Assembly (NCBI GenBank): GCA_947455805.1
Contig: CANGSN010000002.1
Location: 1-45,437, forward strand
Length of the DNA stretch: 45,437 nucleotides
Source: Planctomycetota bacterium
GTDB taxonomy: Bacteria; Planctomycetota; UBA1135; UBA2386
Reading direction: 5' to 3'
Shown here: positions 1-45,437 of the stretch, piece by piece
Layout of the letters: each line of letters opens with the position of its first letter
Numbering within the stretch: the stretch's first letter is position 1
Program-made: the position numbers and the translations under genes
The notes under the pieces: model-generated
What the model was told of the DNA's origin: nothing
What the model saw: only the letters and a program-made list of their open reading frames with translations
Database searches by the model: none

Positions 1-182
1 ACCAAGGCGAACGCCGCCGCCGAGCCGGGAGCCCGCTGCAGCAGGCGTTCGGCGACCGCATCGGCGCGTTCGCGTTCGACCGCGCGCAGCTGCTGTTCGC
101 TGCTGGCCGCACGCCACGACAGGAAGCCGAGCACGGCCGCGACCCCGCCGCAGGCGAGCAGCAGCAGGAGCGAGGCGCGCAG
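1..182 (-). CDS. possible 5' part of a membrane-anchored protein running off the left edge (start codon unresolved)
   Basis: The minus-strand frame is open from 233 to the window edge, with very high third-position GC. It reads HKSTPHNRALRASLLLLLACGGVAAVLGFLSWRAASSEQQLRAVERERADAVAERLLQRAPGS, a basic stretch followed by one hydrophobic helix. There is no ATG/GTG/TTG upstream of the helix (only CTG at 182-180 and GTG at 134-132), so it is absent from the ORF track. Confidence 0.3.
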   Translation of the reverse strand, partial: MRASLLLLLACGGVAAVLGFLSWRAASSEQQLRAVERERADAVAERLLQRAPGSAAAFAL

Positions 183-356
183 GGCGCGGTTGTGCGGGGT
201 GCTTTTGTGCGGCGGCGGGACGATGCGCGGAGGCTAGGCGCTGCCGCCGGCGAGCTGTCAAGGAACGGTCAAGCGGGTCCCGCCAGGTGCTGGGCGGCTG
301 GAAGCCACGAGTCTCGCCATGAGGGCGATGGTTCCGACCGCAGGGAACGTGGGGAT

Positions 357-764
357 CTACGAAGGGAACCGAAGCCTGCGCAGGACCGCGCGAAGCTCAT
401 CACCGCGTCCTCGAAAGGCGGCGAGGGCCTGGTCGAGCGGCTTCGTCAGGGCCGAGAGTCGCTTCATGCTCACGCGGAAGCTGGCCACGGTCTGGTCGAA
501 GCGCACCGGTGGCAGGCCGGCGAGTCGCTGGGCTTCGTCGACCGTGAACGGCCAATCGCCCGCACCGGGTTCCTTGGCCATGAAGTCGAGGACCAGCCCA
601 CGACTCTCCCAGGGCGGCTGATCTCGTTCGTCGCTGACGACGACACGGAAGCTCGCGGACTCGGCTGCAACCCGCCGACCATGCAAGTCCGGGTCGGTCA
701 CCTGCAAGCCCAAGGCTTGCACGGCCGCGACGATGTCGCTCCTGGGATTGGAATCGAGACCCAT
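357..764 (-). CDS. hypothetical protein (135 aa)
   Basis: This is the C-terminal part of track ORF 357..1295. From the internal ATG at 764-762 the sequence has normal composition (MGLDSNPRSDIVAAVQALGLQVTDPDLHG...DWPFTVDEAQRLAGLPPVRF...). The upstream part of the ORF is Arg/Gly-rich off-frame text overlapping the TetR gene. I recognise no family. Confidence 0.55.
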   Translation of the reverse strand: MGLDSNPRSDIVAAVQALGLQVTDPDLHGRRVAAESASFRVVVSDERDQPPWESRGLVLDFMAKEPGAGDWPFTVDEAQRLAGLPPVRFDQTVASFRVSMKRLSALTKPLDQALAAFRGRGDELRAVLRRLRFPS

Positions 765-914
765 CGTTCTGCTTCCGCGATGCAGGTGAGCGGTGTCGCG
801 CCTTGCCTCGCCTTCGTCAAGTGGAGTCACCGGCCGGAGTGCTCGATGCGTCCACTGCCCGCGCCCAGGTCGCCCCTTTCGTTCCGGACCGCACGGTCTA
901 GTATCTGCGCCATC

Positions 915-1496
915 ATGGCCCGGCCCAAGGAGTTCGACGTCGACGAAGCCCTGCAGAGCGCCCTCGAGGTGTTCTGGCGGAAGGGCTACGCGGCGACCTC
1001 GATGCAGGACCTGGTCGCCGGCATGGGGATCCAGAAGGCGAGCCTCTACGCGACGTTCGGCGACAAGCACCAGCTCTACCTGACGGCGCTGCGCCGCTAC
1101 CAGCAGCAGACCTTCGAGGAGCTGACCGCGCACCTCGCCGGGGCCACGTCGCCGCTGCGGGCGATCACCGAGTTCGTCGACGAGGTGTTCGAGCACACCG
1201 CCAAGGACGGCCGCCGCGGCTGTCTGTGCGTCAATGCCAACATCGAGCTGGCGCCGCACGACGGCGACGTCGCCGAGATGCTGCGCCAGCACCACGAACG
1301 CATGGAGTCGCTGCTGGCGGCGACGCTCGAACGGGCGCGCAGCCTCGGCGAGATCCCCCGCAAGGCCGACCCGCGCGCGCTGGCGACGTTCCTGCTCGGC
1401 ATCGTCGTCGCGATCAACGTGCTCGGCAAACAGCGCGCGAGCCGGCAGCAGTTGCAGGCGCTGCGCGACCAGGCGATCGCCGCGCTGTCGCGCTGA
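915..1496 (+). CDS. TetR/AcrR family transcriptional regulator
   Basis: The last 193 aa of track ORF 192..1496, starting at the ATG at 915. MARPKEFDVDEALQSALEVFWRKGYAATSMQDLVAGMGIQKASLYATFGDKHQLY is a typical TetR N-terminal HTH. The rest is a helical ligand-binding domain. Confidence 0.9.
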   Translation: MARPKEFDVDEALQSALEVFWRKGYAATSMQDLVAGMGIQKASLYATFGDKHQLYLTALRRYQQQTFEELTAHLAGATSPLRAITEFVDEVFEHTAKDGRRGCLCVNANIELAPHDGDVAEMLRQHHERMESLLAATLERARSLGEIPRKADPRALATFLLGIVVAINVLGKQRASRQQLQALRDQAIAALSR

Positions 1497-1580
1497 CGCG
1501 CCCCGACCTCCCCACCTTCGCCTTCCTCTGTTCCATTATTTACCGACCGTTCCAGAACTAGCCTCGTATCCCAGACACCC

Positions 1581-2336
1581 ATGAAGAACCTGCAAGACAA
1601 GATCGCTCTCGTCACCGGCGGCACCAGCGGCATCGGCCGCGCCACCGCCATCGCCTACGCCCGCGCCGGGGCCAAGGTCGTCGTCAGCGGCCGCCGCGAA
1701 CAGGAAGGCAAGGAGACTGTCGCCCTGATCGAGAAGGCCGGCGGCACCGGCCTGTTCGTGCGCGCCGACGTCGCCAAGGAGGCCGACGTGAAGAACCTGG
1801 TCGAGGCGACGCTGCGCGCCTACGGCCGCCTCGACATCGCCTTCAACAACGCTGGTGTCGAGAGCTCGGTGATGAAGCCGACGCACGAACAGGACGACGC
1901 CGACTTCGACCGCGTGTTCACGATCAACGTGAAGGGCGTGTACCTCAGCCTGAAGCACGAGATCCCGGCGATGCTGAAGACGGGCGGCGGCTCGATCGTC
2001 AACACCAGCTCGATCGCCGGCCTGATCGGCATGCCCGGCGCCGGCCCCTACGTCGCCAGCAAGCACGCGGTGATCGGCCTGACCAAGAACGCGGCGCTCG
2101 AGTACGCGAAGCTCGGCATCCGCGTCAACGCGGTGGCGCCGGCGGCGATCGAGACGCCGATGTTCGACCGCTTCACCGAGATGGTGCCGCGCGACTTCCT
2201 GGCGTCGCTGCACCCGATCGGCCGCGTCGGCAAGCCGGAGGAGATCGCCGACGCGGTGCTGTGGCTGAGCTCGCCGCAGGCGTCGTTCGTCACCGGCCAG
2301 ACGATCACCGTCGACGGCGGCTTCACCGCGCAGTGA
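1581..2336 (+). CDS. SDR family oxidoreductase (FabG-like short-chain dehydrogenase)
   Basis: TGGTSGIG Rossmann motif, NNAG, and the catalytic S...YxxxK (YVASKHAV). 251 aa, the normal SDR length. Confidence 0.93.
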   Translation: MKNLQDKIALVTGGTSGIGRATAIAYARAGAKVVVSGRREQEGKETVALIEKAGGTGLFVRADVAKEADVKNLVEATLRAYGRLDIAFNNAGVESSVMKPTHEQDDADFDRVFTINVKGVYLSLKHEIPAMLKTGGGSIVNTSSIAGLIGMPGAGPYVASKHAVIGLTKNAALEYAKLGIRVNAVAPAAIETPMFDRFTEMVPRDFLASLHPIGRVGKPEEIADAVLWLSSPQASFVTGQTITVDGGFTAQ

Positions 2337-2358
2337 GTTCGGCGAGTAGCCTGCGCGC

Positions 2359-2799
2359 ATGCCGTTCGACGTGCTGCAGCTGGTGCTCGAGGTGACCGCG
2401 GCCCGGCGCGCTGGCCGCCGCGACGCCAGCGCCGCCGAGCACGAACTCGAACGGCGCTTCGCCAGCAGCGCATGGCTGGCGAGCTACGGCTCGCTGGCCC
2501 CCGACGGCAGGAACCACGGCGAACTCGCCCGCTGCCCCGGCACGTGGTGGCAGGGCACCGTCACCGGCTATCGCGCCGAACGGCAGTGGCCGGTGTTCAC
2601 GTTCGTCGAGCGCGGCCCGCACGTGCCGGTGTGGCTGCTGCACAGCCGCGAACTGCCGGGGCAGTGGCCGGCGCTCGACGCGTTCGAAGGCGACGAGTAC
2701 CGCCGCATCCTGGTGCCGGTGTGGCAAGGCGACCAGCTGTTCGCGGTCGCCAACCTCTACGAGGCGGTGATCCCGGTCACCGCCGCCGAGGCGCGCTAG
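2359..2799 (+). CDS. gamma-glutamylcyclotransferase (AIG2/GGACT-like) family protein
   Basis: YGSLAP...G motif, then FEGDEYRRILVPV and a C-terminal LYEA, typical of the GGACT/AIG2 fold. The N-terminal 38 aa are an atypical extension, so the true start is uncertain. Confidence 0.7.
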   Translation: MPFDVLQLVLEVTAARRAGRRDASAAEHELERRFASSAWLASYGSLAPDGRNHGELARCPGTWWQGTVTGYRAERQWPVFTFVERGPHVPVWLLHSRELPGQWPALDAFEGDEYRRILVPVWQGDQLFAVANLYEAVIPVTAAEAR

Positions 2800-3578
2800 A
2801 AGCGCAGACCGCCGCCGATCATGAAGCCGGAGACGGTCAGGTCGGTGTCGATCGTGTCGCCGTCGATCTCGCCGTCGACCTGCAGGTTCAGCGAGCGGTA
2901 GCCGGCGAACAGCGACAGCATCGCCGTCGGGTGCACCTGCAGCAGCGCCTCGATGTCGAGCAGCTTGCCGTCGACGTCGTCGATGCCGTACTCCATGTAG
3001 CCGAGCTCGAGCAGCGCGCTGACGATGCCGAGGTCGACCTCGCCGCGCAGGAAGCCGAGCGGCACCGGCGCCTGCAGCTGCACGTTCTCGGTCTGGATGC
3101 CGAGGCCGTCGCGCACGGTCAGGTCGATGTCGAACCAGTCGACCGCGATGCCGGGCGAGATCGCGACCGGGCCGAGCGAGATCTGGAAGGCGTAGGCGCC
3201 CTTCACGTTGGTGAAGTCGAGCTCCGAAGAGACCGGCACGCCGCCGGGGATCGAGATGCCGCCGATGCTGGTGCCGATGTCGCCGAAGTCGGCCTGCAGC
3301 ACGCCGTTCCCCGACTCGGAGAACTGGAACGCCGAGACGCTGAGCACCGGCACGCCGGTGTCGAGCGCCGCACGCACGTAGGGCGCACCGCGGTCGTCAC
3401 CGAGGCCGATCGCACTCTCGACGTCCTGGCGCACGGCGACCGAGTTGGTGCCGTTCACGTAGCCGATGTCGCCGCTGACGGCCATCTGTGCGTAGCCGAC
3501 GTTGCCCGACAGCGCGAGCTGGTAGCACGACGGCAGGATGCTGGTCGCCAGCAGTGCCGCGAAGAGAGGAAGTCGCAT
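2796..3578 (-). CDS. outer-membrane beta-barrel protein (260 aa)
   Basis: From the internal ATG at 3578-3576 of track ORF 2796..3806. It has a signal peptide (MRLPLFAALLATSILPSC), alternating Gly/aromatic beta-strand-like sequence, and the C-terminal ...GGGLRF ending in Phe that is typical of OMPs. It lies 8 bp downstream of the lipoprotein gene. Confidence 0.75.
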   Translation of the reverse strand: MRLPLFAALLATSILPSCYQLALSGNVGYAQMAVSGDIGYVNGTNSVAVRQDVESAIGLGDDRGAPYVRAALDTGVPVLSVSAFQFSESGNGVLQADFGDIGTSIGGISIPGGVPVSSELDFTNVKGAYAFQISLGPVAISPGIAVDWFDIDLTVRDGLGIQTENVQLQAPVPLGFLRGEVDLGIVSALLELGYMEYGIDDVDGKLLDIEALLQVHPTAMLSLFAGYRSLNLQVDGEIDGDTIDTDLTVSGFMIGGGLRF

Positions 3579-3586
3579 GGAGTGGC

Positions 3587-4411
3587 TCACGGGACGTAGG
3601 TCAGTTCGCGTTGGGCGATGTCGAACAGGAAGCGCCCGGTGACGCCGGTGACGGTGATCGCCGCCACCGCAGTGCCATCGAAGGTCACGCTGGCGGAGAC
3701 GGTCGCCAGGGGTCCGGCGAGCGTGAAGTCGATCGTGCCGACCGGGTAGCTCTGCAGCGGCGCGTCGTCGAGGGCGAGGCTCGCCGTCGAGAACGTGATC
3801 GCGCACACCGGCGGACCGCTGTCGGTGATCGTGCTCGACGCCGCCGGCGGCGGGCCACCCGCGGGCGTGCTGGAGGTCGTGCGGACCTCGAGCAGGCGAT
3901 CCTGCGAGCCGCTGCGGCCAAGGATGCCGGTGACGTTGCCACTGCCGGCGATGCCGCCGCCACTCAGGGTCCAGGAGCCGACCAGGAAGCTGTCGCCGCT
4001 CGGGAAGCTGGTGCGAAGTTCGTCGGCCGCGATGTCGACGAGGTCGTTCAGATCGCCCCCGTTCGAGAACCCCGACAAGGCGAGGTTCTGGACCACGCCG
4101 GTCGGGCTGTAGAAGCGGATCGTCATCGCCAGCGTGGTGCCGCCGAGCGAGTAGCTCAACGTCACCGAGCCGTCGCCCTGTTCGGCGACCGAGCCGAGGC
4201 CGCTCGGGTTCGGGATCGACGAGCCGCTGGCGAGGCGCCAGGCGTCGACGACGTCCAGCAGTTGCTCCACCTTGTCGTAGAGGTTCGGGAAGCAGTCGCT
4301 CAGCGTCTCGAAGCGCGCCTGCTGCTGAGGATCGGTGGTCGACGTGACCTTGCTGTCGCAGCCGGTCAGCAGCGTGGCGGCCAACAGGCCGGCGAAGAGG
4401 GCTTTCTGCAT
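3587..4411 (-). CDS. lipoprotein, function unknown
   Basis: MQKALFAGLLAATLLTGC carries a lipobox (LTGC). The mature part is Ser/Thr/Gly-rich. A GAGGA Shine-Dalgarno lies about 7 nt upstream of the ATG. It probably forms an operon with the OMP gene. Confidence 0.8.
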   Translation of the reverse strand: MQKALFAGLLAATLLTGCDSKVTSTTDPQQQARFETLSDCFPNLYDKVEQLLDVVDAWRLASGSSIPNPSGLGSVAEQGDGSVTLSYSLGGTTLAMTIRFYSPTGVVQNLALSGFSNGGDLNDLVDIAADELRTSFPSGDSFLVGSWTLSGGGIAGSGNVTGILGRSGSQDRLLEVRTTSSTPAGGPPPAASSTITDSGPPVCAITFSTASLALDDAPLQSYPVGTIDFTLAGPLATVSASVTFDGTAVAAITVTGVTGRFLFDIAQRELTYVP

Positions 4412-4574
4412 GGGGGGTCCTCGGAGGGAAAAGGGGAGCGAGAGCTCCGCCGGGTATCGACAGGAAGCGGAAGCCGCCTCAACCGCCGAACAACCTTTTC
4501 ACCCCATGCCACCGTCGGTTCCGCACCGACGACCACGAATCCGCGCCCCCTCGCGGCGCGCGCCGCCGCGGCCT

Positions 4575-4608
4575 CAGAGGCTGAGAGAGAATCCTCTCGA
4601 AGCCTCTG
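4575..4608 (-). other. imperfect hairpin in the trx-lipoprotein intergenic region
   Basis: CAGAGGCTGAGAGA / GAATCC loop / TCTCGAAGCCTCTG: 14-nt arms with a 2-nt internal mismatch. Confidence 0.4.
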
Positions 4609-4640
4609 CGCGGCTGCGAATGCAGCCGCCAAACATGCTT

Positions 4641-4678
4641 CTGAGAGCCCGTAGCATGATTTTCTCTCGGGCTCTCAG
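4641..4678 (-). terminator. putative intrinsic terminator hairpin downstream of the thioredoxin-like gene
   Basis: A perfect 11-bp inverted repeat, CTGAGAGCCCG (4641-4651) and CGGGCTCTCAG (4668-4678), with a 16-nt A/T-rich loop. It overlaps the stop codon at 4675-4677. There is no long U-tract. Confidence 0.45.
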
Positions 4679-5970
4679 CCGCCAGCCGGCGCGAGCTTCA
4701 GCGGCTTCACCGCCTTCTTCGAATCCTTGCGCTCGCGGTCCATCTCGTCGCGCTTCTGCTGGTCCGCCGCGGCCTTCTGCAGCGTCGCGTCGTCGATCTT
4801 CACGCCGGCCTTGTGCAAGGCGCCCTCGAGCAGCACCTCACCCTTCATGTAGCCGATCACCTGCGCCGCGATCTTGCCGTCCTTGCCGATCACGAACTGG
4901 TGCGGGATGCCGCCGACGCCGTAGAGCGAACGCGAAGCGCGGTCCTCGCCGCGCGCCTTGGCGTCGTGCGCGAAGATCACGTCCGGATACTTCGCCGCGT
5001 TCTCGGCGACGAACTCCTCGAACTCCTCGCGGCCGTCGTTGGTGCACGAGGCGATCACGACGACGCCCTTGTCCTTCCACTGCTTCGCCACTTCCTGCAG
5101 GTGCGGCAGCGCCGCCTTGCACGGACCGCACCACGTCGCCCAGAAGTCGAGCACGACGACCTTGCCGGCGTGGTCGGCGAGCTTCACTTCCTTGCCGGCC
5201 GCGTCCTTCATGACGAAATCGGGGGCTGTGGCACCGTCGGCGATCGCCGTCACCGGCTTCTCGACCGGGCGCGGGGCCTTCTTCGCCCAGAACTCGGCGG
5301 GCGGCACCTGCGGCGGCATGTGCGCGGCCTCGAGCTTCACCCCGCCCTTCAGCAGCAGGTTGGCAAGGCCGTCGAAGCGGCGGTCGCCGTCGCCGACGAG
5401 GCGGAAGCTGCCGACCACGCGCTGCTCGCCGTCGACCACGAACAGGGCCGGCAGCGGCGGCGTCATGCCGCCGCCGAACATCGAGCCGAGCAACGTCGTC
5501 TTGTGGTGCGCCATGCGCGCGTCCTGGTCGGTCGGTTCGCCGTCGAACGGCGCCACCGGGTCGCAGACGACGGTCACCGGCGCCTTCGCCGCACCTTCCT
5601 TCGCCCACGCAGCCCATGCGTCGGGCTTGGCCCAGTTGACGATGGCGACGGTGTCGACGCCGTAGCCGTGGAAGCGCGTGTGCACCTCACCGAGTTCGGC
5701 CAGCAAGCCCGGCGCGTTCGTGCGGCCGTCGAGCGGCACCATGGCGACGACGAGCGTCTTGCCCTTGTGCTGCGACAGCAGCCACGGCGAGCCGTCGGCG
5801 CGCACGGCCTTCACCTCGGGCAGCGCGTCGCCGCAGTGGTAGCGGAGCAGCGCCGGCCAGAAGCTCGGCGGCTGCTTCGCCGGCTTCGGCGCGGCGGCGG
5901 GTTCTTGGGCCAGGGCCAGCGGGGCGCAGAGCACCACCGTGGAGAGGAGACGCAGGGTCGTGGCGATCAT
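4675..5970 (-). CDS. secreted TlpA/ResA-like thiol-disulfide oxidoreductase with two thioredoxin-fold domains
   Basis: From the internal ATG at 5970-5968, with a signal peptide (MIATTLRLLSTVVLCAPLALAQE). The C-terminal domain has VVLDFWATWCGPCK (a WCGPC active site). The N-terminal redoxin-like domain has no CxxC. Confidence 0.88.
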   Translation of the reverse strand: MIATTLRLLSTVVLCAPLALAQEPAAAPKPAKQPPSFWPALLRYHCGDALPEVKAVRADGSPWLLSQHKGKTLVVAMVPLDGRTNAPGLLAELGEVHTRFHGYGVDTVAIVNWAKPDAWAAWAKEGAAKAPVTVVCDPVAPFDGEPTDQDARMAHHKTTLLGSMFGGGMTPPLPALFVVDGEQRVVGSFRLVGDGDRRFDGLANLLLKGGVKLEAAHMPPQVPPAEFWAKKAPRPVEKPVTAIADGATAPDFVMKDAAGKEVKLADHAGKVVVLDFWATWCGPCKAALPHLQEVAKQWKDKGVVVIASCTNDGREEFEEFVAENAAKYPDVIFAHDAKARGEDRASRSLYGVGGIPHQFVIGKDGKIAAQVIGYMKGEVLLEGALHKAGVKIDDATLQKAAADQQKRDEMDRERKDSKKAVKPLKLAPAGG

Positions 5971-6028
5971 TCGGGAAGGAGGCGGTGCGAAGTCGACGGG
6001 GCCGGGAGCGAACGCGAGCGGTCGCGGA

Positions 6029-6997
6029 TCAGAACAGCGTGATGCGCAGGCCGTTCGAGAAGACGAACGGCAACGGGTCGGTGCTCCCGACGTCGAGCGC
6101 AGCGAACTGCGCGCCGACGACGACACCGATCATCGAGGGACCACCCGGCAGCGGCAGCGCCACCCACGCGTGGCCGCTGGCGCCGGCGGCGTGCGACGCC
6201 TGCTGGTTGCCGCTGCCGATGGCGACACCGACCAGCACCACGGGATCGACGTTCAGCTGGCAGCCGCTCGGCGCACCGGGCAGCGGGATGCCGACCCACG
6301 ATGGATCGACGCCGAACGCGACGAGCCCGAGGCCGCCGGGCGGCAAGCCGGTCGCTTCGAACCGGAAGTTCGCGTTGCCGATCGTCGGCGCGTGGTTGGT
6401 GAACACCGCCGGGAAGCTCGGCGTCGTGCTCGCGCAACCGAAGCCGATCGTGGTCACGCCCTGGCCGTCGAGCTGCGAGCAGTAGCCGCGCCACTTCAGC
6501 GGCTGCTGGGCCGCCTGCAGCACCCAGTTGCCGCCGACGAAGCGGGCGAACGCCGTGGTCGTGCCGCCGGGCTCGTACGGCAGGCGGTTCGAACCGCCTT
6601 CGCGCCAGACCAGCCAGTAGTTCGTGGCGCCCGTGAGCTGCACCAGCTGGTCGAAGTTGGCGCCGTGCCAGCCGAGCGACAGCGTCGCCTGCGTCTGCCA
6701 CGTGCCGCCACCGAGTCGCGCGTTCGGCAGGCCGTTCGCGCCTTCGTCCCAGATCTCGAGCGTCTGGTAGCCGGAGGACGACGCGAACGAGTTCGAGGTG
6801 AAGATCTCGGCCGCCATCAGCAGCTGGGACGACGCCGGCGTGACGCGGTAGGCGAAGGTGCTCGGACCGGCGAAGCTGGTCGCCGTGATGGCGGTGCCGA
6901 CGAGCGAGGTCGTGTCGTTGAGGGAGATGCAGGGAGTCTGCGCCGCGACGAACGTGGACGAGACGAACAACGCGCTGGCGAGCGAGCGAAGGAGCAT
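6029..6997 (-). CDS. secreted hypothetical protein carrying the shared C-terminal module
   Basis: From the internal ATG at 6997-6995, with a signal peptide (MLLRSLASALFVSSTFVAAQT). The last ~138 aa (GFGCAST...PSGCQLNVDP...FSNGLRITLF) match the C-termini of four other proteins in the window. Confidence 0.8.
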   Translation of the reverse strand: MLLRSLASALFVSSTFVAAQTPCISLNDTTSLVGTAITATSFAGPSTFAYRVTPASSQLLMAAEIFTSNSFASSSGYQTLEIWDEGANGLPNARLGGGTWQTQATLSLGWHGANFDQLVQLTGATNYWLVWREGGSNRLPYEPGGTTTAFARFVGGNWVLQAAQQPLKWRGYCSQLDGQGVTTIGFGCASTTPSFPAVFTNHAPTIGNANFRFEATGLPPGGLGLVAFGVDPSWVGIPLPGAPSGCQLNVDPVVLVGVAIGSGNQQASHAAGASGHAWVALPLPGGPSMIGVVVGAQFAALDVGSTDPLPFVFSNGLRITLF

Positions 6998-7446
6998 GGG
7001 GCCTCGAGGAGCGGGGATGGGACGGCCGACGAAGGGCCGCACGCTACCCGGAGCTGCGACGACCGCGATTCCCGAGGCGTCAGGGATCTGTCCCGGCGCG
7101 GGGCGCGCGCCGTTCCGGCCGCCGCGGGAACGCTTGCGCCAGGCGAAGTGCAGGTTCGGCAGCGTCTCGGGAACGTCCAGCGCCTGCACCCTACCTCCCC
7201 GTTCTCCACGCCCCGGCGACCGAACCGATCACCGGCCTGCGCGGCTCGACGCTGCGCGGCCTGACGCGCAGCATCACGCGCCACGCCATCGCCGACTTGA
7301 ACGGCGGCGAACTCGGCGCCGAAGCGGGCACCACGTCGCCGCCCGCCGCATGGTCGCGGCCCGCTACCGCTACGAGGGCACGGTGTCGCTCGGCCAGTCG
7401 ATGAAGATCGCGGCGGGGCAGCCCTGATCCGATGGGCTCGGATCGA

Positions 7447-9255
7447 TCACTGCAGCATGCGGTCGACGTCGGCGAGGATGGCGTCAGCCCAGGTCTGGTA
7501 CGCCGCGGCACTGAGGTGCAGGAAGTCCGGCATCACGTCCTTGGCGATGCGGCCGTCGGCGCCGACGAACTTCGCCGCGAGGTCGCGCCGCACGACGCGC
7601 GCATCGCCGGCGAACGCCGCGGCCGCTGCGGCGCTCGCGGCCGCGCACTTCTGCCGCTGCGCGTCGTTGGTCTCGCTGCGCGGGAACACGTCGAGCAGCA
7701 GCACGTTCGCGTCCGGCAACGCCTGCCGCAGCCGCCGCACGACGGTGACGATGCCGGCGGCGATCTCGTCGGCGGTGCACTCGTCGCCGTTGCTGTTGTT
7801 GGTGCCGATCATGACGACGATGGCGCGCACGTCGTTGTTCGCCGCCTTCAGCGCCTCGAGCAGGCCGCCACCTTGCGGGCCGCCATCGAGCCGCCACAGC
7901 ACGTGCTGCGTCTTGTCGCCGGAGACGCCGAGGTTCAGCGCGCGCCGCGGCACCCAGAACTCGTCCCAGCACGCCTTGCCGGTGCTGCCCCAGCCCTGCG
8001 TGATCGAGTCGCCGACCATCACCAGGCGATGGCCGCCGGCGCGCGCCGCCGCGAGGTCCTGCGCGACACGCTTGTCCCACCATTCGTCGAGGCGCGCCGT
8101 CGGCCGCACCGTGCCCGGCGGCCGATCCGGCACCGGCGACGGCGTCTTCGCCTTGTCGTCGAGCTCGGCGAGCGTGAACCGCACGCTGCGCACGAACGGT
8201 GCTTCGCCCGGTTCGAAGTGCCCGTACGACGTCACCACGAACGTGCCGTCCGCCAGCACCTCGACACCCGGATAGCCGCAGTCGCTGCCGCGCCAGTTGC
8301 GCGACAATCGCACGCGGTACTGCCCAGGCCGCGCGTTGGCGACGTCGTCGAACGTGCCGACCCACGCCACCCAGTCGCCGCGCGTCGGGCTGTCCTTCGC
8401 CATGTCGCGGAACGACAGCACGAGCCGCCCGTCACCCGCGTAGGCGCCGACGTGGCGATCGCCGGTCAGGCTCGCCGGCAGTTCGACCGGCGCCGACCAC
8501 GTGACCGCTTCGTCGTCGGAGACGCACACGTGGCTGTTCTTCGCCCGCCGGTTCTCGCGCAGCAGCATCGCCAGGCGTTTGCCGTCCGGCGAGCGCACGA
8601 CGCCGGGCTCGCACAGGTGCACGTCGCTGCCCTGCCACAGCACGCGCGGCGCACTCCAGCTGCGCCCACCGTCGCTCGAGTTGGTCTGGTAGAGCGTGAA
8701 CGCACCGCGCTTGCTGCCCGGCTGTTCCCAGCGGCCGTCGTCGTGGAAGAACGCGGCGTGCTCGCCGTTCGCCAGCCGCACGACGCTCGCCATCGCGACG
8801 ATGCCGCCGAAGTCGAACACCGGCTCGAGCTCGCTCCACGTCGCCCCGTCGTCCTCCGAACGCGCCATGCGGATCGGCCGCAGGCCGGAGAACAGCACGA
8901 GGCGCGCCACACCGTCGCGATCGACCAAACGGTGGATCGTCGGCGTCTCCTGGCTCGTCGCCCAGCTCGCCGGCACCGGCAGCGGCGCGCTCCACGTGCG
9001 ACCGCCGTCGCCACTCTTCTGCAGCACGATGGCGCCCTTGCCGTGGCCTTCGGGATGCACGCAGAACATCGTCTGGCCGTCGGGCAGCAGCACCGTCGTC
9101 GGATGGCCCTGGTACTTGCGGGCCACGCGATGCACGGTGACCTGCCGCGCGCTGTCGCCTTCCAGGTCGACGAACGCCGGCGGCGACTGGGCCAGACCGG
9201 CACGGAACAGCGACGCCGCCGCGAGCAGCGGCAGCACGACGGACGAGAGGCGCAT
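7447..9255 (-). CDS. BNR/Asp-box sialidase-like domain fused to an SGNH/GDSL hydrolase domain
   Basis: Signal peptide. Four Asp-box motifs (SGDGGRTW, SEDDGATW, SSDGGRSW, SDDEAVTW). The C-terminal ~200 aa carry SGNH blocks: GDSITQGW, GVSGD, GTNN, and DFLHLS at the end. Confidence 0.9.
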   Translation of the reverse strand: MRLSSVVLPLLAAASLFRAGLAQSPPAFVDLEGDSARQVTVHRVARKYQGHPTTVLLPDGQTMFCVHPEGHGKGAIVLQKSGDGGRTWSAPLPVPASWATSQETPTIHRLVDRDGVARLVLFSGLRPIRMARSEDDGATWSELEPVFDFGGIVAMASVVRLANGEHAAFFHDDGRWEQPGSKRGAFTLYQTNSSDGGRSWSAPRVLWQGSDVHLCEPGVVRSPDGKRLAMLLRENRRAKNSHVCVSDDEAVTWSAPVELPASLTGDRHVGAYAGDGRLVLSFRDMAKDSPTRGDWVAWVGTFDDVANARPGQYRVRLSRNWRGSDCGYPGVEVLADGTFVVTSYGHFEPGEAPFVRSVRFTLAELDDKAKTPSPVPDRPPGTVRPTARLDEWWDKRVAQDLAAARAGGHRLVMVGDSITQGWGSTGKACWDEFWVPRRALNLGVSGDKTQHVLWRLDGGPQGGGLLEALKAANNDVRAIVVMIGTNNSNGDECTADEIAAGIVTVVRRLRQALPDANVLLLDVFPRSETNDAQRQKCAAASAAAAAAFAGDARVVRRDLAAKFVGADGRIAKDVMPDFLHLSAAAYQTWADAILADVDRMLQ

Positions 9256-9324
9256 GCCGCACTCGTAGCGGCTCGGCCCGCCGAGGGGAATCCGAGCTCC
9301 GCGTTCTCCCGCACGGGCGAACTG

Positions 9325-10122
9325 CTACCGCGCCCCCGGAACGACGAACGAGCAACTCGCCCAGTAGCTCTCGTACTCGTGCGTCTCGACCTGCGGCCGC
9401 GTCATGTGCACCAGTCGCAGCGTCATCCAGCCGGGCTGTGCGATCGGCACGAGCGCCTCCCCTGCATCGTTGGTCCAAGTCGATCCCGCGATGTCCTCGC
9501 CGTTGCCCGGCAGGTCCCAGCCCAGCAGCGCACCCGCCAGTGGTTCGCCGGCGAACAGCACGAGCGTCCGCAAGGTGCGTCGCGGCTCGATCAGCGTCGG
9601 ATCCTCGAGCGGCACGATCTCCAGCGCCTGACCGACCGGTTCGGCGAAGCGACCTTTCCCGGCGCCCGTGCGGAACACGACCTTCGCGCACTTGCGGTAT
9701 CGCTCGGTCGCGTCGCGGCCTTCCTCGTGCGTATCCATGCGCGCTGCGAGCACCTTGGGCAGCCCTTCGTGCAGCAGGTAGTCGTTGAACTTGCGGGCGT
9801 CCAACGCGAGCAGCTGGGGCGCGGTGTCGCAGGTGGCGACGACCACTCCCGAAGACAGCGCCCCGAGATCGTGCGCGGTGGCCTTCGTGTCCGCATCGGC
9901 TCGAAAGCGCAGCAGCGCCTCCCGCGCCCCGTCGGGCCGCACGAGCCGCCCGGTCACGTTCGCGACGACGACGGCGTTGTCGCTCTCGGGAAAGGACATC
10001 CCAGTGCGCAGCGAGAGGCCGACGATCGCCCGATCGGCGCCCTCCACGGTCAGCAGCCAAGTCTCGTGTTTCGGCGAGCCGACGACGGCGACGACGAAGA
10101 TCGAGAGCGTGCGGCAGAGCAT
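9325..10122 (-). CDS. DUF4198-like periplasmic protein
   Basis: From the internal ATG at 10122-10120. A short signal sequence is followed by SPKHETWLL, the H-x-x-W start typical of mature DUF4198 proteins. It has beta-rich sequence and lies upstream of the sialidase-like gene on the same strand. Confidence 0.75.
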   Translation of the reverse strand: MLCRTLSIFVVAVVGSPKHETWLLTVEGADRAIVGLSLRTGMSFPESDNAVVVANVTGRLVRPDGAREALLRFRADADTKATAHDLGALSSGVVVATCDTAPQLLALDARKFNDYLLHEGLPKVLAARMDTHEEGRDATERYRKCAKVVFRTGAGKGRFAEPVGQALEIVPLEDPTLIEPRRTLRTLVLFAGEPLAGALLGWDLPGNGEDIAGSTWTNDAGEALVPIAQPGWMTLRLVHMTRPQVETHEYESYWASCSFVVPGAR

Positions 10123-10310
10123 GCTCGGGAAGGTGCGCGCGCAGGAATTCGTGTCGGCGAAACGCGCCCGAAGTCGCGAGGCTGCCCGACATGGGCGCGT
10201 CCGTGTGCACATCCCGATCGCTTCTGTCCCTCACCCACAGCGACCATGCAATCCGCTGCTGCTCGCTGCTCGCCGCGAAGTACTTGATCGGCCCTCACCT
10301 GACTGATCGG
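9965..10310. repeat. copy A of the duplicated DUF4198/DUF4394 junction (left flank of the insertion)
   Basis: Hand alignment with 13141-13500 gives long identical blocks (gacgatcgcccg, ggtcagcagccaagt, ttcggcgag, cgacgacggc, gtgcggc.gagcatgct, cccgaagtcgcgag, gcccgacatgg, gcgaccatgc.atcc, gctgctcgccgc, tgatcggcc). Several indels separate the blocks. Confidence 0.75.
10246..10287 (+). pseudogene. remnant of the 5' end of a DUF4394-type gene
   Basis: atgcaatcc...gctgctcgccgc...tgatcggcc aligns with the start of the intact gene at 13409 (atgcgatcc...gctgctcgccgc...ctgatcggcc). It has deletions and reads MQSAAARCSPRST before a stop. Confidence 0.5.
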
Positions 10311-10375
10311 ATCTCAAGATGCGCGCTGCATTCGGCACATGGACATAAAGTCTCTGTGCAAGTCTTGCGGCGACT

Positions 10376-12004
10376 TTAGTTGCTAGGCTCCAATATGAAC
10401 TTCATGGTACCAATCGATGAGATCACTCCGCCCGAGGTCGCGCTGGCGCTGCCGAGCCGAACTTGTAGCGGCCGGTAGCCGTCCGACTCCAAGGAGTACG
10501 ACTGCACCTCGCTTTCGAGCACCAATGTGATGCTGCCGGCCGAATCAAAGAATCCTGAGGCGACTACGGGATCACCGAGAGCAGGAGTTTCGACACGCAT
10601 GGTGTAACCGGTTACTGGCATGCCACAACTATCCTCCACGGACATGCGCACGGGTCGGCAGGGAAACTTCGACACCACTTCTACCATAGATCGCTGACCG
10701 GCTACAACATTCAATTGCAATGGCAACTGCAGACACTTTGCGGTGACCTCATCTGGCGACATCAAGATGTATTCACCATCGGGGACGCGAAGGCCGCTCG
10801 GGGACACGACCTTGGCGAAGCGAGGTTCGCCACGCCGAACTGCGATCAAATGTGGCATAAGTCCTGCATCGCAATCGACGCCGGTTAACAATAACTGGAC
10901 CTCCCCCGTTCGGTCTCCCCCACCCCCGGCAGAAATTCTGGTCGGAACAAGTCGCTCAAGCCGGCTAGCACTGAGCGTCGCACTGCCCCAGCCACCCTGG
11001 CGACAGTAGTAGTCCAAGCGAACAACCGGCTCACCAGCCCCCGCCGGCGGCGCGAACACGGCCACTATGGATTGGGGGTATCGCCTCCTTATTTCGTCAG
11101 CGTGGCGGCTGTAGGTCGACAGTGTTCGCCCAATGACCGCCGGCATAGACGTGTAGGTCCAAGTGTGGTAGAGAATCTCAGCGTCAAGTTCCACTGCTAC
11201 ACCGACAAGAGGCGCGAGAGTCACGTCAAGGGTGGTTGCCTCCCCAGCTCTGATGGTCATCAGCAGGCTTCTTGCATCGAACACCTCAACGCAACCATCG
11301 AGCCGCGCCTCAACGTGGTGGATACCAGGAAACAGAGCAGGAAACACCGCTTCGCCCTGAACACATGACGCCCACGCGGCCGCGCTCGGCGAGTCCAACA
11401 TCAGCCCCCCGATCCATTCTTCACGGGCGTTCAGAGAGCTAGTAGGTTGGCGTGACACGGTGACCGTGGCGCCGCGCGGCAACGAGCCATCTACCATTCG
11501 CACCTGCACATGCGCCGAGCCAGAACGAGTTGCGCGCAGCACGATGTCGCCAACTAGCGGCGACCACCTAGCCGGAGCAACCACATGCGATGACGCTTTG
11601 CCGACAACCCATTCTGGAGCCACAGCATCTGCATTGACTTCGATGGCCCCCTGAGCGTCACTCACCCCCATCCATCTGATGACGCTTGCAGCCATACACC
11701 GCTCAGTGATCGGCCCATTCAACGTCCCAATCTCGACCCCGGGAACGGCCTTGCCCTCCTCGTCACGAACCAAGATTCGAACGGCCTTCGTGGGGATCTC
11801 GCGGTTTAGAACTGCGTAATGATCGAGGGGGCGGAACTCGCCGGACTGCGGCATGGCCACTTCGGACCCCACGTACCTCGCCGCCGGTGCAGCCTCTTTG
11901 ATGGCCGGATCGGCAAGCTGTTGGTCGTAGCCCCAGCAGCTGATGCCCCACATGACGCCCACCAACGCCAACAAGAGCACAAACACGCGCATGACCGTAT
12001 TCAT
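10376..12004 (-). CDS. membrane-anchored protein with carboxypeptidase-regulatory-like (Ig-like) repeats, on the lower-GC insertion
   Basis: Start taken at the ATG at 12004-12002, which overlaps the upstream stop as ATGA. The N-terminal anchor is MNTVMRVFVLLLALVGVMWGISCW. Repeated segments have the form VRILVRDEEGKAVPGVEIGT, VQVRMVDGSLPRGATVTVS and VRMSVEDSCGMPVTGYTMRVET. Third-position GC is clearly lower than in flanking genes. Confidence 0.8.
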   Translation of the reverse strand: MNTVMRVFVLLLALVGVMWGISCWGYDQQLADPAIKEAAPAARYVGSEVAMPQSGEFRPLDHYAVLNREIPTKAVRILVRDEEGKAVPGVEIGTLNGPITERCMAASVIRWMGVSDAQGAIEVNADAVAPEWVVGKASSHVVAPARWSPLVGDIVLRATRSGSAHVQVRMVDGSLPRGATVTVSRQPTSSLNAREEWIGGLMLDSPSAAAWASCVQGEAVFPALFPGIHHVEARLDGCVEVFDARSLLMTIRAGEATTLDVTLAPLVGVAVELDAEILYHTWTYTSMPAVIGRTLSTYSRHADEIRRRYPQSIVAVFAPPAGAGEPVVRLDYYCRQGGWGSATLSASRLERLVPTRISAGGGGDRTGEVQLLLTGVDCDAGLMPHLIAVRRGEPRFAKVVSPSGLRVPDGEYILMSPDEVTAKCLQLPLQLNVVAGQRSMVEVVSKFPCRPVRMSVEDSCGMPVTGYTMRVETPALGDPVVASGFFDSAGSITLVLESEVQSYSLESDGYRPLQVRLGSASATSGGVISSIGTMKFILEPSN

Positions 12005-12462
12005 GGAATCTTGCAGGTACAGGCATCGGTCCACGCAAGACCCACCGGCAGTTGCTTGATGCACTTCTGGCTCGGTGGGGGCGTCGTGGCCGGACAGAGA
12101 TCGGGGTTGTCAATCCAGCACTCCCATGTAGGGTTTCGCCCTGCGCCATCCACACGCAGGGTGGCGTTGCAGGCCTTGGCAGCATCGACGTGGCCCGTAG
12201 GGTTGTTCGCCCGATTTGCGCAGACACACTTCCACTCAGTGAAGGTCGAGCCATCCGTCGTGGTCACAGTAGCGCAGAAGTTGTATGGAGCCGCGTAAGT
12301 GCTGCAATCACCGATACAAGATCCGATGTAGTAGCCACCCACGTGCTGTATCTGCAGCCTGCAGTCGCCCGCAGCCGGGACCAACAAGGACTTTGCACCG
12401 ATCATGGCTATCCCAGCGAAGACCAAGGAAATGGAACGCATGAAGATATCTGATTTGAGCAT
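12001..12462 (-). CDS. small secreted cysteine-rich protein (12 Cys)
   Basis: Signal peptide (MRSISLVFAGIAMIGAKSLL). The mature part of about 120 aa has 12 cysteines (GDC, GSCIGDC, NFC, WKCVC, KAC, WECW, DLC, QKC, DACTC). I recognise no family. The alternative start is the ATG at 12441. Confidence 0.75.
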   Translation of the reverse strand: MLKSDIFMRSISLVFAGIAMIGAKSLLVPAAGDCRLQIQHVGGYYIGSCIGDCSTYAAPYNFCATVTTTDGSTFTEWKCVCANRANNPTGHVDAAKACNATLRVDGAGRNPTWECWIDNPDLCPATTPPPSQKCIKQLPVGLAWTDACTCKIP

Positions 12463-12511
12463 GATTCGTTCGGGTTATCTGTAGATTCTTTAAGGGTTTA
12501 ATGAACCGACA

Positions 12512-12952
12512 TCAAGCTAGATTGTGCCTTGGCGTGCTTTGCCTGAATCGCATTGCCAGCGCGTAACTCGACCAACCGCCCAACAATCCCGCAGCAACGA
12601 GACGTTGCGCTTGACTCAGCTCATAGAGCCGCCCCAGGCAGCCACAGGGTTGGTCACCTGCCGCCAACCCTATCACGACGAAGCCGACAGCCAGTGCGAG
12701 GGTGGCCCAAAGCGCCACCCTCCAAAGAGACGTCAGCAACGTCACGCCGATCAGAGCTTCGAACAAGCAGACCACAGTCAAGGAAGCGCTCGAAATCAGA
12801 TCCGCACCAAGCGTCAACTTGGCGGTAGAGAGAAAGAGCAAGAGCACCGACAGACCTTGCCGATGCCTCAGAATGGCTCGTGACCGTCGCATGTCTTCCA
12901 TGACAGACTGATCGCCATCGAACAGGATGGCCTTCGACTTCGATCTCCGCAC
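12512..12952 (-). CDS. MauE/DoxX-like small integral membrane protein
   Basis: Four predicted TM helices, with a PCGCLG motif after helix 3 that resembles the CGCFG motif of MauE-family proteins. The start is ambiguous: GTG at 12952, ATG at 12901, or ATG at 12892. Confidence 0.65.
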   Translation of the reverse strand: MRRSKSKAILFDGDQSVMEDMRRSRAILRHRQGLSVLLLFLSTAKLTLGADLISSASLTVVCLFEALIGVTLLTSLWRVALWATLALAVGFVVIGLAAGDQPCGCLGRLYELSQAQRLVAAGLLGGWSSYALAMRFRQSTPRHNLA

Positions 12953-12995
12953 TCAACCCACCCCATGCAGCGGGGCCGACTTATTTGAGAGCTTT

Positions 12996-13024
12996 TGTGC
13001 AGTAGACGGTAAACAACCCCCGCG
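12996..13024 (-). promoter_or_regulatory. sigma-70-like promoter candidate for the insertion operon
   Basis: On the minus strand: TTGACG (13024-13019), a 17-nt spacer, then TACCGT (13001-12996), about 40 nt upstream of the GTG at 12952. Confidence 0.35.
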
Positions 13025-13140
13025 CCTTCGTCAATCTTTTCCCTACATTCTCTAAGCAACCTCCCCGCAATTTCTTGTAGCGCCTCCCGGATCATTCATT
13101 CGTGCTTCCTGTTCCAGAGCTGAAGTAGTACCCCTGGAAG

Positions 13141-13301
13141 CCGGACGTTGTCGCCCTCGGGGCACGACACTCCGGTGCGCAGCGAAAGCTCGACGATCGC
13201 CCGGCGCCCTCGACGGTCAGCAGCCAAGTGTCGCGCTTCGGCGAGTCGACGACGGCAACCGGGGCGGCGGAGGCGACCAGCGAATGCGTGCGGCGGAGCA
13301 T
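13141..13301 (-). pseudogene. truncated, frameshifted 5' fragment of a DUF4198-type gene
   Basis: It reads MLRRTHSLVASAAPVAVVDSPKRDTWLLTVEGAGR, then shifts frame. The other frame continues AIVELSLRTGVSCPEGDN. Compare the intact gene: SPKHETWLLTVEGADRAIVGLSLRTGMSFPESDN. Homology ends at about 13141. Confidence 0.65.
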
Positions 13302-13500
13302 GCTGGGTCCGGTGCGCGGGCAAGCGGAACGAACCCGAAGTCGCGAGATAGCCCGACATGGTCGCGGTGGCCCGCACCTCCCGGTAGCTCCTCCAACCCG
13401 AAGCGACCATGCGATCCAAACTCCCCCACCTGCTCCTCCCGCTGCTCGCCGCCCCCGTCGCGGCGCAAAGCCTGATCGGCCTGTCGTCCGACAACCGCCT
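13141..13500. repeat. copy B of the duplicated DUF4198/DUF4394 junction (right flank of the insertion)
   Basis: See copy A. It holds the decayed DUF4198 5' end, the divergent intergenic region, and the intact start of the DUF4394 gene. Confidence 0.75.
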
Positions 13501-15334
13501 GATCCCGCTGCGCACCACGGCGCCGCTGGCCGCCGGTCCCACCGTCGCGATCACCGGCCTGCAACCGGGCGAGGCGATGCTGGCGATCGATTTCCGCCCC
13601 GCGAACGGCCGCCTCTACGGCTTCAGCTCGCAGGGCCGCCTCTACACGATCACCGCCGCGTCCGGCGCCGCGGCCGCCGTCGGTTCGCCGATCCCGATGC
13701 CCGCCGGCACCGAGTGCGGCTTCGACTTCAACCCGACCATCGACCGCATCCGCCTGGTCAGCGACGCCGGCGTCAACCTGGTGCTCAACCCGGACACCGG
13801 TGCTTTGCAGGCGACGCAGACGCCGCTGGCGTTCGCGGCGACCGATCCGAACGCGGGCTTCGCGCCGAACGTCGCCGCTTCCGCCTACACCAACAACGTC
13901 GCCACGGCGACGACGACGGTGCTCTACAACCTCGACGCCGCGCGCGACGTGCTGACGACGCAGATCCCGCCGGGTGCGGGCACGCAGAACACCGTCGGCA
14001 GCCTCGGCCGCGACGTCACCGCGGTCGCCGGCTTCGACATCGCAGCCAACGGCACCGCCTACACAGCACTCAACACGAACGGCGCCGCGAGCGGCACGAC
14101 GCAGCTGTTCACGGTGGATCTCTCGAACGGTTCGCTGACGTGGCTCGGCATCGTGCCGAACCCGAATCCGACGGCGCGCCTGCGCGGCCTCGCCGCCGTG
14201 CCGCCGGGCGCCGACGTCGAGGTCGTGGTGCTGACCGGCGACGGCCGCCTCGCGCGCTTCGACGCCACGTCGCCGTGGCAGGTGCCGACCGTCGCCAACG
14301 TGCAGGGCTTGCTCGCCAACGACAGCCTGGTCGCGATCGACTTCCGCCCGGCCACCGGCGAGCTCTACGGGCTCGGCGCGCTGGGCCAGCTCTACGTCGT
14401 CGACGCGCAGAGCGGGCAGGCGACGGCGATCGGCAGCGGCTTCGCCGCGGCGATGCAGGGCACGCGCTTCGGCTTCGACTTCAACCCGACCATCGACCGC
14501 ATCCGCCTCGTCAGCGACGCCGGCATCAACCTGGTGCTCAACCCGATCACCGGCGCGCTGCAGGCGACGCAGACGCCGCTGCAGTTCGCGGCGACCGACG
14601 TGCACGCGGGAACGATGCCGCAGGTGTTCGCCAGCGCCTACACGAACAACCTCGCCGGCGCGGTGACGACGGTGCTCTACGGCCTCGATGCGACGAACGA
14701 CGCGCTGGTCAGCCAGATCCCGCCGGGTGCCGGCACGCTGAACACGATCGGCAGCGGCCTCGGCTTCGACGTCGGCACCGTCGGTGGCTTCGACATCGGC
14801 GCCGACGGCATCGCCTACGCAGCGCTCGGCAGCAGCCCGCAGCAGTCGGTGCTGCACCGCATCGACCTGCAGCTCGGCACGTCGACCAACATCGTCGACC
14901 TGCGCGCAGCCCTCGGTGCCGCGGTCCTCGGTGTCGCCGTGCGCAACCCCGTCGGCATCGACGCCTTCGGCACCGCCACCAACGGCTGCGCCGGCCCCGC
15001 CTGGCTCGGCGCCGCCGGCACTCCGTTCGCCGGCAGCACGCAGTTCACCGTCGTCGCGCACAACGCGGCGCCGAACACGCTCGGCTTCTTCGTGCTGGCG
15101 GCGGACCGCCTGCCGATGGCGCTCGACATCGGCGGCCTGCAGGCGTGGATCGACCCGAACCAGCACGTCGTGGTGGCGATGCGCGCCCACGACGCCGCCG
15201 GCCGCGCGTCGCTGGTGATGCCGCTGGCCGGCGCCTGGTTCGGCCTGCCGACCTACTGGCAGTGGATCGGCCTCGACGTCTGCGGCCCGATGGGCCTCGC
15301 GACCTCGGCGGCGATGCGCGTCATCGTGCAGTGA
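13409..15334 (+). CDS. secreted protein with two tandem DUF4394 domains plus the shared C-terminal module
   Basis: Signal peptide (MRSKLPHLLLPLLAAPVAAQS). The pattern LAIDFRPANGRLYG...FGFDFNPTIDRIRLVSDAG.NLVLNP.TGAL occurs twice. The last 122 aa (TNGCAGP...AAMRVIVQ) are the shared module. Confidence 0.9.
   Translation: MRSKLPHLLLPLLAAPVAAQSLIGLSSDNRLIPLRTTAPLAAGPTVAITGLQPGEAMLAIDFRPANGRLYGFSSQGRLYTITAASGAAAAVGSPIPMPAGTECGFDFNPTIDRIRLVSDAGVNLVLNPDTGALQATQTPLAFAATDPNAGFAPNVAASAYTNNVATATTTVLYNLDAARDVLTTQIPPGAGTQNTVGSLGRDVTAVAGFDIAANGTAYTALNTNGAASGTTQLFTVDLSNGSLTWLGIVPNPNPTARLRGLAAVPPGADVEVVVLTGDGRLARFDATSPWQVPTVANVQGLLANDSLVAIDFRPATGELYGLGALGQLYVVDAQSGQATAIGSGFAAAMQGTRFGFDFNPTIDRIRLVSDAGINLVLNPITGALQATQTPLQFAATDVHAGTMPQVFASAYTNNLAGAVTTVLYGLDATNDALVSQIPPGAGTLNTIGSGLGFDVGTVGGFDIGADGIAYAALGSSPQQSVLHRIDLQLGTSTNIVDLRAALGAAVLGVAVRNPVGIDAFGTATNGCAGPAWLGAAGTPFAGSTQFTVVAHNAAPNTLGFFVLAADRLPMALDIGGLQAWIDPNQHVVVAMRAHDAAGRASLVMPLAGAWFGLPTYWQWIGLDVCGPMGLATSAAMRVIVQ
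13718..13858 (+). repeat. internal repeat unit 1 of the DUF4394 gene
   Basis: About 141 nt that are close to 90% identical by hand count to 14471-14611, at an offset of 753 nt (251 codons). Confidence 0.8.
14471..14611 (+). repeat. internal repeat unit 2 of the DUF4394 gene
   Basis: See 13718-13858. Confidence 0.8.
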
Positions 15335-15367
15335 TCGCGTGCGGGGTCCACGTGGCCCCGGCGGTCG

Positions 15368-15730
15368 TCACAGGCCGACGACGACCTGGAAGCCGCCGTA
15401 CGACATCTTCTTGATGTCGAACGGCATCGGCCCATCCGCCAGCTTCGCCATGCGCTTGTCGGCCATCACCGCGGTGTTGACCGCGTCGCGGTGCGCCTTC
15501 GACTTGAAGGTGACGAACGAGAACAGCACCGTCTCGGTGCTCTTGCACTTCGCGCGCTTCGGGAACGGCATGCCGCCGCCCTTCGGATGGTCGTCGCCGA
15601 CGCATTCGTAGAAGCCCAGCGCGCCGTGCGCCTTCCACAGGCGCCCCGCCTTCTTCGCCAGCGTCACGTAGTCGGCGAGCTTCTTCTTCGCGACCACGAC
15701 CAGGAATCCGTCGACATACTTGGACTTCAT
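15368..15730 (-). CDS. DUF1428 family protein (YbaA-like)
   Basis: From the internal ATG at 15730. MKSKYVDGFLVVV...WKAHGALGFYECVGDD...VLFSFVTFKSKAHRDAVN...MPFDIKKMSYGGF matches the DUF1428 pattern. 120 aa. Confidence 0.88.
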   Translation of the reverse strand: MKSKYVDGFLVVVAKKKLADYVTLAKKAGRLWKAHGALGFYECVGDDHPKGGGMPFPKRAKCKSTETVLFSFVTFKSKAHRDAVNTAVMADKRMAKLADGPMPFDIKKMSYGGFQVVVGL

Positions 15731-15796
15731 GCGGCATGCATACCCGATGGCCGCTCGGATCCGCAGCATCGTCGCCGATGGACACCTGGACCATGG

Positions 15797-15985
15797 TCAG
15801 CGCGAGCGCGCGACATGCTCCGCCCACCACGCCGGCAGCGACGGATTGAACCGCTGCCACGCGACGCCGTGGTAGTCCGCGCGCCGCAGCTGCACGCCGA
15901 CGAGGACCGCTGCCAGGAGCAGGCTGCCGACGACGAACCATGGCCACGTCGGCGGAGCGGCGCGGGCGCGGCAGCGAGCGCTCAG
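15797..15985 (-). CDS. possible small single-TM protein with a non-canonical (CTG) start
   Basis: A high-GC3 frame reads ...TWPWFVVGSLLLAAVLVGVQLRRADYHGVAWQRFNPSLPAWWAEHVARSR before a stop. There is no ATG/GTG/TTG before the helix. The CTG at 15985-15983 overlaps the TGA of the upstream gene (CTGA). It is not in the ORF track. Confidence 0.25.
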   Translation of the reverse strand: MSARCRARAAPPTWPWFVVGSLLLAAVLVGVQLRRADYHGVAWQRFNPSLPAWWAEHVARSR

Positions 15986-17163
15986 AGACCGAGAACGAGC
16001 GCCAGGCCGTTGCTCAGCTCGGCGAAGCCCAGGAACGGCCCGTTCGCGGCCAGCGCCAGGGTCTGCGCGGTCATCGAGAAGCCGGCGAGGGTGCCGTCAC
16101 CCGACACCGGCAACGTCGTCGACAACACGCCCGCGGCATCCGTGACACCGACGAAGCCGATGGCCGCCGACAACGGGTCGATCTGCAGCGTGCAGGCGCC
16201 GAGCGGCACCGGGACCGGCGAGCCAACCGACAAGCCGAGGACCACCGGCGCCTGCGCCGGCGCCCCGTTCGTGGTCAGCACGAGATTGCTGCCGAGCAGC
16301 GGAACGGTCGCCGCGAGCGTCGGCGGGGTCGCGCCACAGCCGACGCCGACCGACTGCACCGAGGCCTGCAGCGACGGGTAGGTGGTGCCGCTGCAGAAGG
16401 TCAACCCCGCACCGGGAGTCAGGCAGCGGAAGTCGAACAGGCTCTCGAGGTCGATCGCATAGCTCGCCGACGCGGGCGGCCCGTTGCGCACGCCGTACTC
16501 GTCGACGTTGCAGGTCATGCTGCCCTCCACGTAGAGCGTGGCACCGACCGTCGTCGGCACGAGGGCGCTGGTGAGGCCGGTCGTCGACGACAAGGACGCG
16601 ACGATCGTGTTGATGCCGAGCCCCGACGACGCCGGGTCGACGCGGATCTCGGCGCTGTAGTTCGAGACCAGCGGCAAGTTGCCGGTGAGCACGCACGAGC
16701 CGGACATGCGCACGCGGAGCAACAGCTGCACCGGCGTACCGACCGGCAGGCTCTGGCTCTGCACCGTCAGCGTGTCGCGGAAGCGCACGACCGGCAGGCC
16801 GAAGCCGGTTTGCAGGACGTAGAGCGAGGTGCCGTTGCCGTTCCAGTTCTGTGCCTGCCCGGCGCCCTGGATGCGCAGCCGGCCGAACTGCGCCTGGGTC
16901 TGCATCGTGCCTTGCGAGAAGAGGCTGACGCCGGGCGAACCGCCGCCGTTCTGCTGCATCGTGTTGACCGCCGACGACTGCCAGCCGGTGTCGACCTGGA
17001 CGATGTTCGAGGTCGCGGTCAGGTTGCCCATCTGGTAGGTCGAGCGCACGCTGCAGTTCTGGCTCTGCGCGGCAAGCGGCGATGCCAAGGTGAGCAGCAA
17101 GCCGAGCCGGGCGGCCAGGCGGCGGCAGGACAAGAACGTCGGAAGGTCGTTCGAGGTGTTCAC
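15982..17163 (-). CDS. secreted hypothetical protein carrying the shared C-terminal module
   Basis: Signal peptide (RLGLLLTLASPLAAQS). The body is Ser/Thr/Gly-rich and beta-like. The last 122 aa (GVGCGAT...LGACTLQIDP...LSNGLALVLGL) are the shared module. Confidence 0.8.
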   Translation of the reverse strand: MNTSNDLPTFLSCRRLAARLGLLLTLASPLAAQSQNCSVRSTYQMGNLTATSNIVQVDTGWQSSAVNTMQQNGGGSPGVSLFSQGTMQTQAQFGRLRIQGAGQAQNWNGNGTSLYVLQTGFGLPVVRFRDTLTVQSQSLPVGTPVQLLLRVRMSGSCVLTGNLPLVSNYSAEIRVDPASSGLGINTIVASLSSTTGLTSALVPTTVGATLYVEGSMTCNVDEYGVRNGPPASASYAIDLESLFDFRCLTPGAGLTFCSGTTYPSLQASVQSVGVGCGATPPTLAATVPLLGSNLVLTTNGAPAQAPVVLGLSVGSPVPVPLGACTLQIDPLSAAIGFVGVTDAAGVLSTTLPVSGDGTLAGFSMTAQTLALAANGPFLGFAELSNGLALVLGL

Positions 17164-17261
17164 GGCGCCAGGAAGCGTAATGGATCTCGAATCCGCACGA
17201 GGATTCCGGCGCGGCCGCCGCCGCCCGCCCGACAGCCCGCAGCGTTGTGGCGGACCGGCCT

Positions 17262-17277
17262 GCTATCCTGTTCGCCC
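17262..17277 (+). promoter_or_regulatory. GCTATCCTGTTCGCCC box (candidate extended -10) just upstream of the ABC-F gene
   Basis: TGCTATCCT has the form TGnTAnnnT. It ends 5 nt before the ATG at 17282. The same 16-mer, with one mismatch, lies upstream of argS at 30586-30601. Confidence 0.35.
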
Positions 17278-17281
17278 CCAG

Positions 17282-19183
<1,902 letters not shown>

Positions 19184-19200
19184 CGGCGGTGTCGATCGAG

Positions 19201-19305
19201 ATGATCGACAAGGAAGAGTTCGCACGCCGCCGCGCCCAACGTCGTCGCTGGGCGATGGTCGCCTCGACCGCGTGTGCTGGCCTGCTGCTCGGCACGCTCG
19301 CCTGA
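19201..19305 (+). CDS. possible 34-aa membrane peptide
   Basis: MIDKEEFARRRAQRRRWAMVASTACAGLLLGTLA: a basic N-terminus plus a hydrophobic tail, with high GC3, 18 nt after the ABC-F stop. It is short and unsupported by homology. Confidence 0.3.
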   Translation: MIDKEEFARRRAQRRRWAMVASTACAGLLLGTLA

Positions 19306-19317
19306 CTCGACGTCGTC

Positions 19318-19539
19318 GTGCGCGTCGCCTGCATCGAGGCGCGTTCGCTGATCGCGCGCGAACGCATGGTCGAGCACGGCCACCATCGCGACGCGCTGGC
19401 GGTGTGGGAACGCCTGCGCGCCGAGCATCCGTTCTCGCTGGTGCGCTGGCTGGAAGTGCCGCGCGAGATCGCCGACCTGCGGGACCGCATCGCCGAAACT
19501 GCGGCCGAGCGCGAGCCGGGCGAGCTGCGGCAGCGCTGA
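19318..19539 (+). CDS. hypothetical 73-aa protein (GTG start)
   Basis: Track ORF with balanced composition and very high GC3 (…HGHHRDALAVWERLRAEHPFSLVRWLEVPREIADLRDRIAE…). I recognise no family. Confidence 0.45.
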   Translation: MRVACIEARSLIARERMVEHGHHRDALAVWERLRAEHPFSLVRWLEVPREIADLRDRIAETAAEREPGELRQR

Positions 19540-19621
19540 GCCCGACGCGGCGACGATGCCACGGCGCGGTGCGACGTCCGCGACAAGGTTGCGCAGCGGC
19601 CGCATACTGCGCGGCCTCGCC

Positions 19622-22600
19622 ATGACGATCCGCGCACCGGCCCTGCTGCCCTTCCTGTTCGCGACCGCCCTGCTGTCCGCCCAGGACGATCGGCCGACGT
19701 CGCAGCCGGTGCGGGTGAGCGCGAGCCTGGACGCCACCGTGATGGCACAGAGCGGGCGCGCGCCGCTGCGGCTGTCGTTCACGGCCGAGGAACAGCTGGT
19801 GCGCGCACTCGCCGTGCGCATCGAGCTGCGGCACGGCAAGGACCTGGTGCTGCGCCGCGACCACGCGCCGCCGGTGCCGAGCAAGCAGTGGCCGAAGGGC
19901 AAGGCCGTCGACTACGAGCTGCCGCTGGTGTTCGCGACGCCGCCCGCGGGTGTCGCCGCCGGCGACACGATCGACGTCTGGCTCGGCTTCGTCGACGCCG
20001 CCGCCGACGACAAGGTGCTGCCGCCGCTCGGCAAGGACGTCGGCGGCGACGGGCTCGTGCGCGTGGCTTCGTTCGTGTTCCCGGACCTGAAGGGCACGCC
20101 CGACGCCGCGGCGGTCGACGCGACGATCACCGCGGCACTCGCCCTCGCCCCGAAGAACCCGCAGGCGGCGTGGGACCAGCTCGAGTTCGCGTTCCGCCGG
20201 CTCGACGACTACCCGCTGAAGGCGAAGCTGCAGAAGGCGCTGCTGACCGTCGGGCGCATGCCGCCGGCGCCGTTGTCGTTCGAGGAGCAGGACATCGTCA
20301 AGGAACGCATCCGCGCCGAGCGCGCGCGCTACCTGCGCCAGGTCGCCGGCTGGATGTACGACCGCGGCAAGCTGCTCGGGGCGCTGCTGCTGCTCGACGA
20401 GGTCGGCGGCGCCCTGCAGGAACAGGCCGATCGCGCCGTGCTCGGCTCGCTCGCCGACGCGCGCCGCGTCACGCAGGATCGCTCTGGCATCGTCGCCAAG
20501 GTGTTCGAGCTCGACAAAGCACAGCGCGACGCCGTCGACGCGCTGGTGCAGAAGCACCCGAAGATGGCCGAACGGCTGGCGGTCGGCGTCGAACTGGCGG
20601 CGAAGGACAAGGCGCAGCGCGGCATCGCGCGCGAAGTGGTGCGCACCGTCGAGTTCACGCCCGAGCTGCGCGACCAGGCGGCGGCGGCGCGCGAGGCGTT
20701 GGAGAAGGCGTGGCTCGCCGACGTGCCCGCCGAGGAACGCACCGAGGCGGAAGCGGCGATGAACCACCCGTGCTGGGCCCGCACCAGCACGCGCGCGAGC
20801 CATCGCTTCGTCTTCATCGGCCCGCAGCAGCTGGTGTCGACGATCCCGGCCGACAGCGCCCTGCGCTTCGACCTCGCGTATCTCTACGTCACCGACCTGT
20901 TCGGCCGCGTGCCCAATCCCGACGGCGACCGCGTCACCGTCTACTGGAAGGAACTGTGGGATTTCGGCGGCGGCGTCGGCGGCGGCAAGATCATCGACAT
21001 CGGCAATGCCAAGCCCGATGCGAAGGACACGCGCGTCGACAACGGCCTGCTCTACCACGAACTGACGCACTGCGTCGACGACACCAACCCGGTCTACGGC
21101 GGCATGCGCGAAGGGCTCGCCGACTTCGGCGCCGCGTTCGCGCAGTGGGAACTCGGCCAGGTCGCCGGCGGCCGCGCCGCCATCGGCATGGCGCAGCGCG
21201 CGTTCCTGCAGGACTACCTGCAGCGCGACCTCGAATACTGGCGCATCCCGAACTACGGGCCGAGCGCGGGCTTCCTGCTGCACTTCGTCGTCACCTACGG
21301 CAAGAACGGCGACGGCTACCGCTGGGAGCCCTACCGCAAGTTCTTTCGCGACTACCGGCGCTGCCCGATCAAGGACACGCGCACGCCGACGCTGGCGCGC
21401 GCGTTCGCCTACCACCTGTGCGAAGCGTTCGGCCCGCAGGCGTTCGCCGACCTGGTGAAGTTCCGCTGGCCGCTGCTGGCCGACGAGCTCGACGCGGTGA
21501 AGCGCGAGTTCGCGGCGGCCGCCGCCAGGAACCTCGACGTCGACATGAGCTCTGCGAAGGGCTCGGCGGTGACGCGCGACCAGACGGCGCGCCGGCTCGC
21601 CAAGGAGGAGAAGGGCCTCGACGAGTTCGCCGCCGAACTCGGCGTCGTGCGCGACTGGTGGGTCATCGGGCCGTTCAAGAAGGACGGCGTCGACCCCGAC
21701 GCGTACCGCTTCCCACCGGAGCTCGAGATCGACCTGAAGGCGCGCTACGAGAGCATCAACAACAACCCGACGTGGCGGCATCCCGGCGAGAAGCCGGTGA
21801 CGGTCGAGAACAGCGGCTGGGTGCAGTTCGACTGGCAGTACATGGACAACAGCGCGATCTACGCGCTGACCCACGTCACCGTCGACGCCGAGGTCGAAGC
21901 GTGGTTCCACGTGCGCGGCGACGACGAGCTGACGCTGTTCGTCGACGACGAGCTGATCGGCAAGCACGACTTCCACAACAGCGGCGGCGGCCCGTGGCGG
22001 CCGCGCAACCGCGTGCACCTGCCCGACGTGATCCGCTTCCCGGTCAAGCTGACGAAGGGTCGCCACAAGGTGCTGCTCAAGATCCGCAACGGCGGCGGCC
22101 TCGCCGGCTGCACGCTCGCCATCGCCCAGCGCAACGGCACGCCGCTGCCGGGCTGGCGCACCGACCTGCAACCGCCACAGAAGAAGCTGGCGGCGATCGA
22201 CATGCCCGAGGGCAAGCGCTGGCCCTCGCGCTTCCGCGCCCGCTTCGACCAGGCCGGCGGGCACAAGAAGCTCGAGGCCACCGTCGGCCAGTGGCGCGTG
22301 CGCAACGGCGCGCTCGAAGGCTTCGCCACCGACCGCGGCGTCGAGTGGCGCAAGTACACCGTTCGCCCTGGCTTCCCGAAGGACTCGCCGTCGAACCTGG
22401 CGTGGCTGCCGGAGAAGGCGACGGAACCGCTCGAGGCCTACTCGCTGGCGATCGACCTCGCCCCCGGCAGCCGCGCGCCGAAGCTGTGCGTGATCCTGCA
22501 GGGCGACGGCCAGCGCGACGCACTGTGCGGCTGGACGCTGATCCTCGAACCGCACGGCGACAAGGTGCGCGCCTACCTCGAACGCTACGACCTGCGCATG

Positions 22601-22825
22601 TTCGAGAGCCCGTTCGTGCCGTTCGCCGTCGACGAGAAGAAGCCGACGCAGCTGGTGCTCGACTGGTTCGGCAAGCGCTTGTCGGTGCGCCTCGGCGGCC
22701 ACGTGCTGTTCGATCAGGCGCCGCTGCTGGCGATCCCGGGCAAGCACCGCATCGGCGTCGCCACGTGGGGCGAGGACCTGCGCATCGAGGAGATCGAGCT
22801 GCGGGGCCAGGCGCGCACGCGCTGA
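19622..22825 (+). CDS. large secreted multidomain protein with a Peptidase_MA-like zinc-metallopeptidase motif
   Basis: From the internal ATG at 19622, with a signal peptide (MTIRAPALLPFLFATALLSAQD). HELTHCVDDTNPVYGGMREGLADF has the form HExxH...EGxA, as in MA-clan peptidases. The C-terminal region has a beta-sandwich-like segment and a final ~200 aa resembling DUF1080/LamG-like domains (WRVRNGALEG...). Confidence 0.85.
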   Translation: MTIRAPALLPFLFATALLSAQDDRPTSQPVRVSASLDATVMAQSGRAPLRLSFTAEEQLVRALAVRIELRHGKDLVLRRDHAPPVPSKQWPKGKAVDYELPLVFATPPAGVAAGDTIDVWLGFVDAAADDKVLPPLGKDVGGDGLVRVASFVFPDLKGTPDAAAVDATITAALALAPKNPQAAWDQLEFAFRRLDDYPLKAKLQKALLTVGRMPPAPLSFEEQDIVKERIRAERARYLRQVAGWMYDRGKLLGALLLLDEVGGALQEQADRAVLGSLADARRVTQDRSGIVAKVFELDKAQRDAVDALVQKHPKMAERLAVGVELAAKDKAQRGIAREVVRTVEFTPELRDQAAAAREALEKAWLADVPAEERTEAEAAMNHPCWARTSTRASHRFVFIGPQQLVSTIPADSALRFDLAYLYVTDLFGRVPNPDGDRVTVYWKELWDFGGGVGGGKIIDIGNAKPDAKDTRVDNGLLYHELTHCVDDTNPVYGGMREGLADFGAAFAQWELGQVAGGRAAIGMAQRAFLQDYLQRDLEYWRIPNYGPSAGFLLHFVVTYGKNGDGYRWEPYRKFFRDYRRCPIKDTRTPTLARAFAYHLCEAFGPQAFADLVKFRWPLLADELDAVKREFAAAAARNLDVDMSSAKGSAVTRDQTARRLAKEEKGLDEFAAELGVVRDWWVIGPFKKDGVDPDAYRFPPELEIDLKARYESINNNPTWRHPGEKPVTVENSGWVQFDWQYMDNSAIYALTHVTVDAEVEAWFHVRGDDELTLFVDDELIGKHDFHNSGGGPWRPRNRVHLPDVIRFPVKLTKGRHKVLLKIRNGGGLAGCTLAIAQRNGTPLPGWRTDLQPPQKKLAAIDMPEGKRWPSRFRARFDQAGGHKKLEATVGQWRVRNGALEGFATDRGVEWRKYTVRPGFPKDSPSNLAWLPEKATEPLEAYSLAIDLAPGSRAPKLCVILQGDGQRDALCGWTLILEPHGDKVRAYLERYDLRMFESPFVPFAVDEKKPTQLVLDWFGKRLSVRLGGHVLFDQAPLLAIPGKHRIGVATWGEDLRIEEIELRGQARTR

Positions 22826-22861
22826 GCGGCGGCTCGGCGCGTCAGGTCACCTCACGTCACG

Positions 22862-23341
22862 TCACGTCGGCGGCAGGAACGGCCGCCAGCCGTCGCCTTC
22901 GGCGAGCTCGCGGATCGTGCGCATGCGCTCCTCGAGGAAGCGCTGCATGTGGCCCTTCACCAGCAGCGCGTCGGCCAGGCGACCGAGCACGCCGAGCGGG
23001 CTCGTGTAGTCGAACACGTCGACGACGCGCGTGACGTCGCCGTCCTGGCGGAACGTGTGGTCGTGGTCGAAGCGGCGGAACACGCCCGCCACCATCGAGT
23101 CGCGGAAGTGCCGCGGCCGGTCGACCGCCACCATGCGACTGGTCAGCCGCCAGCGCAGCCCGAAGTGGCGCGCCGACCAGGTCACCGTCTCGCCGAGTTC
23201 GAGCAGGCCCGTCGTGCGGCCGGCGATCGCGCGTTCGCTGGTGCCGGTCGCCGAGGCGGCGTGCGCGTCGATGCTGCGGCACAGGTCGAAGACGCGTTCG
23301 ATCGGCGCGCGGATCGTGGTGTGGATCTCGAGGACGGGCAC
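22862..23341 (-). CDS. SRPBCC family protein (cyclase/dehydrase-like)
   Basis: MPVLEIHTTIRAPIERVFDLCRSID... and the 159-aa length are typical of the SRPBCC/START-like fold. Confidence 0.85.
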   Translation of the reverse strand: MPVLEIHTTIRAPIERVFDLCRSIDAHAASATGTSERAIAGRTTGLLELGETVTWSARHFGLRWRLTSRMVAVDRPRHFRDSMVAGVFRRFDHDHTFRQDGDVTRVVDVFDYTSPLGVLGRLADALLVKGHMQRFLEERMRTIRELAEGDGWRPFLPPT

Positions 23342-23404
23342 CGCGGCAGCGTAGCGGGTTGGCCACCGACGGCCGCAGCCAGGCCGCGCGGCAGCAACGC
23401 GCCA

Positions 23405-23929
23405 TCACAGCGCGATCGCATACAGATGCAGCAGCTTCTCCTCCGGCGCCAGGCGCACCTCGCTTTCGAAGCGCATGCCGAGCTTCGCAAGCAGCGCGAT
23501 CGAACGTTCGTTCGCAGGATCGACGATCGCCACGACCCGCGGCAGCCTCAGCTGGTGCAGGCCGCACTGCAGCATCGCATCCGCCGCTTCGAGTGCGTAG
23601 CCGTGCCCGCGATACTCGGGCAGGAACGCGAAGCCGAGATCGACGTCGGCCAGCCCGTCGCGCCGCAGCAGGCCGCAGATGCCGATCCGTTCGTCGTCCT
23701 GCAGACACTGCACGAGGCAGAGGCCGAATCCGTTCACGGCGTAGCTCGCCAGCGGGCCCGCGTGCAGCCAGCGGATCGCCTGAGCCCGATCCCTCACCCG
23801 ACGATCCCCGATGAACCGCAGGAACTCGGGATCGTTCAGCAGCGCCACCAGGAAGTCGGCGTCGCCTTCACCGAGAGCACGCAGGCGCAGGCGCGCCGTC
23901 GTCAGGGTCGAGGGAGAAGCTGGCGGCAT
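23405..23929 (-). CDS. GNAT family N-acetyltransferase (RimJ/RimL-like)
   Basis: The last 174 aa of track ORF 23405..24997, from the ATG at 23929. TARLRLRALGEGDADFLVALLNDPEF...GFAFLPEYRGHGYALEAA...VVAIVDPANERSIALLAKLGM is typical of Acetyltransf_3 proteins. Confidence 0.9.
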   Translation of the reverse strand: MPPASPSTLTTARLRLRALGEGDADFLVALLNDPEFLRFIGDRRVRDRAQAIRWLHAGPLASYAVNGFGLCLVQCLQDDERIGICGLLRRDGLADVDLGFAFLPEYRGHGYALEAADAMLQCGLHQLRLPRVVAIVDPANERSIALLAKLGMRFESEVRLAPEEKLLHLYAIAL

Positions 23930-24073
23930 GCGCGGATCCTGGCCGATCGGAGCGCATGTGCAGGCGGCGCTGGGATCGGGAGGCTGGGGGCATTGTGGCA
24001 ACGAGGCCCGCAGACGCCAGCCGCACGCCACACTCGTTGCATCCCTGCCGCGACGGCGTGCGAAGGCTGCGCA

Positions 24074-24727
24074 ATGAACGCCCGGCTCGACCTGTTCGCC
24101 GCCCACGCCAAGCACCCGTGCCAATCCGGTCGGCCCACGAGCCGAATCCCGCAACCGCTCGTCCGCCCGACGCGCGAACAAGCCCACGAAGCCCTGCGCA
24201 CGCTGCTGGCCTGGATCGGCGAGGATCCGACCCGCGAAGGCCTGCGCGAGACGCCGGACCGCGTGCTGCGCGCCTACGGCGAATACTTCGGCGGCTATGG
24301 CCAGGACCCGACCGAGCTGCTGCAGAAGAGCTTCGAGGAGCTCGACGGCTACTCCGGCCCGGTCGTCGTGCGCGACATCGAGGTCCACTCGCACTGCGAG
24401 CACCACATGGTGCCGTTCACCGGCCGCGCCCACGTCGCCTACCTGCCGAACGCGCGCGTCGTCGGCCTCAGCAAGCTGGCACGCCTCGTCGACGCGTTCT
24501 CGCACCGCCTGCAGATCCAGGAGCGCCTGACCGCGCAGATCGCGAACGCCATCCACGACGCGCTGGCGCCGCGCGCGGTCGCGGTCGTCGTCGCTTGCGA
24601 GCACCAGTGCATGGCGACGCGCGGCGTGAAGAAGCGCGGCGCGATGACGCTGACCACGCAGTGCCTCGGCCTGTGGCAGGACGATGCAGCCGCGCGTGCC
24701 GAGATCCTGCGCCAGCTCGAAGACTGA
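24074..24727 (+). CDS. folE: GTP cyclohydrolase I
   Basis: The last 217 aa of track ORF 22949..24727, from the ATG at 24074. It has GEDPTREGLRETPDRV, SHCEHHMVPF, VGLSKLARLV, QIQERLT and CEHQCMATRGV, all conserved FolE type 1 blocks. Confidence 0.95.
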   Translation: MNARLDLFAAHAKHPCQSGRPTSRIPQPLVRPTREQAHEALRTLLAWIGEDPTREGLRETPDRVLRAYGEYFGGYGQDPTELLQKSFEELDGYSGPVVVRDIEVHSHCEHHMVPFTGRAHVAYLPNARVVGLSKLARLVDAFSHRLQIQERLTAQIANAIHDALAPRAVAVVVACEHQCMATRGVKKRGAMTLTTQCLGLWQDDAAARAEILRQLED

Positions 24728-24917
24728 GATCCGGCGGCGACGCGCCGGGTGCGGCGCTGTCGGCCGGGCGAATGCGGGGGCGCGCAGGGGATGGGGCGCC
24801 AGGACCAAGAAAGGGTGGATGCACGGCGACCTGCGCCCCGCTGGCAGGGAAGGTCTGGTAGCGTGTTGCCTCGGCCACAGGGCTCGTTCGCAACCCACCT
24901 CCTCCAAACCAAGCACC

Positions 24918-26870
24918 ATGACGCCACTCCGTCTCGTCTCCTTCGCACTGCTCGGTGCGACGCTCGCCGCCCAGCAGCAGGTGACCCTCCCCGACAATCA
25001 CTACTTCAGTGAGAGCAACCTGCAGCTCAACAATGTCGGCACCACCGCCTGGTGGCGCCCGACCGCCGGCCGCATGCAGATCCTCTACGAGGGCTCGAAC
25101 TTCACTGGCGTGACCGGGCCGATCTTCATCACGAAGATCAAGTTCCGCGGTGAGGACGGCGAGATCAACCTCGGCGGCCAGGTCTACACGGGCGTCAACG
25201 TCGCCGTCGGCTCGACCTCGGTGACCAACGCGACGATGACGAACACGTTCGCCAACAACCTGGCACCGACCCTGCCGGCGACCACGACGATGGGGACGAC
25301 GGTGACCACCAACGTCACGGTCGCGCCTTCGGTCGGCTCGATGCCGAACAACTGGAACATCGAGATCGACCTCGTGGCCCTCGGCGGCGCCATCGCGTTC
25401 GACCCGACCAGCAGCGAGCCGAACTTCCTGATCGACATCACGATGCCGAACGCGCCCAGCAATGCGGCGCCGCTGTCGCTGATCGCGATGGCGAACACGA
25501 CCGGCGGCTCGACGTTCATCCGCGGCGCCGGCGTGACGACGGCCACGCCAGGTTCTGCGACCGGAACGCTGAGCTCCATCCCGCTGATCGTCGGCGTCGA
25601 GTTCGCCGGCACCGGCGGCTTCAACCCGGTCGTCGTGGCCCGCAACGAAGTCTACGGCGGCGCCTGCGGCGGCTCGGCCTCGTCGTTCTACCAGGCGTTC
25701 CTGAACGGCCAGCAGTGGGACCTGAACAGCGGCCTGACGCTGACGCCGGACAATCCGACGGCGCCGACCTTCTACACGGTGTCGACCGGGGCTCCGGCCT
25801 TCGACGCGACCAAGGTGAACGCCACGGCCAACTCGATCGCCGACGACGCGCTGGTGACGCACGCACTGGGCTTCACGCACGCGTTCCCGGGCGGCTCGAC
25901 GAGCACGGTCGTCGCCAGCACCAACGGCTTCGTCTGGCTCGACCCGACGATGAACGACAACCAGTTCGCCGGCGTCGTCAGCCGCCTGCTCGGCGACCCG
26001 GTCACCGGCTCGACGGCGCCGATCGTGCAATACAGCGGTGGTCGCTACGCCCTGTATTGGCACGACCTGAACATGAGCAAGAACCTGACGCTGAACCCGC
26101 AGGCCGGCTTGCACGTGTTGACCGACACCAGCGGCGGCCCCGGCAACGCGGTCGCCTACGTGACCTGGCGCGACGTCGCCGAGTTCAACACGGTCGGTCC
26201 GTCGTCCGGCGTCACGCCGATCACCGGGCACACGATCTGGAACTTCCAGTGCGTGATCTACGAGGCGACCGGCGTCGTCGAGTTCCGTTACGGCAGCATG
26301 CCGCAGTTCACGACCTCCAGCGGTTCGACCCTCGGCCACCACGCGGCGATCGTCGGCTTCTCGCAGGGTCGCCTCGGCGGCCTCTCCGGCGTCAACTCGG
26401 TGGATCCGCAGTCGCGCGACCTGTCGATCGAGCCGGCGTTCACGACGTCGCCCGAAGGCTCGTTCGGCAACATCGGCCAGACCGCGGTGACCACGCCGGT
26501 GGCCGGCGGCGTCCAATACAACGGCCGCCTGTTCGCCGGCCAGACGGTGGCGTGGAACGCGAACAACGTCCCGCCCGGCTCGCTGCTCGGCGTGCAGTTC
26601 CTGGACATCGCGGCCGTTCGCCCCGGCATCCAGTTCCCGACGATCACGGCGCCGGGCTGCATGATCAGCCTGACGCCGACGGCGCTCGCCTGGGAGACGT
26701 TCGTGCTGCCGGGCGCGAATGTGACTGGTTCGGTGACGCTGACGATCCCGGCCGGTCTGGATGGTGTGGATCTGCACGCGCAGTTCCTGGTGCTCGACGG
26801 TCTGTTCGGCGGCCCGAACCTCGTCACCTCGTCGAGCAACGCCATCCGCCACACGATCGGTCAGAACTGA
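24918..26870 (+). CDS. secreted hypothetical protein (650 aa) carrying the shared C-terminal module
   Basis: From the internal ATG at 24918, with a signal peptide (MTPLRLVSFALLGATLAAQQQ). The body is Thr/Asn/Gly-rich and beta-like. The last ~135 aa (…APGCMISLTP…SSNAIRHTIGQN) align with the shared module. Confidence 0.82.
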   Translation: MTPLRLVSFALLGATLAAQQQVTLPDNHYFSESNLQLNNVGTTAWWRPTAGRMQILYEGSNFTGVTGPIFITKIKFRGEDGEINLGGQVYTGVNVAVGSTSVTNATMTNTFANNLAPTLPATTTMGTTVTTNVTVAPSVGSMPNNWNIEIDLVALGGAIAFDPTSSEPNFLIDITMPNAPSNAAPLSLIAMANTTGGSTFIRGAGVTTATPGSATGTLSSIPLIVGVEFAGTGGFNPVVVARNEVYGGACGGSASSFYQAFLNGQQWDLNSGLTLTPDNPTAPTFYTVSTGAPAFDATKVNATANSIADDALVTHALGFTHAFPGGSTSTVVASTNGFVWLDPTMNDNQFAGVVSRLLGDPVTGSTAPIVQYSGGRYALYWHDLNMSKNLTLNPQAGLHVLTDTSGGPGNAVAYVTWRDVAEFNTVGPSSGVTPITGHTIWNFQCVIYEATGVVEFRYGSMPQFTTSSGSTLGHHAAIVGFSQGRLGGLSGVNSVDPQSRDLSIEPAFTTSPEGSFGNIGQTAVTTPVAGGVQYNGRLFAGQTVAWNANNVPPGSLLGVQFLDIAAVRPGIQFPTITAPGCMISLTPTALAWETFVLPGANVTGSVTLTIPAGLDGVDLHAQFLVLDGLFGGPNLVTSSSNAIRHTIGQN

Positions 26871-26891
26871 TCGAGGCGGTTGCATGGAGCC

Positions 26892-26930
26892 GGTGACGCG
26901 GCCGCGCTGCTTGGCTCGCGGCCGCTCACC
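26892..26930. terminator. GC-rich hairpin between convergent genes
   Basis: GGTGACGCGGCCGCG (26892-26906), a 10-nt loop, then CGCGGCCGCTCACC (26917-26930). The arms are complementary apart from one bulged base. There is no U-tract. Confidence 0.4.
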
Positions 26931-26964
26931 AGCCGCAGGCGCAGGGCACGGTCGTGGCGCGCCT

Positions 26965-27678
26965 CTAATCAGGCCGCTCGACCTGCTCCCATTCGAGCCC
27001 GGCTACCTTCGCGAGCTCGAGCACTCGTTCGAACGGCCGAGAGTCCAAGGCGGTCGCCCACAAACAGAGCCCCTCCTGCGTTTCGACGACGAGGTCGGCA
27101 TCGCCGTAGAGCCGCACTGGTTCGAAGAACCAGGGAATGTCGAGAACCGGCAAGCGCGGCAGGTGCTCGACGATCGCAGCGCAGACGGATTCCTGGGCCG
27201 CCACGCCGTAGGCGCGGAAGAGCGTTCGGGGCGAGTTCTTCACCCCGAGAAGCAACCACCAGACCGCCAGGTCGCAGATGCTCGGCGCTGCCTGACGCAG
27301 GTTCCGCTCGTCGTCGGCGAGGAGCACCACAGCGGGGTCCGTCTCGTGCAATGCCGCCAAGGGGATCGCCCATCGATGCACTCCCTGGTTCTCGCAGGCA
27401 ATCACCAGATGTCCCTGGTCGACGCACAGTTCGTGCGGCGCATACAGAACGTCCTGCACGTTCCACGCATCGGTGCGATGCCCGAATCGCTCGTGGAGCT
27501 CGCGCAGGGCGGCCGGCAATGCAAAGCCGAGCCGCGCTTCGGCTCGGTCCAGTTCGCCGGGCTTCGTCGTCGGTGCGGCCCCATCGCCATACCAATCGGA
27601 GAGCAACCCCGCGACGTGGCGCCACTTCGCTTCACGTGCAGACGATCCACCCGACGCGGAGTCCTCGATGCGTGTCAT
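26965..27678 (-). CDS. SMI1/KNR4 (SUKH-1) family immunity-like protein
   Basis: ELDRAEARLGFALPAALRELHERFG is the characteristic SMI1_KNR4 N-terminal motif. 237 aa with no signal peptide. Confidence 0.78.
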   Translation of the reverse strand: MTRIEDSASGGSSAREAKWRHVAGLLSDWYGDGAAPTTKPGELDRAEARLGFALPAALRELHERFGHRTDAWNVQDVLYAPHELCVDQGHLVIACENQGVHRWAIPLAALHETDPAVVLLADDERNLRQAAPSICDLAVWWLLLGVKNSPRTLFRAYGVAAQESVCAAIVEHLPRLPVLDIPWFFEPVRLYGDADLVVETQEGLCLWATALDSRPFERVLELAKVAGLEWEQVERPD

Positions 27679-27688
27679 GCAGCAGCCT

Positions 27689-28135
27689 TCATAGCCCCTT
27701 GACGACCCGCACTGGGCTCGTCGAACCGTCCAGACAGAAGCTCACCACCATCCACATGCGATCGAACACGAACCCGCGCCTCTGCAGCCCCACGTAGTAG
27801 CCGAGCTCGGCTTCTTCGACCCGCGCTTCCGGCTCCGATTCGCCGAGCATCGCCACGATCTCGGCGCGCGTTCGCCCCTTCCACGACCCCACAGCCATCA
27901 TGCAATCCAGCATCGCGAAGCGAACGCCCTCAGCGACGCACGCCGGATCGCGCCAGCGCACAGGGTCGAAGTTGCACCCGGGGTAGACGATCGGCCTGAG
28001 CGCGCTGGCGACGATCACGAGCACGCAGAAGCCGGCGAGCCAGGCCAGGGAGCGCGGAATCGCGACTCCATCGGAGCGCAGCGCAGCTCGCAATCCCGCC
28101 GAAGCCGTCACGGCATCTGAGGCCCTGAGTCTCAT
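27689..28135 (-). CDS. membrane-anchored hypothetical protein (BamE/SmpA-like small domain?)
   Basis: One TM helix (LAWLAGFCVLVIVASAL). The segment WKGRTRAEIVAMLGE...LGYYVG...MVVSFCLDG resembles the SmpA/OmlA fold pattern. It lies 10 nt upstream of the SUKH gene. Confidence 0.6.
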   Translation of the reverse strand: MRLRASDAVTASAGLRAALRSDGVAIPRSLAWLAGFCVLVIVASALRPIVYPGCNFDPVRWRDPACVAEGVRFAMLDCMMAVGSWKGRTRAEIVAMLGESEPEARVEEAELGYYVGLQRRGFVFDRMWMVVSFCLDGSTSPVRVVKGL

Positions 28136-28161
28136 GGGAGCTCGTCGTTCCTACACCCGCC

Positions 28162-28848
28162 CTACAAGAGCTTGCTCCAGAACTCGATCGGCGGAATCGA
28201 GTCGGGCCACGTACGACGCCCTGGGAGTTCGAACTCATGGCGCAGGTAGTCCTCGAGATCGAAGCCGTAGTAGATGACGTCCGTCTGGTGCACGGAGAAC
28301 ACCGGGTTTCCCGCTCGATGGGGGCTGGCTGGGATCATTCGGTGCAAGAACACCGGAACGAGCTTCGGCGCAGCATCGAGGAACTTGGCCGCCACCAGCT
28401 TGGCCTCGGCGGCAGAGTCCGGACGCGTACCCCATTCCGCCATCCAGACCTCATTGTGCTCGACGTCGAACAGGACCCCTTCTTTCGGCCCGTCCATCCA
28501 AGATCTCAGCGAGCCGTCGACACCTGCCCGCCAGTCTGGGAAACCGTCGCCCTTCGGGAGCGCAGTCTGCAAGAACCTCCGCAGGTCTGGCGGGAACCTG
28601 AATCCGTACTTCCGCTCGATCTGAGCAACCTCCCGGTCCGTGAGCCCAGACTCGAACGTGACGACGAATGGCTTCGTCTCGGGCGTGACGATCCCGTGGT
28701 AGTACTCAGCGCCGGTCAACTCCGCGACGAGCTTGGTCCAGTCCATGGCTCCTGCCTCCGGTCCCTGGGACGCCCGGTGGACCGCGCATGACGCCATCAT
28801 GGCTGCACACGCAAGGCTGCCCAACATCTTGCTTCGGATCACCTGCAT
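28162..28848 (-). CDS. SMI1/KNR4 (SUKH)-like immunity-type protein
   Basis: LTDREVAQIERKYGFRFPPDLRRFLQTALP is a SUKH-type motif. The N-terminal MLGSLACAAMMASC could be a lipobox. The alternative cytoplasmic start is the ATG at 28746 (MDWTKLV...). Confidence 0.7.
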   Translation of the reverse strand: MQVIRSKMLGSLACAAMMASCAVHRASQGPEAGAMDWTKLVAELTGAEYYHGIVTPETKPFVVTFESGLTDREVAQIERKYGFRFPPDLRRFLQTALPKGDGFPDWRAGVDGSLRSWMDGPKEGVLFDVEHNEVWMAEWGTRPDSAAEAKLVAAKFLDAAPKLVPVFLHRMIPASPHRAGNPVFSVHQTDVIYYGFDLEDYLRHEFELPGRRTWPDSIPPIEFWSKLL

Positions 28849-28906
28849 CTTCGCACGTCGTGTTCACGCATCCGCCGCGAGCGGCGTTGCGGCGCTGGCC
28901 GGCTGC

Positions 28907-29305
28907 TCAGGTTGCGAACCGCCAGAAGCTGTCGTCTCTCCAGACACAAGCGACGAACCAGATCAGGTTGCCTGTGTCCAGCAGCAACAAGACGAGGCAC
29001 GCGATGCTCAGGCCAACGTTGGCAGGAGCGAGCAGAAGCCCTGCGACTACTGCCATGCCCACCAACGGAATGCCGGATACGTTGCGGTACCTGCCTCTTC
29101 GCCTCAGAAAGTGATACACGAGAGGGCGTAGGAAGGAGAGGTAGAAGTTGAGGACGCAGATCCACGCGCCCAGGCAGAAGACCGAGTAGGCAAGCACGGT
29201 GCACGAGCCGCCGAAAAGCCTCCGCTCGACGAAGATCGACCCAATCGGCACCGCAAGCAGCAAGAGGACTGCGATGACAGCGATGCTCTTCCGTACGACG
29301 ATCAT
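28907..29305 (-). CDS. small polytopic membrane protein (132 aa)
   Basis: From the internal ATG at 29305, with four hydrophobic helices (IAVIAVLLLLAVPIGSIF, CTVLAYSVFCLGAWICVL, IPLVGMAVVAGLLLA, LSIACLVLLLLD). I recognise no family. Confidence 0.6.
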   Translation of the reverse strand: MIVVRKSIAVIAVLLLLAVPIGSIFVERRLFGGSCTVLAYSVFCLGAWICVLNFYLSFLRPLVYHFLRRRGRYRNVSGIPLVGMAVVAGLLLAPANVGLSIACLVLLLLDTGNLIWFVACVWRDDSFWRFAT

Positions 29306-29384
29306 GCCCACCCGACTTCTTTGACCCTCAGCCGCGAGCGCTGCTGCGGCGCTCTCCGGCTTCAAGGTCGTGTTGGGCAGCAGT

Positions 29385-29852
29385 CTATCGTCCCCTGATC
29401 GTCCGATCGCGTGCACCCGACCAGGATCTGATGTGGAGGACGTTTCCCGGCTCCATGCCTCGCAGGTCCGGCTCCTCGGTCGCCGTCAGGATGCCGGAGC
29501 CGGACCACTTGCCGTCGCGTGTCCAGTCTCCGACGAGCGTCTCGTCGAGCATCAAGGAGCGAATGAAGCTGATCGGGTCGCTTTCGGGCCATGGAACCGG
29601 AACCGGCCAGTCGAAGTGCATGTGGAACATGCCAAAGCCCACGGTGATCTCCCCCCCATCGGTGGTGACCCAGAACTCGCAATCCTGTCGGACCGGTCCC
29701 GGCTCGAGGTGAATCAGCAGCAGACCATTCTCGGCGCGGGCGTGGTCGCGGAGGCTCGGAACGGCGGCGAAGAGCGCGTCAGCGAATGATCGTGAAAAGT
29801 CGTCAAGTCCGTCCATTGTCCGCAAACCTGCCTGCCCAACGTCTTTGCCCAT
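29385..29852 (-). CDS. hypothetical cytoplasmic protein (155 aa)
   Basis: Track ORF with balanced composition. Its ATG (29852-29850) overlaps the stop of the upstream gene as ATGA. I recognise no family. Confidence 0.6.
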   Translation of the reverse strand: MGKDVGQAGLRTMDGLDDFSRSFADALFAAVPSLRDHARAENGLLLIHLEPGPVRQDCEFWVTTDGGEITVGFGMFHMHFDWPVPVPWPESDPISFIRSLMLDETLVGDWTRDGKWSGSGILTATEEPDLRGMEPGNVLHIRSWSGARDRTIRGR

Positions 29853-30262
29853 CAGCCGCCGGCGCCGCTTGGGGCGCCGGCCGGCTGCTTGGGCTTGTTG
29901 GGCGGTGCTTGCCCCCTCCCCCGCAACACGAGGCGTAGAGCAACGGCGATGGCGACGGAGGGGATCGAGTAGATTGCGCCGTAAGCCCAGCCGAAGTACA
30001 GCGCGAAGGTCCGCTTGGCACCGTCGGCAAGAAGACGGTCGAGCACCTCCGGTGGCGGGTCTGGCTGATCAGCAAGGTCTGCCAAGTGCTCGAAGTAGAA
30101 GTAGACTGCGCCGTTTGCGAGTATCCACCCTACAAGTGAAGTCCACAGTGTGAGCAGCGCCCATGATGCCGTGGAGTGACGAAGGAGCCGGCGGGTGAAC
30201 ACAGCTGGCTGCAGCAGCAGGAATGCTGCGACGCAAGCGACACATGCACAGTGACTCCACAT
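29852..30262 (-). CDS. small polytopic membrane protein (136 aa)
   Basis: From the internal ATG at 30262 (MWSHCACVACVAAFLLLQ...), with 3-4 hydrophobic helices and a Pro/Gly-rich tail. It is the first gene of the six-gene minus-strand cluster. Confidence 0.6.
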   Translation of the reverse strand: MWSHCACVACVAAFLLLQPAVFTRRLLRHSTASWALLTLWTSLVGWILANGAVYFYFEHLADLADQPDPPPEVLDRLLADGAKRTFALYFGWAYGAIYSIPSVAIAVALRLVLRGRGQAPPNKPKQPAGAPSGAGG

Positions 30263-30585
30263 CCGCCCAACTCGTGTTCGAGGGAAGTGCCGAAAGCCGG
30301 CAGGCCTCGTTCCCCGCAGCCTATCGCCGCTCACCGACGCTGCAACCCGGCCGAGCACACCATCACCGGTCACCTGCACCGGCCTTCATGAGAAGTGCCT
30401 AACTCCGGAGCCGGGCAGGGCCCGAGCACCTCACGCGCGAACGAGTCTCCGCTCGCCCCTGAAGCCGCCAACCCCCGAGACGAGACCCGCGACCCAGCTC
30501 CCCACGCTCACGCCCCCTTCCCAAACGCCACCCACGCACTTCCCCGCACTTCCCCACCGCACCCTCCGCCGCACCGCCCCGCATC

Positions 30586-30601
30586 GCTATCCTGCTCGCC
30601 C
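30586..30601 (+). promoter_or_regulatory. GCTATCCTGCTCGCCC box upstream of argS
   Basis: A 15/16 match to 17262-17277 upstream of the ABC-F gene. It contains TATCCT (TAnnnT) and lies 19 nt before the GTG at 30620. Confidence 0.3.
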
Positions 30602-30619
30602 TTCCAACCGAGCACGAAC

Positions 30620-32350
30620 GTGACCGACCTGCACAGCCACCTGCGAGCCCGCCTGCTCACCGCCGTCACCGAACTCGGCCTGCCGCGCGCCGAGGCCGAA
30701 TCCCTGGTGCGCCTCGATCCGCCGAAGAACCGCGACCACGGCGACGTGGCACTCGGCACGTTCCAGCTGGCGAAGCTCGCCGGCAAGGCGCCGCCGGCGC
30801 TGGCGGCGGAGCTCGCGGCGAAGATCACCGCCGACGCCATCGTCGAGTCGGCCAGCGCGGCGGGGCCGTTCGTCAACTTCCGCTTTCGCCGTGGCGCGCT
30901 CGCCCGAGAAGTGCTGTCGGCGATCCAGGGTGATCTCGCGCCGTACGGCAAGGCCCGGAGCAACGGCCAGATCGTCTGCATCGACTTCAGCTCGCCGAAC
31001 ATCGCGAAGCCGTTCCACATCGGCCACATGCGAAGCACGGTGATCGGCAACTCCCTGTGCCGCATCCATCGCCATCAAGGGGCGACCGTGCACGGCATCA
31101 ACCACCTCGGCGACTGGGGCATGCCCTTCGCCAAGATGATGACGGCGTACATGCGCTGGGGGAACGAGCAGGAGCTGCACAAGTCGCCGATGCGCTACAT
31201 GTTCGACCTCTACAAGCGCTACGGCGTCGAAGTGAAGCAGAACCCTGCGCTCGACGACGAGGCGGCGGCGCACTTCCGCGCGCTCGAGAGCGGTGCGGAC
31301 AATCAGGAACGCCGCATGTGGCGGCTCCTGCGCGACGAGTCGCTGAAGGCGTTCCAGGGCCCGTACACGCGCCTCGGCGTCACGTTCGACCATGTCACCG
31401 GCGAGAGCTTCTTCGAGGACAAGATGGAGGCGGCGATGCAGCGCGTCACCGCGTCCTCTGTGCTCGAGGACAGCGACGGCGCGCAGGTCGTCTGGCTGAA
31501 GGAACTCGGCATCAAGGAGCCGTGCCTCTTGCGCAAGAGCGACGGCACGACGCTCTACCACACGCGCGACCTCGCAGCGGCGTTCTACCGCGAGCAGCAG
31601 TTCCACCCGACGCGCATCCTCTACGTCGTCGGCGCCGAGCAGAAGCTGCACTTCGACCAGCTGAAGGGCGTGCTGACGAAGATGCAGGAGCCGATCGCCA
31701 AGGCGGTCGAGCACGTGCCGTTCGGCCTCGTGCTCAGCAAGACCGAGGACGGCAAGTGGGAGAAGTTCGCGTCGCGCGCCGGCAACGCCGTGTTCCTCGA
31801 CGAGATCCTCGACGAGAGCGTCGCCAAGGTGCGCTCGATCATCCGCGAGAAGAACCCCGACCTGCCCAACGCCGACGAGGTCGCCGAGCAGATCGGCGTG
31901 TCGGCGATCGTGTTCAACGACCTGAAGAACTCGCGCATCAAGGACGTGAAGTTCGACTGGGACGCGATGCTGAACTTCGACGGCGAGACCGGGCCGTACG
32001 TGCAGTTCGCGTGCGCGCGCCTGAGCTCGATCCTGCGCAAGGTCGGCACCCAGGTGCCGAGCGTCGACGCCATCGACTGCGACGTGCTGGCCGACGCCGA
32101 GCGCGTGCTGCTGGTGATGATGGACTTCGGGACCGCCGTGCAGCGCGCGGCCGAACAGAGCGAACCGAGCCATGTCACCGCACACACCATCGCGCTCGCC
32201 GGCGAGATCCACAGCTACCTGCGCGACCACTACGTCGTCGGCCAGGAAGCGAAGGTGCGCGACGCGCGCCTCGTGCTGGTCGACGCCGCGCGGCGCCTCT
32301 TGACCACCGGCCTGTCGCTGCTCGGCATCAAGGCGCCCGAACGCATGTGA
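30620..32350 (+). CDS. argS: arginine--tRNA ligase
   Basis: SSPNIAKPFHIGHMRSTVIGN contains the class I HIGH motif. The GDWG block, the anticodon-binding DALR-type C-terminus and the terminal ...LLGIKAPERM are typical of ArgRS. I chose the GTG at 30620 (VTDLHSHLRARL...), giving 576 aa. The upstream part of track ORF 30395.. is Pro-rich and non-coding-like. Confidence 0.93.
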   Translation: MTDLHSHLRARLLTAVTELGLPRAEAESLVRLDPPKNRDHGDVALGTFQLAKLAGKAPPALAAELAAKITADAIVESASAAGPFVNFRFRRGALAREVLSAIQGDLAPYGKARSNGQIVCIDFSSPNIAKPFHIGHMRSTVIGNSLCRIHRHQGATVHGINHLGDWGMPFAKMMTAYMRWGNEQELHKSPMRYMFDLYKRYGVEVKQNPALDDEAAAHFRALESGADNQERRMWRLLRDESLKAFQGPYTRLGVTFDHVTGESFFEDKMEAAMQRVTASSVLEDSDGAQVVWLKELGIKEPCLLRKSDGTTLYHTRDLAAAFYREQQFHPTRILYVVGAEQKLHFDQLKGVLTKMQEPIAKAVEHVPFGLVLSKTEDGKWEKFASRAGNAVFLDEILDESVAKVRSIIREKNPDLPNADEVAEQIGVSAIVFNDLKNSRIKDVKFDWDAMLNFDGETGPYVQFACARLSSILRKVGTQVPSVDAIDCDVLADAERVLLVMMDFGTAVQRAAEQSEPSHVTAHTIALAGEIHSYLRDHYVVGQEAKVRDARLVLVDAARRLLTTGLSLLGIKAPERM

Positions 32351-32352
32351 AC

Positions 32353-32384
32353 GCGACGCGGCCGTGACGAGCACGGCCGGTCGC
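32353..32384 (+). terminator. hairpin immediately after argS
   Basis: GCGACGCGGCCGTG (32353-32366), a 5-nt loop, then CACGGCCGGTCGC (32372-32384), with one bulge. There is no U-tract. Confidence 0.4.
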
Positions 32385-32457
32385 GCGAACGGGAATCACC
32401 GGTAGCATCCGCGGGCTCGGCGCCGGCTGTCGGCGCCTCCGAACCGGAGAAGCCCAC

Positions 32458-33807
32458 GTGATGCACCACCGCCTGCTCGTCTCGAGCCTCGTCGTCCACG
32501 CCGTTCTCGCCACCGTCGCCGCCCAGACCAACTGGACGCTGCGCACGCCGGCGACCTCGCCGCTGCCGTTCACCGCGCACGCGATGGCGTTCCACCTGCC
32601 GAGCGACCGCCACGTGCTGTTCGGCGGCATCACCGGTGGCGTGCGCTACGACCAGACGTGGCTCTACGACGGCACCACGTGGACGCAGGCGACGCCGACG
32701 ACCGTGCCGCCAGCGCGCGTCGCGCACGCGATGGCCTACGACCAGAACCGCGGCGTGCTGGTCATGTTCGGCGGCGTTCCAGCAGCCGGCGGCCTGATCG
32801 GCGACACCTGGGAATGGGACGGCGGCAACTGGACGCAGCGCACACCCACGAACGCGCCGAGCCCGCGCCGTTCGTTCCCGCTGGTGTTCCACCCCGGCCG
32901 CGGCACCACCGTGCTGTGGGGCGGCTACACCACCACCGACCTGAACGACATGTGGGAGTGGGACGGCACCAACTGGACGCAGATCACGCCGGCGAACAGT
33001 CCGTCGCCGCGGCGCGCCAGCGACATGGCCTACGACCCGACGACCGGCAACCTGATCCTGTTCAGCGGGTACCTGATGGGCGCCGACACCTGGTCGTTCG
33101 ACGGTGCCACCTGGACGCAGCTGTCGCCGGCCGTGTCGCCGTCGGCGCGCTTCGACCACTCGATGGTCACCGACACCGCGCGCGGCCGCATCGTGATGTT
33201 CGGCGGCCCGGGTGCGGCCGACCAATGGGAATGGAACGGCGCCGCCGGCACGTGGCTCCAGCGCACGCCGGCGACGCTGCCGTCGGCGCGCAGCGACACC
33301 TACCTGTCGTACGACCTGATCCGCGAGGAGATCCTGATGTTCGGCAGCGTCGCGGTGCCGGAGACGTGGCGCTACGCGCCGGTCGCCTCGGCGTTCTTCG
33401 CGACCTTCGGCAACGGCTGCGCCGGCACGCTCGGCCAGGCGCCGTCGCTGGTCAGCAGCGACCGGCCGTGGCTCGCGGAGACGTTCGAGATGGCGATCAC
33501 GCCGGTGCCGGCGAACACGATCGGCATCGTCGTCATGGGCCTCAGCAACACGTTCTCGGGGGCGGTGCCGCTGCCGGTGTCGCTGGCGGCGATCGGCATG
33601 CCGGGCTGCGACCTGCAGGTCGATCCAGTGCTGATCGGCGGCCTGCTGGCGACGGGCACGACGGCCAACTGGGCGCTGGCGATCCCGAACGATCCGGTGC
33701 TGCAAGGCGGCGACATCTACGTGCAAGGCGGCGCGTTCGACGCCGGCGCCAACGCCGCGGGGCTGATCGTCGCCAACCACGGCCAGCTGCGCATGGGCGG
33801 CAAGTGA
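32458..33807 (+). CDS. secreted Kelch-type beta-propeller protein plus the shared C-terminal module
   Basis: Signal peptide. Six repeats each carry (N/T)W(T/L)(L/Q)xxP plus P(S/P)(A/P)R and (M/L)FGG. The last 133 aa (FGNGCAGT...MPGCDLQVDP...) are the shared module. The start is GTG at 32458 or ATG at 32461. Confidence 0.88.
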   Translation: MMHHRLLVSSLVVHAVLATVAAQTNWTLRTPATSPLPFTAHAMAFHLPSDRHVLFGGITGGVRYDQTWLYDGTTWTQATPTTVPPARVAHAMAYDQNRGVLVMFGGVPAAGGLIGDTWEWDGGNWTQRTPTNAPSPRRSFPLVFHPGRGTTVLWGGYTTTDLNDMWEWDGTNWTQITPANSPSPRRASDMAYDPTTGNLILFSGYLMGADTWSFDGATWTQLSPAVSPSARFDHSMVTDTARGRIVMFGGPGAADQWEWNGAAGTWLQRTPATLPSARSDTYLSYDLIREEILMFGSVAVPETWRYAPVASAFFATFGNGCAGTLGQAPSLVSSDRPWLAETFEMAITPVPANTIGIVVMGLSNTFSGAVPLPVSLAAIGMPGCDLQVDPVLIGGLLATGTTANWALAIPNDPVLQGGDIYVQGGAFDAGANAAGLIVANHGQLRMGGK

Positions 33808-33846
33808 CCGCCTGAGCGCGCCGCGCGCCGTCGGCGGAACGTCGCG

Positions 33847-36800
33847 TCAGCCGCCGCTGGCGAACGGCACCACGACGGTCGCCGTCGCCTCCGCCACATC
33901 GGGCGGCATCACCACCGGCGCACTCCACGGGGCACCGGGCTCGCCGCCGCGCACTTCGATCGGCAGGGTCGGCGCCGGATCGAGCACCAGTTCGCCGTCG
34001 ACCAGAGGCAGCTGGTAGCGCTCGGTCGGCCACAGCCCGCCCCCGCAGCGCAGCTGCACACGCTCGCCGACGATCGCCGTGCCATCCGGTCGCGTCAGCC
34101 GCAGCACGAACCGCTGCGGCCGGTGCGCCAGCGTCAGCGCGACGTGTTCGCCCGCGGCGACGAAGAAGCGTTCGGCATGCAGCCCAGCCAGCGCGCGCGG
34201 GTCGTAGCTGCCGCGGCGGAACGACGCCCGGTAGGTGCCGGGCAGCAGCTGGTCGAACACGAACGTGCCATCGGCGGCGAGCGGCGTCGTCGCGGCGCGA
34301 TCCATGGTGCCGTCGTCGCGTTCGCGCCACAGGTCGATGGCGTAGTCGGCTGGCAGGCGCTCGCTCGACCGCACCGCGCCGCGCAGCTGCGCCAGCGGCA
34401 GGTTGGCGAGATCGAGCATGACGGCGACGCGCGCAGCGTCGACGTCGATCTTGACGGCGCGCATCGGCAACAGCGAGCCGAACACGCCCTGGGCGACGAG
34501 CACGCGGCGCTGCACGAGCAGCGTGTGTTCGCCGTAGGGCAGGTCCTCGACGACGAACGTGCCGTCGGCGGCGACCGGCAGGCTCTGGCCGGCGCGGTGG
34601 CGCGTGCCGAGCACGGCGATGCGCAGGTCGGCGAACGGCACCGAGGGCGAACGCACGGTGCCGTGCACGTCGCCGTGGTGCGGCAGGGCCACGACCAGCG
34701 GTGAGCCGTCGGGCGGCGGCACCAGGTCGCGCACGATGCCGTCGGGATCGCCGTCGCGGTGCAGGCGCAGCACGCAGTCGGTCAGGTCCGGACCGCGCCG
34801 CAACATCGCCATGCCGTCGGTGCCGGTGGTCGCGCCGTCGAGCCGTTCGAGCAGCCGCGCCGACATCGCGCAGCGACGACCGCGCCGCGGGTCGACGGCG
34901 AGATCGCCTTCCGCCAGCTCCGCGCCGTTGCGTCGGCGCAGCAGTTCGACCTGCAGGCCGGCGACCGGCTGGCCGTCGTCGACGACGCGGATCGGCAGTG
35001 GCCGCATGCGTGCCAGCACGACCGTCATCGCGGCGTCGCCGGCGGCCGGCACGGCCATGCGTTCGCTCGGCGCCAACTCGGGATCCGTCGGCAGCACCCG
35101 CAACCACGTCGCACCGGGCTGCACGCTGGGCAGGGGCAGCACGCCGCCGCGGTGCCGGCCGCGGTGCTGCACCTGGTCGTGGAAGAACGGCGACAGGCCC
35201 TCGCGCTGGAGGGCGATCCCGAAGTTGACGACCGGCTGCCCGGCCTCGTCGACCACGCGCAGCTCGAACGGCGGCAACGGTGTGAGGCGCACGACCAGGT
35301 CGGTTGTGCCCCACGGCACACCGCGCAGCGGCGGATGCGCCTGCCACGACTCCGCGTGCAGCACGCGCAGCATCGTCGCCGGCGCGCGATCGAGTTCCCC
35401 GCGGCTCACGACGAACGAGCCGTCGGCCCCGCTGCGCACCGTCTCCGCGAGGAAGGGATCGCTGATGGCGACGCCGGCCACCGGCTTGCCATCGCGATCG
35501 ACGACGCGACCCCGAATCGATTGCGGACTGGCGACCTGCAGTTCGACCTCGCCGGATTCAGCCGTGACCTGCGTCACCGTCGGCGTCGTCGCGAGCAACG
35601 CTCCGGCGCCGAGACGCCATTGCACCTCGCCGAACGGCACCGGCGCCGCCAACTCGAACGTGCCGTCGCTGCGGATCCGGGTGCCGGCGCGGATCTCCTT
35701 CGCCATGCCACTCGACGCCACCGCGAAGTTGGCCATCAGCATGCGCCCCGCCAAGCTGCTGCCGTCGCCGACGACGACGCGGCCGCGCAGGAGGCGGCCT
35801 GCGCGCATGCGGAGCTCGCCCAGGTCCAGCGTCCGACGCGCGCTGTCGAGGCTGCCTTGCCACACCCAACCGACGCGCTGGGGCGCCGTGACCCGCACTT
35901 CGACGAGGCCCGCGACCGCGGCAGGGATGGCGAACTGGCCATCGCGCGCCGACTCCCCGACACGGCTCGCGGTCGTGCGGGCGGGACCGAGGCCGACGGC
36001 TGCGGGACCCGCATCGGGGCGCGACGTCGGCGCGGCGTGCGGATTGGGCACCAGCTGCAGTTCGGAGGCATCGATCGAGCGCAGCACGACCTGCACCCCG
36101 GGCAGCGGACTGCCGGTGTCGGCGTCGACGACGCGACCGCGAACCGCCAGCGGCAGGGCCGCCGGCGCCACCGGCACTTCCGCAGACGCCGGCGGTGCTG
36201 CAGCGGGAGGAGGAGCTTCGGCGGACCCTTTCGCCTGTGCCACGACCTCCCGCTGCAGCGCCACATCAGCGGGGCCGCCTGCAGACGACGACCCGGACGC
36301 CACCGAGGGCGCCCCTCCGGGACCTGCCCGGCCCGACGACGGGGTGGGGCCACCCCCGTCGGACTGCCATGCGAGGACCCCGATCGCGAGGGCCGCCGCC
36401 AGCGCCGCCGAGGCAACGCCGAAACCTGCAGCCCCCATGAACGCACCGCCTGCCGACACGGCGGGCGGCGCTCCTGTGCCGAGCCCGAACGCGACGGCCA
36501 GACCTGGCCGCCAGTCGGTCTCGGTTCCTTCACCCAGCCGCGCGCGCAGCGACCCTACGCCGCGCTGCAGCCGACTCCTCACGGTCGCGATCGGGATCCC
36601 AGATGTCGATGCAATCTCCTGCGGCGAGCGCCCCTCGAAGAAGCGCTGCCAGATGGTGTCCCGGTAGGCCGGCTCGAGCGCGAACACGGCGGCCATCAGC
36701 TGCTTCGCCATCTCCTGATGGGCGAGCATCGCGGCCTGGTCCGGCGCCTGGTCCGGCGAGAGTTCGGGCCGGGTCGCGGCGATCTCGTGCAGTTCCCGCC

Positions 36801-37023
36801 GGCTCGCGCTGCGGCGGAACTTGCCGACGACGCGCATCAGCACGGTGCGCAGCCAGCCACCGGGCGCGCTGTCGTGCGGCGGCGGCTCCCGCAAGGCTGC
36901 CACCCAGACCTCCTGCACCGCATCGTCGGCATCGTGCGCATTGCGGAGCAATGCCCCCGCGAGACGCCGCAAGGCGGTCGCGTGGCGTTCGAGCTGGAGC
37001 TCGACGTCGAACGGCGAGGACAC
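33847..37023 (-). CDS. ECF sigma-70 domain fused to a TM helix and a large carboxypeptidase-regulatory-like repeat ectodomain
   Basis: A single uninterrupted frame. Region 2: DADDAVQEVWVAAL. Region 4: EPAYRDTIWQRFFEGRSPQEIASTSGIPIATVRSRLQRG. A ~30-aa linker leads to a TM helix (FMGAAGFGVASAALAAALAIGVLAW, about 36367-36447). About 800 aa follow with repeats such as VRGRVVDADTGSPLPGVQVVL, IRGRVVDRDGKPVAGVAISD and LRVVDEAGQPVVNFGIAL. I chose the GTG at 37023 (MSSPFDVELQLERH...). The ATGs at 37260 and 37206 remain possible. Confidence 0.8.
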   Translation of the reverse strand: MSSPFDVELQLERHATALRRLAGALLRNAHDADDAVQEVWVAALREPPPHDSAPGGWLRTVLMRVVGKFRRSASRRELHEIAATRPELSPDQAPDQAAMLAHQEMAKQLMAAVFALEPAYRDTIWQRFFEGRSPQEIASTSGIPIATVRSRLQRGVGSLRARLGEGTETDWRPGLAVAFGLGTGAPPAVSAGGAFMGAAGFGVASAALAAALAIGVLAWQSDGGGPTPSSGRAGPGGAPSVASGSSSAGGPADVALQREVVAQAKGSAEAPPPAAAPPASAEVPVAPAALPLAVRGRVVDADTGSPLPGVQVVLRSIDASELQLVPNPHAAPTSRPDAGPAAVGLGPARTTASRVGESARDGQFAIPAAVAGLVEVRVTAPQRVGWVWQGSLDSARRTLDLGELRMRAGRLLRGRVVVGDGSSLAGRMLMANFAVASSGMAKEIRAGTRIRSDGTFELAAPVPFGEVQWRLGAGALLATTPTVTQVTAESGEVELQVASPQSIRGRVVDRDGKPVAGVAISDPFLAETVRSGADGSFVVSRGELDRAPATMLRVLHAESWQAHPPLRGVPWGTTDLVVRLTPLPPFELRVVDEAGQPVVNFGIALQREGLSPFFHDQVQHRGRHRGGVLPLPSVQPGATWLRVLPTDPELAPSERMAVPAAGDAAMTVVLARMRPLPIRVVDDGQPVAGLQVELLRRRNGAELAEGDLAVDPRRGRRCAMSARLLERLDGATTGTDGMAMLRRGPDLTDCVLRLHRDGDPDGIVRDLVPPPDGSPLVVALPHHGDVHGTVRSPSVPFADLRIAVLGTRHRAGQSLPVAADGTFVVEDLPYGEHTLLVQRRVLVAQGVFGSLLPMRAVKIDVDAARVAVMLDLANLPLAQLRGAVRSSERLPADYAIDLWRERDDGTMDRAATTPLAADGTFVFDQLLPGTYRASFRRGSYDPRALAGLHAERFFVAAGEHVALTLAHRPQRFVLRLTRPDGTAIVGERVQLRCGGGLWPTERYQLPLVDGELVLDPAPTLPIEVRGGEPGAPWSAPVVMPPDVAEATATVVVPFASGG

Positions 37024-37081
37024 GGGAGAGAGGCGAGGGACGGGACGAACGGGAGGGACGTGGCGCGTGATCGGGCCGGTC

Positions 37082-37109
37082 AGACGCCACAGCGGCCAGT
37101 TCTGTTTCC
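37082..37109 (-). promoter_or_regulatory. ECF-type promoter candidate upstream of the fused sigma gene
   Basis: The minus strand reads GGAAAC (37109-37104), a 17-nt spacer, then CGTCT (37086-37082), about 60 nt upstream of the GTG at 37023. Confidence 0.4.
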
Positions 37110-37272
37110 GACTAGATGCCCGCAACCTGTCGAACGGATGCAATCCCCGCGCGGTTTTCTGCGTGACAGGAGATTCCGCGTGGCGGGTACCCGTGTCCGG
37201 GCACATGGGTGACACGGTCCAGCCGCCGCAGACCGATCGCAGCCTCCGGATTCCGGTCACTCGGCGCCGCGA

Positions 37273-39690
37273 TCACCACACCTTGCGCACGATCTGCAGG
37301 TCCGGGCGGTCGGCGGCGAGGCCCGGCACATCCTCGTCGCGCACGCAGGTCGAACGGCTGATGTCGAGGAACCGGAGGCGCTTCGCGGCGCGGATGGCGT
37401 CGGCGTGCACCGGGGTCATCTTCGTGCAGCCCTTGGCGGCAAGGTGCTCGAGGCTCGGCGCGGCGAGCAGCGCGCGGAAGCCTTCGTCATCGAGCCAGTC
37501 GGCGTCGCGCAACACCAGCTTGCGCAGCGCTGGGAAGCGGTCCCGCAGCAGGGCGGACGCAGCGGCGTCGAAACCGCAGCCAGACAGATCGAGATCCCGC
37601 ACGCCTGTCGGCACGTGCAGCAACGCACTGCTGACCAGGCCGGTGCATTCCGCCAGCACGAGGTGGCGCAAGCTGGGCAGTTCGGCGACTGCCTGCAGCG
37701 CCATGCTGGTGAAGGGCCCCTGGGTGAGGTCGAGGTCCTGCAGGACCAGCAGATGCTGGAGGGACATCACCGCCCGGTCGTGCAGGTTGGGCAGGTTGGC
37801 GAGTGCTAGGCGGTTCAAGGTCCGCAGCTCGCCAACGAGCGCGAGTTGCTCCGTCGTGAGGTGCTTGCACGCGGACAGGGTCAGGGAGGTCAGGTGACGG
37901 CAGCCGGCGATGCCGCGCATGCCAGCGTCACCGAAGCCGCGCACAGCGATCAGGTACAGTTCTCGAAGCTCCGGCAGGGACGGCAGGACCGCGAGCGCAG
38001 CGTCGCCGACCACACAACCGACCAGGCTCAGCGTCCTCAGCTTCTTGCCCTTGGCCAGCGACCGCAGTGCGTCGGCAGGCAAGGCGTCGACGCCGACGAC
38101 GTGGAGCCGCCGCAAGGCCGGGAGCACCAGCACGGCGTCGAGACCGACAGCGGTCAGCGGATCCTGGTCGTCGCGGACGAACTCGAGCACTTCGATCCAA
38201 GGACAGGCTGCCAGCGCCACGGCTGCGCGATCGCCGAGGTTCCGCACCTCCACGTGTGTGACCATCGGCGGCAGCGTCGCGATCTCGGCGACGGCGCGGA
38301 TCTGGCGGTACGTGTGCTGCCGGTGCAGGTCGGCGAGCTTCAACTGGAACTCAGCGTCGTCGCGTTCCACGCGCACCCGCTTGCCGGCGGCGAGCAGAGT
38401 CGCCGCATGCTCGAGCGTGAACCATGGTGCGACACCGAGGTCGACTTCGCGCAGGGGCTTCGCGGCCGCGAGCAGCGCTACCAGGTCGGCCGGCGAGTCC
38501 GCATTCGTGCCGGTCGAGGTCCGGACGCCCGCGATGCAGAGCTTCTGCAACTGCGACAACTGCAGAACCCCGCGAACGGTGCTGACATCGAGGGACCGGC
38601 AGCCGCCGAGGTCCAACTCGATCAGGGCCGGCGTCTTCTCCACGAGCCGTGCGCCGATCTGCTCGGTGACCATCGCATGCGGAATCCAGAGTCGCCGCAG
38701 AGCTGGCCAGTCCTGAATCACGTCGTCGTGAACAGCACTGCTTCCTGGCGGACCGAACGGCGCTCCCAGATGGATACGCAACTCGCGCAACTGCTTCAGC
38801 GCCGCGAGCAGCTTCGAATCACGCAGCTCCGGGCTGTAGTCGGAATGCAGCTCGAGGTGCTCTAGCGCGGTCAGCTCAGCGATCGCCCGAAGCAGAACCG
38901 GTCGGATCGGTTCCTCCATGCAGTCGATGCGCAACGTCTCGAGACCCTGGAGGGAAGCGACGACCTCTGCGCCTTCTTGCTCGATGCCAAAGGAGAACTG
39001 CAGTGCGAGAGACCTCAGCTTGGCCAACTGGCGCAGCGGAGCAAGCGAAGCGTCCGCGTCGTGGAGGTAGCCGAGCCGCAGATCCCGAAGCTCCGAGAGC
39101 CTTCCCACGAGCGTCATCAGTTCGGCCGTGGTGGCGGTGTCGTCTTGGTCCTTCCGGCGCGGCCTGACGTCAGGGTGAACTCCCTCGACGATCAAAATCT
39201 CGAGCTTCGGACAGCGATCGACCAGCTCTTCCATGCCGCGCTTGCCGAGCTCCACCTTCACCGCGCGCAGGTCCGTCGGCAGCGACGCGACTTCCTGGCG
39301 AGAACGAACGACGACGATCTCACCTTCTCCGAGTTCGCCGTCACCCGGGTCCTGCATCGAGGGCGCAGCGACGAACTGCGCAGGATGGTCGCGCCCCGCA
39401 CCCGCGCGCTGCATCCATGCGACCCCGCCGACGACGCCCAGCCCGAGAAGCAGCAGCGCCGCCAGCCACAACTGACGCCACAGCCCAGCGCCGACGGGGA
39501 CGTCTTCAGGCCCGAGCAACGGCCGTTCGCCTGCCGCAGCGCGCGCGATCACCTGCGCCGTCACGTCGGGCGCACGTTCGCCGCCGAGCGCTTCGTCGAG
39601 TCCGGCGTCGAGCCAGCGGTCCATCGCTTCGGCTTCGTGGGAACGCAGCGGCGCGGCGTCGTTCGCTTCGTTGTTCATGGCATCGCTCAC
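37273..39690 (-). CDS. anti-sigma-factor-like membrane protein with a leucine-rich-repeat ectodomain
   Basis: Its GTG start overlaps the sigma gene stop (GTGA at 39690-39687). A short cytoplasmic N-terminus (MDRWLDAGLDEALGGE) precedes one TM helix (LWLAALLLLGLGVVGGVAW). About 700 aa of Cys-containing LRRs follow (LxxLxLxxCxxLxD, e.g. LRTLSLVGCVVGDAAL and LTSLTLSACKHLTTEQL). Confidence 0.82.
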   Translation of the reverse strand: MSDAMNNEANDAAPLRSHEAEAMDRWLDAGLDEALGGERAPDVTAQVIARAAAGERPLLGPEDVPVGAGLWRQLWLAALLLLGLGVVGGVAWMQRAGAGRDHPAQFVAAPSMQDPGDGELGEGEIVVVRSRQEVASLPTDLRAVKVELGKRGMEELVDRCPKLEILIVEGVHPDVRPRRKDQDDTATTAELMTLVGRLSELRDLRLGYLHDADASLAPLRQLAKLRSLALQFSFGIEQEGAEVVASLQGLETLRIDCMEEPIRPVLLRAIAELTALEHLELHSDYSPELRDSKLLAALKQLRELRIHLGAPFGPPGSSAVHDDVIQDWPALRRLWIPHAMVTEQIGARLVEKTPALIELDLGGCRSLDVSTVRGVLQLSQLQKLCIAGVRTSTGTNADSPADLVALLAAAKPLREVDLGVAPWFTLEHAATLLAAGKRVRVERDDAEFQLKLADLHRQHTYRQIRAVAEIATLPPMVTHVEVRNLGDRAAVALAACPWIEVLEFVRDDQDPLTAVGLDAVLVLPALRRLHVVGVDALPADALRSLAKGKKLRTLSLVGCVVGDAALAVLPSLPELRELYLIAVRGFGDAGMRGIAGCRHLTSLTLSACKHLTTEQLALVGELRTLNRLALANLPNLHDRAVMSLQHLLVLQDLDLTQGPFTSMALQAVAELPSLRHLVLAECTGLVSSALLHVPTGVRDLDLSGCGFDAAASALLRDRFPALRKLVLRDADWLDDEGFRALLAAPSLEHLAAKGCTKMTPVHADAIRAAKRLRFLDISRSTCVRDEDVPGLAADRPDLQIVRKVW

Positions 39691-40223
39691 GTCGCCCTCC
39701 GCGGATTCGTGGCCACTTCACCAGCGCCGAGCCGCCGCTCGACACACGCGCGCAGCACCGCGCGCACACGCTGCAGCAGCGTCTTCACGCCGTTCTCCTT
39801 CATGCCGAGCGCCTGGGCGATCGTGCGCCGATCCTCTCCGTCGCGGTAGCTGCGCTGCACCGCCTCGCGCGCCTTGCCGTCGAGACCTTCGACGCACGAA
39901 CGCAGCGCCTCGAGCCAGCGTTCGCCCTCGTCGGCGGCGGCGACGTCGCGCCAGCGCGCTTCGACGAACTCCGCCAGCAGCACCTCGCGCCGCCCCTGGT
40001 CGCGCCGGCGGCGCAGCCACAGGTGCCGCGCCGTCTCGCGCAGGAACGTCGCCACCGCCGCGTCGCCGCGGTCGTCGTGCAGCCGGTCGAGTGCCACCAG
40101 GAACGTGTCCTGCAGCAGGTCCTCCGCCTGATCGCCGCGCGCCCCGAGCGCACGCAGGTAGCGCCACAGGCCGAGCTGGTGGCGGCGCACCAGCGCCGCG
40201 AGGTCGAGCGGGCTCTCGGTCAT
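39687..40223 (-). CDS. ECF-family RNA polymerase sigma factor
   Basis: The last 178 aa of track ORF 39687..41018, from the ATG at 40223. Region 2: AEDLLQDTFLVAL. Region 4: REAVQRSYRDGEDRRTIAQALGMKENGVKTLLQRVR. Confidence 0.9.
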   Translation of the reverse strand: MTESPLDLAALVRRHQLGLWRYLRALGARGDQAEDLLQDTFLVALDRLHDDRGDAAVATFLRETARHLWLRRRRDQGRREVLLAEFVEARWRDVAAADEGERWLEALRSCVEGLDGKAREAVQRSYRDGEDRRTIAQALGMKENGVKTLLQRVRAVLRACVERRLGAGEVATNPRRAT

Positions 40224-40338
40224 GGCCAGGGCGGGTTGGATCGTCGCATGCACGCGGCATTCATCCCGCGAGCCCGCCGAGGGTATTCGACCTTCTCCAC
40301 TTTCCCAGCAGGCGGGGCCGGCAGCGCATGGGCGCCGG

Positions 40339-40367
40339 TTGACGCGGCGGGCGAGCACACCCACGAT
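40339..40367 (+). promoter_or_regulatory. sigma-70-like promoter candidate for the 40402 gene
   Basis: TTGACG (40339-40344), a 17-nt spacer, then CACGAT (40362-40367). A GAGGAGG Shine-Dalgarno lies about 9 nt before the ATG at 40402. Confidence 0.3.
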
Positions 40368-40401
40368 CCCCGACCCTGACGGCGCAGAGGAGGCGCCGCG
40401 C

Positions 40402-43062
40402 ATGCAGAAGCTCGGGATCCTGTTCCTCGCCGTCGTGGCGGCCCTCGCGGTGTGGTGGTTCGTGTCGGGCAGCGAGCTCCTGCCAACACCGGACGCGGAC
40501 GAACGCACCGCCGAGCAGGTGCCGGCAGTCGCAGCGGTGGCGGAAGCCGTCGCGACGGGCAGCGCCGCGAGCCAGCCGAAGGCGGATGCGGAGCTCGCGC
40601 GCACCCAGGCGGCGGCGAGCACGAGCGCAGCCCACGGACCGCAGACCACCGTGCGCGGCCGCTGCGTCGACAGCGCCGGCAACCCGATCGCCGGGTGCAC
40701 GGTCGGCGTGCACGGCGTGTGGGGCAACGAGAAGCTCATGGAGTCGTGGCTGCGCGACCACGAAGCCGAGCCGGAGTGGAAACACCCGCCGAAGCAGACG
40801 ACCGGCACCGACGGCAGGTTCGAGTTCACGTTCTGGCCGCCGCCGCCGTTCCAGTTCCTGTTGGACATCGAGCATGCGCAGTTCGCGGCGATGCGCGCCC
40901 GCTGGGGCCCCCTCGATGCGGGCTCGGTGCGCGACGTCGGCGACGTCGTCATGACGACCGGCATCCGCGTGCGCGGTCGCGTCGTCGACCAGGCCGGGCA
41001 GCCGCTCGCGAAGTTCATGGTCTCCGTGCATCCCAGGCGTCCGGGCGAGGGCTACGACCAGCAGCTGCCGACGCCGGTGTGGAGTGCCTACGGACGCAGC
41101 GACGAGACCGGCGCGTTCGCCTGCGAGCAGTTGCTGCCGCCGGGCCCCTACCACGTGAGCACGAGCGGCCGGGAGCGGCTGCTGGAGCCGATCGAAGGCA
41201 CGCTGACGGCGACGCGACCGGTCGAAGAACTGACGATCGTGGTCGTCAAGAAACCCCCGGGCCAGACGATCACCGGGCGCGTCGTCGACGACGCCGGACG
41301 ACCCGTGGCGGACGCGCGGGTCGAAGCGCGGGACGCCAATCGCGAAAGCAGAGCGGACCGCACCGGGCGCGACGGCACGTTCCGGATCGAGGCCGACCAC
41401 ACGATGACCGGCAAGCTGCCGGTGACGCTGCTGGTGCGGGCGGAGGGCTACGAAGAGTCCACGCCGACGGAGCCCATGCCGTTCGGCAGCAAAGACGTCG
41501 TGCTGCCGCTGGTGCGCGCCGGCACGCTGCAGGTGCGCGTGGTCGACGAGGAGCAGCGTCCGATCGAGAAGTTCCAGGTGCGCGTGGCGCCGCGCGACCG
41601 TCCAGGCCGTTCGTCCGATGACTTCCGCGTGCGGTCCCGGGGCCCGCACAGCGATGGCGTCGCCGAGGTGCCGGGCATCGGCGCGGGCAAGTGGACGGTC
41701 GCGGTCGACTTTCCCAAGTCGGCGGGGCGGACGTCGGTGCTGCAACCGATCGAGGTGGCGGCACGCACCAACACCCGCGTCGAACTCGTGGCGGCACGCG
41801 ACGTGTCGCGCTCGGTGCGCGTCGTCGACCGGTCGGACAACCCGCTCGTGGGCAGCGTCGTGCAGCTGTGCGAACCGCTCGGCTACGGATTCGATGCGGA
41901 CACGAACCGCATCAGCGAAGAGCAGCGCTACTCCTGGCAGAACCCGTACACGGCGATCGTCCGCGCCGAAGGCAAGACCGACGCGACGGGCCGCGTCGTG
42001 CTGTCCGGGCCACCCGGCCGAACGCTCGGGGTCGCCGCACTCGGGCCGGGCCACGTGCCCAAGTTCGCCGGCGACGTGCTGGTGGATGTCGCCGACGAAC
42101 TCGTGCTCACCGTGGACGTCGGCGCCCGCCTGCGCGGCAAGATCGTGCCGCCCGAGGCCGTCGCCGAACTGGAGCGACTGCTGGGCAACGCGGCGGCCCG
42201 GCCGTGGATCTCGCTGTATCGGGACGACCCGAAGAGCAAGGTCGTCGGCCAGGACAACCCCCTCTTCGCGGTCGCCAGCGACGGCACGTTCGAGCTCTCG
42301 GGCCTGCCCCCGGGCAGCTGGCAACTGTTCCTGTTCTTCTGGGACGGCTACGAGAACGGCAGCCTCGCCAGTCCCTGGATGCGTGACGTGACGTTGCAGG
42401 AGGGCCGTCTGACGGAAGTGTCGCTGGATCTCGCCTACCTCCTCCCGGGAACGATGTCGGGCACCGTCACGAAGAACGGTGTCCCCGCGGTCGACGCGGT
42501 GCTGAGCTTCTACGTCGAGGTGCCGACGGGCAGGAACCCGATCGGCCTCAACCGGTTCGCCCGCACCGATGCCAACGGCCGCTACTCCGTCCTGCTGCCG
42601 CGCGGCACCTGCAGCGGCTCCGTGTCGACGCGCTCGGGAACGTCTTGGTTGCGGGTCCCGATCACGGTGACCGCCGCGATCACCGCCGGCCAGACGACGA
42701 CCCAGGACTTCGCGATCTGGGCCGGCGACATCAAGGTCACGGTGCTCGACGCGAACGGCAAGCCGGTGCCTGGCGTGCAGCTGTTGGGGCGAAGCTCGAG
42801 CGGGGACCAGGTGTGGCTGCCGGTCACCGATGACCAGGGTCGCACACGCCTCGAACGGCCCGTCGAGACGCTGCAGCTGCGCGTGCTGCCGCGGCGGCTG
42901 ACGACGCAGGCGGGACGCGAGGAGCTCGCGGAGCAGCATCGCAAGAACGGCGGCACCGGCGATCCGCTCGAGCCCCTGTGGATCGACCTCGGCACCCTCG
43001 GCGTCGTCGCCGGCCAGACGACGGAGGTCGAACGCAAGCTGCCCGCGAGCTTCGACCAGTGA
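40402..43062 (+). CDS. membrane-anchored protein with many carboxypeptidase-regulatory-like repeats (886 aa)
   Basis: From the internal ATG at 40402, with the anchor MQKLGILFLAVVAALAVWWFV. Repeats include VRGRCVDSAGNPIAGCTVGV, VRGRVVDQAGQPLAKFMVSV, ITGRVVDDAGRPVADARVEA, LQVRVVDEEQRPIEKFQVRV and IKVTVLDANGKPVPGVQLLG. It is divergent from the ECF sigma gene. Confidence 0.85.
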   Translation: MQKLGILFLAVVAALAVWWFVSGSELLPTPDADERTAEQVPAVAAVAEAVATGSAASQPKADAELARTQAAASTSAAHGPQTTVRGRCVDSAGNPIAGCTVGVHGVWGNEKLMESWLRDHEAEPEWKHPPKQTTGTDGRFEFTFWPPPPFQFLLDIEHAQFAAMRARWGPLDAGSVRDVGDVVMTTGIRVRGRVVDQAGQPLAKFMVSVHPRRPGEGYDQQLPTPVWSAYGRSDETGAFACEQLLPPGPYHVSTSGRERLLEPIEGTLTATRPVEELTIVVVKKPPGQTITGRVVDDAGRPVADARVEARDANRESRADRTGRDGTFRIEADHTMTGKLPVTLLVRAEGYEESTPTEPMPFGSKDVVLPLVRAGTLQVRVVDEEQRPIEKFQVRVAPRDRPGRSSDDFRVRSRGPHSDGVAEVPGIGAGKWTVAVDFPKSAGRTSVLQPIEVAARTNTRVELVAARDVSRSVRVVDRSDNPLVGSVVQLCEPLGYGFDADTNRISEEQRYSWQNPYTAIVRAEGKTDATGRVVLSGPPGRTLGVAALGPGHVPKFAGDVLVDVADELVLTVDVGARLRGKIVPPEAVAELERLLGNAAARPWISLYRDDPKSKVVGQDNPLFAVASDGTFELSGLPPGSWQLFLFFWDGYENGSLASPWMRDVTLQEGRLTEVSLDLAYLLPGTMSGTVTKNGVPAVDAVLSFYVEVPTGRNPIGLNRFARTDANGRYSVLLPRGTCSGSVSTRSGTSWLRVPITVTAAITAGQTTTQDFAIWAGDIKVTVLDANGKPVPGVQLLGRSSSGDQVWLPVTDDQGRTRLERPVETLQLRVLPRRLTTQAGREELAEQHRKNGGTGDPLEPLWIDLGTLGVVAGQTTEVERKLPASFDQ

Positions 43063-43092
43063 TGGCGGAACGCCGTCGCGCGCTGGCGCCTA

Positions 43093-43117
43093 GGAACCGG
43101 GCGGGCGATCGTGCGTC
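43093..43117 (+). promoter_or_regulatory. ECF-type promoter candidate upstream of the beta-propeller gene
   Basis: GGAAC (43093-43097), a 16-nt spacer, then CGTC (43114-43117). It ends 9 nt before the ATG at 43127, which would imply a nearly leaderless mRNA. Confidence 0.35.
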
Positions 43118-43126
43118 GAGCCGCCG

Positions 43127-44434
43127 ATGTCCCTCTCGCTCGCCGCGTCGTGCTCGTTCGCCCTGCTGTCGTCACTCGCCGTTCCGCCGCAACAGCCGAA
43201 CGACGCCGGCAAGCCGACCTGGACCCGCGAACGCGCCATCGCCGCCTTGCGCAGCGATTCGGCGGCGGAGCAGTTCGTCGCGGCGCAGCAGCTCGAGTAC
43301 TACGGTCCGGCGGTGCTGGCAGACCTGCGCACGCTGCGCGACGACACCAACGACCCGGCCCTGCGCAGCCGCATCGAGAATGTGCTCGGCGGCATCGAAC
43401 TGCAGCACCCGGGCGGGCTCGTCGTCGTGTTCCCGCGCGGCGAGATCATCCGCAACGAACTGTGGGCGTGGCGGGACGGCCAGGAGATCGCGCTGACCGC
43501 CAACACGACCATGGAAGCCGACCTGGCGCTGGCGCCGGACGGACGGCACCTCCTGTTCTCGACGACGCCCGACCACCACGACTTCGGCGTGCACGACCTG
43601 CACGTGATCGAACTCGCCACCGGCAAGGAGGTGCTAAAGGACCGCGGCCACGGCGGCACGTTCTCGCCCGATGGGGTGCACGCGGCGATCCTGCGCCAGG
43701 ACGGGCTCGTGTTGCGCGAGCTCGGCCGCGACCAGGAACGGCGATTGGCCCCCGAGCTCGGCGAAGTGCGCGAGGCGCAGTGGTCGCCGAACGGCCGCTT
43801 CCTCGCCGTCGTCAGCGGCGGCGACGTCGTCGTGCTCGAGGCGACGACCGGGGCGGTGCATGCGCGCCTCGACAGCACGCCGCCGGGCACCAGCACGATG
43901 GCGAGCTTCGCGCTCGGCGACAGCGTGGTGTCGCTGGTCAGCGGCAACGGGCCCTACGAGTGGGACCTGTTCGTCGTGCCGGTCGGCGGCGGCGAGGCAC
44001 AGAAGCGCACCGAGCGCTCGTTCCAGCACGGCATGGCGTCGCTGGCGCCGGACGGCAAGCGCGCGCTGCTGCTGCAGAGCCGGCCGACGCCGCCGCGACG
44101 CGAGGGCGAGCCGCCGATGGAGCCCGGCACCGGCGCCAGTCACGGTTACGCCGCCTCCCTGCTCGAGCTCGATGGCGACGGCGAACCGCGCCTGGTGTTC
44201 GGCAGCGCCAATCCGCTGCTGCGGCCGACGTGGTCGCCGGAGGGCCGCTTCGTCGTGTTCGTCGACGAAGGTGGCAACCTGCAGCTGCTGCACGTGCGCT
44301 CGGGGCGAACGCGCAAGCTGGCGAAGATGGACGTCGGCTACGGACCGTCGACGACCTCGTTCGCGCCGGCGGTGTGGTTCGCGCAAGGGCGACCGATGCC
44401 GGCGTTCCGCGGCATAGCGCCCGCGGCGAAGTGA
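43127..44434 (+). CDS. secreted TolB-like (PD40/WD40-like) beta-propeller protein
   Basis: Signal-like N-terminus and a HEAT-like helical segment. Repeated motifs follow: APDGRHLLF, FSPDGVHAA, WSPNGRFLAVV, LAPDGKRALL and WSPEGRFVVFV. Confidence 0.8.
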   Translation: MSLSLAASCSFALLSSLAVPPQQPNDAGKPTWTRERAIAALRSDSAAEQFVAAQQLEYYGPAVLADLRTLRDDTNDPALRSRIENVLGGIELQHPGGLVVVFPRGEIIRNELWAWRDGQEIALTANTTMEADLALAPDGRHLLFSTTPDHHDFGVHDLHVIELATGKEVLKDRGHGGTFSPDGVHAAILRQDGLVLRELGRDQERRLAPELGEVREAQWSPNGRFLAVVSGGDVVVLEATTGAVHARLDSTPPGTSTMASFALGDSVVSLVSGNGPYEWDLFVVPVGGGEAQKRTERSFQHGMASLAPDGKRALLLQSRPTPPRREGEPPMEPGTGASHGYAASLLELDGDGEPRLVFGSANPLLRPTWSPEGRFVVFVDEGGNLQLLHVRSGRTRKLAKMDVGYGPSTTSFAPAVWFAQGRPMPAFRGIAPAAK

Positions 44435-44462
44435 ACGCGACCGCGCGCGTTCGCCGGCGAAC

Positions 44463-45101
44463 TCACTCCCAGCGCATCTCGCCGATGAACTCGAGCGGGC
44501 CACCGCACGACACCGAGTGGCAGGCGATGCAGCCGGCGATGATCGCGTTGTAGGTGTCCTTGCCCGGCGTCTGGTCGAACGCCGCGACCGCGCCGAGATA
44601 GGCCTGCGCACGCAGGTCGAACTGCTGGTTGCGCTCCTCGGGCTTGGTCGGCCACGCGCAGCGCATCTTGCGGTGCACGGGCAGCAGCGCCTTCACCTTC
44701 TGGCCGGCCTCGAGCATCGGCCGCACCTCGCGCAGGTCGTCGACGAACTGGCGCATCAGCACCGACAGCTCGCTGTCGCCGTTCGGGTTGCGCGACGACT
44801 TGACCAGGTTGCCCGGGCTACCGGGGATGCCGGGCACCAGCGGCGTCGACAGGTTGCAGTCGGCATCGGCGGCGAGCATGGCGGCGGGGCTCGTGGTGGC
44901 GTTCGCCGGCGTGGCCGACGCGCTCGCGGGCGGCGTGGTGTTCGCGGGCGGCGTGTTCGCGGCCGCCGTGTTGGCGGCCGCCGTGTTCGAGGCCGTCGTG
45001 CCGGACTCCGGCTGGCCTTGGCACGCGACGACGAAGAGGAACAGGGATGCGGTCAGGGTGGGGCGGATCACGAACGGCTCCAGGCAGAACGGGCGACGCA
45101 T
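44463..45101 (-). CDS. lipoprotein with a C-terminal CxxCH heme-binding motif (class II cytochrome c-like)
   Basis: From the internal ATG at 45101. It has a lipobox (LFLFVVAC) and a low-complexity Ala/Asn/Thr/Pro linker. A helical domain ends in AGCIACH, placing CxxCH near the C-terminus as in cytochrome c'/c556-type proteins. Confidence 0.72.
   Translation of the reverse strand: MRRPFCLEPFVIRPTLTASLFLFVVACQGQPESGTTASNTAAANTAAANTPPANTTPPASASATPANATTSPAAMLAADADCNLSTPLVPGIPGSPGNLVKSSRNPNGDSELSVLMRQFVDDLREVRPMLEAGQKVKALLPVHRKMRCAWPTKPEERNQQFDLRAQAYLGAVAAFDQTPGKDTYNAIIAGCIACHSVSCGGPLEFIGEMRWE
44925..44987 (-). repeat. 15-nt tandem repeats encoding the pentapeptide linker NTAAA/NTPPA
   Basis: The plus strand reads ggcggcgtggtgttcgcg ggcggcgtgttcgcg gccgccgtgttggcg gccgccgtgttcgag. 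Translated on the minus strand this gives NTAAANTAAANTPPANTTPPA. Confidence 0.6.
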
Positions 45102-45205
45102 GATTGGCGGCCTCGTCGTGCCGCGCAAGCGGCCGGGATGCGGAGTCGCGGTGCTATCCCCGCTTCCGCGCGCGATTTTCGTCCATCGAACTGCGCCGGC
45201 CCGGG

Positions 45206-45437
45206 ATGACACCGCTCGCCCAGCTCACCCTGCTGTGCCTCGAATGCCTGCCGCGGTGCCACGGCGACGAAGCCCTCGCCGCCATCGCCCACTGGGCCGA
45301 CCTGCTGCAGGCCGTCGAGAACGCAGACGCACCGCCTCTCGGCGACGACGCCGTCGACGCCATCGGCTGGTATCTTCTCGACGTCACCGACGTCGGACTC
45401 GACGACCTGCAGATGGCCTTCCAGCAACACCTCAAGC
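45206..45437 (+). CDS. hypothetical protein, 5' part (runs off the right edge)
   Basis: The ATG at 45206 opens a frame to the window end with high GC3 (MTPLAQLTLLCLECLPRCHGDEALAAIAHWADLLQAVENADAPPLGDDAVDAIGWYLLDVTDVGLDDLQMAFQQHLK). A TGCTATCCC box lies at about 45142-45150 upstream. It is absent from the track because it has no stop. Confidence 0.5.
   Translation, partial: MTPLAQLTLLCLECLPRCHGDEALAAIAHWADLLQAVENADAPPLGDDAVDAIGWYLLDVTDVGLDDLQMAFQQHLK

Follow-up and report, generated by a model that had tools for sequence, protein, structure and literature searches.

A recurrent C-terminal module, predicted to be an Ig-like beta-sandwich, on diverse exported proteins of uncultured Planctomycetota

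Five exported proteins encoded in one stretch of Planctomycetota DNA (45,437 nucleotides, hereafter the window) end in copies of the same domain family, which has not been modelled previously. That the five tails belong to one family is near certain. The family occupies the extreme C-terminus of exported proteins with unrelated N-terminal parts, and its predicted fold is a beta-sandwich. Sorting or anchoring of the proteins that carry it is the best-supported reading of its role, because of the terminal position of the module, the diversity of its cargo, its abundance, and the presence of known tags on the same cargo. This reading is unproven, and we put its chances slightly below even.

The question is of general interest because the ways in which Planctomycetota transport their very large exported proteome across or onto the outer membrane are poorly understood, and the lineage studied here is uncultured. 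No T9SS-like system is known from Planctomycetota.

Five module copies in the window

The genes and the module copies are listed in Table 1. An initial annotation of the window, made from the sequence alone, had proposed that five secreted proteins of different N-terminal architecture share a C-terminal module. The translations of the five ORFs contain all the motifs that it had quoted, and the HMM envelopes agree with its module coordinates within ~6 aa. The architectures were also described correctly: the protein encoded at 13409 has two DUF4394 stretches, the one at 32458 has a Kelch propeller, and Pfam has no match to the N-terminal regions of the remaining three. Searches of PDB sequences with these three regions gave nothing. 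At the N-terminus, all five proteins have a Sec-type signal peptide with AAQ as its last residues (read by eye).

Table 1. Genes that encode module-bearing proteins in the window and the module copies within them
Feature	Position	Strand	Evidence and characteristic motifs
Gene, N-terminal domain of ~170 aa without assignment + module, exported	6029..7189	-	Translation; no Pfam/NCBIfam match
Module copy 1	6032..6460	-	GFGCAS ... PSGCQLNVDP ... AQFAALD ... FSNGLRITLF-COOH; independent HMM, E 1e-16; hhalign 98.8%
Gene, 2x DUF4394 + module, exported	13409..15334	+	DUF4394, E 9e-136, two stretches
Module copy 2	14948..15331	+	First Cys in NGCAG; independent HMM, E 1.7e-10; hhalign 98.6%
Gene, N-terminal region of ~270 aa without assignment + module, exported	15982..17163	-	Translation; no Pfam/NCBIfam/PDB match
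Module copy 3	15985..16368	-	VGVGCGA ... LGACTLQIDP ... AQTLALA ... LSNGLALVLGL-COOH; independent HMM, E 4.8e-16; hhalign 98.2%
Gene, N-terminal region of ~520 aa without assignment + module, exported	24684..26870	+	Translation; no Pfam/PDB match
Module copy 4, most divergent	26454..26867	+	Independent HMM, E 7.3e-7; hhalign 94.6% over 100 columns
Gene, six-bladed Kelch propeller + module, exported	32458..33807	+	Kelch Pfam matches; directly 3' of argS
Module copy 5, family-typical form	33388..33804	+	FGNGCAG ... IGMPGCDLQVDP ... IPNDPVLQG ... YVQGGAFDAGANAAG ... VANHGQLRMGGK-COOH; independent HMM, E 2e-40; hhalign 99.7%

Two of the genes probably start at a methionine internal to the listed ORF: Met 6997 (MLLRSLASALFVSSTFVAAQ) in 6029..7189 and Met 24918 (MTPLRLVSFALLGATLAAQ) in 24684..26870. 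In L079, the former gene is annotated on the same contig with a length of 386 aa, and its protein has a homologue with 60% identity (P0002). The gene at 15982..17163 is called as a 393-aa gene in L079 and L080. Exact copies of the DUF4394 gene are present on ENA contigs, and the Kelch gene has a syntenic orthologue in L001. Copy 4 lacks the first cysteine of the module (FGNIGQT) and retains the second one (APGCMISLTP); the tail of P0007 is homologous to this copy.

Homology of the five tails

The likeness of the tails could be attributed to chance or to composition, i.e., to the G/A/P/L-rich ends of high-GC genes, with no homologous domain involved. The G+C content of the window (~70%) and the pairwise identities of the tails, which are just 22–31%, are compatible with such an explanation. 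Some direct pairwise profile comparisons are also insignificant; in particular, comparison of the DUF4394-type tail with the 24684-type tail gave 1.1%. Leave-one-out HMMs constructed from the window tails alone recovered three of the five and missed the tails at 14966 and 26463.

The missed tails were resolved with external homologues. An independent HMM was built from 46 family members, none of them from the window, and was run against 426 six-frame ORFs of the window. It found all five tails with E-values from 2e-40 to 7e-7, whereas the best E-value among the 421 other ORFs, which share the same composition, was 0.18. Thus there is no sixth copy in the window. When each tail, together with any available orthologues, was compared with the 46 external sequences by hhalign, the probabilities were 94.6–99.7%. 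Given the weak direct comparisons, the homology of the most divergent tails is therefore transitive through the core of the family. The family alignment yields a confident AF2 model, and the order of the motifs and the chain end are conserved. The independent HMM, the AF2 model, and hhalign refute the compositional explanation, whose probability we regard as negligible. An HMM of the module and a profile comparison that might have shown the tails to be unrelated had both been proposed in the initial annotation; the HMM of the external family recovers every tail, and the comparison finds them homologous. Protein word-index searches with the module profiles returned ~10 short fragments each and are too insensitive for this family.

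Fold, conserved residues, and family

The module is ~128–143 aa long. The AF2 model of copy 5 alone is a beta-sandwich (pLDDT 96.8, pTM 0.87), and the module as a whole is predicted to be an Ig-like sandwich of seven or eight strands. The initial annotation had suggested looking for a beta-sandwich with one disulfide. Two cysteines had been noticed as conserved in the window; among 155 modules their conservation is 96% and 99%, and a glutamine in the penultimate strand is invariant (100%). Other conserved features are a D-P-x-A-N-x-x-G loop and S-N in the last strand. The chain stops 2–3 residues past this strand, typically with [ILV]-G-x-[RK]-COOH.

A disulfide probably links the G-x-G-C segment at the N-terminus of the module to the P-G-C-x-L strand. 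The DUF4394-type tail had been described as having no second cysteine. This holds for the canonical site, which reads GGLQAWIDP in copy 2, but the cysteine has not been simply lost: in the alignment of orthologues it is relocated to a DVCGP loop. The relocated D-x-C-G-P cysteine is kept in nearly all 26 full-length DUF4394-type orthologues and would serve as the disulfide partner in this subfamily.

Searches of Pfam and NCBIfam with the five full proteins and 51 diverse modules (E<=1) and searches of PDB sequences produced no match to the module. Foldseek against the PDB found only generic sandwiches with TM 0.5 or less. The best matches, all of them weak, were to the ML/NPC2 lipid-binding fold, the Wzt carbohydrate-binding domain, and complement MG and Ig domains; the top one was NPC2 (E 6e-4, TM 0.32), and no specific family was prominent. 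The initial annotation had considered that the module might turn out to be an already characterised binding domain, e.g., a known carbohydrate-binding module; Pfam, NCBIfam, the PDB sequence profile, and Foldseek contain no such match. Its suggestion of a family-wide module is borne out, since this is a terminal domain on unrelated cargo for which Pfam and NCBIfam have no model.

The module is restricted to one lineage: every homologue whose source is named belongs to a MAG of uncultured Planctomycetota. No relevant account of a Planctomycetota C-terminal sorting domain was found in the literature. Modules and their cargo diverge at an equal rate (for example, 60% vs 61% identity).

Position, cargo, and abundance

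In the representative search, whose profile kept ~55 Kelch positions and whose best 150 matches are therefore biased to Kelch cargo, the module lies within 5 residues of the C-terminus in 149 of 150 module-bearing proteins. The 23,860 matches of this search at E<=1e-3 include Kelch-only proteins and are not a family size. Of 171 module copies, 170 end between -5 and +1 residues from the end of the model, and none is in tandem; each protein has one module. The exception in position is P0120, where the module is internal and is followed by CARDB domains.

The cargo includes Kelch propellers, double DUF4394, BNR, FG-GAP, Laminin_G_3, and PPC repeats (the latter as PPC-like N-terminal repeats in L083:4111-5814), as well as at least five N-terminal regions without a Pfam match. 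Possible further cargo is a PETase-like hydrolase, whose module copy is weak and lacks the cysteines. Sec-type signal peptides were recognized by eye at the N-termini of the family. In L086, of two adjacent exported Kelch proteins just one has the module; thus the module is not required for the propeller fold.

The sampled DNA of the lineage has approximately one module copy per 20–50 kb. Besides the five copies in the 45-kb window, there are seven in ~330 kb around argS, and ~131 kb of flanks of seven unrelated loci contain five firm extra copies (and two weak ones).

DUF4394 cargo with other C-terminal ends

The DUF4394 cargo allows one to see what other lineages place in the same position. 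The module is kept in 27 of the best 120 DUF4394 homologues (~645 aa; 45–91% identity to the 13409 protein in the cargo part). In P0259, a T9SS type A CTD is found at residues 792–861 of 870; its matches to PF18962 (2.4e-12) and TIGR04183 (2.2e-7) are also a positive control for the libraries searched. P0276 has three CWB2 domains at the place of the module, and P0211, P0214, and P0226 end in a hydrophobic helix followed by RRK. Known tags thus occupy the position of the module on homologous cargo in other lineages.

Possible role of the module

According to the sorting or anchoring reading, the proteins would cross the inner membrane through Sec, their signal peptides ending in A-x-A-Q, and the module would fold and be oxidised in the periplasm. 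A lineage-specific partner, for which a translocon in the outer membrane and a receptor of the envelope or surface are candidates, would then recognise the folded C-terminal domain. This partner would deliver to the cell envelope or surface, or hold there, a diverse set of ligand-binding heads: Kelch, BNR, FG-GAP, DUF4394, LamG, PPC repeats, and at least one hydrolase. That such a partner exists, what kind it is, and where the proteins reside are inferences.

A sorting, anchoring, or secretion tag was also what the initial annotation had suspected. The terminal position, the fixed C-terminus, the single copy per protein, the diverse cargo, the many paralogues, and the tags on homologous DUF4394 proteins agree with this suggestion. 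Other observations do not. The cargo–module junction has no low-complexity linker and no obvious conserved cleavage motif. The full-length AF2 model of the Kelch protein (pLDDT 95.7, pTM 0.90), which Foldseek matches to the Kelch domains of LZTR1 and KLHDC2, suggests that the module is packed rigidly on the propeller. Such a fixed orientation, if the model is correct, would be more typical of an integral accessory domain than of a tethered tag. The internal module of P0120 likewise counts against the sorting or anchoring reading, as does the lack of a known T9SS-like system in the phylum. In the loci compared, the genes that flank module genes differ between genera, and no conserved neighboring machinery was found; an operon or adjacent machinery shared by the family is therefore rejected.

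The junction without a linker and the pTM of the Kelch model are thus also arguments for an accessory domain of an ordinary kind, Ig-like or E-set, that has no sorting role and acts as a rigid stalk, in oligomerisation, or in binding of a ligand or carbohydrate. The generic beta-sandwich fold, with its weak likeness to ML/NPC2, Wzt, and complement MG/Ig domains, points in the same direction, and accessory sandwiches are frequent on binding propellers and lectin-like domains, to which many of the cargo domains belong. We consider this explanation a real, if tentative, possibility. It fits poorly with the arrangement of the module, since Ig-like accessories and CBMs are usually tandem and variable in position, whereas this module is never tandem and, with one exception, sits exactly at the C-terminus with a fixed chain end. 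In addition, the module matches no known model of a CBM or an E-set domain, aromatic residues of the sugar-face type are conserved in the Kelch subfamily only, exported Kelch propellers without the module exist in the same genome, and bona fide sorting or anchoring modules take its place on the same cargo in other lineages.

The strictly C-terminal position on Sec-exported proteins and a disulfide-stapled fold suited to the periplasm would equally be expected of a C-terminal pro-domain or intramolecular chaperone comparable to PPC or P-domains, one that aids folding or keeps the cargo inactive in the periplasm and is later removed, without any addressing function. This seems improbable to us. 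Most of the cargo domains are of a binding, non-enzymatic type and have no obvious need to be inhibited or helped to fold, no PPC or other pro-domain model matches the module, the junction has no conserved cleavage motif, and the PPC-like repeats in L083:4111-5814 are themselves N-terminal cargo.

Sorting or anchoring therefore remains the reading that we prefer, and it can be extended. The module may be the cargo signal of an undiscovered pathway of outer-membrane secretion or surface attachment in a large uncultured lineage of Planctomycetota. Such a pathway would be an independently evolved functional analogue of the Bacteroidota T9SS, and its substrates, approximately a hundred or more in each genome, would be recognised by a folded C-terminal beta-sandwich stapled by a disulfide. 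We regard this extended proposal as rather unlikely.

With perhaps a hundred or more exported proteins marked in each genome, the module defines a subset of the surfaceome or secretome. Phylogenetic profiling or co-folding could use it to trace the partner, and a new Pfam or NCBIfam model would annotate thousands of hypothetical proteins from metagenomes. Should the partner prove to be a translocon, secretion directed by a folded C-terminal domain would have a second, independent example; if the module is just a structural or ligand-binding sandwich, it is a routine new domain without an assigned function.

Comparison with known systems

By sequence, the module belongs to no known sorting family. 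The initial annotation had compared it with PEP-CTERM, and this analogy proved wrong in kind. PEP-CTERM and other tripartite signals (substrates of exosortase, sortase, or rhombosortase) are likewise C-terminal elements common to many exported proteins of one lineage, and some DUF4394 homologues (P0211, P0214, P0226) end in a helix of this sort. However, in these signals, which are ~25–35 aa long, a short motif precedes a transmembrane helix and a basic cluster, unlike in a folded globular beta domain of 130 aa. Identity with them is rejected, as the tails have no hydrophobic helix and no NCBIfam CTERM match. The PPC domain (PF04151) is rejected as well, with no match on any module; PPC-like repeats occur just as cargo.

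Dockerins are also mostly C-terminal single-copy modules on diverse secreted cargo, and their receptor is cohesin. A dockerin is a Ca-binding duplicated helical domain of ~70 aa, whereas the module is predicted to be all-beta, and none of the 51 modules matches PF00404; this identity is rejected. The GO-like E-set domain (PF09118, domain 3 of galactose/glyoxal oxidase) resembles the module in being a beta-sandwich straight after a Kelch propeller with predicted rigid packing. The propeller here is six-bladed, however, and the module also follows DUF4394, BNR, FG-GAP, LamG, PPC, and unassigned domains. A galactose-oxidase-like domain 3 is rejected too: PF09118 gives no match, AA5 oxidases align to the full-length model only at an rmsd of 13.6–15.6 A, and the best matches are bare six-bladed Kelch domains.

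CWB2 (PF04122) and SLH domains offer a functional analogy, being recurrent C-terminal modules that hold diverse extracellular proteins on the envelope, as the module may do; CWB2 is found in the same place on the homologous DUF4394 protein P0276. They usually form three tandem repeats that bind a secondary cell-wall polymer in monoderms, while the module is always single and belongs to a diderm phylum. Its predicted fold is different, with no sequence or structure match.

The T9SS CTDs (type A, TIGR04183/PF18962 Por_Secre_tail; type B, TIGR04131) share several features with the module. The type A/B models have no match at E<=1 in the five full proteins and 51 diverse modules, and the top 50 PDB matches of the module in Foldseek, all generic, include no T9SS CTD structure. 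The module is larger (~130 aa vs ~70–100), its two Cys are conserved and one Gln is invariant, and it appears in the model to be packed on its cargo without a linker. The likenesses are the placement at the extreme C-terminus of a folded domain (in the module a predicted Ig-like beta-sandwich), a single copy per protein on many Sec-exported proteins with unrelated N-terminal cargo, a probable occurrence in tens to hundreds per genome, and very divergent paralogues within one genome. A genuine type A CTD occupies the equivalent position on the DUF4394 homologue P0259. With no homology to either family in the tests run, the function proposed here would resemble, by analogy, that of a T9SS C-terminal domain or of a cell-wall-binding module.

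Homology of the five C-terminal modules

We confirm the C-terminal module noticed in the initial annotation at the ends of five secreted proteins: it represents a genuine and hitherto undescribed family of domains, with all named members from Planctomycetota. All five ORFs named there are present, their translations hold every quoted motif, and the proposed module coordinates agree with our HMM envelopes to within ~6 residues.

Leave-one-out HMMs built from the window tails alone recover three tails (E-values 8e-9, 1.5e-5 and 1.1e-5) and miss the DUF4394 tail and the tail of the 24684 protein; the homology evidence from the window alone is incomplete. A module-only alignment (A3) was composed of 51 modules cut out of public family members and the window. 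An independent HMM, built only from its 46 non-window sequences, was searched against 426 six-frame ORFs of the window. It matches all five tails (E-values 2e-40, 1e-16, 4.8e-16, 1.7e-10 and 7.3e-7), and the next best ORF scores only 0.18. Thus the five tails are family members and the window has no sixth copy. Profile-profile comparison by hhalign, the test called for in the initial annotation, also upheld their homology, with probabilities of 99.7, 98.8, 98.6, 98.2 and 94.6%. The tails that diverge most give weak results when compared directly with each other; their homology is therefore established through the core of the family.

Features of the window and sigma factor genes of related loci
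Feature	Coordinates (strand)	Module envelope	Properties
Module protein	6029-7189 (-)	6032-6460	no Pfam match
Module protein	13409-15334 (+)	14948-15331	2x DUF4394 (Pfam)
Module protein	15982-17163 (-)	15985-16368	no Pfam match
Module protein	24684-26870 (+)	26454-26867	no Pfam match
Module protein	32458-33807 (+)	33388-33804	Kelch propeller (Pfam)
Exported protein without module	19556-22825 (+)		~1089 aa, no Pfam match
Sigma ORF	33847-37260 (-)		1137 aa; N-terminal ECF sigma-70 regions 2 and 4, then long region rich in CarboxypepD_reg-like repeats
LRR protein	37273-39690 (-)		805 aa, next after the sigma ORF
Low-G+C stretches	~10000-14000; ~26900-30400		G+C 0.61-0.64 vs ~0.70
Pfam-less ORFs	10376-12064		in low-G+C stretch
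SUKH-1/SMI1-like immunity-type protein	28162-28848		in low-G+C stretch
PF07638 ECF sigma genes	L083:9044-9661; L086:9231-9848; L088:9251-9859; L089:3480-4094		planctomycete type

Conservation and predicted structure

Among 155 modules, the Cys of G-x-G-C is conserved in 96%, the Cys of P-G-C-x-L in 99%, a Gln of the penultimate strand in 100%, several Pro and Gly positions in >90%, and the D-P-x-A-N-x-x-G loop and the S-N of the last strand in 67-85%. The chain end is fixed: 170 of 171 copies stop -5 to +1 residues from the model end, usually as [ILV]-G-[GA]-[RK]-COOH. AlphaFold2, given A3 with the tail of the window Kelch protein as target, predicts a 7-8-stranded beta-sandwich (pLDDT 96.8, pTM 0.87).

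We infer a disulfide in the module. The DUF4394 subfamily has mostly lost the canonical second Cys, and nearly all of 26 full-length DUF4394-type orthologues keep a Cys in a D-x-C-G-P loop instead. This pattern would fit a structural disulfide in which one of the two Cys has changed its position.

The module is not a known domain. None of the 51 modules matched Pfam or NCBIfam, and the A3 profile found nothing among PDB sequences even at E<=10. Pfam likewise has no match in the five window tails, nor NCBIfam in the five proteins, and precomputed Pfam annotations of family members cover cargo domains only. Foldseek searches of the PDB with the module model returned only generic Ig-like/E-set sandwiches (NPC2/ML, complement MG domains, Wzt CBD, SoxZ; best E 6e-4, TM <=0.5).

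Distribution, position and cargo

Every named module protein comes from a Planctomycetota MAG. The window ArgRS is 65-91% identical to those of >55 species-level MAGs (~62 loci) from lakes, wastewater, soil and groundwater, nearly all labelled Planctomycetota.

An exhaustive search found the module in 142 of the best 150 matches, a sample skewed to Kelch cargo by the Kelch columns within the search profile. Together with earlier matches, 149 of 150 module proteins carry it <=5 residues from the C-terminus, and no protein bears a second copy. The sole exception, P0120 (1332 aa), has Kelch repeats, the module at residues 990-1136 and then two CARDB-like domains. This order may have arisen by true rearrangement, or else be an artefact of assembly or gene fusion. 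In a second, independent cargo sample from loci of related genomes, all copies are terminal. Their cargo includes BNR (L012), FG-GAP (L010, L020), Laminin_G_3 and one unknown domain (L081), an unknown domain (L082), PPC repeats and a PETase-like hydrolase whose module copy is degenerate and Cys-less (E 2.6e-4; both L083), and a further Kelch protein (L086).

The 45-kb window contains five copies, the flanks of seven loci (~131 kb) 5 firm (+2 weak) ones, and the surroundings of argS (~330 kb) seven, which makes ~1 copy per 20-50 kb. Loosely extrapolated, this density gives ~100 copies per 7-Mb genome as an order of magnitude.

C-terminal ends of DUF4394 proteins

At E<=1e-10, 4,843 homologues match the 2x DUF4394 part of the window protein, and we compared the ends of the best 120. 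The module is at the exact C-terminus of 27 of these, most of them 641-648 aa long with cargo parts 45-91% identical. Elsewhere among the 120, a true T9SS type A CTD (PF18962 and TIGR04183) spans residues 792-861 of P0259 (870 aa), P0276 ends with 3x CWB2, and P0211, P0214 and P0226 end with a hydrophobic helix and RRK. Thus the module occupies the place of secretion or anchoring devices in other lineages. Further homologues end with a different Cys-rich domain, FG-GAP repeats or a third DUF4394 repeat.

The Cys-rich end (~90 aa; ...KCGRGGFLFTGKGDTNR...TINDRDTTNNTCRCR-COOH) is common to 3x DUF4394 homologues of other lineages (P0222, P0225, P0232, P0249, P0255, P0264, P0274, P0275, P0277, P0278, P0282). 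It has no match in local Pfam or NCBIfam copies; the precomputed Pfam annotation gives PF28505 for P0264. DUF4394 cargo may thus carry a second terminal module specific to certain lineages. Besides the helix with RRK, two short tails recur: [LF]-L-P-[LMVI]-[VI]-x-[KR] (P0183, P0223, P0224, P0245, P0247, P0268) and ...F-x-D-G-F-E (P0229, P0252, P0253, P0266, P0273, P0291). None of the three matched NCBIfam CTERM models at E<=0.1, and some could be contig truncations.

Genomic context

The window (G+C ~70%) reads as ordinary chromosome by its gene content: TetR, SDR, thioredoxin-like protein, ABC-F, ArgRS, ECF sigma and LRR genes. Its two low-G+C stretches may be horizontally acquired islets. 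The sigma ORF, unusual in joining a sigma factor to a large extracytoplasmic-type repeat region, may alternatively be mis-joined, the sigma gene reading through into its neighbour. The exported protein without module is kept on source contigs L079 and L080 as a 1067-aa gene.

All five module proteins start with a basic, hydrophobic segment that closes with AAQ, read by eye as a putative Sec signal peptide; the true starts of two genes are likely internal to the listed ORFs, at 24918 and ~6997. The signal-peptide end A-x-A-Q (AAQ, LAQ or PAQ) is very uniform among exported proteins of this lineage, with or without the module (in the window, for example, at 6997, 13409, 17163, 24918 and 32461; also in family N-termini).

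The neighbourhoods of module genes contain no recurring machinery gene. In four different genomes, a PF07638 ECF sigma gene and a Ser/Thr protein kinase gene (~1075-1090 aa) form a pair immediately next to the DUF4394-plus-module gene, which points away from them. This suggests conserved regulation; the DUF4394 gene of the window is without these neighbours.

Possible function of the module

A sorting or anchoring role is the best single explanation of the module, held tentatively and with slightly less than even confidence. It is favoured by the diverse cargo, the many paralogues, the single copy placed strictly at the C-terminus, the fixed end of the chain and the positional equivalence to known tags. 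A serious rival, which we consider somewhat less likely, is that the module is an ordinary accessory or ligand-binding sandwich. No linker separates cargo from module, and the Kelch protein modelled in full length with its module reaches pLDDT 95.7 and pTM 0.90, a pTM that a model with uncertain placement of the two domains would hardly attain; both points speak against a loosely tethered tag. Purifying selection on the module equals that on its cargo.

In locus L086 two exported Kelch proteins are neighbours, and only one of them has the module; the propeller can fold without it, and some exported proteins do not carry it. The module is also absent from the BNR-GDSL, DUF4198 and thioredoxin-like proteins of the window.

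Comparison with known systems

With the full-length Kelch model, Foldseek finds six-bladed Kelch domains only; AA5 oxidases align at rmsd 13-15 A, and thus the galactose-oxidase architecture is not shared. In membership tests the module proved to be neither a GO-like E-set domain, a dockerin, a PPC domain nor a known CBM. The initial annotation had proposed a sorting, anchoring or secretion tag by analogy with T9SS CTDs or PEP-CTERM. The module fails the membership tests of both, but the first half of the analogy stands in its logic, which is like that of the T9SS CTD.

Follow-up and report, generated by a model that had tools for sequence, protein, structure and literature searches.

A compositionally foreign three-gene islet lies between two reciprocally decayed copies of a gene-pair junction

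Introduction

How did about 2.85 kb of foreign-looking DNA come to lie between two divergent genes, each with its own copy of the junction that once joined them? The locus that raises this question is in a 45,437-nucleotide stretch of DNA (the window) from a Planctomycetota genome that is probably related to the Phycisphaerae. An original prediction, made from the sequence, proposed that lower-GC DNA was inserted here by Campbell-type or homology-facilitated integration. Based on the results below, we think it probable, though well short of certain, that an old insertion of ~2.85 kb of foreign DNA was accompanied by duplication of ~330 bp of the recipient's own junction, and that the redundant halves then decayed in place.

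Results

We found that the junction of the gene pair is present twice. The intact DUF4198 gene (9325 to 10122, minus strand; 265 aa; Pfam PF10670, E = 4.6e-18) and the intact DUF4394 gene (13409 to 15334, plus strand; 641 aa with two DUF4394 domains; PF14339, E = 9e-136) each retain a copy, as predicted. In a MAFFT alignment with relatives, copy A extends from 9975 to 10296 (322 nt) and runs from the 5' end of DUF4198 through the intergenic region into the first ~50 nt of DUF4394; copy B extends from 13146 to 13485 (340 nt). These limits are within 15 nt of those first proposed (9965-10310 and 13141-13500, ~350 bp each). The two are direct copies with 78.8% identity (238/302 ungapped columns), separated by 7 indels that span 58 alignment columns, in line with the 75-85% identity and several indels anticipated. 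The pairwise match is significant (E of about 1e-40): blastn of the window against itself aligned 9975-10254 with 13146-13417 (E = 1.2e-40), and the two segments compared as a lone pair gave E = 1.4e-44. A repeat search of the window returned five co-linear blocks, 75-90% identical and 3167-3188 apart. The longest identical run between the copies is 17 nt, so the repeats can now support homologous excision only poorly.

Each copy contains the dead start of one gene, and the remnant translations quoted in the prediction proved correct. In copy A, a dead DUF4394 start (10246 to 10287, plus strand; translation and alignment) reads MQSAAARCSPRST and then stops. It has deletions of 20, 5 and 1 bp relative to the intact gene and eight lineage-unique substitutions in 49 gap-free columns. 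In copy B, the translation of a dead DUF4198 5' end (13146 to 13301, minus strand) reads ...SPKRDTWLLTVEGAGR and is then frameshifted through a 4-bp deletion. This remnant has 18 lineage-unique substitutions in 149 columns. It still contains an ancestral 12 bp that the intact DUF4198 gene has lost: alignments with all relatives and with copy B place an in-frame signal-peptide deletion between 10091 and 10092 of the intact gene, and its homologues at 84-88% identity are 269 aa long.

The DNA between the copies is compositionally foreign. The inserted cargo (10297 to 13145, 2849 bp) has a GC content of 0.583, and sliding composition drops from 0.70-0.73 to 0.52-0.62 over ~10200-13200. The GC content at third codon positions (GC3) is 0.66-0.69 in the cargo ORFs and 0.88-0.96 in the flanking genes, as relaxed as had been claimed. 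In contrast to the cargo, the junction halves are 66-72% GC.

We found that relatives have both empty and filled versions of this site. The prediction had suggested a synteny comparison; in four contigs from close relatives, L081 (93% nucleotide identity) and L082, L089 and L090 (~85%), which come from at least three sequencing studies, DUF4198 and DUF4394 adjoin each other across one junction with nothing inserted. Gene order at these empty sites is a sialidase gene, DUF4198 and DUF4394, the last two divergent. The sialidase gene corresponds to a BNR sialidase-like/GDSL gene downstream of DUF4198 in the window (7447 to 9255, minus strand; Pfam), a synteny anchor that is syntenic in these four contigs and in L083 and L001. 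The cargo is absent from the empty sites, and the islet is thus an insertion between formerly adjacent divergent genes.

The filled structure or parts of it are present in at least seven other assemblies. An 8.5-kb contig from ENA, L083, contains the whole structure at 98.2% identity, spans both junctions, and has both copies identical to those of the window. L091-L095 and one JGI contig contain the cargo, and sometimes copy B, at 99.5-99.9% identity. Mis-assembly had been named as a reason to abandon the prediction, and the same structure in independent assemblies indicates a true insertion. Divergence between the window and L083 is 0.17% over 9000-15400, compared to 7.6% in the neighboring sialidase gene and ~2.4% beyond 15500. 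This pattern suggests that the islet-bearing allele now passes between strains by ordinary homologous recombination within the genes on either side.

We found that the decay is reciprocal between the copies. Copy A is native-like in its left half (9975 to ~10165) and decayed in its right half (~10181 to 10296). Copy B is the mirror image: its left half is decayed up to ~13333, and its right half (~13348 to 13485), which serves the intact DUF4394 gene, is native-like. The switch is at ~10166-10181 in copy A and 13333-13348 in copy B. At positions that distinguish the copies, L081 agrees with copy A as far as ~10165 and with copy B from ~10181 onward. Contig L001, which encodes a product 95% identical to that of the intact DUF4394 gene, starts to match the window at 13342, coinciding with the switch point and thereby marking a conserved ~65-bp unit upstream of DUF4394. 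L001 has a different, 3.35-kb block at this locus and quite different upstream genes.

The decayed halves sit on accelerated branches and still group with the window's own lineage. The left half of copy B has 18 unique substitutions, compared to 7 in the copy A lineage (p = 0.028), and the right half of copy A has 19, compared to 3 (p = 0.0006). Together they carry 6 indels in ~320 bp. Unique changes in the left half of copy B are distributed 4/7/7 over codon positions; those of L082 are distributed 7/4/9, indicating that constraint on this part of the signal peptide is loose in functional lineages too, so that the codon-position pattern is not decisive. Relative to L089 and L082, the left half of copy B shares with copy A and L081 six derived states in coding sequence and six more in the proximal part of the intergenic region. 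Likewise, 2-3 derived states in the right half of copy A are also present in copy B, L081 and L001. Judged by these shared states, the duplicated sequence originated in the clade of the window and L081. The right half of copy A is more decayed and more AT-shifted than the left half of copy B, an inequality that simple neutral decay of equal age does not predict.

We found that the cargo consists of three minus-strand genes in a conserved operon. Gene 1 (12512 to 12952) encodes a small membrane protein of 146 aa with a CGCLG motif. It is weakly MauE-like (PF07291, E = 5.8e-4), the match of 20.6 bits being under the family gathering score of 27. Homologues in L096 (49%) and L097 (37%) have the same gene order. 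Gene 2 (12001 to 12462) encodes a secreted protein of 153 aa that has no family match in Pfam, NCBIfam or PHROGs; homologue comparison identified 12 conserved cysteines, all kept in P0053 (59%) and L097 g153 (51%). Gene 3 (10376 to 12004) encodes 542 aa with an N-terminal transmembrane helix and tandem beta-sandwich domains (Pfam, HMMER and AlphaFold2). It has a weak CarboxypepD_reg match in Pfam. A word-based search of 5.8e9 proteins returned only gene 3 itself, and full HMMER found six weak relatives (best 29% identity, E = 1.5e-37). The AlphaFold2 model (pLDDT 67) resembles Gram-positive pilins and the TIE protein in Foldseek, at low TM-score.

The three-gene order recurs in L096 (GC 0.60) and in L097, in which the module (GC 0.54-0.59) adjoins a DDE_Tnp_1 transposase and has flanks of 0.65-0.67 GC. 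A 4-nt overlap joins the stop of gene 2 to the start of gene 3 and is kept in L096; in L097 a 4-nt overlap is instead between its first two genes. The module is thus conserved elsewhere. The right end of the cargo (12953 to 13145) is probably a non-coding operon leader: a 75-aa ORF at 12868-13095 is doubtful, with GC by codon position of 0.54/0.53/0.55 and no signal, and of the nine differences between this cargo and that of L083, five are in 12989-13073. Transcription may come from this leader or from the duplicated promoter on the DUF4198 side. If the 2.85 kb of cargo had gathered indels at the density seen in the remnants (~1 per 53 bp), it would have about 50, but all three ORFs (542, 153 and 146 aa) are intact. 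The cargo has therefore probably been maintained by selection.

The prediction that no integrase or transposase is present was upheld. Pfam scans of the islet and of ten large ORFs in its flanks (between 192 and 23341) detected neither, and NCBIfam and PHROGs searches of the cargo ORFs were likewise negative for both. No tRNA and no Rfam match was detected. The cargo ends had no terminal inverted repeats, IS remnant or transposase fragment. Searches of plasmid and phage collections with the cargo gave no match and no donor replicon, nor did we detect a donor, a circular form or an intermediate allele.

Discussion

We suggest the following course of events. A foreign islet of ~2.85 kb would have entered the 5' region of DUF4394, beside the short divergent promoter region common to it and DUF4198. 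The insertion would have duplicated a ~330-bp stretch of junction native to the recipient lineage, reaching from the DUF4198 5' end across the intergenic region into the 5' end of DUF4394, so that each gene kept a complete 5' end and proximal upstream sequence. Each copy would then have been left with a redundant half, made up of a gene stub with the region upstream of it (DUF4394 in copy A, DUF4198 in copy B), and these halves would have lost constraint and decayed in place, giving rise to today's 79% identity and most of the 7 indels. The duplication itself may have come from a one-step illegitimate insertion, at a staggered break or by template switch, or alternatively from Campbell-type integration of a circle carrying a same-species junction. 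Both a Campbell-type single crossover and a one-step illegitimate insertion with a ~330-bp flanking duplication yield the observed architecture. Homology-facilitated illegitimate recombination, with one homologous and one illegitimate end, is not expected to give a flanking duplication. Of the original proposal, the insertion of compositionally foreign DNA between formerly adjacent genes is borne out by the empty sites. The islet would be a gene acquisition of a fairly ordinary, already known kind.

The prediction left two explanations for the divergence of the copies, an old event or a donor from a related lineage. We favor an old event followed by post-insertion decay because each copy is half native and half decayed, the decayed halves have derived states of the window/L081 clade, and their branches are accelerated. 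These clade-derived states count against a diverged donor. The age of the duplication is less simple. The unique divergence of the remnants (12-16%) is approximately twice the synonymous divergence per branch between the window and L081 (dS of 0.13, or ~0.065 per branch). There are 3-4 sites with a derived state that copy A has in common with L081 and that the left half of copy B lacks, and only 2 sites that support copy A with copy B. Taken at face value, these counts would place the split of the duplicated sequence slightly before that of the window and L081. Such an early split would need loss of the islet in the L081 line, recombination of flank alleles, decay faster than the synonymous rate, or a donor.

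A circular donor whose junction was already ~15-20% diverged, in a related lineage or by extrachromosomal decay, has perhaps one chance in several of being the source, by a Campbell-type single crossover in the intergenic region. Copy A would then be recipient on the left and donor on the right, and copy B donor on the left and recipient on the right. The architecture is exactly that of a single-crossover product, with truncated fragments inside and intact genes outside, and the reciprocal pattern has one switch point. The ancestral states in the left half of copy B at those 3-4 sites, and a branch that exceeds the window-L081 synonymous distance under a simple clock, also fit. Selection would permit intergenic crossovers only, so the location of the switch does not weigh heavily against this origin. 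In contrast, both diverged halves have derived states of the window/L081 clade and not those of L082/L089, their branches are significantly accelerated, and their changes (frameshifts and substitutions even across codon positions) are unlike those of a functional homologue. The GC content of the junction halves is unlike that of the cargo, and the plasmid and phage collections gave no donor replicon. RecA-dependent recombination depends on sequence identity, and at ~80% identity with no identical run above 17 nt it would be very inefficient.

Separate events seem unlikely: a tandem duplication of the ~330-bp junction with later entry of cargo at or near the join, or arrival on an IS or composite transposon that has since lost its ends and transposase. 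Tandem duplications are common in bacteria, the homologous module in L097 adjoins a DDE transposase, and transformation can trigger duplications (PMC3784515). However, two or more independent rare events would be required within the same few nucleotides, the cargo ends are free of transposon traces, and no allele with the duplication but not the cargo was seen among the relatives examined.

That the three genes are ancestral and were deleted in relatives, or that the assembly is chimeric, is largely refuted and very improbable: direct repeats can mediate precise deletion, a single empty site such as L081 could be a revertant, and the locus is variable anyway (the 3.35-kb block of L001), but deletion cannot produce truncated duplicate gene starts, cargo GC3 is foreign to the host, the derived states that the left half of copy B shares with the window and L081 indicate that the duplication postdates the L082 and L089 splits and that those sites are primarily empty, and at least seven independent assemblies have the same structure, with both junctions spanned in L083.

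We compared old insertion with junction duplication and decay to known systems. Like a transposon or IS with its target-site duplication, the islet is inserted DNA between direct duplications of the target. Unlike these, its duplication is 322-340 bp rather than 2-14 bp, and it has no transposase, terminal inverted repeats or IS remnants. MauE/DoxX-type small membrane proteins are encoded beside secreted cysteine-rich substrates, as among methylamine dehydrogenase maturation genes. The cargo is similar: directly upstream of the gene for its secreted many-cysteine protein is one for a small polytopic membrane protein that has a Cys-x-Cys motif (CGCLG). It differs from mau clusters in having no other mau genes, a sub-threshold MauE match, and a tandem beta-sandwich third gene without counterpart there.

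As in Campbell-type integration, the insert lies between direct repeats whose length equals that of the homologous segment, truncated genes are on the inner sides and intact ones on the outer sides, and no recombinase is needed. In contrast, no circular donor or plasmid backbone was detected for the islet, its repeats are now 79% identical, and they derive from the recipient's own clade while the cargo is foreign, so that the first linkage of cargo to junction still needs an illegitimate event. In MMBIR/FoSTeS-type models, staggered-break repair or replicative template switching gives insertions with flanking duplication. As in these models and in transformation-induced tandem duplications (PMC3784515), foreign or ectopic sequence is caught at the duplication join without a dedicated recombinase. 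The pneumococcal merodiploids span 100-900 kb and require repeats that were already present (PMC3784515). Diagnostic junction microhomology is no longer readable in the islet because the inner ends have decayed.

The E. coli H47 island (PMC5426353) is also a small, integrase-free islet between extensive imperfect direct repeats with patchy blocks of homology. H47 excises and reintegrates experimentally, independently of RecA (PMC5426353); the repeats of the islet described here are a duplicated gene-pair junction in mirror-image decay. That decay suggests that the islet is a fixed rather than a mobile element.

The junction between DUF4198 and DUF4394 is duplicated around a low-GC insert

We found that two genes assigned by Pfam, DUF4198 (9325-10122, minus strand) and DUF4394 (13409-15334, plus strand), each retain a copy of the same divergent junction. 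In a comparison of the window with itself, 9975-10254 paired with 13146-13417 (E = 1.2e-40), and a repeat search resolved five co-linear blocks with a spacing of 3167-3188 and 75-90% identity. This pair is the second strongest internal repeat of the 45-kb window. The strongest lies inside DUF4394 (13583-14071 and 14333-14827, 76% identical), corresponds to the two DUF4394 domains of that gene, and is an ordinary domain duplication.

Alignment with relatives set the limits of the left copy (copy A) at 9975-10296 and of the right copy (copy B) at 13146-13485, a duplication of 322-340 bp. The copies are identical at 238 of 302 ungapped columns (78.8%), differ by 7 indels, and have a longest identical run of 17 nt. 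Truncated gene ends face inward: the DUF4394 stub is at 10246, and that of DUF4198 spans 13146-13301. GC content is 0.52-0.62 between the copies (0.58 for the insert overall) and 0.70-0.73 in the flanks; the three ORFs between the copies have a GC at third codon positions (GC3) of 0.66-0.69, compared with 0.88-0.96 for the neighboring genes. The original prediction of a duplicated junction around a lower-GC insert with relaxed GC3 was thus borne out, and the remnant peptides quoted with it were correct upon translation.

A foreign islet separates formerly adjacent genes

When species-representative genomes were scanned with DUF4394, the window fell in the Planctomycetota, with most related loci in the Phycisphaerae or Phycisphaerales. 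DUF4198 protein homologues with 84-88% identity pointed to four short contigs (L081, L082, L089 and L090) with a sialidase/GDSL gene, DUF4198 and DUF4394 in the same order as in the window. In all four, DUF4198 and DUF4394 are directly adjacent and divergent, with one junction that aligns to both copies in the window. The original prediction had proposed a synteny comparison, and the adjacency of the two genes in these four contigs, which do not contain the insert, argues for insertion.

At least seven assemblies, produced by several projects, have the filled allele. An 8.5-kb ENA scaffold (L083) contains the whole structure at 98.2% identity, with both copies identical to those of the window. 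Five other contigs (L091-L095) and one JGI contig contain the cargo (10297-13145), with or without copy B, at 99.5-99.9% identity. Mis-assembly is ruled out because the filled structure recurs in these contigs: L083 spans all of it, and L091-L095 support both the cargo and the junction at copy B. Ancestral content with a deletion in the relatives is also ruled out, by the duplicate stubs, the composition and the site patterns. The features of a horizontally acquired islet are all present: an empty site in relatives, deviant composition, and cargo in unrelated genomic contexts. We conclude that a foreign islet was placed between formerly adjacent genes.

The locus has other content in a close relative. 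A Lake Mendota Planctomycetota MAG (L001), in which the flanking genes are 91-95% identical in nucleotide sequence, has neither DUF4198 nor the islet. In place of window positions 9282-13341 it has a different 3.35-kb block (L001 1066-4416) with host-like GC and about six ORFs, and the interval 9282-13341 is a variable slot. L001 (one close relative, 95%) was kept apart from a set of 79 more distant DUF4394 loci (L002-L080). Only four of the 79 have DUF4198 nearby, on the same strand as DUF4394, and DUF4198 homologues at about 66% identity are in other genomic contexts. Because these more distant genes are arranged otherwise, the divergent pair is specific to the clade of the window.

The two copies decayed reciprocally

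At positions where copies A and B disagree, we took L081 as the unduplicated reference. It has the state of copy A as far as about 10165 (copy B 13333) and that of copy B from about 10181 (13348), giving a single switch point at ~10166-10181 / 13333-13348. These two runs of agreement indicate that the half of each copy that serves an intact gene is native-like, and that the inner half is aberrant. In copy B the inner half (B-left, 13146 to ~13333) has lost 4 bp, which shifts the reading frame, and 12 bp in the proximal intergenic region, and 18 substitutions among its 149 coding columns are unique to it. In copy A the inner half (A-right, ~10181-10296) has an insertion of 4 bp and has lost 20, 5 and 1 bp in three deletions; its unique substitutions amount to about 16%. 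At 10091/10092, the intact DUF4198 genes of the window and L083 have lost 12 bp (four signal-peptide codons) that are kept in all relatives and in the dead copy B, which makes copy B a small molecular fossil of the state before this deletion.

The duplicated sequence probably came from the lineage itself

Shared derived states indicate that the aberrant halves belong to the clade of the window. In B-left, 6 coding sites and another 6 in the proximal intergenic region carry derived states found also in copy A and L081, in contrast to L089 and L082. In A-right, 2-3 sites have derived states in common with copy B, L081 and L001, again in contrast to L089 and L082. Both halves have significantly long terminal branches in Tajima-type counts (18 vs 7, p = 0.028 for B-left; 19 vs 3, p = 0.0006 for A-right). 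The unique changes in B-left are spread 4/7/7 over the codon positions, which fits loss of coding constraint. This test is weak and not decisive, as constraint on the signal peptide is loose in functional lineages too.

The position of the switch point is informative. L001 begins to match the window at 13342, despite entirely different upstream genes, and this right breakpoint coincides with the switch point in copy B. The start of the match delimits a conserved ~65-bp unit upstream of DUF4394. A switch at a functional boundary is predicted by in-place decay, because constraint ends where function ends. Given the same-clade derived states, the long branches, and the switch at the boundary of the conserved unit, we favor an origin in which the junction of the recipient lineage itself was duplicated, at first almost identically, and the copies then decayed in mirror image, over import of a junction from a diverged lineage.

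We consider a Campbell-type crossover with a junction from a diverged donor to be unlikely. A single crossover leaves the homologous segment as direct repeats on both sides of the insert, with gene fragments turned toward it, and this arrangement is seen here. If each repeat were a chimera of recipient and donor, it would switch at one crossover point; a single switch is seen, but in-place decay of redundant halves predicts the same, and the switch falls at a functional boundary. The original prediction had explained the divergence of the copies by either an old event or a donor from a related lineage; the same-clade states and long branches make the first, an old event with decay, preferable and the diverged donor less favored.

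The event appears to date from no later than the split between the window and L081, and to postdate the divergence from L082/L089 (dS 0.44). Two observations point to this lower age limit and also qualify the preference for in-place decay. The remnants have 12-16% unique divergence, roughly double the synonymous distance on each branch between the window and L081 (pairwise dS 0.13), and at 3-4 sites copy A and L081 have a derived state that is absent from B-left, compared with 2 sites that support copy A with copy B. Alternatively, alleles of the flanks might have been exchanged since, or the donor might have been moderately diverged.

Possible routes of formation

The foreign islet, the duplication of about 330 bp of same-clade junction, and the reciprocal decay are shown by these comparisons. 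A one-step illegitimate insertion with flanking duplication, by filling in of staggered breaks or by template switching, would account for the capture of the cargo and the duplication at once. A Campbell-type crossover with a circle carrying a same-species junction would also give the observed architecture. In a search for a donor, the cargo DNA had no match among 72,556 plasmids and 50,697 phages, and the junction segment is in neither L096 nor L097, the only contigs besides the filled alleles with cargo homologues. The one-step insertion is slightly more parsimonious because the Campbell route presupposes an earlier illegitimate linkage of cargo and junction. Diagnostic microhomologies at the inner ends of the insert are no longer readable. 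In its usual description, homology-facilitated illegitimate recombination would not be expected to leave a duplication. The original prediction, which named Campbell-type or homology-facilitated integration, is supported in part, for the insertion and the duplicated junction.

Survivorship probably contributed, duplicative events being those that persist at this locus. A plain insertion about 50 nt into DUF4394 would truncate that gene, and an insertion in the 123-bp divergent intergenic region would sever one gene from its upstream sequence.

It is quite improbable that the islet is a passive, recombinase-free 'Campbell cassette' with its own homology arm and that its cargo is a new horizontally mobile system, one in which the MauE-like membrane protein would mature the secreted 12-cysteine protein, which would act with the surface beta-sandwich protein. 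If such a cassette existed, recombination between the copies would loop out a circle containing one junction copy and the cargo, and the circle would re-enter empty-site relatives by homologous recombination.

The cargo is a conserved three-gene module

The cargo contains three genes, all on the minus strand. The first (12512-12952) encodes a small membrane protein of 146 aa with a CGCLG motif; its match to MauE (PF07291; 20.6 bits, E = 5.8e-4) is below the Pfam gathering cut-off of 27, and we call it MauE-like only. The second (12001-12462) encodes a 153-aa protein with a signal peptide and 12 cysteines, all conserved in homologues; its predicted structure (pLDDT 55) was too poor for a fold search. 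The third (10376-12004) encodes a 542-aa protein, and its start overlaps the preceding stop by 4 nt. None of the three ORFs had a match in NCBIfam or PHROGs.

A word-based protein search with the 542-aa protein matched only itself. Full HMMER among 1.8 billion representatives gave six weak relatives (the best 29% identical), one of which led to L097. The AlphaFold2 model (pLDDT 67) has an N-terminal helix followed by tandem beta-sandwich domains, and a fold search with it gave only generic tandem beta-sandwich matches (TM-score about 0.15-0.2). The modeled domains resemble pilin/CnaB-type modules, only generically.

The same gene order is found in two other contigs. L096 (GC 0.60) has the first two genes at 49% and 59% identity. 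L097 has distant homologues of all three at 93-4376 (37%, 51% and 28% identity), and a DDE_Tnp_1/DUF772 transposase lies immediately upstream of them. In L097, too, the module resembles an islet because its GC (0.54-0.59) is lower than that of its flanks (0.65-0.67). The indel density of the junction remnants predicts about 50 indels in 2.85 kb, and all three cargo ORFs are intact, which suggests that the cargo has been under purifying selection since insertion.

Based on the gene neighborhood and existing knowledge of MauE, the cargo would most likely form a secreted or envelope module, with the MauE-like protein helping disulfides to form in the 12-cysteine protein. A literature search for links between MauE or DoxX and cysteine-rich substrates found nothing relevant. 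A promoter scan did not find a sigma-70-like promoter, and terminator-like matches fall inside ORFs and are uninformative. The cargo is an uncharacterized but conserved mobile three-gene module.

A fourth ORF (12868-13095, 75 aa) is probably not a gene, because a codon-position signal is missing and 5 of the 9 differences between this cargo and that of L083 fall in it. Its start overlaps (ATGA) the stop of a 69-codon ORF formed by the frameshifted DUF4198 stub (13092-13301). The overlap is probably fortuitous, since the 75-codon ORF has no coding signature and is polymorphic.

Spread among strains

Over 9000-15400, a tract of ~6.5 kb with the islet, L083 is only 0.17% different from the window. 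The adjacent sialidase gene (7349-9000) is 7.6% different, and sequence beyond 15500 about 2.4%. Because the nearly identical tract lies between diverged sequences, its presence in otherwise diverged strains suggests transfer or a gene-specific sweep through homologous recombination in the flanks.

Other features of the window

A run of five small minus-strand ORFs (26965-29852) has lower GC3 (0.76-0.82), within a GC dip across ~27000-32000, and is followed by an arginyl-tRNA synthetase (30395-32350). Two of the ORFs have SMI1_KNR4 (SUKH-1) matches below the Pfam threshold, and the run may be an array of toxin-immunity genes.

A second interval without nucleotide similarity to L001 is at 15751-17262 (1.5 kb, versus 3.1 kb at L001 6827-9962). 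It encodes a 393-aa secreted protein with no Pfam match, and only a 157-bp patch is conserved with L001. An ABC-F type ATPase gene (17090-19183) contains two repeat pairs (17385-17438/18345-18398 and 17762-17865/18608-18711, 79-81% identical) that are probably its two ABC domains.

Comparison with known systems

A transposon, an integrase island or a prophage is ruled out: transposase, integrase, inverted repeats, tRNA and PHROG matches are all absent. Pfam, NCBIfam and PHROGs revealed no transposase gene or remnant in the cargo, and comparison of the cargo ends for terminal inverted repeats gave only chance matches of ≤8 nt. Target-site duplications of transposons range from a few bp up to about 14 bp; in contrast, the duplication here is 322-340 bp. 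Pfam, applied to the islet and to the ten large ORFs examined on either side (between 192 and 23341), detected no tyrosine or serine recombinase, nor did NCBIfam or PHROGs detect a recombinase in the cargo ORFs. There is no tRNA or tmRNA in the whole window and no Rfam match in 9000-14000. By every defining test, the locus is neither a transposon insertion nor an integrase island.

The locus documents unusually well how, in nature, foreign genes can land next to a promoter shared by two divergent genes and damage neither. Its empty, filled and alternative-content alleles could be used to calibrate pseudogene decay against synonymous divergence in a planctomycete of 70% GC. It could also illustrate the spread of an islet by recombination in its flanks and draw attention to a small, conserved, mobile three-gene module.

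Several recombinase-free systems are similar. The H47 island of E. coli lacks its own recombinase and is bounded by long, imperfect direct repeats (PMC5426353). The same holds for the islet described here, with repeats of 322-340 bp that are 79% identical. Transformation-triggered tandem duplications are a related recombinase-free route to duplication (PMC3784515). Campbell-type integration products are also among the closest known cases. The islet reveals no new class of mobile element and no new mechanism; it is a well-documented case of a known kind of event.

Follow-up and report, generated by a model that had tools for sequence, protein, structure and literature searches.

A rare, horizontally acquired gene trio from a lake Planctomycete encoding a MauE-like membrane protein, a secreted cysteine-rich protein and a membrane-anchored protein

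Results

The trio locus and its flanking repeats

The window analyzed here, by which the whole stretch of 45,437 nucleotides from a lake Planctomycete is meant (Planctomycetota bacterium; GCA_947455805.1 CANGSN010000002.1:1-45437), contains three co-oriented open reading frames (ORFs) on the minus strand, spanning positions 10376–12952; an earlier reading of this DNA (the sequence-only reading) had placed all three correctly. The features of the locus are:

9325–10212, minus strand: intact DUF4198 gene (Pfam DUF4198), 5′ end in the left repeat
9975–10293: left repeat copy, comprising the 5′ end of the DUF4198 gene, the intergenic region and a DUF4394 stub
10246–10293, plus strand: DUF4394 gene stub, 48 nt, in the left repeat
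10294–13145: low-GC island (58% GC), holding the trio alone with ~190 bp upstream and ~80 bp downstream
10376–12004, minus strand: anchored protein, 542 aa, single-pass with an N-terminal anchor (ORF call)
12001–12462, minus strand: Cys-rich protein, 153 aa (ORF call and homologues)
12512–12952, minus strand: MauE-like protein with four transmembrane (TM) helices (ORF call; Pfam MauE)
13146–13301, minus strand: DUF4198 gene stub, 155 nt, in the right repeat
13146–13481: right repeat copy, comprising the DUF4198 stub, the intergenic region and the 5′ end of the DUF4394 gene
13409–15334, plus strand: intact DUF4394 gene, 5′ end in the right repeat

The island is 2.85 kb long and differs from its surroundings in composition: GC content is 57–61% across it versus ~70% in the flanks and the Planctomycetota genome, and GC3 of the trio genes is 0.65–0.68 versus ~0.9 for host genes. 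It is bracketed by two imperfect direct repeats of ~320 bp each that are 76% identical to each other. The insertion that had been proposed is real in composition, and its boundaries, with these repeats, are more structured than was claimed. A related MAG locus (L008) lacks the island and carries different DNA between the same flanks, which are 91–95% identical to those of the window; the right flank is orthologous to L008 from 13342 rightwards. A near-identical tract with the island is present in two strains despite a 7% difference in the flanks. Deviant composition, absence from a close relative and mobility-type boundaries, the marks by which genomic islands are recognized, were all found for 10294–13145, and the trio island is horizontally acquired and mobile. 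Beside the trio in another lineage (L088/L091) lie an integrase and a fragment of an ISKra4-like transposase; neither an integrase nor a tRNA was seen in the window, and scanning the region for Rfam families, tRNAs and tandem repeats gave nothing. Other trio loci have a GC content of 57–62%, compared with 70% for the host of the window. Neither promoter nor terminator signals were detected, and a shared motif upstream of the trio was also sought and was absent.

The MauE-like membrane protein

The ORF of the first gene opens at a GTG (12952); the start is likely an ATG at 12901 or 12892, and translation from 12901 gives 129 aa. Topology was derived from hydropathy and the positive-inside rule. 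A hydropathy scan with a 19-residue window rises above threshold for TM1–TM3 only in the window protein; TM4 (LVAAGLLGGWSSYALAM) was instead assigned from the sequence itself; its counterpart in lineage L089 does pass the hydropathy threshold. The PCGCLG motif is encoded at ~12649–12632, after TM3, and in each of the five lineages known to carry the trio (see below) CGC falls between TM3 and TM4. Because the N- and C-termini are Arg-rich, the CGC loop is predicted to be periplasmic.

The sole Pfam match of the window protein is MauE (PF07291; E 5.3e-4, 20.7 bits). MauE is the top Pfam match, with most of the model covered, for this protein, for those of L089 (E 7e-5, 23.5 bits) and L090 (E 4.6e-4, 20.9 bits) and for a five-sequence consensus, which gives the best score (E 5e-5, 24.0 bits); every score is below the Pfam gathering cut-off of 27 bits despite significant E-values. 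The L001 fragment and the L091 protein have no Pfam MauE match. Functional MauE proteins are marked by a CXC, with Gly or Ala as X, in the TM3–TM4 loop followed by F/L-G, a Lys in TM1 and a Glu in TM2; the Lys and Glu are proposed quinone contacts, and the CXC is essential for complementing E. coli dsbB (bioRxiv 10.64898/2026.03.05.709764). In an alignment of the proteins from the window, L001, L089 and L088 (repaired), Lys28 (TM1), Glu48 (TM2) and C86-G-C88-x-G90 (window numbering) are invariant, and a second alignment gives the same Lys, Glu and CGC residues in the L090 protein. The Gly after CGC-x is invariant; x is Phe in L089 and L088/L091 and Leu in the window, L001 and L090. Identities between lineages range from 41 to 26%. 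These matches (E 5e-5 to 5e-4, below the cut-off), together with the Lys/Glu/CGC hallmarks, agree with the MauE similarity that had been suggested for a four-TM protein, and gene 1, as judged from profile and residues, appears to encode a divergent protein of the MauE/DoxX superfamily. A word-indexed search with this protein returned only itself, and tblastn against a plasmid collection gave one chance match only, under an integrase gene.

MauE looks accessory or dispensable within the module, because L090 holds a second pair of Cys-rich and anchored genes without a MauE of its own, and because the MauE-like gene is frameshifted in alleles from L003 and L088 whose genes 2 and 3 are intact, although assembly errors are also possible in these two.

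The secreted cysteine-rich protein

The second gene encodes 153 aa, beginning with a hydrophobic signal (residues ~1–32) and a conserved cleavage-type site of the form (A/V)xG|D. The mature protein of 121 aa begins DCRLQ and holds all 12 Cys, as the sequence-only reading had described. Homologues are P0002 (59% identity), P0005 and P0006 (33%) and the L090 protein. Ten Cys are invariant among them, and the mature forms have 12, 12, 14, 14, 14, and 12 Cys; six or seven disulfides are presumed, because the number is 12–14 and always even. Two CxC motifs (79–81, 148–150) are conserved, and GDC motifs are repeated. The gene is under purifying selection (pN 0.29 versus pS 0.74). Lipoprotein status was rejected because Asp stands before the first Cys.

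The Cys-rich protein matched nothing in Pfam, NCBIfam, PHROGs, PADLOC or PDB sequences (for its profile against PDB sequences, nothing at E ≤ 10). An AlphaFold2 model built from four sequences is all-beta (pLDDT 71, ~80 in the mature part), and Foldseek found no match to it in PDB or BFVD. A lipocalin/FABP fold had appeared with a TM of 0.24 for a poor two-sequence AlphaFold2 model (pLDDT 55) and was dismissed as meaningless. MauA, which has 12 Cys in six disulfides, was also considered as a relative; MADH light chains have solved structures, and neither a sequence nor a fold match was obtained. The absence of any recognized family, noted earlier, persists through all these searches, and the best reading is that the protein represents a new family and fold.

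The membrane-anchored protein

The third gene encodes 542 aa with one N-terminal TM helix (residues 3–21). CarboxypepD_reg (PF13620) matches the window protein at 18.9 bits and all five anchored proteins at 18.3–24.7 bits, at differing positions and below the gathering score of 32.3 bits. By hhalign, segments 62–155, 156–268, and 448–542, three of about five, are mutually related (segment 1 versus 5, E 5e-6; segment 1 versus 2, E 3.6e-4), and segments 269–362 and 363–447 are unrelated. At least three putative transthyretin-like or CarboxypepD_reg-like beta-sandwich modules thus appear to surround a distinct central region (269–447), for whose ~180 residues no match was found. The earlier description as an N-terminally anchored protein built from such repeats holds for the anchor and three related segments; the profile match is sub-threshold, and relatedness does not extend to all of the ~5 segments.

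The window protein aligns end to end with those of L088 and L089 at 23–26% identity; a second alignment gives 20–23% with L088, L089, and L090A, and homology to the L090B protein extends over 284 columns (hhalign E 9e-6). The best PDB sequence match of the family, to a fimbrial subunit (7k7f) with a G-A-F-x-x-L-x-x-G-x-Y type motif, is insignificant (E 0.69). No enzymatic or adhesin domain was detected in the anchored protein, and a word-indexed search with all 542 aa returned only a self-match. The protein was rejected as a lipoprotein because its Cys is not conserved.

Recurrence of the trio

An exhaustive search of 1.84 billion representatives (~15 billion proteins) yielded three real relatives, and a scan of metagenome contigs added L090 and L091, bringing the total to five lineages. 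The four besides the window are diverged and all metagenomic. The order MauE-like, Cys-rich, anchored is kept in the window, L001, L088/L091, L089, and L090. Identities between lineages are 59–33% for the Cys-rich protein and 20–26% for the anchored protein (window versus L088, L089, and L090A); synonymous divergence is saturated among the five, and pN is smaller than pS for all three genes. By tblastx, no coherent match between loci lies outside the trio, the single extra fragment being 15 residues inside a chained match. Of six assemblies of the same species, five have all three ORFs intact and the sixth (L003) has the MauE-like frameshift. Because the same rare trio recurs in four other lineages, it is, as far as genomes tell, a real unit, uncharacterized and very rare. 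The sequence-only reading had named three findings that would speak against it: a four-TM protein without MauE/DoxX similarity, a Cys-rich ORF devoid of homologues and coding signal, and a trio that never occurs elsewhere. None of the three was borne out: the four-TM protein matches MauE, though below the cut-off, and homologues, a pN below pS and the same gene order in L001, L088/L091, L089, and L090 were found.

The anchored ATG overlaps the stop codon of the Cys-rich gene by 4 nt (ATGA, 12004–12001). Only the window and L001 preserve this overlap, from which translational coupling had been deduced; the Cys-rich/anchored gap is 33–73 nt in the other lineages, where gaps between neighboring genes range overall from 3 to 73 nt.

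Searches of other collections were negative: genome and metagenome scans with an initial two-sequence Cys-rich alignment, viral-contig scans with Cys-rich and anchored alignments, and plasmid-collection tblastn with the Cys-rich and anchored genes found nothing. Eight proteins from three lineages were matched by neither PHROGs nor PADLOC at E ≤ 0.1, nothing of use for the trio came from NCBIfam, and profiles of all three families found nothing significant among PDB sequences. A candidate 839-aa repeat protein (P0007) was dropped as a low-complexity artefact.

None of the trio loci encodes a thioredoxin-fold relay of the MauD or DsbA type or any other mau-like gene, and DUF4198 does not accompany the trio in L088–L091. 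A co-oriented gene resembling ECF-type sigma factors lies directly upstream of the trio in L089 (67–525) and L090 (~6900–7495). These two sigma-like genes share 28% identity and match Sigma70_r2 (E 0.007–0.008) and, in L090, TIGR02937 (E 7.6e-6), below curated cut-offs. The window and L091 have no sigma gene beside the trio, and no anti-sigma domain was detected.

Discussion

A proposed disulfide-forming cassette

The reading preferred here, and considered slightly more likely than not, is that the trio is a horizontally transferred module consisting of a DsbB-like MauE oxidase, a dedicated disulfide-rich client and an anchored partner, with the oxidase as an accessory. The three genes most likely share one transcript. 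Gene 1 would encode a four-helix inner-membrane protein with CGC in the periplasmic TM3–TM4 loop and, by analogy with experimentally tested MauE proteins, would act like DsbB, passing electrons from Cys thiols to membrane quinone and thereby making disulfides. The product of gene 2, a Sec-exported, all-beta protein of ~121 aa with 12–14 Cys, is its probable dedicated client and would be folded oxidatively by this MauE-like protein. The product of gene 3 would be held by one N-terminal helix, with a beta-sandwich chain reaching into the periplasm or in the direction of the surface; presumably it is made together with the Cys-rich protein, with which it would form a complex, and probably binds, scaffolds or presents it. 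These two proteins would constitute the functional core, and the accessory oxidase may free the cassette from dependence on the recipient's own disulfide machinery. Several points speak against this reading: the MauE scores stay under the Pfam cut-off, and two members have no match; no relay protein is encoded, though tested MauE proteins are thought to use one; three of the five lineages have Leu after CGC where Phe is usual; MauE looks dispensable; promoter and terminator signals were sought and not found; and the model of the Cys-rich protein is built from four sequences.

A more far-reaching version is tentative and judged doubtful: the trio might be an undescribed mobile envelope system of PVC-type bacteria, in which a minimal MauE directly oxidizes one client of new fold without a relay, the client stands in a fixed complex with its anchored partner, and this complex serves as an effector between bacteria, an adhesin or a receptor of a new kind at the surface, some lineages having an ECF sigma factor dedicated to the system.

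Alternative explanations

The patchy, very rare distribution of the trio, its foreign composition and mobile contexts, the tight linkage of its genes around a small, secreted, disulfide-rich product and the near-identical island tract in strains whose flanks differ by 7% would also suit a spreading competition module, in which the Cys-rich protein is a secreted bacteriocin or toxin, MauE folds only the toxin, and the anchored protein is an immunity factor, receptor decoy or export helper. This is unlikely, however: Pfam, NCBIfam, PHROGs and PADLOC revealed no domain of a toxin, bacteriocin, immunity protein or exporter, the plasmid collection and viral contigs gave no match, the fold search returned nothing toxin-like, and an extracytoplasmic beta-sandwich chain of 540 aa does not resemble typical immunity proteins. 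The sigma-like genes directly upstream in L089 and L090, with no separate anti-sigma gene between them and the MauE-like gene, raise another alternative, in which the trio provides output or sensing for envelope signaling controlled by an ECF sigma factor, the four-TM CGC protein being a redox-sensitive membrane anti-sigma factor or sensor and the other two proteins regulated envelope components. The missing sigma gene in the window and L091 and the sub-cut-off score of every sigma match weigh against it, as do the very short cytoplasmic segments of the four-TM protein, in which no anti-sigma domain is recognizable; the conserved Lys/Glu/CGC set suits a quinone-linked oxidase, and the signaling role is quite improbable.

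Thiolate ligation would offer a different use for the cysteines. DUF4198 proteins are linked to metal uptake, and the DUF4198 gene adjoining the island, together with the two conserved CxC motifs and the repeated GDC motifs, could indicate a periplasmic metal- or cofactor-binding protein with thiolate ligands, loaded by redox or sulfur chemistry of the MauE/DoxX-like protein, carried by the anchored protein and connected with metal uptake. But DUF4198 is part of the host flank and is missing beside the trio in L088–L091, strictly even Cys counts favor disulfide pairing, and PDB sequence searches gave no similarity to any known metalloprotein, which leaves this explanation with a very small chance. 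Frameshifts of the first gene in two lineages, the extreme rarity of the family and the failure to find promoter or terminator signals would fit three ORFs juxtaposed by accident or decaying as junk in a foreign fragment. That explanation, already disfavored, is extremely improbable given that gene order is kept in five lineages at saturated synonymous divergence, that purifying selection is seen on all three genes, that Cys and active-site-like residues are invariant and that the ORFs are intact in all but one of the same-species assemblies.

Significance

MauE was recently proposed to be a widespread generalist, DsbB-like disulfide generator (bioRxiv 10.64898/2026.03.05.709764). For asking whether MauE acts directly on substrates, and why it so often occurs outside mau clusters, the cassette is a natural minimal case, in which one divergent MauE and one obvious six-disulfide client travel together without a relay, so that client specificity can be put to a direct test in E. 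coli. Two unannotated families are defined as well, a 120-aa all-beta disulfide-rich protein without structural match and a 540-aa anchored partner. The general biological weight of the trio is probably small, because it is rare.

Comparison with known systems

The disulfide-forming cassette proposed here shares with DsbB/DsbA and VKOR its putative chemistry, that of a quinone-linked four-helix membrane oxidase giving disulfides to exported proteins. There is no sequence relation to DsbB or VKOR, whose motif is CXXC with a second Cys pair rather than CXC, and the thioredoxin-fold relay of these systems has no counterpart in the trio; moreover, its MauE-like gene looks like an accessory tied to the cargo of a mobile island and not like a housekeeping gene. 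The anchored proteins resemble CarboxypepD_reg (PF13620)/CnaB-type surface proteins and pilins in their sub-threshold PF13620 matches and internal repeats but are anchored by an N-terminal helix rather than by a sortase or C-terminal signal.

A further likeness is to MauE itself, on which the MADH small subunit MauA depends (bioRxiv 10.64898/2026.03.05.709764). Like MauE, the trio protein is small, has four predicted TM helices with conserved Lys in TM1 and Glu in TM2, and carries CGC followed by a hydrophobic residue and Gly in the TM3–TM4 periplasmic loop; as with MauE and MauA, its gene adjoins one for a small secreted protein with 12 Cys. The trio departs from the mau system in scoring below the Pfam gathering threshold, in having Leu for the conserved Phe in most lineages (three of five), in lacking a MauD- or thioredoxin-like partner and the other mau genes, and in encoding a client that resembles MauA neither in sequence nor in predicted fold.

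The sequence-only reading had known of no described system with this trio, but the pairing of MauE with a co-encoded Cys-rich client is already known, both from MauA and from Streptomyces candidate RiPP clusters (decRiPPter), where mauE homologues lie beside precursors with eight or more Cys (PMC7794033). Unlike these clusters, the trio is found in PVC-type bacteria rather than actinomycetes, its product is a 153-aa protein with a Sec signal and not a short leader-core peptide, and it encodes a large anchored beta-sandwich protein as a third partner and neither tailoring enzymes nor transporters. Trio and Streptomyces clusters alike place a MauE homologue outside the methylamine pathway and cluster it with the gene for a Cys-rich product, an arrangement that implies a dedicated disulfide-forming role.

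The three genes and their island

The three genes of the window are co-oriented and lie in a low-GC island (10294–13145) bounded by imperfect direct repeats:

9975–10293, left direct repeat copy: DUF4198 5′ end, intergenic region and DUF4394 5′ end
10376–12004, minus strand, anchored gene: ORF of 542 aa
12001–12462, minus strand, Cys-rich gene: ORF of 153 aa
12512–12952, minus strand, MauE-like gene: ORF opening at GTG 12952, with internal ATGs at 12901 and 12892 (~129 aa)
13146–13481, right direct repeat copy: DUF4198 5′ end, intergenic region and DUF4394 5′ end

The overlap of the anchored gene's ATG with the TGA of the Cys-rich gene, noted from the sequence alone, is directly readable there (ATGA at 12004–12001). 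The trio segment is compositionally foreign, with a GC content of 57–61% against ~70% in its surroundings and a GC3 of 0.65–0.68 against ~0.9 in adjoining genes. JGI assemblies annotate as a gene a 75-aa minus-strand ORF (12868–13095) that lies upstream of the MauE-like start and overlaps it; lacking any meaningful family match and any equivalent in other trio loci, this ORF is probably spurious. Elsewhere in the window, a second lower-GC stretch (~27000–30400; 63–66%) contains small minus-strand ORFs in succession, and sub-threshold matches to SMI1_KNR4/SUKH, a family of immunity proteins of polymorphic toxin systems, are given by two of them (26965–27678 and 28162–28848).

Recurrence of the trio

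The sequence-only reading had suggested that the three genes form one module, and the order MauE-like, Cys-rich, N-anchored (~540 aa) is indeed repeated in four further lineages (L001, L088/L091, L089, and L090). A word-indexed search with the Cys-rich protein returned one homologue (P0002, 59% identity), and HMMER, run exhaustively over 1.84 billion representatives, added only P0005 and P0006 (E ~1e-15); a further HMMER match, a repeat protein, was discarded as spurious. L090 and L091 were added by a metagenome scan with a four-sequence Cys-rich alignment. The module is very rare, with five lineages in total. L001, a 1-kb contig, carries all three genes and the same ATGA overlap. The anchored proteins of the window, L088, and L089 can be aligned over their full length (23–26% identity), and in a second alignment of five anchored proteins the window protein shows 20–23% identity to its counterparts in L088, L089, and L090 (copy L090A); among four aligned MauE-like proteins, identity to that of the window is 26–41%. 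Comparison of trio loci by tblastx gave no coherent match beyond the three genes; a single additional fragment, of 15 residues, lay within a chained hit. GC content is 57–62% at all trio loci.

The genes around the trio vary between loci. Directly downstream of the trio in the L088/L091 lineage are a tyrosine recombinase and an ISKra4-family transposase fragment (L088 3025–3765; L091 3162–3656 and 3775–4548), the integrase matching Pfam Phage_integrase at E 9.5e-22 as scored on the L088 copy. L090 holds, next to a complete trio and on the opposite strand, a second, divergent Cys-rich and anchored pair (2948–5758, minus) with no MauE gene of its own. This pair encodes a secreted protein of 161 aa, with 12 cysteines in its mature form, which matches its family weakly (E 0.003), and a 538-aa anchored homologue that matches its own (hhalign 83%, E 9e-6).

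Island borders and variation at the site

The repeats around the island are ~320 bp each and 76% identical to one another. The left copy runs on into an intact DUF4198 gene (9325–10212) and carries a 48-nt DUF4394 stub; the right copy runs on into an intact DUF4394 gene (13409–15334) and carries a 155-nt DUF4198 stub. Such an arrangement resembles what homologous integration of DNA from a diverged relative (Campbell-type or flank-mediated) would leave behind, and not a target-site duplication. Neither an integrase nor a tRNA was found within the window. The DUF4394 protein has two tandem DUF4394 domains (two Pfam stretches), in agreement with DNA repeats ~750 bp apart inside its gene. Its closest relative, at 95% identity, is from a Lake Mendota Planctomycetota MAG (L008, JBILEY010000151.1), and remoter relatives are mostly from Phycisphaerae.

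Because L008, whose two flanks are 91–95% identical to those of the window, holds 3.3 kb of different, native-GC ORFs (1065–4417) and lacks both the DUF4198 gene and the trio between its GDSL/BNR and DUF4394 genes, this site is a variable cargo locus. Six same-species metagenome contigs (L002–L007) carry the island at 99.5–99.9% identity. Between one of these, L002, and the window (7349–15882 compared), the flank at 7349–9000 differs by ~7% while 9000–13500, with DUF4198 and the trio, differs by ~0.2%, which suggests that a recombination tract containing DUF4198 and the trio was exchanged recently.

The three products

Pfam MauE (PF07291) is the sole family match for the 4-TM protein of the window (E 5.3e-4, 20.7 bits) and for the five-sequence consensus (5.2e-5, 24.0 bits), and the top match for L089 (7.4e-5, 23.5 bits) and L090 (4.6e-4); the L001 fragment and L091 gave no match. 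According to a 2026 preprint (10.64898/2026.03.05.709764), DsbB can be replaced in E. coli by MauE proteins of two phyla; a CXC motif in their TM3–TM4 periplasmic loop, usually followed by Phe-Gly, is essential, and a TM1 Lys and a TM2 Glu are conserved close to the predicted quinone site. Each of the five trio proteins carries both the Lys and the Glu as well as C-G-C-[F/L]-G, and the basic N- and C-termini of the window protein would place its CGC loop outside by the positive-inside rule. The MauE likeness first seen in the motif extends to the best Pfam match and these residues, but every score is below the curated cut-off of 27 bits; on the strength of that match and of the residues shared by all five, the product is treated as a divergent MauE-type protein that falls short of curated-threshold membership, and there is a good probability that it works like MauE.

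In the Cys-rich product, a hydrophobic N-terminal stretch leads into a conserved junction, (A/V)-x-G|D-C-R-L-Q, which is compatible with a predicted signal-peptidase site. Ten cysteines are invariant in the family, and mature counts are 12, 12, 14, 14, and 14, with 12 in the second L090 copy. Every count is even, which full pairing of the cysteines would predict. It had been described as belonging to no recognised family, and Pfam, NCBIfam, PHROGs, PADLOC, and PDB sequences likewise gave no match. An AlphaFold2 model from four sequences is all-beta (pLDDT 71 overall, ~80 in the mature part), for which Foldseek found no match in the PDB (best E 0.32, TM 0.24) or BFVD. Since no methylamine dehydrogenase (MADH) small-subunit (MauA) chain was among the sequence or fold matches, similarity to MauA was not detected at the level of sequence or predicted fold.

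The anchored product has a single TM helix, at its N-terminus, and lacks an anchor at the C-terminus. Its proposed carboxypeptidase-regulatory-like repeats are borne out in part: by hhalign on sub-alignments, residues 62–155, 156–268, and 448–542 are related modules (E 5e-6, 3.6e-4), but residues 269–447 have no match, and CarboxypepD_reg matches are sub-threshold in all five homologues (18–25 bits against a cut-off of 32.3). The best PDB sequence match, to a fimbrial subunit via a G-A-F-x-x-L motif, is insignificant.

Proposed mechanism and alternatives

The best-supported reading is that the trio is a self-contained module, in which a MauE-type, quinone-linked oxidase would give disulfides to a co-encoded secreted client (six or seven disulfides), and this client would act jointly with the anchored beta-sandwich protein expressed alongside it. 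Competing explanations are ECF-linked signalling, toxin/immunity, metal binding, and junk. For the Cys-rich ORF, homologues exist and pN is 0.29 against a pS of 0.74 (window vs. L001); since pN is below pS despite saturation of synonymous sites between trio loci, all three ORFs are real genes under selection, which weighs against junk. As to ECF-linked signalling, a co-oriented ECF-type sigma-like gene is directly upstream of the trio in L089 (67–525) and L090 (~6900–7495); these two genes give weak profile matches and share 28% identity, and none is present beside the trio in the window or L091.

Within the module, the Cys-rich and anchored pair is indicated as the core and the oxidase as an accessory, because the second L090 pair lacks MauE, no thioredoxin-like relay is encoded, and in each of two independent lineages some assemblies have a MauE-like gene put out of frame by a single-base indel, with both downstream genes intact (a 1-nt deletion at window position 12681 in L003; ~570–600 in L088, vs. 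an intact gene at 537–950 in L091). These frameshifts may be real loss-of-function alleles or, alternatively, assembly errors.

No description of the trio, of the Cys-rich family and its fold, or of the anchored partner family was found in the libraries and literature searched. The principle of a MauE beside a cysteine-rich client is already known: MauA, which carries 12 cysteines, stands to MauE as the Cys-rich client would to the MauE-like protein. Clusters in Streptomyces, which pair mauE homologues with precursors of at least eight cysteines (PMC7794033), parallel the trio in combining a mauE homologue with a Cys-rich product.

Follow-up and report, generated by a model that had tools for sequence, protein, structure and literature searches.

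A family of planctomycetal ECF sigma factors fused to a predicted membrane helix and a beta-sandwich ectodomain

Introduction

How a sigma factor would be controlled when it is joined in one polypeptide to a membrane anchor and a large ectodomain, with no anti-sigma domain between them, is the question raised by a gene found in a 45,437 nt stretch of DNA from a Planctomycetota bacterium (GenBank assembly GCA_947455805.1, contig CANGSN010000002.1; hereafter the window). ECF sigma factors rank as the third major mode of signal transduction in bacteria; Planctomycetota encode about 40 of them per genome, almost none of which, to our knowledge, have been studied. Among fused membrane-spanning ECFs the only one with a demonstrated mechanism that we know of is IutY, and IutY carries an anti-sigma domain. 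Membrane-spanning fused ECFs are listed in comparative classifications and are essentially uncharacterised there (PMC7826278, PMC8999054, PMC7671368), in agreement with what the initial annotation of this DNA had said of such extended proteins.

Gene and domain architecture

The fused sigma gene is a complete reading frame with its stop codon at 33847-33849 and a GC3 of 0.87, a coding signature; the features of the locus are collected in Table 1. The maximal ORF reaches 37260, and translation probably begins at the GTG at 37023, since orthologue alignments upstream of it carry non-triplet indels and the orthologues are 1035-1056 aa long. In a 99%-identical protein (P0001) the gene caller took the ATG at 37206 as the start. 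The encoded protein consists of a sigma core, a linker of ~30 aa, one helix, a spacer of ~70 aa and approximately eight beta-sandwich domains; this is the order that had been proposed initially (regions 2 and 4, short linker, one transmembrane helix, repeat ectodomain), and Pfam, hydropathy and AlphaFold2 (AF2; mean pLDDT 81) all match it, the ectodomain measuring ~770 aa.

Table 1. Features of the fused sigma locus and its neighbours (window coordinates).
Feature	Coordinates	Strand	Evidence
Membrane-anchored ECF sigma gene, complete, 1058 aa	33847..37023	-	ORF list, GC3, Pfam, same-architecture homologues
Ectodomain, aa 293-1058, about eight tandem beta-sandwich domains, CarboxypepD_reg/transthyretin-like	33850..36147	-	PF13620, AF2, Foldseek
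Pro/Ala/Gly/Ser-rich extracytoplasmic spacer, predicted disordered, aa 220-292	36148..36366	-	pLDDT <50, sequence
Single Ala/Gly-rich transmembrane helix, aa 193-219	36367..36447	-	Only Kyte-Doolittle peak >1.6
Conserved cytoplasmic juxtamembrane linker, aa 163-192	36448..36537	-	Family alignments, AF2, identity comparison
Sigma-70 region 4.2 helix-turn-helix, aa 108-156	36556..36702	-	PF08281, conserved ATV(K/R)SRLQRG block
Sigma-70 region 2, aa 12-76	36796..36990	-	PF04542, TIGR02937, Foldseek and phmmer
ECF-type promoter-like element AGAAAACC-N-TGCATCCGTT	37133..37160	-	About 110-135 nt upstream of start codon; conserved in L004
805-aa single-pass membrane protein, extracytoplasmic leucine-rich-repeat (LRR) domain	37273..39690	-	LRR Pfam matches, ORF coordinates, orthologue synteny
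Separate 178-aa ECF sigma factor, two genes upstream	39687..40223	-	Pfam r2 and r4_2; context only
Sigma-less paralogue of TM, spacer and ectodomain, 886 aa, N-terminal signal anchor	40402..43062	+	BLASTP, family HMM, CarboxypepD_reg

The N-terminal ~165 aa had been read as sigma-70 regions 2 and 4, and both regions score above their Pfam cut-offs (Sigma70_r2, 37.1 bits against 24; Sigma70_r4_2, 33.3 against 25.7), as does the NCBIfam sigma70-ECF model TIGR02937 (52.9 against 42.9); this shows the domain, as judged from its sequence, to be a genuine ECF (group 4) sigma factor. No Pfam match to Sigma70_r1 or Sigma70_r3 is present in the fused protein; the ~30 residues between regions 2 and 4 (aa 77-107) are predicted by AF2 to form a helix-loop-helix, and the helices of the sigma core span aa 7-162. 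The ATV(K/R)SRLQRG block is kept across the family alignments. Foldseek matches the core, with a probability of 1.0, to SigE, SigL and SigH of M. tuberculosis and to the E. coli sigmaE-RseA and AlgU-MucA structures; phmmer against the PDB matches it to SigE (2e-13).

The linker contains Trp171, which is at least 90% conserved in the family alignments, and a short helix predicted by AF2 at aa 172-179. The sigma core and the linker are the best-conserved parts of the protein, with identities of 46-66% and 37-62%, respectively, against 19-46% for the ectodomain, in orthologues of 27-52% identity. No anti-sigma, zf-HC2, RskA or FecR profile from Pfam or NCBIfam matches between region 4 and the membrane, which bears out the earlier claim that an anti-sigma domain is absent here, and the ~30 linker residues contain no Cys or His motifs; with a single 8-residue helix, the linker is too short for an anti-sigma domain.

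The transmembrane helix has a hydropathy maximum of 2.08 on the Kyte-Doolittle scale. The AF2 model has low confidence across aa 182-289 and contains a helix at aa 205-220 within that region. A weak second hydrophobic stretch precedes the helix at aa 174-192 (mean hydropathy about 1.1, calculated by hand). An N-in/C-out topology, with a cytoplasmic sigma domain and an extracytoplasmic ectodomain, is suggested by hydropathy only. The spacer is poorly conserved across orthologues; the ectodomain that follows matches CarboxypepD_reg at 79.4 bits (cut-off 32.3), is modelled by AF2 as a confident all-beta structure at aa 293-1051, and aligns by Foldseek with tandem Ig/CnaB/MG-type arrays such as TIE protein, SpyCEP, Gram-positive pilins and complement.

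A widespread planctomycetal family

The same architecture recurs in a family of over 200 homologues and more than 150 clusters at 50% identity. The 63 database homologues are nearly all ~800-1250 aa long and feature region 2, region 4.2, CarboxypepD_reg and a transmembrane helix at aa ~190-230; 78 family loci in species-representative genomes are mostly ORFs of 650-1100 aa. A further set of 147 representatives of 50%-identity clusters contains 118 proteins of at least 600 aa, 110 of which hold the transmembrane helix in position (median aa 198); the short representatives are contig-truncated, as their ends fall inside the helix or linker. Independent assemblies from ENA, NCBI, JGI and Logan carry the continuous frame, as do homologues with as little as ~23-30% identity, and no split sigma and ectodomain versions were seen among the homologues; this comparison removes the worry, raised with the initial annotation, that a frameshift had joined two genes, and the fusion is confirmed as one real gene. 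The hosts are almost all uncultured Planctomycetota with up to about six family loci per genome (four to six in the single MAGs DASVAL, DASUFY, DASRJH and CAYMPV), and this large, uncharacterised family is shown to be multi-copy and almost restricted to this uncultured group.

A shared promoter-like motif

A shared ECF-type promoter-like motif precedes most family genes and is new in this analysis. It consists of GGAAtC/GAAAAC followed after ~12-13 nt by TGCATCC; the full TGCATCC lies upstream of 38 of 68 family genes on the coding strand and of one on the opposite strand, and the GCATCC core upstream of 51 and 11, respectively. Most sites fall 35-58 nt ahead of the start codon, and a degenerate, A/T-rich patch resembling a -35 element is found another 13-19 nt upstream. 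Approximately 38 of the 146 TGCATCC sites in 1.18 Mb stand directly before family genes, and no target gene was found besides the sigma genes themselves. In the window the element reads AAAC-N17-CGTT; its exact pattern has two matches against 0.16 expected, and the block at 37133-37160 is kept in an orthologue locus at 48% identity (L004).

The group-specific promoters of ECF sigma factors typically combine an AAC -35 with a CGT -10 element; if GCATCC is itself the -10, the spacing to it is shorter than in the classical AAC-N16-17-CGT arrangement. Because the motif is strand-specific and precedes most family genes, it points to autoregulation of the fused sigma genes through TGCATCC; the reader of the motif could also be another sigma factor or regulator. 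Autoregulation of ECFs through group-specific promoters is an established rule (PMC7826278).

Neighbouring genes

The gene lies downstream of what was initially described as a canonical ECF/anti-sigma pair. The ECF half of this description stands by Pfam, its nearest NCBIfam model being TIGR02989 (below that model's cut-off); the anti-sigma half is positional and topological only, as no Pfam or NCBIfam anti-sigma profile matches the LRR protein, including its cytoplasmic N-terminus. The LRR protein is therefore a putative anti-sigma factor of the upstream ECF, by its 4-nt start/stop overlap with that gene and its topology.

The pair had also been taken to suggest a sigma cascade, in which the upstream ECF, controlled by the LRR protein, would transcribe the fused gene as a second tier. 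In orthologues from 99% down to ~48% identity, the genes for the separate sigma, the LRR protein and the fused sigma follow one another in this order on a single strand. An intergenic region of its own, ~250 nt long and with an AAC-N17-CGT-like element, precedes the fused gene, and the separate sigma gene has a loosely similar CGTGCATGCGA upstream of it. However, in that sequence the invariant core is broken (TGCATGC; TGCGTGC in L004) and the A/T patch has a different spacing; the two sigma cores share only 26% identity; the next-closest relatives, at 36-37% identity (L011, L013, L028), do not have the pair within 8 kb, and it is absent from most other family loci examined; and the GCATCC core stands before about 50 family genes with no ECF pair beside them. 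As the element before the fused gene is a family-wide motif, autoregulation is the simpler reading; the cascade does not hold up as proposed and is considered unlikely, and the pair would be a lineage-specific neighbour rather than a required activator.

On the opposite strand the sigma-less paralogue confirms the suspected homology between the ectodomain and this neighbour: it is collinear with the fused protein (BLASTP E 1e-13, with 429 aa aligned at 27% identity) and is recognised by the HMM of the family ectodomain (3.9e-141) and by CarboxypepD_reg (131 bits). Fused and sigma-less forms of one ectodomain family thus lie 3 kb apart in the window, and sigma-less homologues occur within 8 kb in 12 of 72 family loci. 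The paralogue is not found between the same flanking genes in relatives at 99%, 82% and 80% identity (L001-L003, L008, L010); it is strain-specific and no fixed partner of the fused sigma.

Comparison with known systems

The Planctomycetes-enriched group ECF57 (formerly ECF01-Gob) resembles the fused family in its planctomycetal origin, in several paralogues per genome, and in an ECF core that lacks a separate anti-sigma factor and carries a very large extension at its C-terminus; the ECF01-Gob extensions may also begin with a TM helix. The extension of ECF57 is dominated by WD40-like repeats, whereas that of the fused family is a tandem array of CarboxypepD_reg-like beta-sandwiches. ECF57 is reported to have 5.3 paralogues per genome (PMC7826278) and two conserved cysteines said to link its sigma2 and sigma4 (PMC8999054); this pair is absent here, the window protein having no Cys in aa 1-165, like 87 of the 118 long representatives. 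Among the sigma-core matches, P0051 (PQQ_2 / Sigma70_ECF), at 34% identity, is the sole distant one with a beta-propeller-type domain.

IutY of Pseudomonas putida is an ECF243 sigma/anti-sigma hybrid whose activation depends on Prc and RseP; ECF48, ECF52 and ECF53 are predicted to be activated by proteolysis (PMC8999054). IutY and these predicted fusions (e.g. SCO4117) are, like the fused family, one-component transmembrane sigmas, with an N-terminal ECF core, a membrane segment and an extracytoplasmic sensing part in a single polypeptide, and the release mechanism proposed below is modelled on them (PMC8999054, PMC5826349). They differ in having a FecR-like or zinc-finger (ZAS) anti-sigma domain where the fused family has only ~30 residues with no profile match, in having FecR C-terminal or carbohydrate-binding ectodomains, and in belonging to other phyla; as IutY and ECF52 carry an anti-sigma domain and the fused protein does not, the analogy is incomplete.

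Planctomycetes ECFs with heterogeneous C-terminal extensions derived from captured adjacent genes have been described (Pinto and da Fonseca 2020, PMC7671368); the size and diversity of those extensions, and their frequent non-ECF homologues in related genomes, resemble what is seen here, where fused and sigma-less forms coexist. That work stresses unrelated extensions in recent duplicates, whereas here more than 150 clusters at 50% identity have stably inherited one architecture (linker, TM, CarboxypepD_reg array), and linker and promoter are conserved. The RpoE-RseA system, a classical pair of ECF and single-pass anti-sigma whose release depends on regulated intramembrane proteolysis (DegS, RseP, ClpXP), follows the same logic, in which sensing takes place outside the cytoplasm, one TM crosses the membrane, the ECF sigma is retained there on the cytoplasmic side, and autoregulation occurs; it is, however, built from two polypeptides with an anti-sigma domain, both points in which the fused protein differs.

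Proposed mechanism

Without an anti-sigma domain, only tethering or the short linker could inhibit the fused sigma, if it is inhibited at all. It is proposed that the polypeptide spans the membrane with its sigma domain in the cytoplasm and its ectodomain on the far side, and that the conserved short tether would keep the sigma domain at the membrane, unable to form a productive holoenzyme; the anchor would thus do the work of a separate anti-sigma factor. Regulated proteolysis would set in when the ectodomain senses a signal or is damaged, first with a site-1 cut in the disordered spacer or the ectodomain and then with an intramembrane cut in the helix-weak TM. Once free, the sigma core would drive transcription of its own gene from the TGCATCC promoter, in positive autoregulation, along with a regulon. 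No site-2 protease or Prc/CtpA gene is encoded in the window. Proteolytic release as for IutY is probably the mechanism, and membrane retention, release and autoregulation from TGCATCC together form the best explanation as a whole, one that is moderately probable.

It is quite unlikely that the full-length protein would instead recruit core RNAP to promoters coming close to the membrane, with no proteolysis, the ectodomain modulating it allosterically or by clustering. The lack of an anti-sigma domain and of a protease gene in the neighbourhood would fit such a protein, and the linker, whose length and sequence are as conserved as the sigma core, is what would be expected if tethered geometry matters; membrane-integrated one-component activators of the ToxR/CadC type are an established class. 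However, we know of no sigma factor that works while membrane-anchored, and with only ~30 residues separating region 4 from the bilayer, a holoenzyme of ~400 kDa on DNA would have little space. The Ala/Gly-rich TM and long disordered spacer also resemble substrates of regulated intramembrane proteolysis, and IutY, the one tethered ECF studied experimentally, is released (PMC8999054). A similarly low probability is given to the view that the sigma never leaves the membrane and its tether positions RNAP at the inner face, or that the Trp-containing linker is a new minimal autoinhibitor replacing the four-helix anti-sigma domain. If a never-released sigma were true, transcription of envelope genes would be physically coupled to the site where the ectodomain rod senses the envelope, in effect a 'ToxR-like sigma factor'.

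Highly improbable is a PhyR-like mimic or decoy, in which the N-terminal domain would bind an anti-sigma or other partner at the membrane rather than serve as an RNAP subunit. A weak PhyR_sigma2 match (17.2 bits, below the Pfam cut-off of 27) and the replacement of the region-2 'N' of ...IARN... in the window's clade (LMRVV), a residue that the family consensus retains, are consistent with a mimic; against it, regions 2 and 4 score above the cut-offs of Pfam and TIGR02937 and are the most conserved part of the protein, the core matches real ECF sigmas in holoenzyme structures, a strand-specific family promoter-like motif precedes the genes, and the fused protein has no receiver or other switch domain. 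The reading of the fusion as a sigma gene and an anchored beta-sandwich gene joined by a sequencing frameshift or chance read-through has practically no probability left and is effectively refuted by comparison of the sequences: a region of 74% G+C yields many long spurious ORFs and a free-standing ectodomain protein lies nearby, but the identical frame recurs in independent projects and diverged homologues, and the linker spanning the supposed junction is itself conserved.

Significance

The fused family raises the question of whether membrane tethering, or a linker of 30 residues, is enough to silence a sigma factor. The family itself, its domain boundaries, the candidate TGCATCC promoter and the natural sigma-less sensor paralogues provide a basis for testing this; current concepts are not overturned, and the family matters mainly for ECF signalling and for the biology of the planctomycetal envelope.

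Gene model and domain architecture

The window has a G+C content of ~70%, and long ORFs are present in several frames; the ORF at 33847-37260 (- strand) shows the codon-position bias expected of a genuine gene (GC3 0.87). The GTG at 37023 is the preferred start codon of the fused sigma factor, because the orthologues are 1035-1056 aa long and because orthologue DNA is conserved from this GTG onwards, with non-triplet indels upstream of it; in the 99% identical database protein P0001, the gene caller had placed the start at an ATG corresponding to 37206, yielding 1119 aa.

Beyond its Pfam matches, the protein passes only one NCBIfam model, the ECF superfamily model TIGR02937, with a score of 52.9 vs a cut-off of 42.9. 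Hydropathy analysis reveals a single peak at aa 193-219, GAFMGAAGFGVASAALAAALAIGVLAW; a second TM helix at aa 174-192 was considered and rejected, its score being too low (mean KD ~1.1, hand calculation). An AlphaFold2 model computed from a 48-sequence alignment has a mean pLDDT of 81, and was used to count the ectodomain repeats since a regular-expression search had recovered 2 units only. Foldseek comparison with the PDB returns two types of match: tandem Ig/CnaB/MG-type arrays (the B. anthracis TIE protein, SpyCEP, Gram-positive pilins, and complement) and bona fide ECF sigma factors (M. tuberculosis SigE/L/H, E. coli sigmaE, and AlgU); a PDB sequence search agrees with these matches. The fused protein belongs to the ECF sigma superfamily, whose domain and fold features it displays; the order given in the initial annotation (sigma regions 2 and 4, linker, TM helix, ectodomain) is correct by Pfam, NCBIfam, hydropathy, AlphaFold2 and Foldseek.

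Features of the fused sigma factor (aa) and of the window (nt)
Feature	Position	Strand	Size	Source or remark
Fused sigma factor	33847-37023	-	1058 aa	
Sigma70_r2	aa 12-76			Pfam, above gathering score
Sigma70_r4_2	aa 108-156			Pfam, above gathering score
CarboxypepD_reg				Pfam, above gathering score; in fused sigma
Sigma helices	aa 7-162			AlphaFold2
Short helix	aa 172-179			AlphaFold2
Low-confidence region	aa 182-289			AlphaFold2; helix 205-220 within
~8 beta-sandwich domains	aa 293-1051			AlphaFold2, confident
Low-G+C island	~10230-13390			G+C 0.57-0.61
Signal-anchored protein	10376-12064	-	562 aa	low-G+C island
Cys-rich ORF	12001-12462	-	153 aa	low-G+C island
Small membrane protein	12512-12952	-		low-G+C island
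DUF4394 protein	13388-15334	+		two domain copies
Large gene	19352-22825	+	1157 aa	strong coding signature
Large gene	24654-26870	+	738 aa	strong coding signature
Lower-G+C interval	26870-30390		~3.5 kb	G+C 0.64-0.66
GCATCC site GCGAACGGGAATCACCGGTAGCATCCGCGG	32378-32415	+		53 nt ahead of Kelch-repeat gene
Kelch-repeat gene	32458-33807			
Conserved upstream block	37133-37160	-		ahead of fused gene
Single-pass LRR protein	37273-39690	-	805 aa	extracytoplasmic LRR domain; upstream of fused gene, same strand
Separate ECF sigma	39687-40223	-	178 aa	upstream of fused gene, same strand
Conserved upstream block	40225-40345	-		ahead of separate sigma gene
Sigma-less paralogue	40402-43062	+	886 aa	divergently transcribed

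Conservation and spread of the fusion

A search of 5.8 billion proteins yielded 63 homologues, nearly all of which are 800-1250 aa long and contain Sigma70_r2, Sigma70_r4_2 and CarboxypepD_reg together with one hydrophobic segment at aa ~190-230; independent ENA, NCBI, JGI and Logan assemblies include contigs with the identical or a near-identical gene. Lake and soil MAGs are the source of close relatives. Species-representative genomes were scanned with a query alignment of 13 closer sequences, the 48-sequence alignment being too diverse, and gave 78 loci, almost throughout in Planctomycetota MAGs, with up to ~6 loci per genome; most of these hold ECF-containing ORFs of 650-1100 aa. An exhaustive HMMER search that used aa 1-230 as the query retrieved 78 representatives at E <= 1e-30, with alignments that extend across the linker and TM helix; among 147 new best matches, 118 are at least 600 aa long, and 110 of these 118 have a TM helix (median position 198). 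The short matches stop within the TM helix, the linker or the first beta-sandwich, and are therefore cut by contig ends. No split orthologue, consisting of a free sigma and a separate anchored protein, was seen among the homologues and loci compared. The single uninterrupted frame initially described is thus borne out by comparison of fused vs split forms, and the idea that the fusion is an artefact of a frameshift is effectively excluded by the conserved fusion, the independent assemblies and the lack of any split orthologue.

At five loci holding fused-sigma relatives (L014, L015, L048, L052 and L059) two fused ECF-TM-ectodomain genes adjoin in tandem, divergent or convergent orientation, a sign that the fused gene has been duplicated locally as a whole. 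The homologues P0057 and P0061 contain extracytoplasmic PDZ domains (PF17820, PF00595, PF13180) besides CarboxypepD_reg; such domains are characteristic of envelope-stress proteases and sensors with an affinity for C-terminal peptides.

Linker and membrane helix

Region 4 is separated from the membrane by ~30 residues, which match no anti-sigma, zinc-finger, RskA or FecR profile in Pfam or NCBIfam, in keeping with the earlier statement that no anti-sigma domain lies between them; Cys and His motifs are absent on inspection of this sequence, and a single 8-residue helix is the only structure that AlphaFold2 assigns to it. The linker follows the consensus LR.RLD....W...LA...G, then GG..(L)M, often with a Lys ahead of the helix; Trp171 is kept in at least 90% of 48 diverse family members. 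In the orthologues of 27-52% identity the linker is 37-62% identical, compared to 46-66% for the sigma core and 19-46% for the ectodomain; these values approach those of the sigma core and clearly exceed those of the ectodomain, and the linker is therefore functional and more than a passive connector. Arg residues precede the TM helix in the window protein, and Lys does so in many relatives, which would fit an N-in/C-out topology. The TM helices of the family are Ala-rich (A 29%, G 10%).

Neighbouring genes and synteny

The stop codon of the separate sigma gene is overlapped by the start of the LRR gene; the LRR protein is a putative anti-sigma factor from its position and topology. The fused and separate sigma cores are 26% identical. 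The separate sigma, LRR and fused sigma genes, followed by arginyl-tRNA synthetase, are syntenic in the relatives whose fused-sigma orthologues are 99%, 82%, 80% and 48% identical, and the Kelch-repeat gene is interposed between the trio and the synthetase gene in the closest relatives. The next relatives, at 36-37% identity (L011, L013, L028), lack the ECF/LRR pair within 8 kb of the fused gene, as do most other family loci.

The sigma-less paralogue consists of a signal anchor, a spacer and a beta-sandwich array. Its relationship to the fused protein, as initially proposed, is real (collinear alignment over 429 aa with 27% identity, E 1e-13; 3.9e-141 against an HMM of the family ectodomain), but it is not a fixed neighbour: it is missing in the 99%, 82% and 80% relatives, where a PD40 gene lies ~160 nt from the separate sigma gene and nothing separates the two, and its presence here is therefore a strain-level indel. 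The difference spans ~2.9 kb (window 40224-43126 vs 6826-6986 in L001 and 4614-4774 in L008), and identity with these two loci picks up again ~115 nt upstream of the separate sigma start codon. Sigma-less homologues occur within 8 kb at 12/72 loci; the existence of both fused and sigma-less forms matches the published picture in which planctomycetal ECF extensions arise via capture of neighbouring genes (PMC7671368).

Other features of the window

No protease gene, tRNA or Rfam match was found in the window, and a scan of 33600-40500 for sigma-70 promoters and intrinsic terminators found nothing. The low-G+C island, which is set against ~0.70 elsewhere and likewise holds no tRNA or Rfam match, contains no gene with the high GC3 usual in this genome, and may therefore have been acquired horizontally. 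In the two domain copies of the DUF4394 protein, a 35-nt sequence, CTTCGACTTCAACCCGACCATCGACCGCATCCGCCT, is almost the same (positions 13720 and 14473), which suggests that the gene underwent internal duplication or gene conversion recently. The products of the two large genes (GC3 0.92-0.95) have no Pfam match at E <= 1e-4; between the second of these and the arginyl-tRNA synthetase gene lies the lower-G+C interval, in which no ORF passes the GC3 filter.

A promoter-like element of the family

A first candidate promoter picked by eye, GGAAAC-N17-CGTC at ~37075-37105, was rejected as this stretch is deleted in the 48% orthologue. Orthologue alignment identifies a block, GAAGAAAACCG.GC.GG...TGCATCCGTT, that is conserved upstream of the fused gene down to the 48% orthologue and reads AAAC-N17-CGTT in the window; AAACC-N14-19-CCGTT is not general as a family-wide motif (2/69). 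When k-mers were counted without bias in the 300-nt upstream regions of 68 family genes, TGCATCC (38 on the coding strand, 1 on the opposite strand) and GCATCC (51 and 11) stood out, with TGCATCC-type sites mostly 35-58 nt ahead of the predicted start codon. An alignment of the sites on their core gives T-GCATCC-(G/C)(A/C)T(C), with an A/T-rich patch (GGAAATC, GGAATC, GAAAAC, AGAATG) 13-19 nt upstream in an otherwise GC-rich background. TGCATCC occurs 146 times in the 1.18 Mb of loci analysed, ~38 of these directly ahead of family genes. ECF autoregulation is classically recognised by a group-specific motif that lies ahead of the ECF genes themselves (PMC7826278, PMC8103513); the shared motif is indirect evidence that the sigma domains would be functional sigma factors with a common promoter specificity, and a reading in which the N-terminal domain is a mere sigma mimic is very improbable.

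No further target genes could be assigned among the other TGCATCC and GCATCC sites in the window and loci, which are mostly intragenic or lack the A/T patch. The site ahead of the Kelch-repeat gene has a GCATCC core with GAAC/GGAATC upstream; its core and downstream bases, TAGCATCCGCGG, are conserved in L008, the -35-like part is not, and the gene is absent from the 48% locus (L004). The Kelch-repeat gene may be a weak target of the fused sigma, or the site may have arisen by chance. Upstream of the separate sigma gene, a block shared with L004, GTCGAATACCCTCG ... GGGATGAA ... CGTGC(A/G)TGCGA, presumably serves the separate ECF/LRR operon as promoter or operator; its likeness to TGCATCC is loose, breaks the invariant core and is not conserved.

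Comparison with known ECF groups and proposed regulation

A short, conserved linker and a single TM helix covalently connect a real ECF sigma factor to its large beta-sandwich ectodomain, and this architecture is that of a conserved multi-copy family with a common promoter-like element. The fused protein is not a sigma/anti-sigma hybrid of the IutY/ECF52 type, since the anti-sigma domain of those proteins is absent. Among the named groups, ECF57 (formerly ECF01-Gob) comes closest, being Planctomycetes-enriched with 5.3 copies per genome and large extensions; however, neither the WD40-like repeats described for ECF57 nor its conserved pair of cysteines, said to link sigma2 to sigma4 (PMC8999054), is found in the fused protein, and membership was rejected on this published description.

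By analogy, the reading we lean towards is one of sequestration and release: the tether would keep the sigma silent at the membrane; on a signal to the ectodomain, proteolysis would occur within the disordered spacer or the ectodomain itself, the Ala/Gly-rich helix would next be cleaved inside the membrane, and the freed sigma core would then drive autoregulation. IutY is released by Prc and RseP, and a similar release is predicted for ECF48/52/53 (PMC8999054); because these have an anti-sigma domain and the present family does not, silencing would depend on steric tethering or, alternatively, on the conserved linker. The sigma cascade initially suggested, in which the upstream ECF pair would be the main control of the fused sigma, is not supported and is unlikely: the pair is syntenic in the closer relatives, but the motif is found mostly at loci without a neighbouring pair, and the pair is gone in the 36-37% relatives. 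That the sigma acts while still tethered is a further alternative, and one given little credence.

ECF sigma factors with transmembrane C-terminal extensions, and diverse planctomycetal extensions, have already been described, and the literature search found nothing relevant on a membrane-tethered sigma or on GCATCC. Within the literature examined, the stable architecture, in which a CarboxypepD_reg rod is combined with a conserved Trp-containing linker but no anti-sigma domain, the size of the family (> 150 clusters at 50% identity) and its TGCATCC promoter-like element appear to be undescribed. The concept is one the field already holds; in this family a sigma factor is coupled directly to the membrane, which makes it a clean case for experimental tests.
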